A DNA stretch of 47,883 nucleotides from Nanobdellota archaeon (GTDB lineage Archaea; Nanobdellota; Nanobdellia; Woesearchaeales; JBHPGL01). The position numbers and the translations under genes are program-made. Each line of letters starts with the position of its first letter. Positions within the stretch are counted from its first letter, which is position 1. The stretch is taken from NCBI GenBank assembly GCA_042570655.1, contig JBHPGL010000002.1:1-47883 (forward strand), written 5' to 3'. This document shows positions 1 to 47,883 of the stretch, in pieces. The notes under the pieces were generated by a model. It was not told where the DNA came from. It saw only the letters and a program-made list of their open reading frames with translations, and did no database searches.

Positions 1-1
1 T

Positions 2-895
2 AATAAATTATTATTCCTGATAATTGGTTTCTTAATCCCAACAACCATATTCTTGATTTTTAATTATTTTAAATATCACGATATTCTATTACCATTCAAA
101 TCCGCAACTTACATAATAAGAAACGCAGGAACTTGGATATTTACAAAACCTTGGTATTTTTACTTTGAGAATATTTTTCTTGAAAATTATTTCTATATTT
201 TTTTTATTTTAGGATTTTTCGTTCTAATAATTTTATTAATTAAATCTTATAAGAAAAATCAATTTCACAATGAATCGGTAATAAATAAACTATCAATTTT
301 AGTTATTATCATTTTAGGATTAACTTATTTTATTTGGCTACCTCATAAAGAAATGAGATTCATGATTTTATTATTACCATTTTTAGCAATTGTAACAGCA
401 TTAGGTATATCAACAATCATTAACAAATTGAAAAGAATAAATAAAATTTCAAGCATAATTTTTACAATAATTATGATTTTACTATTAATATTTCCAATCA
501 TTAAATGTTTTAATATAAATGAACAACCAATCGATAATCAAGAATATGTAAAATATTTGCATGATAAAAGTCCAATGGGAGAAATCCTCGTCGGCTATCC
601 GACTATTAATCTCTATATAAATAAAAATGTCCATCTAATCTATTTCCCTGTTTACAATTCAACTTTAGCTGAATACTATACTAATTATATATTAATAAAT
701 AAAGATAAAATAGAATATTTCTTTTTCGACACTTGTCTTGGTGGAACAATATGTCCACCTCACGATACCAACTGTCATCCTCAAACCCAAAAACTTATAG
801 AAACTTTAGATAACAATTATAATCTAACTTATTTCAAACAGATAGGATCATGCAATTATTACATATATAAAAATTTATTATATATACAAAAATAA
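2..895 (+). CDS. GT-C fold membrane glycosyltransferase (PMT_2/ArnT or Alg9-like), 5' end truncated by the window edge
   Basis: Frame is open from position 2. Several TM helices, and the motif PHKEMRFMILLLPF matches the HKExRF motif of Alg9/PIG-B-type and archaeal GT-C enzymes. Soluble C-terminal domain. Confidence 0.75.
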   Translation, partial: NKLLFLIIGFLIPTTIFLIFNYFKYHDILLPFKSATYIIRNAGTWIFTKPWYFYFENIFLENYFYIFFILGFFVLIILLIKSYKKNQFHNESVINKLSILVIIILGLTYFIWLPHKEMRFMILLLPFLAIVTALGISTIINKLKRINKISSIIFTIIMILLLIFPIIKCFNINEQPIDNQEYVKYLHDKSPMGEILVGYPTINLYINKNVHLIYFPVYNSTLAEYYTNYILINKDKIEYFFFDTCLGGTICPPHDTNCHPQTQKLIETLDNNYNLTYFKQIGSCNYYIYKNLLYIQK

Positions 896-911
896 ATAAA
901 AAGTGAAAACT

Positions 912-1403
912 TCACTTCCTTTTCCTAACCTTAATCATGTCACCTAATGTTAAAACAGAACGCAATGTATTAGTTTTTTCTTTTTCTTCTTCCTCGATTG
1001 GAGCTTCATATTCTTCAATTAAAGTTACTTTTAAAAAACGCTCTAATTTTTCTGCAAGTTTAATGCTAGGTTCAAACTTTCCTTGTTCAAGTTGCTGAAT
1101 TATTGATTCTTTTTCAGAAACCTTTGCAGCAAATTCCTTTTGTTTCAATCCCATCCTTTCTCTTTTATCTCTGATTAATTTAGAATAATCAGGAACAATA
1201 TATCTTTCTTTAACAGGCTGTTCAATTCTTCGCATTCTTTTCTTTTGAACAAAAACTTTTTTTCTTTCTACTACTTCAGGTTCAATTTTTTCAAGAACTT
1301 GACCGTATTTAGCACAATCCCCGCAAACTTTTAAAGTTGACCCTTCTAATTTAGCTCGAAAATAATTTTCAATATCCTTACCGCACATCTCACATAGTAC
1401 CAT
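912..1403 (-). CDS. mbf1: Archaeal multiprotein bridging factor 1 (Zn-ribbon + HTH)
   Basis: N-terminal CEMCG...VCGDC zinc ribbon, Cro/C1 HTH (IRDKRERMGLKQKEFA...LEQGKFEP) and C-terminal TLGD motif typical of aMBF1. The ATG at 1403 is preferred over the TTG at 1415. Confidence 0.93.
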   Translation of the reverse strand: MVLCEMCGKDIENYFRAKLEGSTLKVCGDCAKYGQVLEKIEPEVVERKKVFVQKKRMRRIEQPVKERYIVPDYSKLIRDKRERMGLKQKEFAAKVSEKESIIQQLEQGKFEPSIKLAEKLERFLKVTLIEEYEAPIEEEEKEKTNTLRSVLTLGDMIKVRKRK

Positions 1404-1474
1404 ATTTACACCCAATTTATTATAATAGATTCAATTGATATTTATTTCTTCTGATTTTATAATACTTTTAATAT

Positions 1475-1652
1475 TATGTTAGCGCCAGGTTTATACGCGT
1501 AGCGTACGATATTGAAGTACTTCTATAAAATAGCCAGGAATGAAGACTCGTTCCCACGCCATTGTATTGGGAACATTTGAAAATTATTTATAATTTTCAT
1601 AAACGTTCGTAATCACATGAATTAATCATCAACCACGAAGCGCGCTAACATA
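1475..1652 (-). ncRNA. Candidate structured RNA of unknown family, upstream of mbf1
   Basis: Perfect 11-bp closing inverted repeat TATGTTAGCGC (1475-1485) / GCGCTAACATA (1642-1652) encloses several hairpins: GTTCCCA/TGGGAAC, TGAAAATTA/TAATTTTCA, TACGC/GCGTA, and UUCGUGGUU/GAUUACGAA with G-U pairs only on the minus strand. GC-richer than its flanks. Confidence 0.55.
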
Positions 1653-1669
1653 TAAAAAACTACTAAATC

Positions 1670-1684
1670 CGAAACATTTAAATA
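1670..1684 (+). promoter_or_regulatory. Putative archaeal BRE/TATA box (CGAAACA-TTTAAATA)
   Basis: Purine-rich stretch followed by TTTAAATA (1677-1684) in the divergent gap. It could serve the + operon and/or the minus-strand RNA starting at ~1652. Confidence 0.45.
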
Positions 1685-1711
1685 TGGCAGAAATTATATT
1701 TCTTAAAATTG

Positions 1712-1780
1712 ATAAGTTATATAGTTAATTTTATTTATGTAACTTATGTTAATAAAGTAACTAATATTACTAACATAACT
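1712..1780. promoter_or_regulatory. Candidate RHH operator (phased TAACT boxes and inverted repeats)
   Basis: TAACT at 1740, 1758 and 1776 (18-bp spacing); inverted repeats ATAAGTTA/TAACTTAT (1712/1740) and TTATGTTA/TAACATAA (1744/1771). The region is AT-rich, so chance cannot be excluded. Confidence 0.3.
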
Positions 1781-1851
1781 AATTAATTTCGGTAAAATCC
1801 CTTAATTTTACTGAAGAAATCAAATAATTGTAAGGGAAAAAGAGGGAAAAA

Positions 1852-1998
1852 TTGGGTAGAGTAAATATAGAAATTCCAGATGAAAAGCATAAGCAGGCTA
1901 AAATACATTGCGCTATTAATGATATTTCTTTAAAGGAATTTATAATTCAAGCTGTAATCGAAAAACTTGAGAGGGAATCTAATGAAAAGAAAAAATGA
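1852..1998 (+). CDS. Small ribbon-helix-helix DNA-binding protein (CopG/ParG-like), missing from the ORF track
   Basis: TTG start after GAGGG; MGRVNIEIPDEKHKQAKIHCAINDISLKEFIIQAVIEKLERESNEKKK (48 aa). It has the RHH beta strand (RVNIEI), helix A, and the S-x-x-E-F-I helix B. It overlaps the ATG of the first giant gene. Confidence 0.8.
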   Translation: MGRVNIEIPDEKHKQAKIHCAINDISLKEFIIQAVIEKLERESNEKKK

Positions 1999-4900
1999 AT
2001 TAGCCAATAGAATAGTAATATTTGGTTCAATCATTTTAGCTATAATACTCTTAAGTTCATTATCGTTAGTTCTTTCTAGTTTTGTAACATTTGAAATTAA
2101 TCCAGATCCATTAGTATCAGGAGAAGAGATTTCTGGAAATGCAAATTTAAATTTTAATTCTGATTTCTACCCGAAAAATTCATTAATTGTTTTAACAATT
2201 GATGACCTTACATCAGCACTTTATTTATGGGATTTGATTGAAGGTGAATCACAAAATGGAACATATGGTGAAGAAATTATTGAAGGATATTATGTTGAAA
2301 GTTCATTAGAAGAAATTGATTTAAGTTTATTTAATGTTAATGCACCTGATGAAGGAGAATATGTTTTAACTTTAAGTATTGTTTATGAAGGAGATATTTT
2401 AGACGAAGATTCTACAATTGTTACTGTCGAACCAGCTTCAGAAATGCCGTCATTAACTGTTCCTGAAACTCCTGAAGAACCAGAATTACCCCCAGAACCT
2501 CAAATCCCTCAAGAACCAGAAGTACCAGAACAGCCAGTAAATGAAACAGAAGAACCAGAACTTCCTGCTCAAGACCCGCCAGAACAACCAGTAAATGAAA
2601 CTCAAGAACCAAATGAAACAGAAGAAGTTGTTCCAGTTGATATGGGAATAATTGTTCCTGACTTTGGTGTTCAAGCATTACCAACATATTCAAATTTTGA
2701 TGGAAATACAACAGACTTTTCAGCAGTTCTAGATATTGAAGATGTACTAAACGCTGTTTTAGAAGTAGATGGTATAGGTAAAATTATGTGGACAACAGAT
2801 ATCAATGCTTCAGGAGCAGACTTTGATTCATATGTAACAATATCTGATAATCATATTATGGTTGATATTATAAATCTTGACTCATCTATGAATAATACAG
2901 CAGAGATAACATTCTATACAATATCACAAAATTATGACAATCCAACTCTTTATTGGGATCAAGATGATAATGGTGAATATGGACAATGTGAAGATTGTAT
3001 TTTCTTAAGTGACGATGGACAAAACATAACTTACTTTATTCCGCACTTTACATCATTTAAAATTGGTGAAAGTACTTATTTGGAAATTTGGGACCAAAGA
3101 GATCCAGAAGGCGGAAGTCAAGTTAAACATGTTAATGATTCTGTTATTTTTTACTCAAATTTTAGTTATACAAATACAACTGCAATAGTAAATGATTCAG
3201 GATCTGGTTGTAACATTACATTTAAAACATCAGGAAGTTATGGTCTATGGGACATAATGACTTTTAATGCAACATCAGATTTATATGAATATTCAAGAAA
3301 CTTTACAAATTCAGAACTTGTTTATTATAATGTAAGTTGTTATGATAACGAAACAGAAACATTAGAAGAAATAGATTCAATACAAATTGGTGATCTTGGA
3401 AATTATACAATTGATATAATAACACCGTTTGGTACAGATTTTGAAGCAGCCCAAAATGAATTCTTTGAATTTACAATTAATGTTACATGTAATGCTTTGT
3501 GTGGTCAGATAAATTTAACATTAGATCCGTTTGCAACAGGAGGAAACTTTAATGTATCAACAAAAATGGATTGGCATTCAGCAAATTCCACAACAGGAAA
3601 TCCATATGATGCAAGAACTTCTGGAGGATTCCAACCAACTGCAGATATGTCAGGTGGAGCCTTATCAGGAGATATTGGAGCATTAGCAAATACAGAACCA
3701 ATTATCCATAATGTAACAATTGAAACAGTTCCAGTATTTTATAATGCATTAACATATTGTAAAGCAAACGTATCAGATTTAGAATCAAATATTAATAATG
3801 TACGATTCAATTTATCATCAACTTCAAGAGAATTTATAATTAATGGAACATTAGTAAATGATTGGTATCAAGTAAATTTCTTTGCAAACGAAACAGGAAA
3901 TTGGACTTGTGACGTAATCGCTTATGATGCTTATGGATTAAATGATACATATTCAGTTTTATTTAATGTATCAGATAAATATGATGTAAATAATGGTGTA
4001 GTTCCAGTTGGTAGCGGTAATCCATTTTATACAAACGAATCAAATCCACAATCCTGCTTCTTAAATGAAACAGATACATTCTGTTCAATCACATGGTGGG
4101 TAAATGCAACAGGAGAATTATATACAACATTTGAATTCTTTATTATTGGTGAAGGCGAATATGAAGATAGAAACTCTTCAAAGATTAATGTTACAATAAA
4201 AGGAAATGCTCAACCAACATTAAATGATATTAGTATGCCATCTGTGATCGAAGAATCTAGTAACTTTACAATTACCGCAATTGGAGCTAATGATTTTGAA
4301 CAATCAAATTTAACATTCATATGTTCATATGATTCTAGTCCAAATATGACAAATACAATATGTAATGCAGGTACTACTTTTGTAACCTCTCCACCTTATG
4401 ATCTAACATGTAATGTTACAGCAGATTCAGATCACGAATATAATACCACTTATTGTCTTGTTTATGATGGTGGAAAATATTCAACTGTAGTATCAGATGA
4501 TTATATAGATAATGATTATCCAACGTTAGATTCAATATCATTAGTTCCGTCAACAGGTATGCTTTCAGAATTTGTAGTAACAACATCTATTAATGCAAAC
4601 GATGCTAGTAATGATCAATTGAAAATTAAATGTGGAACCTCTTCTTCAAATTACGATTTATGTGAATCTACTTTAGGAGCACCGCAAAGAAGTTGCACAT
4701 TTAATTCTCCTTGGAGCGATAATAGTGAACATGAAGTATATTGTATAATTGAAGATGAATATAGTTTCACATCATTTGAACGAAATACAAAATTCACAGC
4801 AGATAACATTGCTGCAACTACATTAAGCATTATTGGTGTCGAAGGAGATACAACATCAAAATATTGGGACACTGTAAACAATAATATGACAGTTATTCAA

Positions 4901-7900
4901 TTTAACCTTAATGAAACAGGAGATGTTTGTAGATATAATAATTATGATAGAACATATTCAACAATATCACCTACAAGAGAATGTACTGTTTCAGGTACAA
5001 TTGGAAGTTGTAATGCTTGGGATGTAATAAGAGATCAAATAAATTCTACATTTATTTATGTAAGTTGTAATGACCAATATAATAATGAACAAAATATTAG
5101 TATTAATTTGGATGTATACCTTGGAGTTGATTGGACAAAACCAACAGTAACAACTTCAAATGATGGAGATATATACCTTCCAGGTTATAATGTAACCTTT
5201 AATATTACAGATGTTCCGCAAGGAACATATAAAACTTCACAATATTGTGTTGATAGTGATAATACATGTTCACCTTCAACTGAAATCCAAACAAGTGAAA
5301 ATGTAACCTTTAATACAAGAGGTGTTTGGTATTTAAGATATAATGCAACTGATGAAGCTTTAAATAGAAATGAAACAAAAGCAACAATTGTATTTATTAA
5401 CCAACTTATTGAAATTTCAAACCCAGTATTTAACAATGTTTCTTATGAAAATCATATTATTAATATTTCATTTGACACATTAGAAAACGATTCATCACAA
5501 ACAGTAACTTGTAATTTATATCATAGAAGTAATATTACTGCAGGCGTATTTACAAGTAAAATGATGAATTTAACAAATGGCATTTCAACAAATGGCACAT
5601 TTACTGTTAACTTATCTTTATCTGACAGTTATTCAATCTCAGAACCAGTTCAGTTCTATGCAAATTGTTCCGATACTATGGAGGATGTACAGTCTGATAT
5701 GTACGTATATCAGATCGCTAATAGAGAACCTGTGCAGTCCTCCTTACTCCCAAATCAAACTTGGAAAGAAGACGAATCTTTAATTATAAATTTAAGCGAA
5801 TATTTAATTGACCTTGATGGAGATGCTGTAACATTTAATTCAAGTGGAACAACAAATATTAATGTTGTAATTACAAATGAAATGGCAAATCTAACTCCAA
5901 TTGATAATTGGTTCGGAATTGAATACGTTACATTTGGCATTAACGATACTCTATCAACCAGTAATTTAAGCAACCTAGTTAAATTAACAGTTTATTCAGT
6001 TCCAGACATTTATATGTCAACTTATTCAGGAACAGACTTTGAAGGAATTTCAGAAACATTCTCTGTTGATAAATATGTAAAAATATCAACAGTACTTGAT
6101 TACATACAAAACGTTTCAGCAGGTAACATTACCTTCCTTGATCCAATTACATTTGATAGAGATCTTAATATAGATTACAACGTATCCATAAATTATAATA
6201 GTATTACCATTGATTCAACAGGTGCACCAGAATTAAATGAACCAGCAGAAATCACCTTTGTCGGAGTTACAGAAATTGTAGTAACACCTTGGTTATATAA
6301 AGATGGTGTAAGATGTGATAACACTTCAGATTGCAGCTTTGTATCGATGGATCTTGGAAATGATATATTTAAATTCAATGTAACTTCATTTAGTACATAT
6401 CATATGAACAATTCAAATTATCCACCGACCATGGGTGCAGTTCAAGTTATCCCATCAACAGCATATATACATAACGATTATAATTGTAGTGCGATTGCTT
6501 CTGATGGAGAACAATCAACATTATCATATTACTTTACTTGGTATATTGATTCAGTACAAAATACAACTTGGGATACAACTGTTAATTGTGCAAATGGAAC
6601 AATATGTTATACAGACACCTTAATACCAAGTTATGCAATTAAACATTTTGAAAATTTAACTTGTGAAGTTTATGCGAACGATTTAACATTCAACAGTTCC
6701 AAGAACTCAGATTCAATAACAATCCTAAATAGCCAAACTACATTTGATTTTAATTTAGCTAATCAAAGTCTTTTCAACAATGCAAATTTAACATATGACA
6801 TTAATTGTTCAGATAATGATACAGATACAATAACTTATTATGATGACACTATTTTATTTGATATAAATAGTTCAACAGGATTGATTGAAGATGATCCAGA
6901 TGTAATTGAAACTGGCAATTATTCAATTACAATTACTTGTTCAGATTCATATATTAATACAACTCAATCATTTGTTTATGAAATTAGAAATAGAATACCA
7001 ACAACAACAAATTTAATATTAAATTCAACAGATGATCCTTTAAATAGAACAAGAGGAAATCTATACTTCTACTATACTTATAATGATAATGATAACAATG
7101 CAGAAGTTACAAAAATTATTAAATGGTATAGAGACGATCTCGAAATTGATTATTTAGAAAATCTAACAACAATTGCAAATTCATCAACATTAAAAGGTCA
7201 AACCTGGATAGCTTCTATTTCAGTGTTTGACGGATTTGAATGGAGTGTATTTGGAAATTCATCATCTATAACAATTGAAAACACAGCCCCTGTGTTCAGT
7301 GTACCATTACAAAATCAATCTGTTTACCATAGTGACGAACTTTATTATACAATCTCATGTGATGATGAAGATACAGCAGACACTATGATCTATTATGATA
7401 ATTCACCAATGTTTGACATACATCCGCTAGCAGGTGCAATGAACGATAATCCAAATCAAAGTGAAGTTGGCGTATATAATATAATAATCAATTGTTCAGA
7501 TGGCATGGTAAATGCAACAGATAATTTCAATTATACAATATTAAATTATATACCAGAATCACAAAATCTTATAATATCAAATTCAGATTCATTAAATAGA
7601 ACAAATGGAGATATAATTTCTTATTATGAATATTATGACAATGATAATGATCCAAAATCAGATCAACATATAATTTGGTACTTGAATGATACATTACAAC
7701 CATCATTAGAAAATCTTACATCAATTCCAAACACACAAACAACAAAAGCAGACAATTGGAAATTTGCAGTTAGAGTAAATGACGGACTTGATTGGAGCCA
7801 ATTTGTAAATTCATCATCAATACAAATAGTAAATGCAGCACCTTACTTTGAAATTGATAATCGAACTATGGATGAAGATTCAGTTGAATTCATAAATCTG

Positions 7901-10900
7901 ACTTTTAAATCTGATGATTATGATGGAGATAATCTTGTATGGACTGTTATCCAGGAAAACACAAGCGAAGCAGATTGTAATATTGTTTCAGATAACTTAT
8001 CGATCATACCTCCATTAAACTGGTTTGGCATTGCTTCATGCACAATTAATGTAACAGATGGCGAAAGTACAAATCAAAGTACATTCTATATTAATGTAAC
8101 AAATGTAAACGATCCACCTTCAACAGTAACGTTAACAAATCCAATAGAAATGTTCAATACAAGCAATTACTTTGAAATGTTTAATTGGACAATCGCTACA
8201 GATGTAGATCCAGACACTTTAACATACTATTTAATTATTGATAATAGTCCAACATTTACTTCAACAGATTCAAATTCATCAACATTAAACCTTTATTATT
8301 ATGAAAATCTAACAGAGCTTACAGATAACATTTATTATTGGAAAATTATAGTATGTGATGATGGCACACCTTCACTTTGTAATTCCAGTACAACAAATAG
8401 AACAATGAATATTGATAGAACAGCTCCAGATATTACAATTGATAATCCTCAAACAGATAATAAGTTAGGATATAATGTTAATTTACAGAATACAATAGCA
8501 GATAATACAGCAGGAGCAGTCGGCGTTGATCAAGCATGGTACTTAATATATAATTCAACAGGATCATTAACTTCTTCAGGAACATTATCAGGACCAAGTT
8601 ATGATAGTGTTTGGGCAACAACCTTAAACAATCCTCCAGATGACTATTACACATTAATTGTATATGCAAATGATACTCTAGGAAATGAAGATAATGAAAG
8701 TGTATCATTCTACCTTGATAATACAGTCCCAGCAATAAATATTATTTATCCAAACAATATCAATTTAACAAATGACTTTAACATTGATGTAAGATTAAGT
8801 AATTTAATGTTAGATTATAGTTATTATAACATTACAAATTCAACAGGATATAATTTAAGATCAAACATTACATATAATATTAATGCAGTAGAATATAATT
8901 GGACAGACTTTGCAGAAATAATATCTTGGAACGATGACATATATAATATCACAGTATTTGTTAAGGACGTCTCAGGAAATAATAATACACAGTTTGCAAA
9001 TTTCATAATTGACCAAACACCTCCAAAATATTCAGGAGTTGTAACAACAACACCAATTTATAATGATGTAAATGTAAATTTAAATGTAACTTGGACAGAC
9101 AATCTTGCAGGAATTAAAAATGTAACAATTGAAACAAATGCATCAGGCATTTGGGAATCGACATTAACTTTATACAATAGTGGAAGCGAATATTATATAA
9201 TCATTCCAAGTTCAGCACTTGAAAATCAAGAAGTAGTAGGATGGAGATCTTATTCATATGATACTGCAGGAAATTATAATGAAACCCCAATTTATGCATT
9301 CCAAGTACAGAATAGAATGCCAAACGTTACTTCAACATTCATTACAACAGATGATACATTGAATAGAACATTAGCAAATCTTACATCAAATTATGTTTAT
9401 TATGATATTGATGGTGATGCAGAAAATATGTCTTACATAAAATGGTATTTGAATAATACAGAAATAACAGCATTAGAAAATTCATCAACAGTACTAAATA
9501 CATTTACAACAAAACATGATAGATGGATATTATCAGTAAAAGTACATGACGGTCTTGTGTGGAGCACTTGGTTAAATTCATCAGAAGTAATTATCAATAA
9601 TTACCTACCATTTATTACAAACGTAATATTAAATGCAACAGATCACCCATTTAATAAAACAGATGCAAACTTAGACATTTATTATCTATATAATGATTAT
9701 GATAACGATCCAGAATCAGATTATCACATTATTTGGTATTTAAACGAATCAATCCAACTAGGTCTTGAAAATCAAACCATAATTTTAGATGAAAATACTA
9801 CAAAACATGATATTTGGAAAGCTAGCATTTCAGTGTTTGATAATGAAGAATGGAGTTTATATGTAAATTCAAGTATAATACAAATATTAAATACTGCACC
9901 AATACATACAACTCCAACAATAACTCCAAATCCAGCATATAGACTTGACAATTTATTATGTAACAATCATTCTACATTTGATCAAGATAATGATCCAGTA
10001 ACTAATAATTATAGATGGTTTAGAAATAATACATTGCTAGCTGAAACATCTAATACATTACCAACAGGAAACTTTGAATATGGAGATTATATTATTTGTG
10101 AAATAACTCCATTTGATCAGGAAGAATATGGAGTTCCTAAAAACAGTTCAGCAATAATGATCCAAAATCATGCACCATTATTAACAGCTATGATAATGCA
10201 GCCAACAGCAGGTAGAAACAATACTTATGTAAACTTAACAAGTTACAATGCAACAGATGTTGATTTACATGATCTTACTTTAATGTGTGGTAATCAATCT
10301 GGAACTTATAATTTATGTACAAGTACTGCAGGACAACCTCAAAGAGAATGTCAATTTAATACAATATGGACAGACGACATTCCACATTCAATCTATTGTG
10401 TTGTAAATGATGGAATAGAAAATTCAAATGAAATTGAAATTGCATTCTTAGCAGATAATACAGCACCAATTATGGATACAAATGATATAATTAAACTTGA
10501 CTCAGATTACACTTCTCCTTATTGGGACGCAGTTAACAACGGATTTACCAAATTATACATTCAAGGAGAAATAAATATGGATTGTAGATGGAACAATAGT
10601 GATATTTCATATGGCGAAATGTTAAATGCTACAGAATGTACTATGATAGATGAAAACACTACATGTAACTTTGGAAATCTGGTACAAGCAAGTGCATATC
10701 CAGGATATTATATAGCATGTCAAGATCAATATGGAAATCAACAAAATAGTACTACTAATATAAATATACCAACATTCGGTGTAGATTGGACAGATCCAAA
10801 TGTAACAGATAATATTAATGAAACTTATCTTTATACACCACTATTTAATGTTACCATGTATGAAGATGATTATCCAACAGGTACAACTGTAACAACTTAT

Positions 10901-13900
10901 TGTTGTGAAGACACAACAAATTCATGTACACCAAATATAGCATGTGACGATGGAGCAGGCGGATGGAATATTGTTAATTTCACATTTACTACATCTCAAA
11001 GGGGTGTTAGATATTTAAGATATTATGGAATGGACGAAGCAGGTAATACTCAAACATTAGTAAGTAGAGTAGTAAATGTTAAGGAAGGAATTACAATTAG
11101 TTCATATGAATATATTGATTATGTTGAACATGTATTTAATGTAAAAGCAAATGCATCGCAACCAGATCAATTAGCAATAACATGTAATTTGTGGCATAGG
11201 TTAAATAATACAGGTGGATATACTTCAAAAGCCATGAACCTTATTTCAGGACCTAGTTATAATGGTACTTATTCAGTAAATATCTCAAATTCAGATGGAT
11301 ATTCAACATTTGATATTGTAGAAATGTATGTAAATTGTATTGACCCAACAGAAAACTTTAATGGTTCATTAGATTATCATCAAATCCCTGACATTGCTCC
11401 ATATGTACCAGATTTAACATATCCATTTAACAACACTTATATTTATTGGCCAAACATTACTTTAAGATTTAATTCATCAGACATTGATCTAGATACTGTA
11501 ACATATTATGTGTTTGGTGATACAGTTGATGCAACTACATTAATTTATTCAGGAACAAATGATAATTATTTATGGGATCCTGGAACAGGGACTTATTTAT
11601 GGAAAGTAATTGCAGGAGACTTATACTTAAATTCATCTGCTTCAGATATCCACGAATTTACATTAAATACTACAGATTCAATACCTCCAACAACAACAGA
11701 TAACAGTACTGATAATTGGCAAACCTGGTTTGTAAATAATATTGTTATTGCACTAAATGCATCAGACTACGAATTCGGAGTTAACCATACAATGTATTGT
11801 GTAGATTATGATTATAATGCAGGTTGCACACCAAATATATTAAGTCCTGACAATTTTACTTCACTAACAATTTCATGTGCAGCAAATGAAGCATGTGTTA
11901 AATATGTTAGATATTATAGTGTTGATTATGCTAACAATACTGAAACAACACAACAAAGCCTTCCAATATATATTAACGGTGCTGATGGAGCAATTACAAA
12001 TTCAAATTCTACAGATTGTGTTTTGAAAAATACAATTAATATGGACAATTCAGATTGTCAAAATTCATATAAAGATGATGTAACAATGCAAAATAGTGTA
12101 GATATAAATTCAAGTGTTAAATCCTCTACAGAAATCGATTGTAACATAATAAGATCAGATTTCAATTATAGTTATTGTCAAAATTCAAACATTTATGATT
12201 CAGACATTATCTTTAGTGGAATTATTAATTCAATCATGGATAATATGACATTAATTGATGCAAATTATTCTGATAGTAATGATACTAACTCAGTACAATA
12301 TAGCGGTACTTTAATTGTAGATCCATCAATCTTGTTTAATAATAGTTATTATGGAGATAATGAAGTATATGATTCAAATGTTTCAAACTCAATACTTAAT
12401 AGTTCAATAATAGTTAATAGTGATATTAACTTTTCATACCTTGCAGAAGATTCATATATCTATAACATGACAATATTTAATTTATCAATTGACGGATGGA
12501 CAATTACAGGATCAGGATATTTAATTTATAATGGAACTACATACAACGAATCAAATAGTTTATTAGATATTTTCTGTGGAGATGGAATTTATAATTATCC
12601 TAATAAGGGAGCATTTGAAACATGCAACTCCTGTCCAGCTGATGTTGGTGCATGTCCTGTTGAAAGTAGAGGTGGTGGCGGCGGTCCAACAGTTGCTTGC
12701 AAACCTGATTGGAACTGTTCAGATTGGGGTGATTGTTCAGCTGTTGGAGAACAAACCAGAACATGTACAGATGCAAATGGTTGTTCAAGAACAAATTATA
12801 AAGTAACATACACTGGAGAAGGCGATGTCTTCTTTACAGAAAAAGATATCTTAACAATGGTAGAGACAAGAGAATGTACCCCGTATGTAGGAGAATCATG
12901 CCATGATCAGAAAATGAACCAAGATGAAACAGATATTGATTGCGGCGGAATTAGATGTAAGAAATGCGGCATAGGTATGAATTGTTTAACAAGAAACGAT
13001 TGTACTTCATTATTATGTGAAAATAATAAATGTATCGATGAAGATATTACAAAAGATTATTGTAATGATGGAATCTTAAATCTTGAAGAAACAAGCATAG
13101 ATTGTGGTGGAGCATGCGGTGATTGTGAAATTATTATCCAAGGATTGGAAGAAGAGTTCAAAACAAATACTTCATATACAATAAAAGTAATTAATTCAAA
13201 AGATTATCTTGTTGAAGGATTAAAATTAACAATTACACTTCCAGATGGATCTTTAATTGACATGATATCAAATGACCAAGGAGAATTATCTTTATTAATT
13301 ACACAATCAGGAAATGTTAATTTATTATTTGAAAAGTTAGGTCATTTAACAGAAGAATCTTCTATTATAGTTGAACCAAAACTAATTGACCAACCAGCTG
13401 GACCATCAATATTTAGTAGAATATATTCAGCAGTTAAACAAGCAGCAAATTATATTGTTCAAAATTATAAAATTACAATACTTCCAATTGTAATTGCAAT
13501 TATACTTGCATTAATGATTGTTAGGATACATGAATTTGGTAAGTTAAGATCATTTGCAATCAAAGAATTTAAAGCAGGATTTAGTAAAGAAAAAGTTCAC
13601 AATCATATGAAGAGAAAAGGAATCAAGAAACGTGAATTTGTTGAAAGATATATCAATAGATTAAGAAAAAAGAAATATGGTCGAAGAGATCGATTGAGAA
13701 AGGTTAAAAAATTAGCAGAAGCATCTGACGATGAAAAAATCGTAGAAGTCAAAAAGTCAAAACATTCATTTGATAAGAAAACCGATAAAATTGATTCAGA
13801 TTGGGGTAAGTTCCGAAAAACAATGAAAAAGGAACTTAAACATGAAAAAAAAGAAATTAAAACTGATAAAATTAAGGAAATCAAACGTCAAATTAAAGTT

Positions 13901-13966
13901 AAACGTAAGAAAGAAAAAATTAGAGAAAGACTAAGAAAAAGATTTAGCAGGAAAAATAAAAAATAA
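1982..13966 (+). CDS. Giant membrane-anchored cell-surface glycoprotein A (~3994 aa)
   Basis: Uninterrupted 12-kb ORF. N-terminal basic + hydrophobic signal, Pro/Glu linker, many Ig/cadherin-like repeats (DxDGD, NVTNVNDPP), pentapeptide-like Ser/Asn solenoid, Cys-rich CGDG / WxCSDWGDC / ETDIDCGG modules, C-terminal TM helix and very basic tail. Dense N-x-S/T sequons. The ATG at 1982 is preferred over the TTG at 1967. Confidence 0.88.
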   Translation: MKRKNELANRIVIFGSIILAIILLSSLSLVLSSFVTFEINPDPLVSGEEISGNANLNFNSDFYPKNSLIVLTIDDLTSALYLWDLIEGESQNGTYGEEIIEGYYVESSLEEIDLSLFNVNAPDEGEYVLTLSIVYEGDILDEDSTIVTVEPASEMPSLTVPETPEEPELPPEPQIPQEPEVPEQPVNETEEPELPAQDPPEQPVNETQEPNETEEVVPVDMGIIVPDFGVQALPTYSNFDGNTTDFSAVLDIEDVLNAVLEVDGIGKIMWTTDINASGADFDSYVTISDNHIMVDIINLDSSMNNTAEITFYTISQNYDNPTLYWDQDDNGEYGQCEDCIFLSDDGQNITYFIPHFTSFKIGESTYLEIWDQRDPEGGSQVKHVNDSVIFYSNFSYTNTTAIVNDSGSGCNITFKTSGSYGLWDIMTFNATSDLYEYSRNFTNSELVYYNVSCYDNETETLEEIDSIQIGDLGNYTIDIITPFGTDFEAAQNEFFEFTINVTCNALCGQINLTLDPFATGGNFNVSTKMDWHSANSTTGNPYDARTSGGFQPTADMSGGALSGDIGALANTEPIIHNVTIETVPVFYNALTYCKANVSDLESNINNVRFNLSSTSREFIINGTLVNDWYQVNFFANETGNWTCDVIAYDAYGLNDTYSVLFNVSDKYDVNNGVVPVGSGNPFYTNESNPQSCFLNETDTFCSITWWVNATGELYTTFEFFIIGEGEYEDRNSSKINVTIKGNAQPTLNDISMPSVIEESSNFTITAIGANDFEQSNLTFICSYDSSPNMTNTICNAGTTFVTSPPYDLTCNVTADSDHEYNTTYCLVYDGGKYSTVVSDDYIDNDYPTLDSISLVPSTGMLSEFVVTTSINANDASNDQLKIKCGTSSSNYDLCESTLGAPQRSCTFNSPWSDNSEHEVYCIIEDEYSFTSFERNTKFTADNIAATTLSIIGVEGDTTSKYWDTVNNNMTVIQFNLNETGDVCRYNNYDRTYSTISPTRECTVSGTIGSCNAWDVIRDQINSTFIYVSCNDQYNNEQNISINLDVYLGVDWTKPTVTTSNDGDIYLPGYNVTFNITDVPQGTYKTSQYCVDSDNTCSPSTEIQTSENVTFNTRGVWYLRYNATDEALNRNETKATIVFINQLIEISNPVFNNVSYENHIINISFDTLENDSSQTVTCNLYHRSNITAGVFTSKMMNLTNGISTNGTFTVNLSLSDSYSISEPVQFYANCSDTMEDVQSDMYVYQIANREPVQSSLLPNQTWKEDESLIINLSEYLIDLDGDAVTFNSSGTTNINVVITNEMANLTPIDNWFGIEYVTFGINDTLSTSNLSNLVKLTVYSVPDIYMSTYSGTDFEGISETFSVDKYVKISTVLDYIQNVSAGNITFLDPITFDRDLNIDYNVSINYNSITIDSTGAPELNEPAEITFVGVTEIVVTPWLYKDGVRCDNTSDCSFVSMDLGNDIFKFNVTSFSTYHMNNSNYPPTMGAVQVIPSTAYIHNDYNCSAIASDGEQSTLSYYFTWYIDSVQNTTWDTTVNCANGTICYTDTLIPSYAIKHFENLTCEVYANDLTFNSSKNSDSITILNSQTTFDFNLANQSLFNNANLTYDINCSDNDTDTITYYDDTILFDINSSTGLIEDDPDVIETGNYSITITCSDSYINTTQSFVYEIRNRIPTTTNLILNSTDDPLNRTRGNLYFYYTYNDNDNNAEVTKIIKWYRDDLEIDYLENLTTIANSSTLKGQTWIASISVFDGFEWSVFGNSSSITIENTAPVFSVPLQNQSVYHSDELYYTISCDDEDTADTMIYYDNSPMFDIHPLAGAMNDNPNQSEVGVYNIIINCSDGMVNATDNFNYTILNYIPESQNLIISNSDSLNRTNGDIISYYEYYDNDNDPKSDQHIIWYLNDTLQPSLENLTSIPNTQTTKADNWKFAVRVNDGLDWSQFVNSSSIQIVNAAPYFEIDNRTMDEDSVEFINLTFKSDDYDGDNLVWTVIQENTSEADCNIVSDNLSIIPPLNWFGIASCTINVTDGESTNQSTFYINVTNVNDPPSTVTLTNPIEMFNTSNYFEMFNWTIATDVDPDTLTYYLIIDNSPTFTSTDSNSSTLNLYYYENLTELTDNIYYWKIIVCDDGTPSLCNSSTTNRTMNIDRTAPDITIDNPQTDNKLGYNVNLQNTIADNTAGAVGVDQAWYLIYNSTGSLTSSGTLSGPSYDSVWATTLNNPPDDYYTLIVYANDTLGNEDNESVSFYLDNTVPAINIIYPNNINLTNDFNIDVRLSNLMLDYSYYNITNSTGYNLRSNITYNINAVEYNWTDFAEIISWNDDIYNITVFVKDVSGNNNTQFANFIIDQTPPKYSGVVTTTPIYNDVNVNLNVTWTDNLAGIKNVTIETNASGIWESTLTLYNSGSEYYIIIPSSALENQEVVGWRSYSYDTAGNYNETPIYAFQVQNRMPNVTSTFITTDDTLNRTLANLTSNYVYYDIDGDAENMSYIKWYLNNTEITALENSSTVLNTFTTKHDRWILSVKVHDGLVWSTWLNSSEVIINNYLPFITNVILNATDHPFNKTDANLDIYYLYNDYDNDPESDYHIIWYLNESIQLGLENQTIILDENTTKHDIWKASISVFDNEEWSLYVNSSIIQILNTAPIHTTPTITPNPAYRLDNLLCNNHSTFDQDNDPVTNNYRWFRNNTLLAETSNTLPTGNFEYGDYIICEITPFDQEEYGVPKNSSAIMIQNHAPLLTAMIMQPTAGRNNTYVNLTSYNATDVDLHDLTLMCGNQSGTYNLCTSTAGQPQRECQFNTIWTDDIPHSIYCVVNDGIENSNEIEIAFLADNTAPIMDTNDIIKLDSDYTSPYWDAVNNGFTKLYIQGEINMDCRWNNSDISYGEMLNATECTMIDENTTCNFGNLVQASAYPGYYIACQDQYGNQQNSTTNINIPTFGVDWTDPNVTDNINETYLYTPLFNVTMYEDDYPTGTTVTTYCCEDTTNSCTPNIACDDGAGGWNIVNFTFTTSQRGVRYLRYYGMDEAGNTQTLVSRVVNVKEGITISSYEYIDYVEHVFNVKANASQPDQLAITCNLWHRLNNTGGYTSKAMNLISGPSYNGTYSVNISNSDGYSTFDIVEMYVNCIDPTENFNGSLDYHQIPDIAPYVPDLTYPFNNTYIYWPNITLRFNSSDIDLDTVTYYVFGDTVDATTLIYSGTNDNYLWDPGTGTYLWKVIAGDLYLNSSASDIHEFTLNTTDSIPPTTTDNSTDNWQTWFVNNIVIALNASDYEFGVNHTMYCVDYDYNAGCTPNILSPDNFTSLTISCAANEACVKYVRYYSVDYANNTETTQQSLPIYINGADGAITNSNSTDCVLKNTINMDNSDCQNSYKDDVTMQNSVDINSSVKSSTEIDCNIIRSDFNYSYCQNSNIYDSDIIFSGIINSIMDNMTLIDANYSDSNDTNSVQYSGTLIVDPSILFNNSYYGDNEVYDSNVSNSILNSSIIVNSDINFSYLAEDSYIYNMTIFNLSIDGWTITGSGYLIYNGTTYNESNSLLDIFCGDGIYNYPNKGAFETCNSCPADVGACPVESRGGGGGPTVACKPDWNCSDWGDCSAVGEQTRTCTDANGCSRTNYKVTYTGEGDVFFTEKDILTMVETRECTPYVGESCHDQKMNQDETDIDCGGIRCKKCGIGMNCLTRNDCTSLLCENNKCIDEDITKDYCNDGILNLEETSIDCGGACGDCEIIIQGLEEEFKTNTSYTIKVINSKDYLVEGLKLTITLPDGSLIDMISNDQGELSLLITQSGNVNLLFEKLGHLTEESSIIVEPKLIDQPAGPSIFSRIYSAVKQAANYIVQNYKITILPIVIAIILALMIVRIHEFGKLRSFAIKEFKAGFSKEKVHNHMKRKGIKKREFVERYINRLRKKKYGRRDRLRKVKKLAEASDDEKIVEVKKSKHSFDKKTDKIDSDWGKFRKTMKKELKHEKKEIKTDKIKEIKRQIKVKRKKEKIRERLRKRFSRKNKK
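2461..2625 (+). repeat. Pro/Glu-rich linker with duplicated PEQPVNET unit
   Basis: Encodes PETPEEPELPPEPQIPQEPEVPEQPVNETEEPELPAQDPPEQPVNETQEPNETEE; CCAGAACARCCAGTAAATGAAAC occurs twice. Confidence 0.8.
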
Positions 13967-13970
13967 AAAA

Positions 13971-16900
13971 ATGTCAAATAAAAACAAAAAAGGAATGAGC
14001 AATAATGTTATGATAGGAGCATCTATCATATTAGCATTAACTTTAGTAATTTTAATTGGCATAAATTTATCAGGTCAAGTTACATTTAATGTTGATAAAG
14101 CAACATTTACTGCTGAAGAATCTTTAACAGGCAATTTAAATATAGAATTTGATAAAGAATTTTATCCTGAAGATTCGATTGTTGTAGTTAACCTTGACGG
14201 TAAAAGTAGCGGACTTTATTTGAGAGATATAGTAGATAATGAAAATTTTATTACAGACGTTTATGATGGTGAAGAAGTCCAAGGTTATTTGTTAGATGAA
14301 AATTTCAATGTAGAATTATCTTTGTTCAACTTAAATGCTCCTGATGAAGAAGGAATTTATGATTTATCAGTAAATTTATATTATGAATCTTCATTAATTG
14401 AAGAATATGGTAATGAAATTGAAGTTATTGGATCAGATTTAGATACAGGTAATAATGAAATCCCATTATCAACTCAAGAACAGCCATCTCCACAACAACA
14501 ATCACAACCTTCATTTAGTGTTCAATCAAGTGAAGGTTCATTGTTATACCATACATTTGGAGATGGTACAGGTGGAGTATTAAATGAAACTGAATGTGAT
14601 GGTACTAGTGAAGGCTCAGTTACTTGGTTAGGGACACATGTCAATGATGATCCATTCCATGGATATTTATTAGTAACTAACGCACCGCAGGCAAAAATAG
14701 ATAATATGGAAATAAGCTTAGGCGCTATAAATAATAATCCAGAAACCGAAAATATCATTGTAGATTTAAAAATATGTCCAACAGATATAACAACTTTCTT
14801 ACATCCAATGGGTCCTATTGATTCAAACTGTACATCTGCATATACAGTTGTAAAGAATGATTGGAATGCAAGTCAAATATTTGGAACTAATTCAGGATTT
14901 GTCAATTTAACTTTTGACAATAATTATACAATGTTATCTTCCAACAATTATATTATTAAGGCAGAAGTAGTTTCATATTCTGCTTCAGATGGTGCTTATG
15001 ATTTATGGGGTATAAATTTTGATTCAAATCCTACAAATAGATATGCAGGTTTTGGTTATAATTTTGGAGCAGCAAATAGCAGCAACCAATATATCTTAGA
15101 TTTCAAATTATGGGGATATGATTTGACAGGTTTACCAACACCAATTTCAGACTGTCAAACAATATCATCTCCAGGATCTTATGAAATTGGTCAGGATATT
15201 GATGGTAGTGGGACTTGCCTCACTATTGCCTCAGATAATGTAATAATTGATTGTAATGGTTATACTATTAATTATTCACAAAGTTCAATAGGTTATGGTA
15301 TAAATATTACTGGTTACAATAATATCACAGTACAGAATTGTAATATTGTGCAGGATAATAGTAGTGTGAGTATAACAAAAGGTATTTATATGGGTAATGC
15401 CAATGACAATACTGTTTCCGAAACAAATATTACTATTTCAGGTAAAAATGCGCAGGGTATACAAATAAAATCGTCTTCTGATCAGAATACTATTTCTGAT
15501 GTTGTAATCAATATGTTATATCTAAATACTGGTGGTGGTTCAGCTGCTCAAGGTATTTTGATAGATGATTCGGATAACAATGATATTACAAATTCAGATA
15601 TTACAACTGTAGGGGAGGATGGATATGGTATATATTTATACCAAGCAGTTGCTACTGATATTTCTGGTGTGATAATCAATACAACAAATAGCGATACAGG
15701 TAATCGCGCATATGGTGTTTATTTGAATAATGCTGATAATAATGACCTTTCTGATGTTACAATCAATACAGTTGCTGGATACGGAGTCTACCTAAGCGCT
15801 TCTGATTACAATAATGTTACAGATAGTGATATTAGTACTACTGGAAGTAGTACATATGCTATTTATCCGGTAGGTGATTCTGATGGTAATATTGTTTCAA
15901 ATTGTAATTTGATCACCATTGGTTTCAATGCAATGGTTTATAGAAATGCTGCTGCAGGCTGCGATGATAATGTCATTCAAAATAGTTTTCTTGATTTTTC
16001 AAGCAGTTATGGTATTCAAACAGTCAACAGAATGAACATAACCAATAATACTATAAGGGCTCATGGTGCGAACACTGATTGTCTCTATTTCGGTGCCAGT
16101 ACAAGTGGAAGTATAGTCTCTGACAATATATTTAATAACTGTACTTATGGTATAGAATTGACTAACTCACAGGGAAATAATATTTATAACAACTACTTCA
16201 ACATAACTCCAAGTGGAAATTATACTCAATTTGCTGGTACGATTTACAGCAATACTTGGAATACCACAAATACTTCTGCGACAAACATAGCAGGTGGATC
16301 CAATATAGGTGGAAACTATTTGGGTAAGACAGATAGTTCTGGATATTCTGATACTTGTTCAGCCGATGTGAATGGATTCTGTCAAGAATTCGATTTGATT
16401 GCAAGTGCAGCATGCACAGCTGGGGTGAACTGTGGAAATAATACTGATTACTTGCCTTTATCATCAAACTTTTCAAACCAAGCAAATACAATCTCATCAT
16501 GCCAAACAATATCATCTCCAGGATTATATACTTTAACCCAATCAATTGATGTCTCATATATAGGAACTGGCGGATCTTGCATTAATTTTACATCAGATGA
16601 CGTAATATTAGATTGTGACAGCTATTCAATAACTGTTACTTCTGATAATACTCAACTTGGCCATGGTATATACATTAATAATCAGGATAATATTACAATA
16701 CAAAATTGTAAAATAAATATTAGTGATGTCTCATCTTCTTCTTATTGTATAGAAGCCAATGGAAATTGTAGCGATTTAACTATTATTAATAATGACTTAT
16801 ATGCTGATCGAACAAGTGCTCCAGCAGCATCAGGAGGAATTAATATTGATGTATCTGCATTTACAGATGACGTATTAATTGAAAATATTAATATTACTTT

Positions 16901-19900
16901 ATTCAATCAAATGGTAACAGGTATTGTATTGGAAAAATTACAGGATGTTACTGTAAAAGATGTATTTATTGATAATGCAAAATATGGGATTATTTTACAA
17001 AGTAGTAATTCTGGACAAAAGTTAATCATTGATAATGAATTAAACATGACTCGTTTTAATCCTGAAGGAATTAGAATTTATAATTCTGTATTTGAAAATA
17101 TTAGCAATAATATAATTTATGGACTTGATGACACAAGTACTGGTATAAATATTATTAATTCAAATGGAAATAATATTCTTGGAAACAATATCAATTTTAA
17201 TGCTACAACAGCTACTGGTTCTAAAGGTATAAAAATTGATTCAGGAAACAATATTAATGTTGAAAGGAATGTAATTGTAATGGGTAGTTCAGGATCAAAT
17301 GCTATTGAATTGGAAAATTCCAGTCATGGAGATTATTTAAATAATAATATTACTCAATATTATAATAATGTTACAGGGGGAGGAAATTGTATTTATATGT
17401 TTAGTGGAAGTAATGATAATGAAATTACTTCAAATCGATTTATTGATAAATGCGGACAATATTCTTTAAAAATAGAAAATTCTAATGATTCATTAATTTA
17501 TAACAACCTTGTTGATGTAGTTTCAGATGTTTATGACAATTCATATAATTCATGGAACACTACAAATCAATCAGGTCCAAATATTTATGGTGGACCTTAT
17601 ATTGGCGGAAATTATTGGCAGATTTATGGAGGTTCTGATATAGATAATGATGGTTTTGGAAGTATTAATCTTCCATTTACTGGATTAAGTTCTATATCTA
17701 ATGGAGGAGATTATCTTCCATTAACAATTCAATCTGTAAATCAAGCACCAACACATTCACAACCATTATTAAACTCTTCAACAGGTCAAAATCTAACAAG
17801 TGATAATTTAACAGTATATGCGCAAGATCTAACAGATCCAAATTCAGATCCAATATTTGAAATTATCAATTGGAACCTTGATGGAACTACAATAACAAGT
17901 CTTCACCTACCATTCGAAGGTGGATCAAATAATACTTATACAAAAGATTACAGTACTATTGGAAACGATGGAACAGTAAACGATTCAATTTGGACAAATA
18001 ATATAGGTCATAATAATAAAGGTGCATATACATTTGACGGAATACATGATTATATTGATCTTGGAGATCCTGGTGATGGAAGTCTAGATATGGGATCAAA
18101 CAACTTTGCAGTTTCACTTTGGATTAAAACCAATTATTCTGGTGGAAACCAACCAATAATCTCTAAAAAAGGTGGCGGTGCAGATCCAGGTTATCAAATA
18201 TTTGTTGTAAGTAACAGTTTACAGCCTTATATGGGAGATGGTACAAATGCTTGTGGATATACAGCTTCAACAATTGTCAATGATAATCAATGGCATCATA
18301 TTGTATTTGGAAGAGATGGTCAATCAGTTAGATTATTTATTGATGGCCAAGAAGATGCATCATCACCATTTACAGGACTTCAATGTTCATCATTAGGTAA
18401 TATGGATTCTACTAAAGATTTACAAATAGGAAAACAACCAACCACATCTCCATCTAGATTTAATGGAACAATTGACGATGTAATTATTTTTGATGATATC
18501 ATATCTCTTGAACAAGTTCAAGCATTACATAATGATAGAACTGATTTGATGGTATCACAAGAAACATTTACAGGAAGTGAATGGCAAGCTTGCATAACTC
18601 CAAATGATGGTGCAATAGATGGTACAACTTTATGTAGTAATACTTTATCAATCCCAGACCAATATGCAAATTCATTTGATGGCGAAACAACAGACTTTGA
18701 TAACGCTCCAGATATTCAAAATGTAGTTAATGTAACATTAGAAAATTCTTCAACAGGTAAAATTGTATGGAACAGTACAACAAATTGTTCAGGTGTTACT
18801 TTTGATAATAATGTGCATATCCTACACAATTATGTATATGTAAATATTACGGCTCTTGGAGACCAATTTAATAAAACTGCATATATCTATTTATATTATT
18901 TATCCTTATTTCCAAATCCTCTAGTGTTTGTTGATCAAGGACCTGGATGGCAGGAATGTGATTTCTGTTCAATTATAGATGTATCTGGAAATAATTATAC
19001 AATTGAAGTTGATCATTTTACAGCATTTAAAATGGGCAATCTTGCAAACCTATCAATCTGGGATCAAAACGATACAGAAGGCGGTGGATTAATAACAATC
19101 ACAAATAATCAAATTAATTTCTATGCAAATTATACTACTAGCGGACTTCCAATTAATTCTTCATATGGAGATTGTAATATTTCATTTACAGATTCTGTTA
19201 ATATTGCAATGACATATAACGATACTTCAGATTATTATGAATATCAAAGATTATTTACTAGTTCAGGATTAAAATCTTATAATGTAACTTGTGACGGTAT
19301 AGAATTATTAACAGCAACAGATTCCATTAATCTTGCTTCAACACAAGCTTCATTAAATTCAATTAATCTAAATCCAAACAGAGGTAAATCAGGTATAACA
19401 GTTAATGTAACTTCTGTTGGCGCATCTGAAAATAGTGGAAAAGATGTAATGTTAATGTGCGGCAACTTATCAGGATCATACAATCTATGTAATAGTACTT
19501 CAGGTCAACCAGAACGAAGTTGTACATTCACCTCACCTTACACCGATGATAGTCAACATCAAGTTTATTGTATAATCATGAATACAGACAATGTTTCATC
19601 TTCAGAAAGAAACACAATATTCACTGCAGATAATTCTCCTCCTCAAAATGTTGCAATCATAAATGTCGAAGGTGATACATCAGTTAAATATTGGGATACT
19701 GATAATGATGCAAACACAGTTGTACAATTAAATCTAAATGAAACAGGTTTAAGATGCAGATATGATGAAGTTGATTTAAGTTACAGTTCTATATCATTTG
19801 ATCAAAACTGTTCAGTATCCGGCGGACTTGCAAATTGTAATGTTTGGGGAATGTCAAATACAAATGCACAAATCAACGACACTTCTGTATATATCAGCTG

Positions 19901-22900
19901 TATAGATCAATATGATAATGAACAATCAAACTCACAAAATACAGATGTAACATTAGGTATTGACTGGACAATTCCAAGCATTAATACAGATAATGACGGA
20001 GATATCTACATTCCTGGTTATAATGTAACATTTGATATTTCAGATATTCCTCCAGGAACAATATTAAATCCTTTATATTGTAATGATACAACAAATGTAT
20101 GCGATCCAATTGCATCAGTAACAAATGGAACAATAATTACATTCAACAATCGAGGTACAGCATATTTAAGATATAATGCAACAGATGAAGCAGGAAACTT
20201 AAACACTACAAGTTCAACAGCTGTTATGATTAACCAACTGTCATACATCTCAAACGACTTAATACAAAACTATTCTTCAGATGATCATAAGTTTAACTTT
20301 ACATTTGACCTATTAGATAATGATAGTTCACAAACCATTAGCTGTACAATTTATCATAAATTAACAGCCGCTCCAACTTATAATACAAAAGCAATGTCTT
20401 TAAATGGACCTAGTTATAATGGAACTTTCTCTGTTAATATAACTCCTTTAGATGGTGCTTATCAAAACGATTCAGAAATACAATTCTATGGTAATTGTTC
20501 AGATGGACTTGAAACAGTATTAACATCTATTAATGCAAATACATTCCCTAATGCACTACCGTATTTATCAACAGTAATTCCAAACATTACATGGGACGAA
20601 GATGCAGCTAATAATAATGTATATAATTTATATGATCATTTCACAGATCCAAACGATGATATTTTATTATTCTATCCAAATACAACAGCTCCAATCACAG
20701 TTAATATTGCAGCTAATGGTGATGTAAGTTATACACCTCAAGCACAATGGTTTGGTATAGAATATATTAATTTCTTAGCAGAAGACCCTATAATTAAAAC
20801 AAATGTCTCTTCAAATTTTGCATTATTAACAGTTTATTCAGTGCCAGATATTTACATGAACGACTTTACTGGAACAGATATTAACTTAACTTCAACATTA
20901 ATATTTAATGGTACACAATGGATTAAACAAACTAATGTTGGCGATTCATTGATTAATTCTTCAGCAGGTAATGTAACCTTCCAAGAACTTATCAATGTAA
21001 CAAAAGACATTAATTTAACAGACATTTTAACATTAAAACATAATTTAGTAGAGATTGATTCAACAACATGGCCAAACTTTAATGTGAATGCAAAAATTAA
21101 TTTAACAGGACTAACAGAAATTTGGACAAGTTATATCTTTATAATGAAAGATGGAATAAGATGCGATAATACTTCAGATTGTACAGTAACTTCATGGGAT
21201 AATACAAATAAAATAGCAATATTTGACATAACAGGATTTAGTAATTATACTGTTGAAAATGCACAGTCAGCTCCAAATGTAACAACTCCAATTATATATC
21301 CTTCAATTGCATATACAAATGATTCATTAATTTGTACAACAAATGCAACAGATCTTGAACAAACCACATTAAACATAAGCTTTACTTGGTATGAAAATGG
21401 GGTTTTAAATACAACATGGGACAATAATGTTACATGTGCAATCGATACACAATGTAACGCTTCAATATTAGTACCTCCATCAGCAAGTTTCAAACATGAT
21501 AACTTTACATGCCTTGTTACAGCATATGATGGAATTACATTTGGTCATAGTAAAAATTCAACAATAGAAATTGATAATTTAATACCATTGTTTGACCATA
21601 CTCTTGACAACTTTTCATTATTACATACTCAAGATTTATATTATGATATTAATTGTTCAGATACAGATACAAACGATGTAATTACATATTATGATGATAC
21701 TTCATTATTTGATATTAACAGTGCATCAGGAATAATTAATTTCAATCCAAATTTATTTGATACAGGCAATTATACAATTACAATTACGTGTTCAGATGCA
21801 GAAGATAATTCATCACAAATATTTAATTATGAAATTAAAAATACAATTCCAACCTTATCATGGATTTATTTAAATTCAACAGGACAAAATCAAACATTAG
21901 ATAATTTAACATTATATTATACTTATTATGATATTAACAGCGATGCATATAATACAACACGGATAAGATGGTTTAATAATAGTGTTGAAGAACCATTATT
22001 TGAAAATTTAACAGTTATACCTTATCAAAATACTAAAAAAGGTGAAACTTGGAATGCAAGAGTCTATGTTTATGACGGTGTTTATTGGTCAATCTATAAT
22101 ACTTCAAATGACATTGTAATCGAAGACACATTACCATTCTTTGATCCTTCATTAACAAATCAAAGCATTTTACATACAGAAATATTATATTATAATGTAA
22201 ATTGTTCAGATGTAGATGATGATACTTTATCATATTATGAAATAACAGCTCCAAACATGATAGATAGTACAAATGTTAATACAGGAGAATTAATTGATAA
22301 TCCTAGCTTGTTAGAAACAGGTAATTATACTATCGGACTTCAATGCGGTTATACAACAACTTGGGTAAATACTACATTTAATTATGAAGTAAGAAACACA
22401 GCTCCAACTGTTTCATCAGTTTATTTAAATTCAACCAATATTCTGAATAGGACAAACGGCACTTTAAATGTATATTATACATATAATGATGTTGACTTTG
22501 ATCCATTAAATGATATAACTATTAATTGGTATTTAAACGATACAATCCAACCTGCTTTCCAAAATTTATCATCAGTTCCAGATACAAGTACAACAAAACA
22601 CGATGATTGGATAGCAAGCATTTCTGTCTTCGACGGAATTTATTGGAGTAGTTATGTAAATTCATCAACATTAACTATTAACAATCAAATGTCTTACGTT
22701 ACAAATGTAAAATTAAATACAACTTTTAATGATAATTTAACAGACGAAGATTTATTCGGTTATTATATGCATAATGATATTGACAACGATCCTGAATCTG
22801 CAGCATTTATAAAATGGTATTTGAACGATACAGAACAAACTGCTCTACAAAATACAACAACTGTACTTAGCGGTAATACAACAAAACATGAAACATGGAT

Positions 22901-25900
22901 ATTTAGTGTCAGCACTTATGATGGAGAAGTATGGGCAAACTTTGTAAATTCATCACCAGTATTGTTATTGAACGATCCACCAGAAATGATTATACCTAAT
23001 CAAGTTATGCAGGAAGATACATTATTATACATAAATTTAACCAACTTTACATTAGACATTGATAATGATCCATTAACTTATTATGTTCAATCTGATAACC
23101 CTTCAGAAGTTAATTGTTCAATAAATTCAAATAACCTTACTCTTGATCCGGCAGATAATTGGTTTGGAATTACAACATGTACAATTAATGTAACAGACAC
23201 AGAAAGTTGGGACGATTATACGTTTAATATTAATGTAACAAATGTAAATGATCCACCTTACCAGTTTAGTCTTGTATATCCAGGTGATGAACATAATTTC
23301 AGCAGCAATTACTTACAATTTAACTGGTCAGATTCTGTTGATATAGATATCACAGACCAATTTACATATTATCTGCAAATTGATAATGATGAAGATTTTG
23401 TAGTCCTTGATTTAAATATTACTGTGTTAGATAATAACCATTATGCAGATTTAAGTGGAATCGCAGATGACTGGTATAATTGGCAGGTAATAGTTTGTGA
23501 TGATGCAACTCCTTCACTTTGTAATTCAAGTTTAACAAATACATCTTTTATAATTGATAGAACAGGTCCAAACATTATACTTGATAGTCCAAATCCTGAA
23601 GAAGTAGTTGGATGGACTGTATCATTATTAACAACAATAAATGATACAATGAATACAGTTGATAATGCATGGTATGAAATTAGAGATCTGAATAATATCT
23701 TATATAACTCTTCAATTCTGTCAGGTCCAAACTTTGATTCATCTTGGATAACAACATTAAACAATCCAATTGATAGAAATTATACATTAATTGTTTATGC
23801 AAACGATAGCCTTGGAAATCAAAATTCAAATTCAGTTACATTCCAATTAGATAATAATATGCCAGGAATCCAGATAATTTATCCTGTTGACGATAATATC
23901 AGCAACAATTTCAATCTTGACATTAGAGTTAATAATATGCATCTTGACACTTCATATTATCAAATAATAAATTCCACAGGAGCAGTTATTACAAGTAATT
24001 ATGCAAGCAGCATCAATCAATTAACATATAATTGGACAGATTTAATTAACATCAATGGTTGGAATGACGATTTATACAATATAACAGTTTTTGTAAATGA
24101 TACAGCAAGTAACAATAATTCAAAGACAGAACAATTTAATGTTGACCAAACATCTTCATATTATAGTGGAATAACAAAAACATCAGATCCAATCTATAAT
24201 GGTATGAACATTACATTAAATGTAACGTGGAACGATTTATTCTTAGGTGTTAAAACAGTTTTAATAGAATCAAATCATTCAGGAACATGGAGAAATTATT
24301 CAACTACCATCGCTACCAATGAATATTATATCATGATTGATAACATTTACCTTGACAATCAAGAAGTAGTAGGTTGGAGATCATATGCATATGATTATGC
24401 AAATAATTTAAATGTAACACCGATACAAGAATTTATAGTACAAAATAGAATACCTGTATTTGACCAAAATTTAGCTAACCAAACAAGAAACCATGGTGCA
24501 AACTTAGTTTATGATATTAATTGTTCAGATGCTGATAATGATGTAATAACATATTATGATGATACTGCTTTATTTGACATTAATCCTACTTCAGGATTGA
24601 TTTTCGACGATCCAATTGTTTCAGAAGCAGGTGATTATGTAATTAATATTACTTGTTCAGATAGTTACTCCATTGTATGGCAAACATTTAATTATACAAT
24701 AACAAATGGAGTACCATACCTTACAAATATAAAAATCAATTCAACAGATATGTTGAACAGAACAAATGAAACATTATATTCATATTATGTTTATAATGAT
24801 GCAGATGCAGATCCAGAAACTTTAACTTTCATAAAATGGTATAAAAATAATGTTGAACAAACAGGATTTGAAAATTCAACCTCAATCCCACCAGCAAGTA
24901 CAACAAAACATGATATGTGGAACATGTCAATTAAAGTGTTTGATGGAAATGATTGGTCAATATGGTATAACACTACAATTTTAATAAATAATGCACAACC
25001 GGATCAAATTGCTCCGTTAATAACTCCATCACCAGCATCTCATATTGATAATATTACTTGCTTTAACCAAAGTACAAACGACATTGATACTGATAATCCA
25101 CAAAATATTTATTCCTGGTTAATTGATGGTCAACCTTATTATATACTTCATATGCCGTTTGAAATTAACAGTACAGAAATATTTGATTATTCTGGATATG
25201 ACAATGATGGAGATAATTTTGGTGCAGCTTTAACTTCAGGTTATCTAGGATCTTCATATTACTTTAATAGTACAACCTACATAAGAGTTAATTATAGTTC
25301 AAACATTGACATACAAGATAACTTAACAGTCGCAGCTTGGGTAAAATCAACTGCAAATAATAAATATATTATTTCAAAAGAAGGAAATCAAACAACAGGA
25401 CTTTGTTACCAAGAACAAGCAGATTCAGCATCAGCTTGCGGTCTTTCATCAGGCGCATACCTTTGCACAGGTGATTGGAATGCATCATATCCATGTACAA
25501 ATATTTATGATTCAAGTTTCTCAACTTATGGAATTGGTGGTGCAGGAACAGGATCATTATACATAAATTATACAAAACCAACAAGAGCAATATCTACAAG
25601 TCAATGGCGAGTTAAAGATCTTGCATTTGATCAAAATCATAATATCCCTGCACCTTGTTGGGCTCAAGATCCATTACAGTTTAGGCTTGATTCAAATCCA
25701 ACCAATACACTAGGTTATTGTTTTAATGGTGCAACATGGACAAATATAATTACAAAAACATCAGAAATATATGAAGAAGCAATGTGGTGGGAATCACAAT
25801 CAGAAAATTTCACATATGCATTAACAACAAATAATGGTGGAGAGTTTATTATTTCAAAAGATGGAATTGTATATAATGCATCTGCTTCAGGAAATATTAA

Positions 25901-28900
25901 TGATAATGCATGGCATTTTATTGCTGGTGTTTATGATGGAACAGAAATGAGATTATATGTTGATGGAAGTTTAGCTGCAACAAACACATACATATCAGAC
26001 ACATTACCTTTATATGCAAAAGATCTAATGATTGGTACTTATGATAATACAGGATTATTAGATAATTTCCAAGGTAACATAGATCAAGTTAAAATTGTCG
26101 ATGATGCATTATCAGAAGAACAAATACTTGAATTATTTAATGAAGATTTAGATTCAAGTACAATTTATTTCCCTGAAACAGAAGCATATGAATTCTGGAC
26201 TTGTATTATTACAGCAGTTGATGGTGAAGATGACTTAATCTTATCAGAAACTAACTCAACTATATTAATTGAAAATATTCCTCCAACATTATCATCTGTA
26301 TTATTTTCACCAGGAATTGATAATTTCGGAAGTCCAATTGTTTCAACTACAATTGTAGCATCTGATTATGAAAATGATGATTTAAGATTAATGTGTGGTA
26401 ATATTTCAGGATCATACAATTTCTGTAACAGTACATATGGTCAACCAGAACGAAGTTGTACATTCTATGTACCTTGGACAGACGATACAGCTCACTTAGT
26501 TTATTGTGCAGTTGATGATTCAATTAATGTTTCAAATCAAGTTGCAATTACATTTACAACAGATAATACACCTCCATTTAACCATATTGATAACATTACT
26601 TCAATTGGCGGTGATACAACACCTTATAATTGGGACAGTGTTGATGACAATACTACAGAAATATCTATGAATGGCGAACTATTAATGTCTTGTAGATGGG
26701 ATAGAGTTGATACCAATTATAGTAATATATCTTCAACACAAGAATGTTTAATGTTAGGTATTACAACAGTGTGTGATCTTGGAAGTTTAACTCAAAACAT
26801 TACAAATGAAGGTTATTATATTACTTGTATGGACGCTTATGGTAATGAACAAAATATTACTACCAATGTAGATGTTCCTACATTTGGAACAGATTGGACA
26901 CCTCCATCAACTTATTCAAATGTTAATGATTCAGTAATATATGCTCCTACTTTCAATGCTACATTATATGAAACAGATATCCCTATAGGAACAAATGTTA
27001 CAACTTATTGTTGTAACGATACGTCTGGCGTTTGCGTTCCTACCTTAGGTTGTGATCCAACCAACATCAGTTGGAACAATATTACATTAAGCTTTGACGA
27101 TCAATATAGAGGTAAAAATTATTTGAATTATCAAAGTATAGACGACGCAGGTAATATGCAAACATTAGTTACTAGAATTGTAAATATAAATCAATTGTTA
27201 ACATTTGATACAAATCAATCTTATAATGATACAATAAATCATCTGTTTAATGTAGAAATAAATGTTTCAGATAAAGATACTTCACAATCAATAGAATGTT
27301 GGCTGCATCATAAACTTTCAACAGATTCAACTTATCAAAATAAATCAATGTATTTATCGTCTGGACTAATATATAATGGAACATTCAAAACAAATATTTC
27401 AATGTCAGAAGGATATGTGCCTTACGATTATGTAAACACATATGTAGAATGTTTCGATGGTCTTGAATATCAAAACTCAACAAATGATACAAACCAAATA
27501 CCAAATTATATTCCAACTATTCCATTATTAATCACACCAGAAAATAACTCAATTACAAACAATTCATTAATTTTATTTGGATATAATAGCACAGATAATG
27601 ATACCATAGATACTTTAACATATTATATCTTTGCAGATACAAATGTTAATCCAACCACATTAATAAATGTTACAACTGCATTATTATATCAATGGACTAC
27701 AGTTGAAAATTTATATTATTGGATGGTTAATGTAACAGATAATTATTCTAATGTTTCTTCAGATATATTTATATTTACACTTGACACATCACCTCCAGTT
27801 ACAACATCTAATGTAACATTTGATTATTGGTATAATGATACTGTAGGTGTATATCTAAATGCAACAGATAATTTGGTTGGAGTAAATTATACAAAATATT
27901 GTATTTATGATTCAGATTCAACTTGTGATCCAATTACAAGTGGAACATTTGGAAATTGGGTAAATATTACTTGCATACCAAATTCAGCTTGTCAACAATA
28001 TATTAATTATTACAGTGTTGATCATGTGTATAATCAAGAAAATATTACTACATCTAATAAAGTAAAAATTAATACAGCTGGCGGCTTGGTTAATAATTCA
28101 GAAGCAGAAAATTGTGAATTACAAAATGTAGTTCATATGACAAATAGTGGATGTTTTGATACGTATATGAGCAATTCAACAATAATTAATAGTACAACTT
28201 ACAATGATGATATCTATAACAGCTACTTAAATTTATGTAATGTTAATGATACATTCTTTAATCAAAGTCAATGTTATAATTCAACAGTTGATCCTAGTAC
28301 TGTAATTGACACAATTTTATATGATTCAACTGTAACAGATGGATATCTCTATAAATTAACATTATACAGTGCAACAATTGATACCTGGGATATTGTATCA
28401 GGTATTGTTGAATATAATGGAACAAATTATACAAGTCTAAGTACATTACAACAAGTATATTGCGGTGATGGTATAACATCATATCCAATAGAAGGACAGA
28501 TAGGAGATTGTAATTCATGTCCTGCAGATTTCGGTCCATGTCCTTCAAAAAGAGGAGGAAGTGGCGGAGGATTTGTTACATGTCAACCTACTTGGGAATG
28601 TGAAGATTGGGGAGACTGTTCAGCTGTAGGAGAACAAATTAGAACTTGTATTGATGCAAATGGTTGTTCAAGAACTAATTATCAAGTAACATATACAGGT
28701 GAAGGCGATGTTTTCTTTACAGAAAAAGAAATACTAACAATGATAGAGACAAGAGAATGTACTCCTTACATAAGCGAATCATGTCATGATCAGAAAAAGA
28801 ATCAAGATGAAACTGATATTGACTGTGGTGGTATGTGTGGTAAATGTGATCTTGATAAAATTTGTTCAATAGATCAAGATTGTACATCTGGAAATTGCCT

Positions 28901-29777
28901 TGATAATATTTGCAAGCCATTAATAGCTGAAACATGTAATGATGAAATATTAAATCAAGATGAAACAACAATAGATTGTGGTGGTTCTTGTTCAACTTGT
29001 ACAGTCCTTATTACTGGATTAGAAACAAAAATAATTGAGAATGAAATTTATGATATAACTGTTAAAAATGAAAAAGGATTTGCAATTGAAAATGCACAAA
29101 TCACAATTTTATTACCAGATGGTTCAATAATTACATCAACAACAGATGAAAATGGATTATTTACATTCCAACAAGAACAAATAGGATCTGTTTCATTAAC
29201 TGTTCAAGTTCAGGATCATGTGGTTAAAACTGAATCATTTATGGTTGAAAAGAAAATTATTTCAATCCCAGGTCCAATACCTCTAGAATTAAATATTCAA
29301 AATTTAATTTTCTTAGTTGCAGCAACTTTAATCATAATATTAATGTTAATATTTTCAATAAGTAAAATGATTGTTCATAGTAGAATATTTAATTATATTG
29401 CAAGGGAAGATTTCGGAGGAATGGACATAATTGAAATTAGACATAAATTACTAGATAAAGGATATACAGCTAAACATGTTGACCGAGAAATCTATATTTA
29501 TGACAAATTAAAATCAAGGAAAGAAAGAAGAATAGATTCAAGAATCGAACAGGTTGACAAATATAAAATCAGGAAGAAATTGCATGAGATTAAAAAAGAA
29601 AAACACCAGAAAATTGTAACACCTGCAAAAAAAGTAGATAAGATTCAAGAATATAAAGAAGTTAAACATAAAGATATTGATAAAGAGATTGATAAATTAA
29701 ATGTACAAGAATCTGAAATCAATAAAAAGTTAGAAGAATTAAAAGCAAAAATATCAAATTCAAAGATAAGAAGATAA
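13971..29777 (+). CDS. Giant membrane-anchored cell-surface glycoprotein B (5268 aa), paralog of A with added beta-helix and LamG modules
   Basis: Collinear with protein A (shared N-terminal domain, FDGxTTDF domain, Ig/cadherin array, Cys-rich end, TM helix, basic tail). It adds two NosD/CASH-like right-handed beta-helices (GGNYW/GGNYL, DYLPL) and two LamG/concanavalin-like domains (WHHIV, WHFIAGVYDG). Starts 4 nt after the stop of gene A. Confidence 0.88.
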   Translation: MSNKNKKGMSNNVMIGASIILALTLVILIGINLSGQVTFNVDKATFTAEESLTGNLNIEFDKEFYPEDSIVVVNLDGKSSGLYLRDIVDNENFITDVYDGEEVQGYLLDENFNVELSLFNLNAPDEEGIYDLSVNLYYESSLIEEYGNEIEVIGSDLDTGNNEIPLSTQEQPSPQQQSQPSFSVQSSEGSLLYHTFGDGTGGVLNETECDGTSEGSVTWLGTHVNDDPFHGYLLVTNAPQAKIDNMEISLGAINNNPETENIIVDLKICPTDITTFLHPMGPIDSNCTSAYTVVKNDWNASQIFGTNSGFVNLTFDNNYTMLSSNNYIIKAEVVSYSASDGAYDLWGINFDSNPTNRYAGFGYNFGAANSSNQYILDFKLWGYDLTGLPTPISDCQTISSPGSYEIGQDIDGSGTCLTIASDNVIIDCNGYTINYSQSSIGYGINITGYNNITVQNCNIVQDNSSVSITKGIYMGNANDNTVSETNITISGKNAQGIQIKSSSDQNTISDVVINMLYLNTGGGSAAQGILIDDSDNNDITNSDITTVGEDGYGIYLYQAVATDISGVIINTTNSDTGNRAYGVYLNNADNNDLSDVTINTVAGYGVYLSASDYNNVTDSDISTTGSSTYAIYPVGDSDGNIVSNCNLITIGFNAMVYRNAAAGCDDNVIQNSFLDFSSSYGIQTVNRMNITNNTIRAHGANTDCLYFGASTSGSIVSDNIFNNCTYGIELTNSQGNNIYNNYFNITPSGNYTQFAGTIYSNTWNTTNTSATNIAGGSNIGGNYLGKTDSSGYSDTCSADVNGFCQEFDLIASAACTAGVNCGNNTDYLPLSSNFSNQANTISSCQTISSPGLYTLTQSIDVSYIGTGGSCINFTSDDVILDCDSYSITVTSDNTQLGHGIYINNQDNITIQNCKINISDVSSSSYCIEANGNCSDLTIINNDLYADRTSAPAASGGINIDVSAFTDDVLIENINITLFNQMVTGIVLEKLQDVTVKDVFIDNAKYGIILQSSNSGQKLIIDNELNMTRFNPEGIRIYNSVFENISNNIIYGLDDTSTGINIINSNGNNILGNNINFNATTATGSKGIKIDSGNNINVERNVIVMGSSGSNAIELENSSHGDYLNNNITQYYNNVTGGGNCIYMFSGSNDNEITSNRFIDKCGQYSLKIENSNDSLIYNNLVDVVSDVYDNSYNSWNTTNQSGPNIYGGPYIGGNYWQIYGGSDIDNDGFGSINLPFTGLSSISNGGDYLPLTIQSVNQAPTHSQPLLNSSTGQNLTSDNLTVYAQDLTDPNSDPIFEIINWNLDGTTITSLHLPFEGGSNNTYTKDYSTIGNDGTVNDSIWTNNIGHNNKGAYTFDGIHDYIDLGDPGDGSLDMGSNNFAVSLWIKTNYSGGNQPIISKKGGGADPGYQIFVVSNSLQPYMGDGTNACGYTASTIVNDNQWHHIVFGRDGQSVRLFIDGQEDASSPFTGLQCSSLGNMDSTKDLQIGKQPTTSPSRFNGTIDDVIIFDDIISLEQVQALHNDRTDLMVSQETFTGSEWQACITPNDGAIDGTTLCSNTLSIPDQYANSFDGETTDFDNAPDIQNVVNVTLENSSTGKIVWNSTTNCSGVTFDNNVHILHNYVYVNITALGDQFNKTAYIYLYYLSLFPNPLVFVDQGPGWQECDFCSIIDVSGNNYTIEVDHFTAFKMGNLANLSIWDQNDTEGGGLITITNNQINFYANYTTSGLPINSSYGDCNISFTDSVNIAMTYNDTSDYYEYQRLFTSSGLKSYNVTCDGIELLTATDSINLASTQASLNSINLNPNRGKSGITVNVTSVGASENSGKDVMLMCGNLSGSYNLCNSTSGQPERSCTFTSPYTDDSQHQVYCIIMNTDNVSSSERNTIFTADNSPPQNVAIINVEGDTSVKYWDTDNDANTVVQLNLNETGLRCRYDEVDLSYSSISFDQNCSVSGGLANCNVWGMSNTNAQINDTSVYISCIDQYDNEQSNSQNTDVTLGIDWTIPSINTDNDGDIYIPGYNVTFDISDIPPGTILNPLYCNDTTNVCDPIASVTNGTIITFNNRGTAYLRYNATDEAGNLNTTSSTAVMINQLSYISNDLIQNYSSDDHKFNFTFDLLDNDSSQTISCTIYHKLTAAPTYNTKAMSLNGPSYNGTFSVNITPLDGAYQNDSEIQFYGNCSDGLETVLTSINANTFPNALPYLSTVIPNITWDEDAANNNVYNLYDHFTDPNDDILLFYPNTTAPITVNIAANGDVSYTPQAQWFGIEYINFLAEDPIIKTNVSSNFALLTVYSVPDIYMNDFTGTDINLTSTLIFNGTQWIKQTNVGDSLINSSAGNVTFQELINVTKDINLTDILTLKHNLVEIDSTTWPNFNVNAKINLTGLTEIWTSYIFIMKDGIRCDNTSDCTVTSWDNTNKIAIFDITGFSNYTVENAQSAPNVTTPIIYPSIAYTNDSLICTTNATDLEQTTLNISFTWYENGVLNTTWDNNVTCAIDTQCNASILVPPSASFKHDNFTCLVTAYDGITFGHSKNSTIEIDNLIPLFDHTLDNFSLLHTQDLYYDINCSDTDTNDVITYYDDTSLFDINSASGIINFNPNLFDTGNYTITITCSDAEDNSSQIFNYEIKNTIPTLSWIYLNSTGQNQTLDNLTLYYTYYDINSDAYNTTRIRWFNNSVEEPLFENLTVIPYQNTKKGETWNARVYVYDGVYWSIYNTSNDIVIEDTLPFFDPSLTNQSILHTEILYYNVNCSDVDDDTLSYYEITAPNMIDSTNVNTGELIDNPSLLETGNYTIGLQCGYTTTWVNTTFNYEVRNTAPTVSSVYLNSTNILNRTNGTLNVYYTYNDVDFDPLNDITINWYLNDTIQPAFQNLSSVPDTSTTKHDDWIASISVFDGIYWSSYVNSSTLTINNQMSYVTNVKLNTTFNDNLTDEDLFGYYMHNDIDNDPESAAFIKWYLNDTEQTALQNTTTVLSGNTTKHETWIFSVSTYDGEVWANFVNSSPVLLLNDPPEMIIPNQVMQEDTLLYINLTNFTLDIDNDPLTYYVQSDNPSEVNCSINSNNLTLDPADNWFGITTCTINVTDTESWDDYTFNINVTNVNDPPYQFSLVYPGDEHNFSSNYLQFNWSDSVDIDITDQFTYYLQIDNDEDFVVLDLNITVLDNNHYADLSGIADDWYNWQVIVCDDATPSLCNSSLTNTSFIIDRTGPNIILDSPNPEEVVGWTVSLLTTINDTMNTVDNAWYEIRDLNNILYNSSILSGPNFDSSWITTLNNPIDRNYTLIVYANDSLGNQNSNSVTFQLDNNMPGIQIIYPVDDNISNNFNLDIRVNNMHLDTSYYQIINSTGAVITSNYASSINQLTYNWTDLININGWNDDLYNITVFVNDTASNNNSKTEQFNVDQTSSYYSGITKTSDPIYNGMNITLNVTWNDLFLGVKTVLIESNHSGTWRNYSTTIATNEYYIMIDNIYLDNQEVVGWRSYAYDYANNLNVTPIQEFIVQNRIPVFDQNLANQTRNHGANLVYDINCSDADNDVITYYDDTALFDINPTSGLIFDDPIVSEAGDYVINITCSDSYSIVWQTFNYTITNGVPYLTNIKINSTDMLNRTNETLYSYYVYNDADADPETLTFIKWYKNNVEQTGFENSTSIPPASTTKHDMWNMSIKVFDGNDWSIWYNTTILINNAQPDQIAPLITPSPASHIDNITCFNQSTNDIDTDNPQNIYSWLIDGQPYYILHMPFEINSTEIFDYSGYDNDGDNFGAALTSGYLGSSYYFNSTTYIRVNYSSNIDIQDNLTVAAWVKSTANNKYIISKEGNQTTGLCYQEQADSASACGLSSGAYLCTGDWNASYPCTNIYDSSFSTYGIGGAGTGSLYINYTKPTRAISTSQWRVKDLAFDQNHNIPAPCWAQDPLQFRLDSNPTNTLGYCFNGATWTNIITKTSEIYEEAMWWESQSENFTYALTTNNGGEFIISKDGIVYNASASGNINDNAWHFIAGVYDGTEMRLYVDGSLAATNTYISDTLPLYAKDLMIGTYDNTGLLDNFQGNIDQVKIVDDALSEEQILELFNEDLDSSTIYFPETEAYEFWTCIITAVDGEDDLILSETNSTILIENIPPTLSSVLFSPGIDNFGSPIVSTTIVASDYENDDLRLMCGNISGSYNFCNSTYGQPERSCTFYVPWTDDTAHLVYCAVDDSINVSNQVAITFTTDNTPPFNHIDNITSIGGDTTPYNWDSVDDNTTEISMNGELLMSCRWDRVDTNYSNISSTQECLMLGITTVCDLGSLTQNITNEGYYITCMDAYGNEQNITTNVDVPTFGTDWTPPSTYSNVNDSVIYAPTFNATLYETDIPIGTNVTTYCCNDTSGVCVPTLGCDPTNISWNNITLSFDDQYRGKNYLNYQSIDDAGNMQTLVTRIVNINQLLTFDTNQSYNDTINHLFNVEINVSDKDTSQSIECWLHHKLSTDSTYQNKSMYLSSGLIYNGTFKTNISMSEGYVPYDYVNTYVECFDGLEYQNSTNDTNQIPNYIPTIPLLITPENNSITNNSLILFGYNSTDNDTIDTLTYYIFADTNVNPTTLINVTTALLYQWTTVENLYYWMVNVTDNYSNVSSDIFIFTLDTSPPVTTSNVTFDYWYNDTVGVYLNATDNLVGVNYTKYCIYDSDSTCDPITSGTFGNWVNITCIPNSACQQYINYYSVDHVYNQENITTSNKVKINTAGGLVNNSEAENCELQNVVHMTNSGCFDTYMSNSTIINSTTYNDDIYNSYLNLCNVNDTFFNQSQCYNSTVDPSTVIDTILYDSTVTDGYLYKLTLYSATIDTWDIVSGIVEYNGTNYTSLSTLQQVYCGDGITSYPIEGQIGDCNSCPADFGPCPSKRGGSGGGFVTCQPTWECEDWGDCSAVGEQIRTCIDANGCSRTNYQVTYTGEGDVFFTEKEILTMIETRECTPYISESCHDQKKNQDETDIDCGGMCGKCDLDKICSIDQDCTSGNCLDNICKPLIAETCNDEILNQDETTIDCGGSCSTCTVLITGLETKIIENEIYDITVKNEKGFAIENAQITILLPDGSIITSTTDENGLFTFQQEQIGSVSLTVQVQDHVVKTESFMVEKKIISIPGPIPLELNIQNLIFLVAATLIIILMLIFSISKMIVHSRIFNYIAREDFGGMDIIEIRHKLLDKGYTAKHVDREIYIYDKLKSRKERRIDSRIEQVDKYKIRKKLHEIKKEKHQKIVTPAKKVDKIQEYKEVKHKDIDKEIDKLNVQESEINKKLEELKAKISNSKIRR

Positions 29778-29938
29778 GCTTTGATGAAAAAGTCACCCGG
29801 TTTATGCACAAAGTGCACCTTTTATTGGGTCAGTGAGGACCGTTTGTCATACAGGCCTCTAGTACGGGAAGGTTACAGTCGTTAAAAGGCATTTGCCAAT
29901 CAACACGACTGTTCCGAACGAGACTTTTTCAACAGAGT
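29778..29938 (+). ncRNA. Candidate multi-stem structured RNA of unknown family inside the surface-protein cluster
   Basis: 17-nt closing stem GCTTTGATGAAAAAGTC / GACTTTTTCAACAGAGT (one mismatch, G-U pairs on +). Internal arms ACCCGGT/ATTGGGT capped by TGCAC-AAA-GTGCA, GAGG/CCTC, and ACAGTCGT/ACGACTGT capped by GGCA/TGCC. Strongly GC-enriched relative to the flanks. Confidence 0.6.
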
Positions 29939-29989
29939 GAAAAAATAAAAAAACAAAAATGAAAAAATATATTCATGAGGTGGAATAAA

Positions 29990-32900
29990 ATGAGAGGAAA
30001 AATAAATAAAAACCAAAGAACAACATCAAGCAGCTTAGCTGGTGTTATGAAAAACAAAATGATAATGGTCCTTTCATTAATAATCCTATTAACTCTCTGT
30101 AGCGTTAGCTATGTTTTAGCTGTTGATAACTTAATGGCTTTACAAGGTAATGTTCAGGAAAATGGTTTAGCATTACAATCAGGAGATTTAAGAGTATATA
30201 TCTATGATGCAGATACAGGTGGAGCAACTGTATATGATAGTACAACTGATTTTAATGGTAATATTGTAAATGGTCAATTTGATGTTATGTTAGGTTCAGG
30301 ATCAAATGAACTTATACTAGAATATGGTAAATATTATTATTTAGATATGGCAATAGAAGGTCAGAATTTAAATTTTTCAGGTAATGATAGGCAGATCTTC
30401 CAAAGTGGTGTAGGGAATATTAGTAATGAAGATATTGACGAATCAGCAGCTATAGATCCAAATAAAATCAGTGAAGAATGGGTAGACGAATCAGGCGATT
30501 CAATGTTTGGTGACCTTAATATGACCACAGGAAATGATATTATCCTTAGAGATGCTTCTATCCAAGCAATTAATGCTGATGGAACTGAAAAAGCTATATT
30601 GACAACAAGTTCACCAGGTGGTTCTGCAGTCGGAACAACTATTCAAGCTTTTGGTAATGCTATTTTATCATTGTTGTCTTACTCAGGTGATATTGAAATT
30701 AGAAGTTCAAATGGTGGAGACATTTTATTACAAAAAACAGGTGGTAATGTTGGAATAGGATCATTTGCACCAACCGGACCTTTCGATATTAACAATTCAC
30801 AACCAAGAATTCATTTAATGGAAATAGATACTACAGACGAAAATTTTAGAATTCAGGTTGATTCTGGTGATCTTGGAATAGGTACTATTGCCGATTCAGG
30901 TGCAGGATATTCAGAAAAATTAATAATTCAACAAGATGGTGATGTAGGAATTGGAACAGCTTCACCATCTGCACCTTTAACAGTTATGGATTCTGGTGAA
31001 GAATTAGCAATATTTAATTCAACAGATAATGACGGTTATATTAAAGCAGGTTATTCAGCTTCTTATGCAATTTTAGGTGGTGATTCTGGTGGCGGTTATA
31101 TAGACAGTTCTATTGCTCCATTTAGGATTGAAATTGCTAACGATGAAAAATTAAGGATATTAGGTAGTGGTAATGTTGGTATTGGTACTACTACACCTCA
31201 AAACACATTAAATGTAGTTGGTGACCTTAATGTAACTGGAAATACTTATCTTGCTAACATTAATATTTCAGGTGTTCAGTTTAATGCTGGTGATGTAAGA
31301 GCAGATGGAATATTTTATGGAAATGGTTCAGGTTTGTTTGACATTCCAGCTAGTGGTATTTTAGAAGAATGGGTTGATGTTGCAGGCGATACAATGTCTG
31401 GAGATCTTAATATGGGTACTAACGATATTAACGGAGTAGGAAATTTATATGCAAATAATATAAATCTCTCAACTGGTTCAAGCAGATTAGAAATAGGAAT
31501 AACCCCTGCATCAAAACAAACTTTTACATCTTGGTTGCATGAGTTTGGTGATACAGGTGGATCAGGTATTACTCAGAATATTTATTACTTAACTGGATAC
31601 AAATATAGAAGAGATGGAGCAGGGTTACATATTGAATTATCAAATGGAAAATTCGATTTAAGAACAGCTTCTTCAGGTCTTAATAATTCAGCTGCAACTT
31701 TAACTTCTAAATTTCTTGTGGAGAATGGAGGAAATGTTGGTATTGGAACAACTAGTCCAGAAGGAATATTACAATTAGGGGATGGAACAGGAACACCAGA
31801 ATTAGTGATAGACTCTGCATCTGCTTCAACAGGAAAAATCACTTTCCGTGATAATCTTGGAGATGATAGGGGAGTGATAAAATACGACCATAGTTCAGTC
31901 CCAGAAGGAATTAAAATTAGTGCTGGAGGTTCTAGTGATTTTGTAACTTTTACAACAGATGGTAATGTTGGAATAGGAACAACTACACCATCTGCACCTT
32001 TAACAGTTATGGACTCAGGTGAAGAATTAGCAATATTTAATTCAACAGATAATGACGGTTATATTAAAGCAGGTTATTCAGCTTCTTATGCTATATTAGG
32101 TGGTGATTCTGGTGGAGCATATTTAGATGCATCAATAGGACCATTTAGGATTGAAGTTGCAAATGATGAAAAATTAAGGATATTAAATAGTGGTAATGTA
32201 GGGATTGGAGATGCAATGGGAACATCTTCACCAGCATACATATTCCACATCAATGATTCAACATCACCACAATTAATAGTAGAAGACTCAACAAGTGGTG
32301 TACAGACAAGGGTTTATTCGAATGAGAATGAAGGGATGGTTGGAACAAGATCAGATCATCCTTTTAAAATAACAGCAGGTAATTCAGTAAAAATGGTTAT
32401 TGACGATGCTACCGGTAATGTAGGAATTGGAACACATACACCACAAAATACATTAAATGTTATTGGAGATCTTAATGTAACAGGAGCTACTTATCTTAAT
32501 GATATAAACATCTCAGGTGTTCAATTTAATGCAGGTGATATTACTGCTGAAAATATTATAGCAACCGAAGATATTTCCGTAGGAGGAAATTTAAGTATAT
32601 TAAATTCTGATGTTGATAGGGGTGCAATATTTAAAGCAACTGGCGATAATAATAGAATCGGTGAAATACTTATGTATAATACAAATCTATCAGAAAATAC
32701 AATGCAATTATTTTCTATTACACCAACAGGTACTGGATATTCTTCTACAAATAAAGCAGGGATTAACATGTATAACACTGATATTTTAAATGATTCTACA
32801 AACTACGAATTATTTATTGTTAGAGCTATGGGTACTAATTACGCAATTTATTCTTCGAAGGGTGGAACTGGAAGTTTAAGACCAATACAATTAAGTGCGG

Positions 32901-34312
32901 TTGCTTACAATGATCCTCAATTATATCTTAACACAGACGGTAATGTTGGAATAGGAACATCCACACCACAAAATAAATTAAATGTAATTGGAGATCTAAA
33001 TGTAACAGGAGCTACTTATCTTAATGATATAAACATTTCAGGAGTACAGTTTAATGCAGGCGATGTTAGAGCTGACGGAATATTTTATGGAAATGGTTCA
33101 GGTTTGACAGATATTCCTGCAGATGGCATTTTAGAAGAATGGGTAGATACAGCAGGAGATTCTATGTCTGGTGACCTTAATATGACAGTCGGTAACGATA
33201 TTTTAATTACAGATGCAGCAATAAAATCGATTGCAGATACAGGTGATGAAAAAGCTGTTTTATCCGTTAATTCACCAGGTAGTACGGCGGTTGGAACCAC
33301 TCTACAATCTTTTGGAACAAGTGCATTACAATTGATCTCATATTCAGGTACAGTAGATATTAGAAGTTCTCAAGGCTCAGATTTATTATTACAAAAAGAT
33401 GGTGGTAATGTTGGAATAGGTACATCAAATCCTACAAGACCATTAGAAATAGTATATGATGAAGATGATACTTCCCCCGGTAGTTTAAATTTTCCAACAA
33501 TTTTAATTCACAATGAAAATATTTCAGAAGATGTTTATGCTGGTATTGAATTTTCATCCTCAGATACAGCTGGTGGAAGACGTGCAGGCCCAACAATCAT
33601 GAGTATATTTACAAATAAAACAACTATTGGAGTGGATGGTGAATTAGCTTTCTATGTAAGAGATATGACAACTGGTGGTGGAGTAAAGCAAGCAATGTAT
33701 ATTGAAAAATCTGGAGATATTGGTATGGGAACAGCTTCACCTACAGCACCTTTAACATTACTAGATGCAGATGATGAATTGGCAATATTTACTTCATCTG
33801 ATGCAGATGGTTATATTAAAGCAGGTTATTCAGCTTCTTATGCTATTCTTGGTGGTGATTCAAGTGGAGGTTATATTGATTCTTCTATAGCACCATTTAG
33901 GATTGAAGTTGCAAATGACGAGAAATTAAAGATATTAGGTAGTGGTAATGTAGGAATAGGAGATGCAATGGGAACATCTAACCCTGCATATCAATTTCAT
34001 ATCAATGATTCAACACAACCACAATTAATAGTTGAAGATTCAACAAGCGGTGTTGAGGCAAGAATCCTTGCAGATAATGATAGGGCCTATATGGGAACAA
34101 AATCAAACCATGATTTAAGAATTACAACAAATAATGCTGCAGCTATGACCATTCAAGCTGATGGCGATATTGGAATTGGAACAAATTCACCAACCCAAGA
34201 CTTAACAATTGATGGAGAAGTAAACATAACAGATACAAACACGTTGTATATAGGTGGAGGAGAAATATATTGGAACGACACTTCCAATCAACTGGTAATA
34301 AAGGTAAGTTAA
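29990..34312 (+). CDS. Secreted mosaic fibre/adhesin with GNVGIG repeats (tail-fibre/MAT-like)
   Basis: Signal peptide; N-terminal LQG...IYDA..GG...NGQFDVMLG...YL domain; ~12 G(N/D)(V/I)G(I/M)G motifs; two FYGNGSGL motifs; three GD(S/T)MxGDLNM motifs. SD-like GAGGTGG before the ATG at 29990 (alternative starts 29975 and 30047). Confidence 0.8.
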   Translation: MRGKINKNQRTTSSSLAGVMKNKMIMVLSLIILLTLCSVSYVLAVDNLMALQGNVQENGLALQSGDLRVYIYDADTGGATVYDSTTDFNGNIVNGQFDVMLGSGSNELILEYGKYYYLDMAIEGQNLNFSGNDRQIFQSGVGNISNEDIDESAAIDPNKISEEWVDESGDSMFGDLNMTTGNDIILRDASIQAINADGTEKAILTTSSPGGSAVGTTIQAFGNAILSLLSYSGDIEIRSSNGGDILLQKTGGNVGIGSFAPTGPFDINNSQPRIHLMEIDTTDENFRIQVDSGDLGIGTIADSGAGYSEKLIIQQDGDVGIGTASPSAPLTVMDSGEELAIFNSTDNDGYIKAGYSASYAILGGDSGGGYIDSSIAPFRIEIANDEKLRILGSGNVGIGTTTPQNTLNVVGDLNVTGNTYLANINISGVQFNAGDVRADGIFYGNGSGLFDIPASGILEEWVDVAGDTMSGDLNMGTNDINGVGNLYANNINLSTGSSRLEIGITPASKQTFTSWLHEFGDTGGSGITQNIYYLTGYKYRRDGAGLHIELSNGKFDLRTASSGLNNSAATLTSKFLVENGGNVGIGTTSPEGILQLGDGTGTPELVIDSASASTGKITFRDNLGDDRGVIKYDHSSVPEGIKISAGGSSDFVTFTTDGNVGIGTTTPSAPLTVMDSGEELAIFNSTDNDGYIKAGYSASYAILGGDSGGAYLDASIGPFRIEVANDEKLRILNSGNVGIGDAMGTSSPAYIFHINDSTSPQLIVEDSTSGVQTRVYSNENEGMVGTRSDHPFKITAGNSVKMVIDDATGNVGIGTHTPQNTLNVIGDLNVTGATYLNDINISGVQFNAGDITAENIIATEDISVGGNLSILNSDVDRGAIFKATGDNNRIGEILMYNTNLSENTMQLFSITPTGTGYSSTNKAGINMYNTDILNDSTNYELFIVRAMGTNYAIYSSKGGTGSLRPIQLSAVAYNDPQLYLNTDGNVGIGTSTPQNKLNVIGDLNVTGATYLNDINISGVQFNAGDVRADGIFYGNGSGLTDIPADGILEEWVDTAGDSMSGDLNMTVGNDILITDAAIKSIADTGDEKAVLSVNSPGSTAVGTTLQSFGTSALQLISYSGTVDIRSSQGSDLLLQKDGGNVGIGTSNPTRPLEIVYDEDDTSPGSLNFPTILIHNENISEDVYAGIEFSSSDTAGGRRAGPTIMSIFTNKTTIGVDGELAFYVRDMTTGGGVKQAMYIEKSGDIGMGTASPTAPLTLLDADDELAIFTSSDADGYIKAGYSASYAILGGDSSGGYIDSSIAPFRIEVANDEKLKILGSGNVGIGDAMGTSNPAYQFHINDSTQPQLIVEDSTSGVEARILADNDRAYMGTKSNHDLRITTNNAAAMTIQADGDIGIGTNSPTQDLTIDGEVNITDTNTLYIGGGEIYWNDTSNQLVIKVS
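30963..32115 (+). repeat. 130-nt near-identical direct repeat within the fibre gene (30963-31092 and 31986-32115); a third diverged copy at ~33737-33870
   Basis: Manual alignment gives 4 mismatches in 130 nt, all synonymous. It encodes PSAPLTVMDSGEELAIFNSTDNDGYIKAGYSASYAILGGDSGG. Confidence 0.9.
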
Positions 34313-34313
34313 A

Positions 34314-37300
34314 ATGAGAGATACAGGTAAAATGAAATTACCAAAAATAATAACAATATTTGCATTATTCATTTTGTTAGTGACAACAGTAATGGCAGCA
34401 ACAATATCAAATTGTCAAACAATTAGTACACCTGGCACTTATGAATTAATAAATGACATAAGTGCAACCGCTACTTGTTTAACTGTATCTAACGACGATA
34501 TTCTTATTGATTGTAAAGGTTATACTATTACATATGCAAATACAAGTTCAGGAAATGGCATCTATACTTTAGGTAATGATAATGTAACAATTCAAAATTG
34601 TAATATTAGACAATATAAAACTCCAGGATCTTATACAATTTATTTAAGTGGAAATAATAATTATGTATTAAGAAACAATATTACTAATTTAGATTCAACT
34701 TCAATTTATTTTGCAAGTTCAGGAAATATAATAAATAATATTATTAATAATTCATATGCTTTTTATGATCAATACGGAATAAATTTATATGCATCGTCAG
34801 GAGGTAATATATTTAATAATACTATTTATTCCAAAACTAAAGGTATACATATATTCGTACATTCGGGTGAAACATTAAAATATAATAAAATTAATAGCGA
34901 TTATTTTCCAATTACATTTGAAACTAATGGTGAAGCTCATTGTAACCATAATATTGATACAACAAATACTTATTATGACACCCCTATTTATTTTAATAAA
35001 ACTGATTATTATAAATTAGAAGATACAGATAATATTGGTGCAATTATTTTATGTGGTTCAAGTCATGCTTTTATTGATAATGTATCGTTAGATAAAGCAG
35101 GAATATTTATTGCGCAATCAGAAAATGTAACAATTAAAAATAGTGATATTAAATCAAATTCATCAGCTATATTTCTTGATAAATTCACAAATAATTTTAC
35201 AATTGAAAATAATGAATTAAACTCTGGAACAACAGCAGCTGAATGTGGGGGAATTTATTCAAGGAATCAATTTGATTATGGTAAAATATTAAATAATAAT
35301 ATTACATGTTTAAGTACAAATAATTGTTATGGTATTTATTTCGCAACTTATTCAAATGATAATAATGTTACTGGCAATATTATAAAAGACTTTAGATACG
35401 GATTTTCAATTACAACTAACGGTTACAATAATTTATTATATAACAATTATTTCAGAGTAAGAAATGCATATGCTACTTTCACAGGAACTTCGTATTATAA
35501 TGATTTAAACATTACAAATACTACTGCTACAAATGTTATGGGAGATAATAATATTGGTGGAAATTATTGGGGTTTTTATAATAGTACAGGATTTTCAGAT
35601 ACTTGTACTGATGCTGACTTAGATAATTTTTGTGATTCTCCTTTAGTATTAAACACCAATAATACAGATTACTTACCTTTAGCACATGAATCTCCACCAA
35701 CCCATGATACTCCTGCATTAAGTGCCAGTTCAATTAATAATCTAACGTCAGATAATTTAACTGTTTACAACCAATCCACTAGTGATAAAAATGGAGATCC
35801 AGTTAAAAATATTATTAATTGGAAAAAGAATTCACAATCAAGATATATAATTAACACTCCATTTGAAGCAGGTTCAACAAGTTCATATTCAAAAGATTAT
35901 TCTGGTTATGGAAATAATATTCAACCAGATACAAGTATGTGTACATATTTAAGTAATGGTGGAATTGATGGAAAAGGAGCTTATTACTTCCCAGGTACTT
36001 GTGGATTAAAAGTCCCTGTATCAACTTCAACTGCATCTTATACAGATAGAATGACAGTAGCAGCTTGGATAAATATATCTGATTACACTCTTCATAGACC
36101 TGTTGCAAATATTTATCAAGCCTCTAATTATCCAATCCGATTTTATGTGATTCAAACATCAGGTAAGTTAACATTGCAAGGTTATAATTCCTCTTTTGAT
36201 GCTTACTCAAGCATAACATCAACAAGTACAGTTACACCAAACCAATGGCACCATGTCGCATTTACTGTTGGCGATGGATTAGGAACAGTATATATAGATG
36301 GTCAGAATGAATCTTCTGGATTAATAGTGGGTGATTTGCATGCACAAACCTCAGTACCTTTAAGAATAGGATATGATACCGGAGGAGCTCCTTTATATAT
36401 GAAAGGTTACATTGACGAATTTATTTTTACAAACATTACTTTATCATCAGAACAAATTGCTGCATTATATAACAACAGAACAGATTTAATAGTTAGTCAA
36501 GAAACTTCGAAAAGTGATTCATGGCAAGCTTGCATAACTCCAAATGATGGAACACAAGATGGTCAAACAAAATGCAGTAATACTTTAACAATTCAAGGAC
36601 CTCCAACACATACAACTCCATTATTGCAATCATCATCAAATACAAATAAATCAGATGAAAATATAACAGTATACCCTCAAAATCTAGTTGATCCAAACGG
36701 TCATGATGTTAAAAAGATAATTAGTTGGAAAAAAGATACTAATCCTATAGAAATTCTAAATATTCCTTTTGAAGGCGGTTCAAATACTACATATACAAAA
36801 GATTATAGTGGATATAATATTCCAGTAACAGTAAACTATACATCATGGCAAAGTAATGGCGGTTATGATGCAAAAGGAGCATATTTATTTAATGGTATAA
36901 ATGATTATATAGCTCTGCCAGATAATATTTATGATACCCATACAGAAGGTGTCATCAGTATGTGGGTAAATCCAAAAGAATATAGCGGATATCCTTTTGC
37001 ATTAGCTAATTCAGTCTCAGGTTCTAATATCTTTCATTTTCAGATAAGAAATGACTCAGCAAATTGCGCTTCTGGATCTGTATATTGTTTGCATGTTGGG
37101 AGGTATGTTGGTGGTCTAGGTACAAGGACTACTTATGGTTCAATTACTATTCCATTAAATACATGGACACACATTGCATTTTCAGTCAATTCAACTGGTT
37201 CAAATACGTACATTAATGGAGTAAAGGATACTAATGTTTATCATAAGCTCTTTAGTTTAACTGACAATTCTTGGTTTGATAATTTTGCAACAACAACAAA

Positions 37301-39515
37301 TACTTATACCATAGGTGCAGGTAGAGGAGCATTTTTTCAAGGAGCTTTTAACGGCTCTATAGACGATGTAAGAATATATAATGTTTCATTGTCTGATCAA
37401 CAAATAACATTATTAGCTCAAAATAGAACAGATATGATAGCTAGCCAAGATACTACTGTTGGTGATGTTTGGCAAGCATGTGTAACTCCTAATGATGGTT
37501 TTGAAGATGGAACAGAACTATGCAGTAATACCTTAAATGTATTAGCATCAACTGAAGGTCCATCTGGAACATATTTAACTAATTCAACTATTAGCCAAAG
37601 ATTTAGTTTTTTAAATGTAAGTTCCACTCTTTATGGCCTTGACTTTAATTATAATATTGCTGCATTAGAAGTTGATGCATCAGAATTTACCTGTACACCT
37701 TCAGCTTTTATTCCAGATGTAGAAAACCATTATTCAACAGTTGATAATGGTGATGGCACTTGGACAACTATATTCCAGCCAAATGGAACTTATGGTAAAG
37801 ATGCAGTTATTGCAATCGGAGATGATCATTTTAGTCAAAATTTAAATTATGGTAATGATGAAAGGTTAAGGACAAGAATGGTCTCAACTTCCACATATGT
37901 TGAAAGATCATATATTGAATTTGAAATAGATATACTTGATACAGAAAATATTATAAACGCAAAATTAGATTTATATAAAGGTTTAAATTCAGGTACTCCA
38001 CCAACATATAGTACTGGCATTTATAGAGTTACTGAATCATGGGATGAATCAATTATAAAAGGTACTAATTATCCTAGTAATGATTCAATTTCTTATGATA
38101 GCATTTCAGTAATATCAACTCTTAAATGGTATAATTGGACAATAACAAATCTTGTTCAAGAATGGGTAAATGAAACATATCCTAATTATGGTTTATTACT
38201 TCAAAAAGATCAAACAGGAGGATTTGGTTGGCATCAATATAATTCATCAGACGCAGGAGGATCAAGACCAATACTAAGTATCACATATGTACCTAATTGT
38301 GATAAAGGCATATTTACTTCACAAGTATTCGATACAAATGGAACACAAGATTTCAAAAACATAACCTGGACAGAATTTGAAGGAGAACTTCCTAATAACC
38401 AACAAACAGAATCAAGATCAGTATCTGAAAATATTGATATGTCAAACAATATTTTCTTGTTGCATCTAAATAACAATCCGGCATTTAATGAAAACACTTC
38501 TTATCTAAAAGATTTTAGTGGAAGTGGATACAATTGTAATCAAAGCACAGGTTCAAATAAAGCTGAATACACAGATAATAGTAAATTTACTAGAGCATTA
38601 AAATTAGATGAAAATGATGTTTATGAATGTGGAGATATTGACGAAATTGACGGTGCAACAGAATTAACCTCTACATATTGGATAAATTGGTCAGGAGATG
38701 GTTATAGTGTTATTGGGGCAAAATGGAGTACTAATACTGCTTATTGGTTAGATATTAATTCAGGTAATGTACGGGTTGGTTGGGATCCAGTCACACTTGA
38801 ACAAGCTAATGTAGAGTTACTACCAAATGTATGGGCTCATGTTGCAATTGTTTATAATGGTTCTAAAACAGTCACAGCTGATAGATTTAAATTTTATATA
38901 AATGGAACAGAAGTACCTTCCTCAGGATCTACACCTCCAACACAACTATCTGATGATGGAACAGAACCATTTAGATTTGGATATTCAGGAGGTAATCAAG
39001 GACCAAACTCTACATTGGACGAATTCGCACTATGGGATACAGCTTTAACTGCAACAGATGTATCAAATTTATATAAAAGAGGATCAATCAATCTTGACCT
39101 AAAAGCAAGAACTTGTGATGATGCTTCATGTAGCGGAGAAGCATGGGTGGATATTGACGACCAAGGTTACCAAGCAAAATCTTTATCTCTTGACGACAAC
39201 CAATATTTCCAATATAAATTTTATTTTGAAAATAGCACTTCACAAATCTTCCCAGAACTTTATAATGTAACAGTTACGTATGAAGCAGTATCTACAGGAT
39301 GTGAACCTCCAGGATCAGGTGATTGGAACATTACAGATATATCTTGTATTGTTCAAGATCAAACATATGATGTTGACGGAGATATTATAGTTAATGCAGG
39401 TACAACCTTAGTATTAAACGGTACAACTAGATTAAACTTCTCAAGTACAAACCAATATATCTATGTTAATCAAGGTGGCGAAATACAAATATCAGATACA
39501 GCTTCATTAAATTAA
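34314..39515 (+). CDS. Secreted multidomain lectin/adhesin-like protein: beta-helix + 3 LamG + DNRLRE(CBM96-like) domain
   Basis: Signal peptide; NosD-like beta-helix ending GGNYWG...DYLPL; LamG motifs WHHVAF, WTHIAF and WAHVAI; DNRLRE-like segment (KDAVI...NYG...RSYIEF...WDE...ITNLVQEWV...NYGLLL...RPILSITY). No C-terminal TM helix. Starts 1 nt after the fibre stop. Confidence 0.82.
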   Translation: MRDTGKMKLPKIITIFALFILLVTTVMAATISNCQTISTPGTYELINDISATATCLTVSNDDILIDCKGYTITYANTSSGNGIYTLGNDNVTIQNCNIRQYKTPGSYTIYLSGNNNYVLRNNITNLDSTSIYFASSGNIINNIINNSYAFYDQYGINLYASSGGNIFNNTIYSKTKGIHIFVHSGETLKYNKINSDYFPITFETNGEAHCNHNIDTTNTYYDTPIYFNKTDYYKLEDTDNIGAIILCGSSHAFIDNVSLDKAGIFIAQSENVTIKNSDIKSNSSAIFLDKFTNNFTIENNELNSGTTAAECGGIYSRNQFDYGKILNNNITCLSTNNCYGIYFATYSNDNNVTGNIIKDFRYGFSITTNGYNNLLYNNYFRVRNAYATFTGTSYYNDLNITNTTATNVMGDNNIGGNYWGFYNSTGFSDTCTDADLDNFCDSPLVLNTNNTDYLPLAHESPPTHDTPALSASSINNLTSDNLTVYNQSTSDKNGDPVKNIINWKKNSQSRYIINTPFEAGSTSSYSKDYSGYGNNIQPDTSMCTYLSNGGIDGKGAYYFPGTCGLKVPVSTSTASYTDRMTVAAWINISDYTLHRPVANIYQASNYPIRFYVIQTSGKLTLQGYNSSFDAYSSITSTSTVTPNQWHHVAFTVGDGLGTVYIDGQNESSGLIVGDLHAQTSVPLRIGYDTGGAPLYMKGYIDEFIFTNITLSSEQIAALYNNRTDLIVSQETSKSDSWQACITPNDGTQDGQTKCSNTLTIQGPPTHTTPLLQSSSNTNKSDENITVYPQNLVDPNGHDVKKIISWKKDTNPIEILNIPFEGGSNTTYTKDYSGYNIPVTVNYTSWQSNGGYDAKGAYLFNGINDYIALPDNIYDTHTEGVISMWVNPKEYSGYPFALANSVSGSNIFHFQIRNDSANCASGSVYCLHVGRYVGGLGTRTTYGSITIPLNTWTHIAFSVNSTGSNTYINGVKDTNVYHKLFSLTDNSWFDNFATTTNTYTIGAGRGAFFQGAFNGSIDDVRIYNVSLSDQQITLLAQNRTDMIASQDTTVGDVWQACVTPNDGFEDGTELCSNTLNVLASTEGPSGTYLTNSTISQRFSFLNVSSTLYGLDFNYNIAALEVDASEFTCTPSAFIPDVENHYSTVDNGDGTWTTIFQPNGTYGKDAVIAIGDDHFSQNLNYGNDERLRTRMVSTSTYVERSYIEFEIDILDTENIINAKLDLYKGLNSGTPPTYSTGIYRVTESWDESIIKGTNYPSNDSISYDSISVISTLKWYNWTITNLVQEWVNETYPNYGLLLQKDQTGGFGWHQYNSSDAGGSRPILSITYVPNCDKGIFTSQVFDTNGTQDFKNITWTEFEGELPNNQQTESRSVSENIDMSNNIFLLHLNNNPAFNENTSYLKDFSGSGYNCNQSTGSNKAEYTDNSKFTRALKLDENDVYECGDIDEIDGATELTSTYWINWSGDGYSVIGAKWSTNTAYWLDINSGNVRVGWDPVTLEQANVELLPNVWAHVAIVYNGSKTVTADRFKFYINGTEVPSSGSTPPTQLSDDGTEPFRFGYSGGNQGPNSTLDEFALWDTALTATDVSNLYKRGSINLDLKARTCDDASCSGEAWVDIDDQGYQAKSLSLDDNQYFQYKFYFENSTSQIFPELYNVTVTYEAVSTGCEPPGSGDWNITDISCIVQDQTYDVDGDIIVNAGTTLVLNGTTRLNFSSTNQYIYVNQGGEIQISDTASLN

Positions 39516-39590
39516 ATGTGTAATTAGCATATTTCATTATATTTCTTTCATTTTAATTAATTTTATAAATATATTAAAATAAATCAATCC

Positions 39591-39866
39591 ATGGTATTAG
39601 TAAAAATTCTAGGACTCCTAGATCTTTGTTCGGCAATTATCATCCTTTTACTTGAAATTGGACTTAATTTACCTTGGAATTTAACAATTGCAGCAGCATT
39701 ATATCTATTTGGAAAAGCATATATGTTTAAAGGAGACATTTCAAGTATGTTAGATGGCGCAATTGGTGTTTATCATATCTTACTTTTATTTGGATTTCAT
39801 TCTATATTAGGATACATTATCTTTGTATATTTTCTAGAAAAAACTTATCTTAGTTTATTTTCTTAA
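39591..39866 (+). CDS. Small hypothetical integral membrane protein
   Basis: 91 aa, almost entirely hydrophobic, ATG start, fills the intergenic gap. Confidence 0.7.
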   Translation: MVLVKILGLLDLCSAIIILLLEIGLNLPWNLTIAAALYLFGKAYMFKGDISSMLDGAIGVYHILLLFGFHSILGYIIFVYFLEKTYLSLFS

Positions 39867-39901
39867 TATTCTATGTCCCAAATGTACTATTCCAATATTC
39901 A

Positions 39902-40663
39902 TTATTTATTATCCCATAATTTCATGAATAATAAATTTAATACTAACATTAACACAACTCCTGAAATTAAAGAATAAAATATTAAACTAAAAAAACTAGT
40001 AAGGCCTAATAACATTAATATTGATGCAACTAAAACACTTCCAAAAAACATAAAATATGCCAAAGGATATGCAAAAAACATTCTTGATCCGTCTAATGGC
40101 GGAATCGGTAATGCAGTGAATATTGCCATTAAAATATTTATTATAATTGCTTTCTCAATAAATATATTATTCAATGCTGTTAAACTAATCAATTTAAAAA
40201 TAAACGCTAAAACCAAATTAGCAATTGGTCCTGCCATACCTACAAAACCATAGGTCCAAACATTTTTTCCGTAACGAAAATAACCTATCCTGTGAAATGC
40301 CATCATTGATAAAACAACACCTCCAGGCAAAATTAAAATTAAACTACCTCTAGAAACAAGAACAACCAATAATGCCAGCATTATACCATAATACCATGGT
40401 TTAAATTGAGCTTTGAAACCTAATTTTAATGCATAAACCTTTTGTATGACAACATGTACAATAAATGCAAGTGCAACAATAAGTATCATCCCAATTAAAT
40501 GTTGAACCCAAATACTATCAATAACATGGATGGTAGCTCTACCATCGTCGATACCAAACATAAATCCAATTACGAGTATTGCAACAATTAATCCTTGAAT
40601 TTCACTTTTACTAAATGTAAAATATCTTTTTACTTTATCGTACCAATTATATGATCCATACAT
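39902..40663 (-). CDS. Site-2 protease (M50)-like membrane protein with degenerate active site
   Basis: AGPIANL and ALPIPPLDGSR match M50 motifs, but the HExxH position reads HVVIQ. The ATG at 40663 is preferred over the GTG at 40684. Confidence 0.8.
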   Translation of the reverse strand: MYGSYNWYDKVKRYFTFSKSEIQGLIVAILVIGFMFGIDDGRATIHVIDSIWVQHLIGMILIVALAFIVHVVIQKVYALKLGFKAQFKPWYYGIMLALLVVLVSRGSLILILPGGVVLSMMAFHRIGYFRYGKNVWTYGFVGMAGPIANLVLAFIFKLISLTALNNIFIEKAIIINILMAIFTALPIPPLDGSRMFFAYPLAYFMFFGSVLVASILMLLGLTSFFSLIFYSLISGVVLMLVLNLLFMKLWDNK

Positions 40664-40724
40664 AATAAAATAGAAATTCTTCACACTTTTAAATATTTAC
40701 TTTTTACCAATACCAATAGTATTA

Positions 40725-40848
40725 ATTTTTACACTACTGCCAATTTGCATAATTGACTTATTTCATAGAATCAGCGAATCGACCTGAGGATAAACTTTAG
40801 GTTATCCGAAGTTGAGAAGTAGTTAATGCCTGGTAGTAGTGTAAAAAT
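40725..40848 (+). ncRNA. Unknown structured RNA motif, copy 1
   Basis: 18-bp closing stem ATTTTTACACTACTGCCA / TGGTAGTAGTGTAAAAAT. Core homologous to 41645-41769 with compensatory changes. TTTTAAATA lies ~30 nt upstream. Confidence 0.7.
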
Positions 40849-40865
40849 ATTTTAGAAATAAATTA

Positions 40866-41585
40866 TTATTTCCCCAAACTTTTCTTATCAATCAACATAT
40901 TCAAATGAACCAACCTTCTAACCTCATCTTCATGACCCGCACCCATAATAGCTAGAATTTTATCATTAGGATTTTTCTCCATAATCTTAACCAAATTATT
41001 AGCCATAACTTCATTCCTTTCCTTAATCAAAACATTGTGTAAGTTAGGATACCTCACTTTGATTTGTTTAATCATTAATTTAATAATCTTTTTAGGCGGA
41101 ACTTTTGACAAATCTAACTTTTTAGGATCAAAACCCATTTTTTTCATTTCTCTCTTTCTAAAAAATATTCCTCTGAACAAATCACCGATAAATCTAAACT
41201 TTTCCCGCCAAGTTAATGTTTTTGTGAATCTTTTCATAGTAATTCTAATATCTTGATCAATTAAAGCTAACTTTTTCTTTTGTTTTTTTGCAAGATTAAC
41301 TGCGAGTAACATTTCAGAACCAGGCTGCATTCCAACTAAATTACCCAGTTTTTTCTGAACCCAACCAGCAATTAAAGTGAAGAAATAACCAGTAACTCCA
41401 ATTTGTCTTATAGCTTCAATTGCGCTACCTTTCTTTTTTTGATTTAGTAAAGAATATAATCTACCTTGATCTAATTCAACAGCAATTATATCTGGATTAC
41501 CATCTAAAACATGTCTTTCAACATTTTCATAACTCTGTTTAGCTATATGGCTTGATCCAATTATTGTAAGATTTTTTATTGACAT
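40866..41585 (-). CDS. traB: TraB/PrgY/GumN (Tiki-like) family protein
   Basis: IIGSSH, PDIIAVELDxGR, GSEM, IDQDI, ERNxVMA and AIMGAGH are the motifs of the archaeal TraB family. Confidence 0.9.
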   Translation of the reverse strand: MSIKNLTIIGSSHIAKQSYENVERHVLDGNPDIIAVELDQGRLYSLLNQKKKGSAIEAIRQIGVTGYFFTLIAGWVQKKLGNLVGMQPGSEMLLAVNLAKKQKKKLALIDQDIRITMKRFTKTLTWREKFRFIGDLFRGIFFRKREMKKMGFDPKKLDLSKVPPKKIIKLMIKQIKVRYPNLHNVLIKERNEVMANNLVKIMEKNPNDKILAIMGAGHEDEVRRLVHLNMLIDKKSLGK

Positions 41586-41644
41586 ATCCTTAATTTTTGA
41601 ATATTTATATATAAATGCTTCGTTTAATTATATAATATAATAAT

Positions 41645-41769
41645 ATTAAACACTATTGCCTGTATTGCATAATCAACGTGCTTCGCAGAATAAACTATTC
41701 GACCTGACGAAAGGTTATTCAACCTTGAGTCAGTTGAGAGGTAGTTAATGCTTGGTAATAGTGTTTAAT
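41645..41769 (+). ncRNA. Unknown structured RNA motif, copy 2
   Basis: 16-bp closing stem ATTAAACACTATTGCC / GGTAATAGTGTTTAAT. Shares TTGCATAAT, AGAAT, TCGACCTGA, AGTTGAGA and GTAGTTAATGC with copy 1. TTTATATATAAA lies ~30 nt upstream. Confidence 0.7.
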
Positions 41770-41843
41770 TTATAATTATTAGAATTTTAAAATTCCCCTA
41801 AAAAAACCGCAACATTTTTATACGAATAATCTATCTTCTATTC

Positions 41844-42121
41844 TAGGAAGGCTAGACTGGTGCGTTAGTCCTGCGCTGTTACCTCAAACGGGCTATATGG
41901 AGGAGTCGAAGCTTGAGAAGCGGTACTTGTCTTGATTATTGGTCTTGGTCTGGACAATGATTATCTGTCCTTTGGGATCGATGTTTTAGAAAATCACGTC
42001 AGATCTGGAAGGAAGCAGCGTTAATCTTTAATATTGGTGCTCTTAGGGTAGCGGATTTGAGGAAAGATCAGGGTTAAACCAGTAGTTAAGGTTTGTACTC
42101 ATTTTCAGGTGTGCCTTCCTA
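41844..42121 (+). ncRNA. ffs: Archaeal signal recognition particle (7S) RNA
   Basis: Terminal helix TAGGAAGGC / GCCTTCCTA; Alu-like 5' domain (GGCTAGACTGG...CTGTTACCTCAAAC); helix 8 motif TCAGATCTGGAAGGAAGCAGC; 278 nt long; TTTATA box ~25 nt upstream. Confidence 0.9.
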
Positions 42122-42157
42122 CTTTTAATATTACGTTTTAAACCAAGTATAGTTTAT

Positions 42158-42290
42158 TTACAACACCAATTACCCGAGCAAGATTATGCAAAATAGTGCT
42201 CATTCAGTTTTAAAAAAAGAGCTCACTTTGCCTTAAAAACAGCTGCTCACTCAGCTTTGCACAGCCTTTCTCGGAACATTATAGTTATAA
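42158..42290 (-). ncRNA. Candidate structured element with three internal repeats
   Basis: Minus-strand nested stems UUAUAAC/GUUGUAA, CCGAG/CUCGG and AAGGCUGUGCAAA/UUUGCAUAAUCUU (G-U pairs) enclose CUGAGUGAGCA, CAAAGUGAGCU and CUGAAUGAGCA. Confidence 0.45.
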
Positions 42291-42325
42291 TATAATACAA
42301 TAAAATTAAAAAAAAGAGAGATACC

Positions 42326-43270
42326 ATGGCAGAACCATCACAAGAAGAAATTCTTGCACAACAAAAAGAACAATGTCCTTTTTGTAAAATTGTTAAAGGT
42401 GAAATTCCTTCTAATAAAGTTTATGAAGACGATTTATTAATTGCTATCGCAGACATCTACCCTTCCCGGCCAGGCCATATTCTATTATTACCAAAAGAAC
42501 ATTATCCGATTATGCCGTTAATACCTCAAGATACATTTATTGAACTTTTTAAGAAAGCAAAGATGTTAAGTAAATCAATGTCAGAAGGTCTTCTTGCATT
42601 TGGTTCAACAATATTCATTGCAAATGGCGGTCCAGCAGGCCAGCAAAGTACACATTTTATGATCCATATAGTTCCAAGGGACGAAGGTGACGGTCTTAAT
42701 AACTTTAATATTCCAGATAATCCTGTTACAAAAGAAGAAATGGAAAAAGTTTATCCTTCATTATCAAATAACCTTAAAATAATGATGCAAAACCATCAGG
42801 CAAGAATGGGTGGTGGAGCAGCAGCACAACCAGCTGAAGGCCAAATGCCTCAAACAATAACAAAAGATCAGATATTAAAAATCATTGAAGCTAATCCACA
42901 GTTAAAACAATTCATCCTTGAAAAACCTGAAGAATTTAAAAAAGCAATTCCTTCTACACCGCAGCTGCAGCAACTGTTTAAAGATGTTGATGTAAATGAA
43001 ATCATTGCATTAGTTAGAGGAGAAAAATACGAGAAAAAAGAAGAGACAAAAGAAGAAGCTAAAGAAGAAGAAAAGGAAGAAAAATCAGAAGATCAAGACG
43101 AAAAAGAATCAGATGAAGAAGCAGTAAAAAATGAATTATCAGGTGAATCAGACGAAGACAAAGACGAAGAAGAAAGTGAAGAAGAAAAAACTGAACAAGA
43201 AAACGAATCAGATGAAACTGAAGAAGATGAAAATGTAAATATGGACGATATTGCAAACTTATTCAAATAA
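42326..43270 (+). CDS. HIT-family protein with degenerate triad, helical STI1-like segment and acidic tail
   Basis: CPFCKIVKGEIPSNKVYED, PGHILLLPKEH, and ANGGPAGQ then HFMIHIVPR. Long E/D-rich C-terminus. Confidence 0.85.
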   Translation: MAEPSQEEILAQQKEQCPFCKIVKGEIPSNKVYEDDLLIAIADIYPSRPGHILLLPKEHYPIMPLIPQDTFIELFKKAKMLSKSMSEGLLAFGSTIFIANGGPAGQQSTHFMIHIVPRDEGDGLNNFNIPDNPVTKEEMEKVYPSLSNNLKIMMQNHQARMGGGAAAQPAEGQMPQTITKDQILKIIEANPQLKQFILEKPEEFKKAIPSTPQLQQLFKDVDVNEIIALVRGEKYEKKEETKEEAKEEEKEEKSEDQDEKESDEEAVKNELSGESDEDKDEEESEEEKTEQENESDETEEDENVNMDDIANLFK

Positions 43271-43282
43271 AAAATTAATAAA

Positions 43283-43795
43283 ATGACAGAATGCGAAATA
43301 TGTAAACAAATAGAGAATAAAGAAAACATCTTATACGAAGATGAAACAACTGTAGCAATACTTTCAAACAAATCAATGCCAGGACATATAGAAGTTGTTA
43401 CAAAAAAACATATAATTAGTATTGATGAACTTGAAGATGACGATGTTGTTAATCTATTTTATCTTGCATCTTATGCTGCAACAGCTGTCTTTGAATTCTT
43501 GCAGGCGCATGGAACAAATATTGTTTCAAACCAAGGTAGATTTACTGGTAACCATTTTACAATTGACGTATTTCCAAGATTTCAAGAAGACGGATTCAAC
43601 TTTATGTGGGAACCGCAAAAGTTGGAAGAAAACTTAATTAAAGAACCTATTGCAAAAATTATTGATAAATTACCTATTGCAGGTGCAGCAACTGAATCAG
43701 CTCCAAAAGAAGCAGTTGAACAAAAAACAGATGTAATTAAAGAAAAATCTGATAAAGTTAATTATTTATTAAAACAATTAAGGCGAATTCCATGA
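43283..43795 (+). CDS. Second degenerate HIT-family protein
   Basis: CEIC...ILYEDE...PGHIEVVTKKH; the triad region reads HFTIDVFPR. Confidence 0.8.
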   Translation: MTECEICKQIENKENILYEDETTVAILSNKSMPGHIEVVTKKHIISIDELEDDDVVNLFYLASYAATAVFEFLQAHGTNIVSNQGRFTGNHFTIDVFPRFQEDGFNFMWEPQKLEENLIKEPIAKIIDKLPIAGAATESAPKEAVEQKTDVIKEKSDKVNYLLKQLRRIP

Positions 43796-44274
43796 AAATA
43801 AAATTATCATATAAAAAAGGATTTAGTTTTGGTTTAACTTCAGGAATAATTACAACTCTAGGCCTTATAGTGGGATTAAATTTTTCAACACATTCAAAAT
43901 TAGTTGTACTTGGGGGAATTTTAACAATTGCAATAGCAGATGCATTATCAGATTCATTAGGAATGCACATTTCTGAGGAAGCGAGTAAAAAATCTCAAAA
44001 ATCAATTTGGGAATCAACAATTTCAACATTTTTAGCTAAATTTTTATTTGCATTAACATTTATCATTCCCGTTATATTGTTAAATCTTACAACTGCAGTA
44101 ATAATAAGTATAATTTGGGGTTTGTTAGCAATATCTACTTTAAGTTATTTTATTGCAAGAGAAAAACAGACAAATCCGATAAAAGTAATTGGAGAACACC
44201 TTCTCATTACAATTATTGTAATTGCAGCAACCTATTTGGTAGGTATTTTTGTTTCTACTTATTTTGTTGTTTAA
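43792..44274 (+). CDS. VIT1/CCC1-family membrane protein (putative Fe/Mn transporter)
   Basis: FGLTSGIITTLGLIVG and AIADALSDSLGMHISEE motifs, ~5 TM helices, ATGA overlap with the upstream gene. Confidence 0.82.
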   Translation: MKIKLSYKKGFSFGLTSGIITTLGLIVGLNFSTHSKLVVLGGILTIAIADALSDSLGMHISEEASKKSQKSIWESTISTFLAKFLFALTFIIPVILLNLTTAVIISIIWGLLAISTLSYFIAREKQTNPIKVIGEHLLITIIVIAATYLVGIFVSTYFVV

Positions 44275-44344
44275 AATAATTAATACTAATACAATTATTC
44301 TAGAAAACAAAAGATTTAAATATTAAAAGCGCGTATGCCTATGT

Positions 44345-44407
44345 ATGACCACACATAAAATATTAAACATTATGATTCTGTTAGTCTTAGTGGTTTTATT
44401 ATTATAA
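44345..44407 (+). CDS. Possible leaderless 20-aa hydrophobic peptide
   Basis: MTTHKILNIMILLVLVVLLL*. AAAAGA-TTTAAATA box at 44309-44322 upstream and a hairpin directly downstream. Confidence 0.2.
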   Translation: MTTHKILNIMILLVLVVLLL

Positions 44408-44410
44408 TAA

Positions 44411-44459
44411 AATTCTCGTGCTCAAAATTCTGCAAAAGCAAATGAAGGGCATGAGAGTT
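44411..44459 (+). other. Stem-loop (13-bp stem with G-U pairs)
   Basis: AATTCTCGTGCTC / GGGCATGAGAGTT with inner TTC/GAA and TGC-AAAA-GCA. Confidence 0.45.
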
Positions 44460-44501
44460 CTATATAAATATTTAATAACAGACAGAATCAGGAGAGGAAA
44501 A

Positions 44502-44768
44502 ATGAGCGCAACAATAGATGAAATATGTACACCAAAATTTATTTGTAGTGAAAAGATAAAACAAAATAAAGCCATAGCAATACCAACTGGAGCAAAAAGT
44601 TACAGATTAAAATCAGGTGAAGTTAGATTTTTTACAAGTGGTTTTAATGAAATTCCAGAATATGCAAAAATAATTGTTTTACCTGATTATGAAGAAAATA
44701 TGAGAAATATAGAATATGGAAGACAAATATTAACTGATGGAATGAGAGATATTGATGATTATGAATAA
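44502..44768 (+). CDS. Hypothetical protein (88 aa)
   Basis: The ATG at 44502 is preceded by GGAGAGG; the longer GTG start runs through the hairpin. No recognisable motif. Confidence 0.55.
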   Translation: MSATIDEICTPKFICSEKIKQNKAIAIPTGAKSYRLKSGEVRFFTSGFNEIPEYAKIIVLPDYEENMRNIEYGRQILTDGMRDIDDYE

Positions 44769-44857
44769 GAGAGATTTTGAAAGTTGCTAAATAAGAATAA
44801 TAACTTTTATAAATAAAACCTTTTTAGCAATCACTATAAGTAGTAAGGATAACAAAA

Positions 44858-47497
44858 ATGTTAAAATATAACGAAATCGAAAAGAAATGGCAGAAGAAAT
44901 GGGAAGAATCTAATATATTTAAATCTAAACTTGATTCAAAGAAAAAAAAGTTTTATGTAATGGAAATGTTCCCATATCCGTCTGGTTCAGGATTACATAT
45001 GGGTCATGCTAGAAATTATGTTATGGGAGATGTTTATGCAAGATTTAAAAGAATGCAAGGTTTAAACGTTCTTTACCCAATGGGTTATGATTCTTTAGGA
45101 TTACCTGCAGAAAATGCAGCAATAAAAGCGGGTGTACATCCAAAAAAATATACAGACGATTCAATTAAAAATTTCATCAAACAACAAAAAGAATTAGGTT
45201 TAAGTTATGATTGGGAAAGAATGATAAAATCTCATGATCCCTCTTTCTATAAATGGGACCAATGGATTTTCTTAAAAATGTTTGAAAAAGGTATTGCGTT
45301 TAGAAAAAAAGCACCTGTAAATTGGTGTCCAGAATGTAATACAGTTCTTGCAAATGAACAAGTTCATAGCGGAAAATGTTGGCGTCATAAAGATACAGAT
45401 GTATCAATTAAACATCTTGAACAATGGTTCTTAAAAATCACAGATTATGCAGATGAACTTAATGAAAAGATAGATGATCTTACTGGTTGGGCAGATGATG
45501 TAAAAGCAATGCAAAGACATTGGATAGGAAAAAGTCATGGTACAGAAATTATTTTTAAAATCAATAAAGAGGATTGGCCAGTATTTACAACCCGTCCAGA
45601 TACTTTATTTGGAGTTACTTTTATGGTTATATCAGCTCAACATCCAAAATTAATGGATTTAGTTACAAAAAAACAAAAACCAGAAGTAGAAAAATTCCTA
45701 AAAAAAATCAAATCAACTTCAGAAAAAGATATGGAAGATCTTGAAAAAGAAGGTGCATTTACAGGTGCATTTGCAATAAATCCTATGACAGGAGATAAAA
45801 TCCCTGTTTATACGGGAAATTTTGTCCTTGCAGAATATGGTTCAGGTATGGTAATGGCCGTCCCGGCCCATGACCAAAGAGATTTTGAATTTGCAAAAAA
45901 ATATGAAATTCCAATTAAAATTGTAATTCAACCAACATCTTATGAACTTAATCCAGATAAAATGGCAAGAGCTTATACTTCAGATGGAAATTTAATCAAT
46001 TCAGAAGAGTTTGATGGATCAAATAATCGTGATGCAATTGAAGAAATTACAAAAGCATTGAAAAAGAAAAAGTTAGGTAAAAAAACAATTCAATTCAAAT
46101 TAAGAGATTGGTTAGTTTCAAGACAACGTTATTGGGGAACACCAATTCCTGTAATCTACTGCGATAAATGCGGAATTCAACCAGTTCCTGAAAAAGAACT
46201 TCCAATAGAACTACCTGAAGATGTTAAATTCGGAGATGGTAATCCTCTAAAAACAAATAAAGATTTTGTAAATGCAGAATGTCCAAAATGTAAAGGTAAA
46301 GCAAAACGTGAAACAGATACAATGGATACATTTGTAAATTCATCATGGTACTTTTTAAGATATTGCGATCCAAAAAATAATGATGCGATCTTTGATAAGA
46401 AAAAAGTAAAATATTGGATGCCGATTGACATATACATTGGCGGAAAAGAACATGCATGCATGCATTTAATCTACTTTAGATTTTATACAAAATTCTTGCG
46501 TGACATTGGCATGTTAGATTTTGACGAACCAACTACATACCAATTTAATCAAGGTATGTTGCACGGTCCAGATGGTGCAGTTATGTCAAAGTCAAGAGGG
46601 AATATTGTTCTCCCAGAAAAAATATCAAAACAATATGGTATTGATACTGCAAGATTATTTTTAATGTTTGTAGCTTCGCCTGAAAAAGATATGGAATGGT
46701 CTGATAAAGGTGTTCAAGGAACAGCTAAATTCATGAATAAAGTAATTGCAATGTTTGAAAAGAAAATAACTACAAAATCTTCAAAATTACTTGATACAAA
46801 AATTAATAAAACAATTAAACAAGTTAAAGATAAGATAGACAACATGCAATATAATCTTGCAATAATTGATCTAATGGAATTCATCAAATTCTTAGAAACA
46901 CAAGAAACTTTAACAAAAGATTGTTTAGAAAAATTATTATTAATATTGAGTCCGTTCTGTCCGCATGTTTGTGAAGAACTATGGGAAAAATTAGGAAATA
47001 AAGAATTCATATCACAGCAAAAATGGCCAAAGTTTGACGAATCTAAGATAGACGAGAAATCCGAAGCAATGGAAGATATTGCTTACGACATTTCAGCTAA
47101 CATTAACGACATTATGGGGATCTTGAAAAAAGATAAATTAAAACAAATTACTTTAATAGTTACAGATCCATGGAAAATAAAAATGATGGAAATTGTTAAG
47201 AAACAAATTAAAAAATCGTTTAATGTTGGCGATGTAATGAAAGCTGTTATGAAAGATGACAAACTTAAAAAACATGGCAAAGACATTCAGAAAATTATCC
47301 CTCGGCTTCTGAAAAAGCAAGCTATGATTCCAAAAGTAATATTATCCCAATCTGAAGAGATTAAAGCACTTGAAAACAAAAAAGATTTCTTAAAAGAACA
47401 GTTTGATTGCAAAATCATTATCGAAAAAGAAAAAGATAGTACGGAACAAAAAGCCTCACAAGCAATGCCAGGAAAACCTGCGATAATAGTTGAATAA
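44858..47497 (+). CDS. leuS: Leucyl-tRNA synthetase (bacterial-type core, archaeal-type C-terminal domain)
   Basis: MFPYPSGSGLHMGH (HIGH), GLPAENAAI, FTTRPDT and VPAHDQRD editing motifs, RQRYWGTPIP, VMSKS; ends AMPGKPAIIVE. Confidence 0.97.
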   Translation: MLKYNEIEKKWQKKWEESNIFKSKLDSKKKKFYVMEMFPYPSGSGLHMGHARNYVMGDVYARFKRMQGLNVLYPMGYDSLGLPAENAAIKAGVHPKKYTDDSIKNFIKQQKELGLSYDWERMIKSHDPSFYKWDQWIFLKMFEKGIAFRKKAPVNWCPECNTVLANEQVHSGKCWRHKDTDVSIKHLEQWFLKITDYADELNEKIDDLTGWADDVKAMQRHWIGKSHGTEIIFKINKEDWPVFTTRPDTLFGVTFMVISAQHPKLMDLVTKKQKPEVEKFLKKIKSTSEKDMEDLEKEGAFTGAFAINPMTGDKIPVYTGNFVLAEYGSGMVMAVPAHDQRDFEFAKKYEIPIKIVIQPTSYELNPDKMARAYTSDGNLINSEEFDGSNNRDAIEEITKALKKKKLGKKTIQFKLRDWLVSRQRYWGTPIPVIYCDKCGIQPVPEKELPIELPEDVKFGDGNPLKTNKDFVNAECPKCKGKAKRETDTMDTFVNSSWYFLRYCDPKNNDAIFDKKKVKYWMPIDIYIGGKEHACMHLIYFRFYTKFLRDIGMLDFDEPTTYQFNQGMLHGPDGAVMSKSRGNIVLPEKISKQYGIDTARLFLMFVASPEKDMEWSDKGVQGTAKFMNKVIAMFEKKITTKSSKLLDTKINKTIKQVKDKIDNMQYNLAIIDLMEFIKFLETQETLTKDCLEKLLLILSPFCPHVCEELWEKLGNKEFISQQKWPKFDESKIDEKSEAMEDIAYDISANINDIMGILKKDKLKQITLIVTDPWKIKMMEIVKKQIKKSFNVGDVMKAVMKDDKLKKHGKDIQKIIPRLLKKQAMIPKVILSQSEEIKALENKKDFLKEQFDCKIIIEKEKDSTEQKASQAMPGKPAIIVE

Positions 47498-47550
47498 ATA
47501 TATTCTCAAATAAACAAATCAATATAAACTCAATAAATAATCATATTCTC

Positions 47551-47835
47551 ATGGAAGAAAATCTTGAAACAACTGTTGAACAGACAACAGATTATAAACT
47601 ACCACTCATGTGTAGACTTCATAAAAAAGGTTTATTTTATAAGATTTGTAGAGAACTTCTATTCACTTGTTATGTAATTCAAGATATTTACCATGATTTC
47701 ATCCCTAGAAAACCTAAGGAAAAAAAATTCAACCCAAACAAATCTCTCTATAGACATGCTCAAATGTCAGATGTTCCTCCTGACAGTCCTTTAGCAAGAG
47801 GAGATCCAATGCAAGGTAAAAATCCTTACGAATAA
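47551..47835 (+). CDS. Hypothetical protein (94 aa)
   Basis: ATG-started ORF in an AT-rich gap; no recognisable motif. Confidence 0.5.
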   Translation: MEENLETTVEQTTDYKLPLMCRLHKKGLFYKICRELLFTCYVIQDIYHDFIPRKPKEKKFNPNKSLYRHAQMSDVPPDSPLARGDPMQGKNPYE

Positions 47836-47883
47836 ATCAAATATCTATAACAATTTCTAAAATAATAATAATATAATAATAAA

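Follow-up and report, generated by a model that had tools for sequence, protein, structure and literature searches.

Giant surface proteins of nanohaloarchaea have been described under the name SPEARE, among them SVXNc_0300 (9409 aa) and BNXNv_0298 (8880 aa), and their published description gives them a signal peptide, a very long Ig-like/fibronectin-like ectodomain, a membrane-bound location and a strain-specific occurrence (PMC10266531). They were proposed to bind the host surface, and re-analysis assigned them a VirB4/TraG-like ATPase domain (PMC10266531). The same report describes the operon SVXNc_0801-0813 of the cultured episymbiont Ca. Nanohalococcus occultus SVXNc, which encodes LamG proteins and a 1693-aa trimeric-autotransporter-like adhesin (PMC10266531). 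MAT fibers of Bdellovibrio bacteriovorus with solved structures are reported to serve prey recognition, and the conserved N-terminal domain of the fiber was proposed to bind a cell-surface element (PMC10769870). Further printed precedent for reading genes like those described below as surface proteins is given in PMC5498576 and PMC10769870.

We analyzed a stretch of 47,883 nt (hereafter the window) from a Nanobdellota archaeon (assembly GCA_042570655.1, contig JBHPGL010000002.1), in which a cluster at positions 1852-39515 holds five ORFs, all on the + strand and amounting to ~12,440 aa. The initial annotation of this DNA held that their combination was undescribed. This was too strong, as giant anchored Ig-array proteins and a LamG/adhesin operon are in print for nanohaloarchaea (PMC10266531) and, by analogy, our protein set appears to match the pattern already published for cultured DPANN episymbionts. 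The features are as follows.

1852-1998, + strand: RHH-like gene, 48 aa, TTG start, sharing its last 17 nt with giant 1 (ORF)
1982-13966, + strand: giant 1, 3994 aa, ATG start, a TTG at 1967 being also possible (ORF, hydropathy)
13971-29777, + strand: giant 2, 5268 aa (ORF, hydropathy, paralogy with giant 1)
29769-29777, no strand: left presumed 9-bp target-site duplication, AGAAGATAA, including the last two codons and the stop of giant 2
29778-29939, + strand: MITE copy, 162 nt (fold, covariance-model match, family features)
29940-29948, no strand: right presumed target-site duplication, AAAAAATAA, matching the left copy at 7/9 positions
29990-34312, + strand: secreted fiber gene, 1440 aa from the ATG at 29990, or 1445 aa from the ATG at 29975 (ORF, homology)
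34314-39515, + strand: secreted LamG protein gene, 1733 aa (ORF, Pfam, hydropathy)

The ORFs and their junctions bear out the tightly packed, co-oriented row of five genes that had been proposed: besides the overlap of the RHH-like gene with giant 1 (-17 nt), 4 nt separate the two giants and 1 nt the fiber and LamG protein genes, leaving one gap of 197-212 nt between giant 2 and the fiber. A membrane glycosyltransferase gene (Alg9-like) lies directly upstream of the cluster. The nearest matches of the LeuRS (58-66% identity) come from MAGs named Nanoarchaeia, Woesearchaeota or Pacearchaeota, and the window contains an archaeal SRP RNA, its sole Rfam match at the gathering threshold, placed outside the giant 2-fiber gap. 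On these sequence matches the host is a DPANN (Nanoarchaeota-type) archaeon, in agreement with the origin first suggested. The assembly measures 1.64 Mb in 195 contigs and is 79.6% complete, so that the full genome is estimated at ~2 Mb. Its ORFs of 1400 aa or longer number 24, are spread over many loci and make up 13.5% of bases; the cluster is therefore not unique but one of many giant-protein loci in its own genome. A diversity-generating retroelement target was rejected: a profile search found no PF00078 reverse transcriptase in the assembly, and the window contains no template/variable-type repeats, its direct repeats (60-88% identity) being those of ordinary repeated domains.

By hydropathy, the giants have exactly two hydrophobic segments each (residues 6-39 and 3825-3855 in giant 1, 9-39 and 5105-5139 in giant 2) and end in Lys/Arg-rich tails of 139 and 129 residues, respectively. 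The ectodomain of giant 1 carries 181 N-X-S/T sequons. The predicted topology is thus a signal or N-terminal anchor, a huge sequon-rich ectodomain, a single C-terminal TM helix and a basic cytoplasmic tail, as had been claimed for the anchor and tail of two proteins. In addition, giant 1 can be aligned to giant 2 over 75% of its length, in collinear blocks of 36-42% identity, the best of which spans 1296 columns at 42%. Giant 2 corresponds to giant 1 with NosD/beta-helix and LamG cassettes inserted into the scaffold; it is similar to the LamG protein, 58% of which aligns to giant 2, at residues 386-956 and 1251-1561. Since giant 2 combines the giant 1 scaffold with cassettes of the last-gene type, the island has grown by duplication and cassette shuffling.

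Over most of their length the giants have no Pfam or PDB sequence match. Pfam recognized one Big_9 domain in each and, in giant 2, also NosD/beta-helix, LamG and CarboxypepD_reg. Giant 1 matched no PDB sequence at E <= 0.01, its relatives among 5.8 billion proteins were found at the domain level only, and the C-terminal 490 residues of both giants gave no NCBIfam match. The Ig/cadherin arrays of the initial annotation are thereby weakly documented: one Big_9 domain per giant speaks for them, but the "Ig-like array" is largely an assumption because most of both giants carries no recognizable domain. The LamG protein, paralogous to the cassettes inserted in giant 2, consists of a NosD/right-handed beta-helix, three LamG_3 domains and CBM96/DNRLRE, with PDB matches to 4QVS ("S-layer domain-containing protein", E 1.1e-6) and to 5HON (an extracellular arabinanase, E 1.1e-5). 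In both this protein and the fiber, hydropathy detected an N-terminal segment only, which fits the earlier proposal that they have signal peptides and no anchor.

For the fiber, the likelier start is the ATG at 29990, which is preceded by GAGGTGG and yields the 1440-aa database call. A signal peptide and a conserved N-terminal domain of ~100 aa are followed by repeated GNVGIGT-type segments. Among 8000 scored candidates, 1707 were related to it at E <= 0.001, many of them with PF13884 and two named "tail fiber domain-containing"; the best non-self homologs are 24-28% identical. The fiber itself matched neither PF13884 (S74 chaperone) nor any other Pfam family and therefore would belong to the non-S74 type. 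It matched the PHROG families of phage tail fibers phrog_9942 (E 5.2e-38) and phrog_18345 (E 4.6e-32), and its residues 257-338 matched PDB 8OND (Bd2133, E 1.3e-8). A homotrimer model of residues 1125-1445 was intertwined and scored 0.92 (best of three controls, 0.00), with a contact agreement between runs of at least 97% and a partner pLDDT of at least 92. In calibration, 21 of the 30 solved homomers but none of the 23 single chains reached the mark for this score, and passing it may reflect likeness only, because related fibers are solved. The fiber thus models as an intertwined homotrimer, and the tail-fiber families, the 8OND match and this model together uphold its naming as a fiber.

The N-terminal domain of the fiber is 37-52% identical in seven homologs and was modeled as a beta-sandwich (pLDDT 70.1), for which a fold search in PDB found nothing at E <= 0.001 (best E 0.04). 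At three of the eight loci holding this domain, neighboring proteins have domains in common with the giants or with the LamG protein; the other five loci lack such neighbors. The own genome has one fiber of this kind among 28 compared ORFs of at least 1250 aa.

The RHH-like protein displays a strand-helix-helix pattern in its sequence. It matched the Pfam families ParD (E 2.9e-5; 24.8 bits, under the cut-off of 27.3), DUF6290 and ParG (16.9 bits, under the cut-off of 21.4), as well as RelB (E 0.0089), and its PHROG match is HicB-like. Of 150 further genomes from the order, 57 contain a homolog, and no paralog was found in the own genome. The 14 best RHH loci come from other families of the order; at 7 of them the RHH gene is followed by one for a protein of 395-3245 aa with an N-terminal hydrophobic segment; six of these seven proteins have a C-terminal TM and four have domains common to the giants. 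The base rate of such large ORFs with a hydrophobic N terminus is 6.3% in the own genome. The family is not specific to giants, because RHH homologs also precede genes for T2SSE-type ATPases (3 of 14, one of them Pfam-confirmed), DHH (2) and beta-CASP (1) proteins. Nonetheless, the placement of an RHH gene immediately ahead of the gene for a large anchored surface protein is a link that recurs across families, and the RHH protein would regulate the downstream giant gene(s). The recurring pair offers a concrete regulatory handle on adhesin control in these archaea. One improbable reading is that Nanoarchaeota switch their surface proteins through this pair as a conserved regulatory module.

The gap between giant 2 and the fiber had been annotated as filled by a structured RNA. 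It does fold better than shuffled sequences (z -4.1; 1 of 200 shuffles equally good), but the folded element is dispersed and not specific to the locus. A covariance model built from 11 own-genome copies matched the window copy at 29785-29933 (130.5 bits) and detected 30 copies in the own genome and one to eight in each of 8 other genomes of the order, all of which are lower bounds. The elements are ~110-220 nt long and have no coding capacity, and the first-found copies were all intergenic (18/18). Their core reads P1, a GCCnG..nGGC hairpin, CAGUGAG, a variable hairpin domain, CGAACGA and P1'. The window copy has an imperfect terminal inverted repeat, the three-way-junction core and an extra hairpin in the P2 loop. 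In genome G238 the terminal inverted repeats are perfect over 18 bp (21 matches, versus 2 for a control pattern), and the copies share 98.6-100% identity along 142-144 nt, lie between unrelated flanks and have 9-bp duplications; own-genome copies have a terminal stem of 10-14 bp, lengthened by imperfect pairing. Over 50 copies, the 9-bp target-site duplications are perfect in 10 and match at 8/9 or better in 19, as compared with 0.45% and 4.5%, respectively, of 2450 mismatched-flank controls. The duplication of the window copy matches at 7/9, a level reached by 21% of such controls and by itself not significant, and lies at the offsets of perfect duplications elsewhere. The MITE landed on the giant 2 stop codon; the giant 2 and fiber genes would be ~40-50 nt apart without it.

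Our search for distant matching ends found no autonomous partner in the own genome; one 1.6-kb pair without the core motif was taken as chance. Five lone ends examined in G238 were divergent MITE copies and no autonomous element. The own assembly (79.6% complete, 195 contigs) gave no match to PF07282, PF01609 or PF00872, and for lack of PF07282 a TnpB/omega-RNA system was rejected. DDE_Tnp_1 had one match in G238, on a contig without the element's ends, four in G091 and none in the own genome, G247 or G071; a Mutator-type transposase was found in 0 of 5 genomes. Rfam 15 at E <= 10 gave only chance-level matches on the gap and 8 other copies. As to a viral origin, more than 118 IMG/VR stretches fit a 19-nt pattern of the element, which is unspecific, and 0 of 80 loci matched the covariance model. 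A census of prokaryotic MITEs lists a Woesearchaea genome among those with the highest archaeal MITE densities (PMC11602168). Like the MITEs described there, our elements are short, intergenic and multi-copy, have no ORF, carry terminal inverted repeats and 9-bp duplications, and are patchy among genomes with near-identical copies within one genome (PMC11602168). They differ by a conserved three-way-junction core with covarying internal stems and by the lack of a cognate transposase in our searches. Judged by these sequence features, the gap element is a MITE insertion and presumably no dedicated part of the surface-protein system. This corrects an over-reading, in that a transposon insertion had been taken for a "component" of the apparatus, the sole non-coding one in the proposal.

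Alternatively, this MITE could have been exapted to act at the RNA level here, for instance in processing, stabilizing or termination, and so uncouple the expression of the giants from that of the secreted proteins. Compensatory changes in 20 of 38 predicted pairs, internal stems included (11 copies, unfitted MAFFT alignment), are consistent with this, as are pairing cells of 94.9% versus 30-43% with slid partners (47 matches, model-fitted alignment), and the window copy, which starts 8 nt past the stop codon, is oriented in sense and has T-runs after hairpins. An excess of G.U over A.C cells (87 versus 21) hints at one functional strand, although this count is biased by the fitted alignment and the strand choice. 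However, the orientation of 13 core copies to their neighbors is mixed (7 sense, 6 antisense) and we saw no consistently placed TATA-like box upstream of the 30 copies, and we regard such exaptation as improbable. If a functional RNA, the element would separate the transcript of the giant genes from the fiber and lectin genes by cutting or insulation. The wider proposition, a functional RNA module spread through DPANN by transposition together with the RHH-giant pair as a surface-switching module in Nanoarchaeota, is the least likely that we considered.

On that unlikely reading, the core could represent a novel small motif that cleaves itself or binds a protein (e.g. L7Ae/K-turn-like). It resembles hammerhead ribozymes and K-turns in its three-way junction, whose junction strands are short and conserved, and in a GA...GA(A) strand pair at the base of the variable helix. 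Unlike the hammerhead, nine copies gave no Rfam ribozyme match at E <= 10, the junction strand is CAGUGAG and not CUGAUGA, and there is no unpaired cleavage-site nucleotide, because the last P1 pair covaries. A MITE family with so unusually conserved and covarying a three-way-junction core is a candidate for an RNA-level function.

Taking the proteins together, we think that the locus is probably a lineage-specific surface-protein island of a DPANN archaeon. The anchored giants would carry lectin and Ig-like modules a long way out from the cell, while the fiber and the lectin-like protein would be secreted adhesins binding glycans on a host cell or substrate. All four would work side by side as a repertoire of adhesins and would not form a single fixed machine. 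Host attachment is plausible by analogy, although a genome of ~2 Mb is large for an obligate episymbiont and counts against this explanation. The initial annotation instead saw one multi-component appendage, with the anchored giants as stalks and the fiber and LamG protein as docked tip adhesins. The tight co-oriented packing of the genes would fit this, and so would the conserved fiber N-terminal domain, of a kind proposed to bind cell surfaces (PMC10769870), and the three of eight N-domain loci that adjoin large proteins sharing domains with the giants or the LamG protein. But the conserved RHH+giant+fiber+LamG synteny for which a search had been suggested was not recovered: no orthologous set was found, the best non-self fiber homologs being 24-28% identical and linkage being seen at 3/8 loci. 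Moreover, the many loci with ORFs of 1400 aa or more (24 in all) contrast with a single fiber (28 ORFs of at least 1250 aa compared), and a transposon insertion separates the fiber and LamG genes from the giants, apparently without loss. A single assembled appendage of the four proteins is thus unsupported, and we hold it to be quite unlikely.

A somewhat better, though still doubtful, case can be made for general envelope or nutrient-capture components, such as an S-layer-like coat or polysaccharide binding or processing, for which host attachment is not needed. NosD/beta-helix, CBM96/DNRLRE and LamG are carbohydrate-binding or -processing folds, the LamG protein matches a protein named as S-layer domain-containing (4QVS) and an arabinanase (5HON), the Alg9-like glycosyltransferase gene is directly upstream, and a coat function would fit the 13.5% of the assembly in very large ORFs. 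Against this, no catalytic domain was significant, and the solved relatives of the fiber serve prey recognition in the published account (PMC10769870). The size of the giants also counts against it. To our knowledge, single-anchor proteins of four to five thousand residues are not typical of lattice-forming S-layer proteins.

The surface-protein island that we favor can be set beside the described systems as follows. As with SPEARE, the giants belong to a DPANN cell and have a signal peptide, a giant ectodomain and a membrane anchor. Unlike SPEARE, they have no VirB4/TraG-like ATPase, protease or nuclease domain (Pfam, E <= 0.01), they are two tandem paralogs with Lys/Arg-rich tails of 129-139 aa, the first of which is overlapped by an RHH gene, and no sequence relationship to SPEARE is detectable beyond repeat domains. 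Compared by description, the locus shares with SVXNc_0801-0813 a co-operonic LamG surface protein and a fiber-type adhesin of ~1400-1700 aa; it comes from a different phylum-level lineage, and its fiber is of the tail-fiber/MAT type and not annotated as an autotransporter or pyocin knob. With the Bdellovibrio MAT fibers (NS74 subgroup, Bd2133), the fiber has in common a sequence match and the lack of an S74 chaperone and, by analogy, would share the layout of an invariant N-terminal domain, a long trimeric beta-helical fiber and a variable tip. The host here is archaeal and has one copy, whereas 21 copies are given for Bdellovibrio. Both would operate in small cells, of which Bdellovibrio, in its published description, must recognize another cell. 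A MAT-like, presumably trimeric fiber in an archaeon suggests that small predators and symbionts share phage-type fibers as a solution to recognizing other cells.

In the window (47,883 nt, G+C content of about 30%), we recovered the ORFs, the order and the tight junctions of the gene row as described in the initial annotation: an RHH-like gene, two giants (paralogous anchored surface proteins), a fibre gene and the gene of a protein with LamG domains (the LamG protein).

Genes of the row (positions in the window)
1852-1998, RHH-like ORF
1982-13966, giant 1, 3994 aa
13971-29777, giant 2, 5268 aa
29975-34312, fibre gene
34314-39515, LamG protein, 1733 aa

The RHH-like ORF and giant 1 overlap by 17 nt; 4 nt separate giant 1 from giant 2, 197-212 nt giant 2 from the fibre gene, and 1 nt the fibre gene from the LamG gene. 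The fibre gene has an alternative ATG at 29990, behind a GAGGTGG motif, and the resulting product of 1440 aa is the protein-database entry. Hydropathy also bore out the C-terminal anchors and tails announced for the giants, and their absence from the fibre and the LamG protein. Each giant has exactly two hydrophobic segments, the first at the N-terminus and the second close to the C-terminus, the latter followed by a Lys/Arg-rich tail (139 residues in giant 1 and 129 in giant 2), while the sole hydrophobic segment of the fibre and of the LamG protein is N-terminal. Giants 1 and 2 carry 181 and 218 N-X-S/T sequons, respectively. Just upstream of the cluster lie an Alg9-like/GT22 membrane glycosyltransferase gene, of which the 3' part is present (2-895, +) and which could relate to these abundant glycosylation sequons, and a gene for an MBF1-like HTH_3 protein whose N-terminus is HVO_2718-like (912-1415, -). 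A co-oriented 91-aa ORF (39591-39866, +), lying 75 nt beyond the end of the LamG gene, is very hydrophobic, with about three membrane-spanning stretches as judged by eye; it gave no match in Pfam or PHROG and might be part of the transcription unit of the row.

The nearest relatives of the LeuRS (44858-47497, +), at 58-66% identity, come from MAGs titled Nanoarchaeia, Woesearchaeota, Pacearchaeota or Nanoarchaeota, and a full-length archaeal SRP RNA (Rfam RF01857, 133.3 bits) lies outside the cluster at 41845-42120 (+). Together these matches support a DPANN origin, the taxonomic check through leuS thus pointing to DPANN. The assembly comprises 1.64 Mb in 195 contigs and is 79.6% complete; the relatives compared all belong to the same order and to a different family, none being close enough for fine-scale synteny. 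The LeuRS has a bacterial-type editing domain (PF13603) and, after the DPANN matches, is closest to sequences from many bacteria and some Asgard MAGs (about 47-52% identity); the LeuRS of this lineage may be bacterial-type. Two HIT-domain genes lie side by side, and we also noticed, at the C-terminal end of the first, a low-complexity repeat rich in Glu, Lys and Asp (43015-43231, +) whose periodicity is 9-33 nt.

The two giants are collinear paralogues, with blocks of 36-42% identity and 75% of giant 1 covered. Giant 2 additionally has NosD/beta-helix and LamG cassettes resembling the LamG protein, whose domains are NosD/beta-helix, three LamG_3 and CBM96/DNRLRE. Pfam gave one Big_9 domain per giant, most of the remaining sequence having no assigned domain, and giant 1 searched against 5.8 billion proteins matched other giants at the repeat level only. 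In the C-terminal ectodomain of the giants, just outside the membrane anchor, Cys-rich modules (12500-13000 and 28300-28850) contain repeated '..DETDIDCGG.C..C' motifs. These modules are kept between both giants (81% DNA identity over 293 nt), are partly common to other giants (contigs C61, C3 and C1) and gave no family match in domain searches.

The gap between giant 2 and the fibre gene had been attributed to a structured RNA. The folding held (z = -4.1 for 29778-29974), but a locus-specific RNA did not, the element being dispersed in the same genome. It has no match in Rfam, BLAST against the genome found it repeated, and a covariance model from 11 copies detected 30 copies there. The gap element is a MITE. 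In another genome of the order (G238), copies at three loci are 98.6-100% identical over 142-144 nt with unrelated flanks, each having 18-bp perfect inverted repeats at its ends and a clean 9-bp direct duplication, and the MITE end sequence occurs 21 times, compared to 2 for a control pattern. Across 50 copies from 9 genomes, the flanking duplications match at 9/9 positions in 10 copies and at 8/9 or more in 19, compared to 0.45% and 4.5% of mismatched flanks (n=2450). With the same covariance model, other genomes of the order were also found to harbour the element, with 1-8 copies per genome in 5/150 genomes of one sample and presence in 4/150 of a second, that is 8 distinct genomes for both samples together. 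In the genome of origin, copies fall between genes and point either way with respect to the adjacent genes; of 13 core copies, 7 are sense and 6 antisense. The window copy (29778-29939) is flanked by AGAAGATAA, which takes in the stop codon of giant 2, and AAAAAATAA; these match at 7/9 positions, which alone is not significant. Without the inserted MITE, some 40-50 nt would have separated the stop codon of giant 2 from the fibre start codon. Two 49-nt remnants among the end-sequence hits in G238 (C57:20017-20065 and C75:10095-10143) consist only of the two 18-bp inverted ends, 13 nt apart, and appear to be internal-deletion derivatives. An autonomous partner was looked for by matching ends in the 79.6% complete assembly, at lone ends in G238 and with transposase profiles, and was not found.

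The structure of the MITE bears on a possible function as RNA. In a MAFFT alignment of the 11 copies, 20 of the 38 pairs of the consensus structure show compensatory changes. In a model-fitted alignment of 47 matches, which leans towards the model, 94.9% of cells pair (69.3% in shuffles and 30-43% with slid partners), 37/38 pairs change on both sides, and G.U cells exceed A.C cells (87 vs 21, a count also biased by the fitting). A three-way junction forms the conserved core, in which the terminal stem covaries and a GCCnG..nGGC hairpin is followed by CAGUGAG, a variable hairpin domain with three covarying closing pairs, and CGAACGA. Covariation of the terminal stem is what co-evolving transposon ends should show, whereas covariation of the internal hairpins and the G.U excess are not expected of them and hint that selection acts on a single strand, RNA or DNA. 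We consider an RNA-level role of the MITE in this operon unlikely. A subfamily in the genome of origin (C9:6930-7092, C25:12479-12647 and C33:12574-12744) has the MITE ends, CAGTGAG and a P2 hairpin with an inserted GGTTTATGCAC..GTGCACC hairpin, its internal domain differing from that of the main MITE. The element is modular. A published MITE census (PMC11602168) covers archaea and places a Woesearchaea genome among those with the highest MITE density; its supplementary catalogue aside, we found no description of this family in the accessible literature on MITEs and DPANN.

RHH homologues occur in 57/150 other genomes, often as tandem pairs. Among the RHH loci examined in other genomes of the order (L281-L301), 7 of the best 14 have, as the very next gene after RHH, one for a protein of 395-3245 aa whose N-terminus carries a hydrophobic segment, compared to a base rate of 6.3% in the genome of origin. 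Six of these seven proteins have a C-terminal anchor and four have domains in common with the giants. RHH also lies upstream of a T2SSE-type ATPase gene at 3/14 loci (one Pfam-confirmed), of DHH genes at two loci and of a beta-CASP gene at one. By gene context, the link from RHH to a large anchored protein does recur.

Relatives of the fibre number 1707, with identities of 24-28%; many carry an S74 chaperone domain, which the fibre itself lacks. It matches PHROG tail-fibre families and the solved Bd2133, a mosaic adhesive trimer (MAT) fibre of Bdellovibrio bacteriovorus (PDB 8OND, E 1.3e-8). For residues 1125-1445, modelling predicts an intertwined homotrimer (score 0.92, compared to 0.00 for the best control; contact agreement of at least 97%, pLDDT of at least 92), with a tool whose mark was reached in its calibration by 21/30 homomers and 0/23 monomers. 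Since related trimers are already solved, the predicted trimer would indicate likeness rather than proof. The most conserved part is the N-terminal domain (about 100 aa), which in 10/150 genomes begins proteins that differ in the rest of their sequence. It models as a beta-sandwich (pLDDT 70.1) and a PDB fold search gave no credible match, which echoes a statement on the MAT N-domain in PMC10769870. A literature search on tail fibres with DPANN and episymbionts listed no study that reports fibres of this kind from DPANN.

Giant genes are common in the genome of origin, where ORFs of 1400 aa or more, counted from stop to stop, number 24 and take up 13.5% of the assembly, the largest having 10,855 aa.

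Examples of large open frames (contig:positions, strand)
C1:12347-44911, -, 10,855 aa
C19:2-18022, -, 6007 aa
C3:17128-34821, -, 5898 aa
C18:2047-18552, +, 5502 aa

Several of these large ORFs have modules and the signal/anchor/basic-tail topology in common with both giants. Some are without a C-terminal anchor, and an antisense MITE copy sits just past the 3' end of the 5898-aa gene. Conserved synteny of the whole combination was not borne out: of eight fibre N-domain loci (6 genomes), only three lie next to genes whose products have domains in common with the giants or the LamG protein, and five do not. Hence, the full gene combination is not a conserved system. The single multi-component appendage proposed initially is unsupported. 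Host attachment is plausible, as a function that we infer.

The combination had also been taken as undescribed, but a similar pattern is already in print for DPANN. According to PMC10266531, which proposes host binding, cultured nanohaloarchaea have giant anchored Ig-array proteins and an operon encoding LamG proteins and a 1693-aa trimeric-autotransporter-like adhesin, and PMC5498576 notes LamG expansion across DPANN. Taken together, the locus is a real adhesin island, ordinary for DPANN, and what it adds to these known systems is modest: a recurring RHH-giant pair, an archaeal MAT-like fibre and a structured MITE core.

Follow-up and report, generated by a model that had tools for sequence, protein, structure and literature searches.

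The window analysed here, a stretch of 47,883 nucleotides from a Nanobdellota archaeon, carries two copies of a structured repeat on its + strand, one on each side of a TraB/PrgY/gumN-family gene, with a gene for a membrane protein upstream of the first (Table 1). An earlier sequence-only reading had placed both copies where we find them, and the 26-nt 3' block common to the two is present at exactly two places in the window, where 100 shuffles give an expectation of 0. Folded on the + strand, copies 1 and 2 reach -44.3 and -44.0 kcal/mol (z of -8.6 and -6.1, respectively, with 0/200 shuffles as stable), and on the - strand -31.6 and -30.7 kcal/mol. The host genome is a 1.64-Mb assembly of 29% G+C, 80% complete and 89% coding, with 179 kb of intergenic sequence.

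Table 1. Positions of the two repeat copies, their structural parts and the neighbouring genes in the window.
Feature	Position	Strand	Remarks
Copy 1	40725..40848	+	includes A+T-rich extension of closing stem; nhmmer E 9e-28; model R1 127.3 bits
Copy 1, inverted repeat, 18 bp	40725-40742 / 40831-40848	+	
Copy 1, P1 5' strand ACACTACTGCC	40731..40741	+	partner 40832-40842; 11/11 pairs covary; 97.8% of cells paired
Copy 1, P1 3' strand GGTAGTAGTGT	40832..40842	+	
Copy 1, P2 5' strand GCAT	40747..40750	+	partner ATGC 40826-40829
Copy 1, mini-hairpin ATTTCAT and conserved AGAA	40760..40770	+	consensus GYUNCRCAGN'A
Copy 1, box TCGACCTGA, tandem G.A, variable hairpin P6 and conserved GAAGTTGAGAAG	40779..40819	+	
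Copy 1, P6 strands GGATAA / TTATCC	40788-40793 / 40802-40807	+	
Copy 2	41645..41769	+	nhmmer E 1.9e-24; model R1 115 bits
Copy 2, P1	41650-41660 / 41754-41764	+	
Copy 2, P2	41667-41670 / 41748-41751	+	
Copy 2, mini-hairpin GCTTCGC	41680-41686	+	
Copy 2, box TCGACCTGA	41699-41707	+	
Copy 2, P6 with tandem G.A	41704-41733	+	
TraB/PrgY/gumN-family gene	40866..41585	-	between the copies, outside the element; PF01963 E 1.1e-17
Membrane protein, weak peptidase M50 match	39902..40684	-	upstream neighbour of copy 1, outside the element; PF02163 25.3 bits, below the cut-off of 27.2

The two copies had been presented as a duplication tied to traB, but the genome-wide count gives 98 copies in the host (nhmmer, E<1e-10; extracted stretches of 105-194 nt, counting 4 nt of flank on each side). 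Their flanking of traB is likewise without meaning: neighbouring pairs within 1.5 kb number 13 where random placement would give 14.2±3.3, and the position of both copies around this gene is a coincidence. Short, non-coding and dispersed, the repeat is intergenic at 94 of its 98 sites in a genome that is 89% coding, and it accounts, by simple arithmetic (98 copies of ~130 nt), for ~0.8% of the total sequence and ~7% of the non-coding part. All four orientation contexts with respect to neighbouring genes are occupied (26, 23, 21 and 16 copies), and orientation relative to the adjacent genes is random. No pair of host copies exceeds 84% identity; between nearest-neighbour copies P1 differs at 34% of positions and the inner part at 20%, with P1 staying complementary throughout.

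Covariation strongly supports four helices, namely the 11-bp closing stem P1, P2, a mini-hairpin, and the variable P6 that stands above a tandem G·A. In the within-genome alignment (41 sequences), 92.3% of cells are paired versus 81.2% after shuffling and 166 are changed on both sides versus 44.6; none of 500 shuffles reaches the observed pairing or covariation, and slid controls fall to 23-49% paired. The selection on structure claimed from the window pair is thus borne out in all 500 comparisons. The cross-genome alignment (24 sequences) is 94.9% paired versus 74.6% shuffled and all 11 P1 pairs covary in it; in any MITE the two terminal inverted repeats, bound by one transposase, will change together and so appear to 'covary' when families are compared, and part of this cross-genome covariation in P0/P1 could arise in that way. 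The compensatory changes reported for the closing stems were recovered (ACTAC/GTAGT versus ACTAT/ATAGT, and TTTTT/AAAAA versus TTAAA/TTTAA), as was the tandem GA/GA beneath the variable hairpin of both copies. Further inside, the third pair of P2 (alignment A4, columns 28-189) is C-G in 12, A-U in 11 and G-C in 1 of 24 sequences, the GCAU/AUGC of the host genome becoming GCCY/RGGC in the relatives. Mutual information in the mini-hairpin picks out pairs 39-45 and 40-44 together with a crossing pair 42-48, and the hairpin pairs are A-U/U-A in copy 1 and G-C/C-G in copy 2.

One helix proposed from the window did not survive the larger alignment. The pairing of TATTTC with GAAGTA, read as TGCTTC/GAGGTA in the second copy, is unsupported over 91 copies, and its 5' bases build the mini-hairpin instead; in general form (GYUUC/GAGRG, also the choice of RNAalifold) it sets A39 opposite C99 in 7 copies, and U42 covaries with A48 rather than with A96. 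An extra helix between P2 and the mini-hairpin (UGAC/GUUA) is only 61.6% paired as aligned, and the 3' block GAAGUUGAGAGG is ambiguous in its pairing, with three competing partners. The inner module also holds a possible GAGA tetraloop (GNRA) hairpin and a tiny pseudoknot-like pair, and four sites tolerate the insertion of peripheral hairpins, the core being unaltered.

The + strand, which had been proposed from wobble pairs, is favoured by the family at large: in P1, P2, the mini-hairpin and P6 there are 65 G-U against 28 A-C oppositions (binomial p 1.6e-4, for cells that are not independent). The TATA-like boxes noted ahead of each copy fared less uniformly. An upstream enrichment does exist, with TTTAWA beginning 30-48 nt ahead of P1 in 30 of the 91 copies versus ~12.5 expected (arithmetic from the random-intergenic rate), but such boxes are enriched downstream in the same orientation as well (26/91), and neither a sense-promoter geometry nor a dedicated promoter is supported. 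The absence of a match to known families was upheld, with neither copy hitting an Rfam model at the gathering threshold or at E<=10; 5S rRNA, C/D, H/ACA and known ribozymes are accordingly set aside as identities. The best 5S candidate of the genome lies elsewhere (C6:11151-11317, 33.9 bits), and a tRNA-like identity finds no counterpart among tRNAs, of which the window holds 0. On reading the alignment, the tandem G.A forms a symmetric 2x2 loop without the 3-nt bulge of a kink-turn. An integron attC array was also discarded, the copies being scattered and not one per cassette.

Five further genomes from the archaeal order of the host carry divergent homologues, in 27, 7, 1, 1 and 1 copies. 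Searches with model R2 gave matches in 2 of the 150 other genomes of an order sample and in 5 of 150 in a second sample. A first pattern scan of metagenomes returned 0 matches and a second pattern returned two contigs, one of them a true match at 85 bits; viral contigs scanned with both patterns gave 0 matches, and a loose scan of genome contigs gave single chance matches only. In genomes of 29% to ~65% G+C the inner module keeps the same unpaired blocks (GYUNCRCAGRA, YRACCUGA and GAAGYKGAGRRG) and the same helices. The module is not palindromic, and its core is kept across 29-70% G+C while the terminal repeats vary from genome to genome.

In the relative G068 the copies carry 15-bp terminal inverted repeats (GGGGTTGGTGCGAAA / TTTCGCACCAACCCC), and a direct repeat of >=7/8 bases falls exactly at the repeat ends in 16 of the 19 copies whose ends could be located, versus 0.9% of mismatched flanks. 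Copies in G238 and G115 have the same terminal repeat type, one terminal repeat is common to three families, and the single G238 copy is flanked by a 9/9 target duplication, AGTCTTATG. The variable J2/3 loop of the G068 copies has, by eye, no complementarity to their target duplications.

The fixed-length duplication seen in the relatives is a weak signal in the host genome, where every copy has an inverted repeat (core stem of 11 bp, paired run of 5-29 bp under our extension rule). Of 91 host copies, 8 have GTCAA 12-45 nt upstream of P1, 10 have TTGAC downstream and 6 have both; these motifs are part of a distinct outer repeat, ..CTAAGTCAAGT.., ~24 nt outside P1, and the copies bearing it show 8-10-bp duplications in about 5/6. 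Exact 7-mer direct repeats 15-32 nt from P1 accompany 12 of 91 copies, versus 3.9±2.2 in controls. Beside the visible inverted repeat, target duplications do not rise above background for most of the 91 copies, and neither window copy shows one exceeding chance (TATAATAAT/TATAATTAT at copy 2 is at chance level). The module sits in two unrelated terminal repeats, GGGGTTGGTGCG.. in the relatives and ..CTAAGTCAAGT.. in the host genome, and the former encloses other interiors as well.

A source of transposase is suggested by G068, which holds a 1334-bp insertion sequence encoding an IS5-family transposase (NF033579, 148.5 bits) with a 15/15 terminal repeat, TGGGGTGTTGCATAA, and a 9-bp duplication, TTCTCCATG. 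Its ends resemble the GGGGTTGGTGCGAAA ends of the MITE copies in pattern and in duplication length, and on this likeness we regard it as a candidate mobiliser. In the host assembly (80% complete) we did not find IS5/IS4 DDE_Tnp_1, IS256, IS6, TnpB, Y1 or reverse transcriptase genes, and an autonomous element with matching ends was found neither there nor in G115. Apart from the repeat, insertion sequences were not detected in the host genome. Neither a solo end in G068 (L237) nor an end-like site in G115 (L272) adjoins a transposase. No multi-copy protein family was found in the host genome, the largest cluster having 4 members; the seven paralogue-cluster members compared with Pfam are Bro-N (two), FtsZ, TrmB and three without a match.

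Taken together, these observations probably describe a new archaeal MITE family that occurs in one order of small-genome archaea and carries, as cargo, a selected putative RNA fold. The earlier reading had offered a new small RNA, a ribozyme-like RNA or a small mobile repeat, and the last of these fits best, given the terminal inverted repeats and 9-bp duplications of the relatives; mobility is evident in those relatives, and for the host genome we infer it. The element would consist of outer inverted-repeat arms around a module of ~95-115 nt that is closed by its own 11-bp P1, and a DDE transposase supplied in trans would recognise the terminal repeats and insert the element by a 9-bp staggered cut. 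The module itself may act as RNA from the element's + strand, folding compactly with the tandem G.A, the possible GAGA tetraloop hairpin and the pseudoknot-like pair, and would most likely serve as a protein-binding or processing platform on transcripts running through it. We propose that the fold would owe its persistence to an advantage in the spread or retention of the element. The two copies in the window are old and probably immobile members. A bolder form of this interpretation, which we advance tentatively, is that the inner module represents a new kind of functional RNA able to fold autonomously, whether as a protein-recruiting scaffold or as a ribozyme, which was captured by at least two unrelated types of MITE end and spread to ~100 loci, with selection acting on the RNA and not on the transposon ends.

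Several other explanations deserve consideration. The element could be a purely selfish MITE without RNA function, its hairpin needed at the DNA level or kept by arm-to-arm gene conversion and its inner similarity owed to horizontal spread. Terminal repeats with target duplications, the lack of orientation bias and the patchy distribution (2/150 and 5/150 genomes) all accord with such an element; one terminal repeat type in three families suggests transfer, and conversion between arms, or exchange of inner parts between copies, would give a P1 that differs at 34% of positions against 20% inside and is still complementary. A selfish element does not, however, readily account for a non-palindromic module that keeps unpaired blocks, along with internal helices that covary, in sequences ranging over 34-71% G+C, nor would a process acting on double-stranded DNA predict the excess of G-U over A-C (65 to 28). 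Its occurrence within both the GGGGTTGGTGCG.. and the ..CTAAGTCAAGT.. repeats, and the other interiors held by the former, speak against this explanation too, and we consider it unlikely.

We are more doubtful that the copies are ordinary, independent small RNA genes, each with its own promoter and a role in the cell, that multiplied in this lineage and were in some cases later taken up by MITE ends. Copies with intact target duplications are as divergent in the core (median 66% identity) as the whole family, no pair surpasses 84% identity and yet only ~2% of P1 cells are unpaired, TTTAWA is in excess upstream, and three genomes have a single copy, all of which would suit such genes. Set against this, terminal repeats with target duplications enclose every examined G068 copy as well as the only copy in G238, 148 of the 150 genomes sampled from the order gave no match, a pattern unlike that of a core cellular RNA, and the TATA-like enrichment is not specific to a sense-promoter geometry.

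That the module is a new self-cleaving or catalytic RNA, excising itself from read-through transcripts as hammerheads do in retrozymes, seems to us very improbable. The highly conserved unpaired nucleotides adjoining covarying helices, the peripheral hairpins tolerated at four sites around an unaltered core, and the combination of tandem G.A, possible GNRA hairpin and pseudoknot-like pair would be in keeping with a ribozyme; but Rfam gave no ribozyme match at E<=10, the CUGA...GAA blocks have a spacing that misfits the hammerhead core as we read the alignment, no cleavage site can be named, and reverse transcriptase was not found in the host genome. Least credible of all is a mobilisation as single-stranded DNA by a Y1 (HUH) transposase, in the manner of REP/REPIN-like or IS200/IS605-type elements. 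Such a mechanism would also account for hairpins specific to one strand, and the strand-specific structure and the Y1_Tnp matches in G068 (5) and G115 (1) could be cited for it. Against it, Y1_Tnp occurs in 56 of 151 genomes of the order, and therefore its co-occurrence with the element is not specific, it was not found in the host genome despite the 98 copies there, TnpB (PF07282) is absent from all three genomes tested, which together with the inverted repeats and duplications also speaks against a TnpB omega RNA, and the copies have 9-bp target duplications, which elements of these types are not known to make.

A MITE family with a selected RNA fold remains our preferred reading, and it is of interest in that small-genome (DPANN-type) archaea are hard to culture and poorly annotated. 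The element is now defined and searchable through two covariance models and explicit ends, and the family can be linked to a candidate IS5-type mobiliser. It raises the question of why a complex, non-palindromic fold should be conserved within interchangeable transposon ends; if the fold is indeed a functional RNA, it would be a structured RNA with DNA transposons as its vehicle.

Among known systems, REPINs with their RAYT transposases resemble the element in that roughly a hundred copies, intergenic and able to form hairpins, occur per genome. They consist of near-perfect doublets of a 20-40-nt palindrome and are not known to have target duplications, whereas the present interior is asymmetric, no specific Y1 gene is linked to it, and target duplications accompany copies of the family. 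Catalogued archaeal MITEs include SM1-SM4 of Sulfolobus (PMC10969869), and a bulk census gives a density of 105 MITEs per Mb for a 'Woesearchaea' genome (PMC11602168); the likeness lies in their non-autonomous nature and in a high density noted earlier in a DPANN-type genome. The literature searched yielded no description of the present family, its fold or its cross-genome core, although the census of PMC11602168 may list the element unnamed.

Also comparable are bcr1 of the Bacillus cereus group and the ERIC/IRU elements of enterobacteria, which are intergenic, MITE-like repeats structured at the RNA level. In a review, bcr1 is described as ~155 bp, transcribed, flanked by 5-bp direct repeats and subject to compensatory changes, and ERIC as ~127 bp with TA flanks (PMC3184786). 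The present element shares with them a length of ~120-160 nt, dispersed intergenic copies and compensatory changes that keep an RNA fold. Longer variants of ERIC carry insertions at fixed internal sites, and so do those of the present element. It differs in its archaeal host, its ends and the length of its duplication, and in having a three-helix core, long conserved unpaired blocks and a very wide range of G+C; transcription was demonstrated for bcr1 and ERIC and is conjectural for the present element. The element also compares with prokaryotic MITEs that arose from, or are moved by, IS5-family insertion sequences, which are likewise short, non-coding and intergenic, number from 1 to ~100 copies per genome, and have terminal inverted repeats, 9-bp target duplications and ends like those of an IS5-family element of the same genome, as in G068. 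The 9-bp duplication is presumably that of the IS903 group of the IS5 family. Unlike those MITEs, the interior is not a deletion remnant of the G068 insertion sequence, in which model R2 has no match; it is better conserved between genomes than the ends that surround it, and in the host genome the same interior is carried inside a different terminal repeat.

The two similar stretches on either side of the traB gene (PF01963) were confirmed at the positions the sequence-only reading gave them, with 74% and 91% identity across two conserved blocks, and the window contains two occurrences of their 26-nt 3' block against none in 100 shuffles. Rather than a local duplication, they are members of a family spread over the window's genome (1.64 Mb, 195 contigs, 29% G+C, 79.6% complete), where BLAST returns dozens of matches and iterated nhmmer 99, 98 of them at E<1e-10. 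With 4 nt of flank kept at either end, extracted stretches measure 105-194 nt; core identity among copies has a pairwise median of 66% and a nearest-neighbour median of 78%, and is above 84% in no pair. A simple ORF call (1561 ORFs, 89% coding) places 94 of the 98 copies between genes, and each of the four orientations to the neighbouring genes is represented (26, 23, 21 and 16, with a few more at contig ends). As 13 pairs of neighbouring copies lie within 1.5 kb of each other against 14.2±3.3 under random intergenic placement, the pair around traB is unremarkable and a tie to that gene is not supported.

A model built from the window's genome alone (R1) had no match in 40 relatives from other families and, in a sample of 150 other genomes from the order, matched two (G068 and G115); a cross-genome model (R2) recovered the same two from that sample and three more (G238, G235 and G185) from a second. 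These five genomes hold 27, 7, 1, 1 and 1 copies, and one metagenome contig carries a copy (85 bits) that immediately follows the end of an ORF. Both sequence patterns were also scanned against viral contigs, without a match.

In these relatives the family is a MITE family. In G068, conservation runs past the closing stem P1 through an outer stem of 15 bp (GGGGTTGGTGCGAAA...TTTCGCACCAACCCC) and stops there, the flanks being unrelated; among 20 copies fetched, both ends were located in 19, and nearly all have a direct repeat exactly at the ends (see table). When flanks were paired from different copies, 7/8 matches arose in 0.9% of trials and 8/8 never. In G238, the ends of the single copy are of the GGGGTTGTTGCGAAA kind, and its 9-bp duplication is perfect. 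Apart from a few solo occurrences, the G068 end motif is always found in pairs, spaced 127-245 nt from each other. G068 also harbors a complete IS5-family insertion sequence with perfect 15-bp ends (TGGGGTGTTGCATAA) and a 9-bp duplication (TTCTCCATG); its ends are like those of the MITE and its duplication is of equal length, which, on sequence grounds, would be the classic relation of mobiliser to MITE. The insertion sequence also carries, near its left end and on the opposite strand, a 96-aa ORF that belongs to no known family. As R2 finds no match in the insertion sequence, the inner module is cargo and not an insertion-sequence remnant. Furthermore, two G115 loci have GGGGTTGGTGCGAAA ends around an unrelated interior of ~130 nt, and a 55-nt ends-only element in G235 encloses ~20 nt between ends of this type; the ends therefore act as an interchangeable shell for different cargoes.

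At least six G068 element copies also contain, nested in or beside the joining loop J2/3, a second module of ~117 nt with two hairpins, present in both orientations (seven loci fetched; an eighth site, on contig C114, seen only from inside the insert). This module appears to be a small element that inserted into the first. J2/3 itself (11 nt after the P2 5' strand) varies far more than the remainder of G068 copies that are otherwise 88-93% identical, and by eye has no complementarity to the target duplications.

It is likely that the family is a MITE family in the window's genome as well, where the traces of mobility are fainter. Searches of the assembled 80% found no IS5/IS4, IS256, IS6 or Y1 transposase, no TnpB and no reverse transcriptase, and there is no multi-copy protein family. 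Of 91 copies, 8 have GTCAA at 12-45 nt upstream of P1, 10 have TTGAC downstream and 6 have both (reversed control motifs, 1 and 2); GTCAA and TTGAC belong to an outer repeat, ..CTAAGTCAAGT.., ~24 nt outside P1, and about five of the six copies with both have 8-10-bp duplications. The mutual core identity of these copies (median 66%) shows the same divergence as the whole family; much of the diversity of the core therefore arose before insertion. At 15-32 nt from P1, 12 of 91 copies have an exact 7-mer direct repeat (controls, 3.9±2.2), with no excess immediately beside the visible inverted repeat. Given this weak duplication signal, most copies here are either old or have A+T-rich ends that cannot be delimited.

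Features of the window, its genome and G068, with sites of variation in the element
Feature	Location	Strand	Details
Copy 1	window 40725-40848	+	
Copy 2	window 41645-41769	+	
Archaeal SRP RNA	window 41845-42120	+	RF01857, 133.3 bits, E 2.7e-30; sole Rfam match nearby
1733-aa ORF	window 34314-39515	+	N-terminal signal-like segment, many N-x-S/T repeats
Putative HIT-like ORF	window 42326-43270	+	long acidic tail
Putative HIT-like ORF	window 43283-43795	+	
5S rRNA candidate (L009)	window's genome, C6:11151-11317		33.9 bits (Rfam gathering score 38); 167 nt against 120-position model
Common insertion after GCATA	window's genome, C15:7270, C15:12772, C90:3519, C4:14850, C51:3324		48-94 nt
Peripheral hairpin site 1	P6 tip		
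Peripheral hairpin site 2	after GCAUA		5 copies, window's genome
Peripheral hairpin site 3	J3/4		G235
Peripheral hairpin site 4	between GAGAGG and AUGC		~14 copies
IS5-family insertion sequence	G068 locus L265, 763-2096		1334 bp, 316-aa transposase (NF033579)
~117-nt module	G068 L238-L244, e.g. C26:23716-23962		
Direct repeat at ends, 8/8 bases	G068		10/19 copies
Direct repeat at ends, 7/8 bases	G068		6/19 copies
Direct repeat at ends, 6/8 bases	G068		2/19 copies
Direct repeat at ends, none	G068		1/19 copies

What the element carries is a selected, strand-specific fold, as its covariation shows, and we infer that this is the fold of an RNA. Copies 1 and 2 fold on the plus strand at -44.3 and -44.0 kcal/mol, far below shuffled versions (z -8.6 and -6.1), and clearly more weakly on the minus strand (-31.6 and -30.7 kcal/mol). 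RNAalifold predicts 29 pairs from 41 copies, with compensated changes in 19. Mutual information across 91 copies recovers P1 (11 bp), P2 (GCAU/AUGC) and the variable hairpin P6, as well as an unexpected mini-hairpin (G39-C45 and Y40-R44) crossed by a pair N42-N48 that is U-A in 87 copies and A-U in 4. The helix TATTTC/GAAGTA, proposed from sequence and also chosen by RNAalifold, is not supported, with A39 opposite C99 in 7 copies and A42 variants compensated at position 48, not 96. The curated structure (41 sequences) pairs 92.3% of cells against 81.2% when shuffled and has 166 cells changed on both sides against 44.6, values matched by none of 500 shuffles; sliding the partner by 1-3 columns reduces pairing to 23-49%, and all 11 P1 pairs covary. 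Four sites accept peripheral hairpins with the core untouched. The 3' block GAAGUUGAGAGG has three candidate partners, namely an upstream CGAC, an upstream CAG and a local hairpin, GUU-GAGA-RGY, whose loop is of GNRA type and which fits best in G115. The insertion common to five copies includes a hairpin, TCGCTAA...TTAGCGA.

The relatives extend this pattern across a gap in element G+C (45-71% against 34-41% in the window's genome), despite which the blocks GYUNCRCAGRA, YRACCUGA and GAAGYKGAGRRG are retained. Their P1 is wholly different in sequence, yet 98.5% paired; P2 becomes GCCY/RGGC and the crossing pair C-G.

The main rival to an RNA is a purely DNA-level hairpin whose complementarity is kept by conversion between its arms. 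Fourteen mutual nearest-neighbour pairs differ at 34% of P1 positions, and the 154 P1 pairs compared among them comprise 41 compensated, 8 wobble and 11 broken against 9, 23 and 54 in a neutral simulation. Across four well-supported helices G-U outnumbers A-C by 65 to 28 (p = 1.6e-4, indicative only, since cells are not independent), which bears out the plus strand favored by the sequence-only reading and is an excess not expected of a DNA process that treats both strands alike. We favor the RNA reading, under which the fold would serve as a platform, within transcripts, for protein binding or processing. As for the TATA-like boxes of a possible promoter, 30 of 91 copies have a TTTAWA that begins 30-48 nt upstream of P1, and 15 have one in the antisense geometry; in random intergenic DNA, 91 sequences give ~3.3 occurrences per 5-nt bin; downstream, in the same orientation, it is found in 26 of 91 copies, uncorrelated with the upstream occurrences.

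Among the surroundings of the window copies, the SRP RNA starts 76 nt downstream of copy 2, with a TTTTTATA box ~25 nt before its 5' end; a tRNA search across the window found none. The 1733-aa ORF probably encodes a large surface protein, and two adjacent ORFs, whose N-terminal halves appear similar by eye (C-x-x-C, then ...GH(I/L)..(V/L)..K.H), may encode paralogous HIT-like proteins. Elsewhere, the only 5S rRNA candidate in the window's genome is long enough to suggest that it contains an insertion or is an unusual 5S.

Neither window copy has an Rfam match at the gathering threshold or E<=10, in keeping with the earlier view that the motif belongs to no familiar family, and a search of article full texts found no description of this family. 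Few archaeal MITEs are known (listed in PMC10969869, with a passing mention in PMC13343696), and a 'Woesearchaea' genome is described with 105 MITEs per Mb (PMC11602168). Parallels exist in bcr1 and ERIC, MITE-like repeats with compensatory changes or RNA-level effects (PMC3184786).
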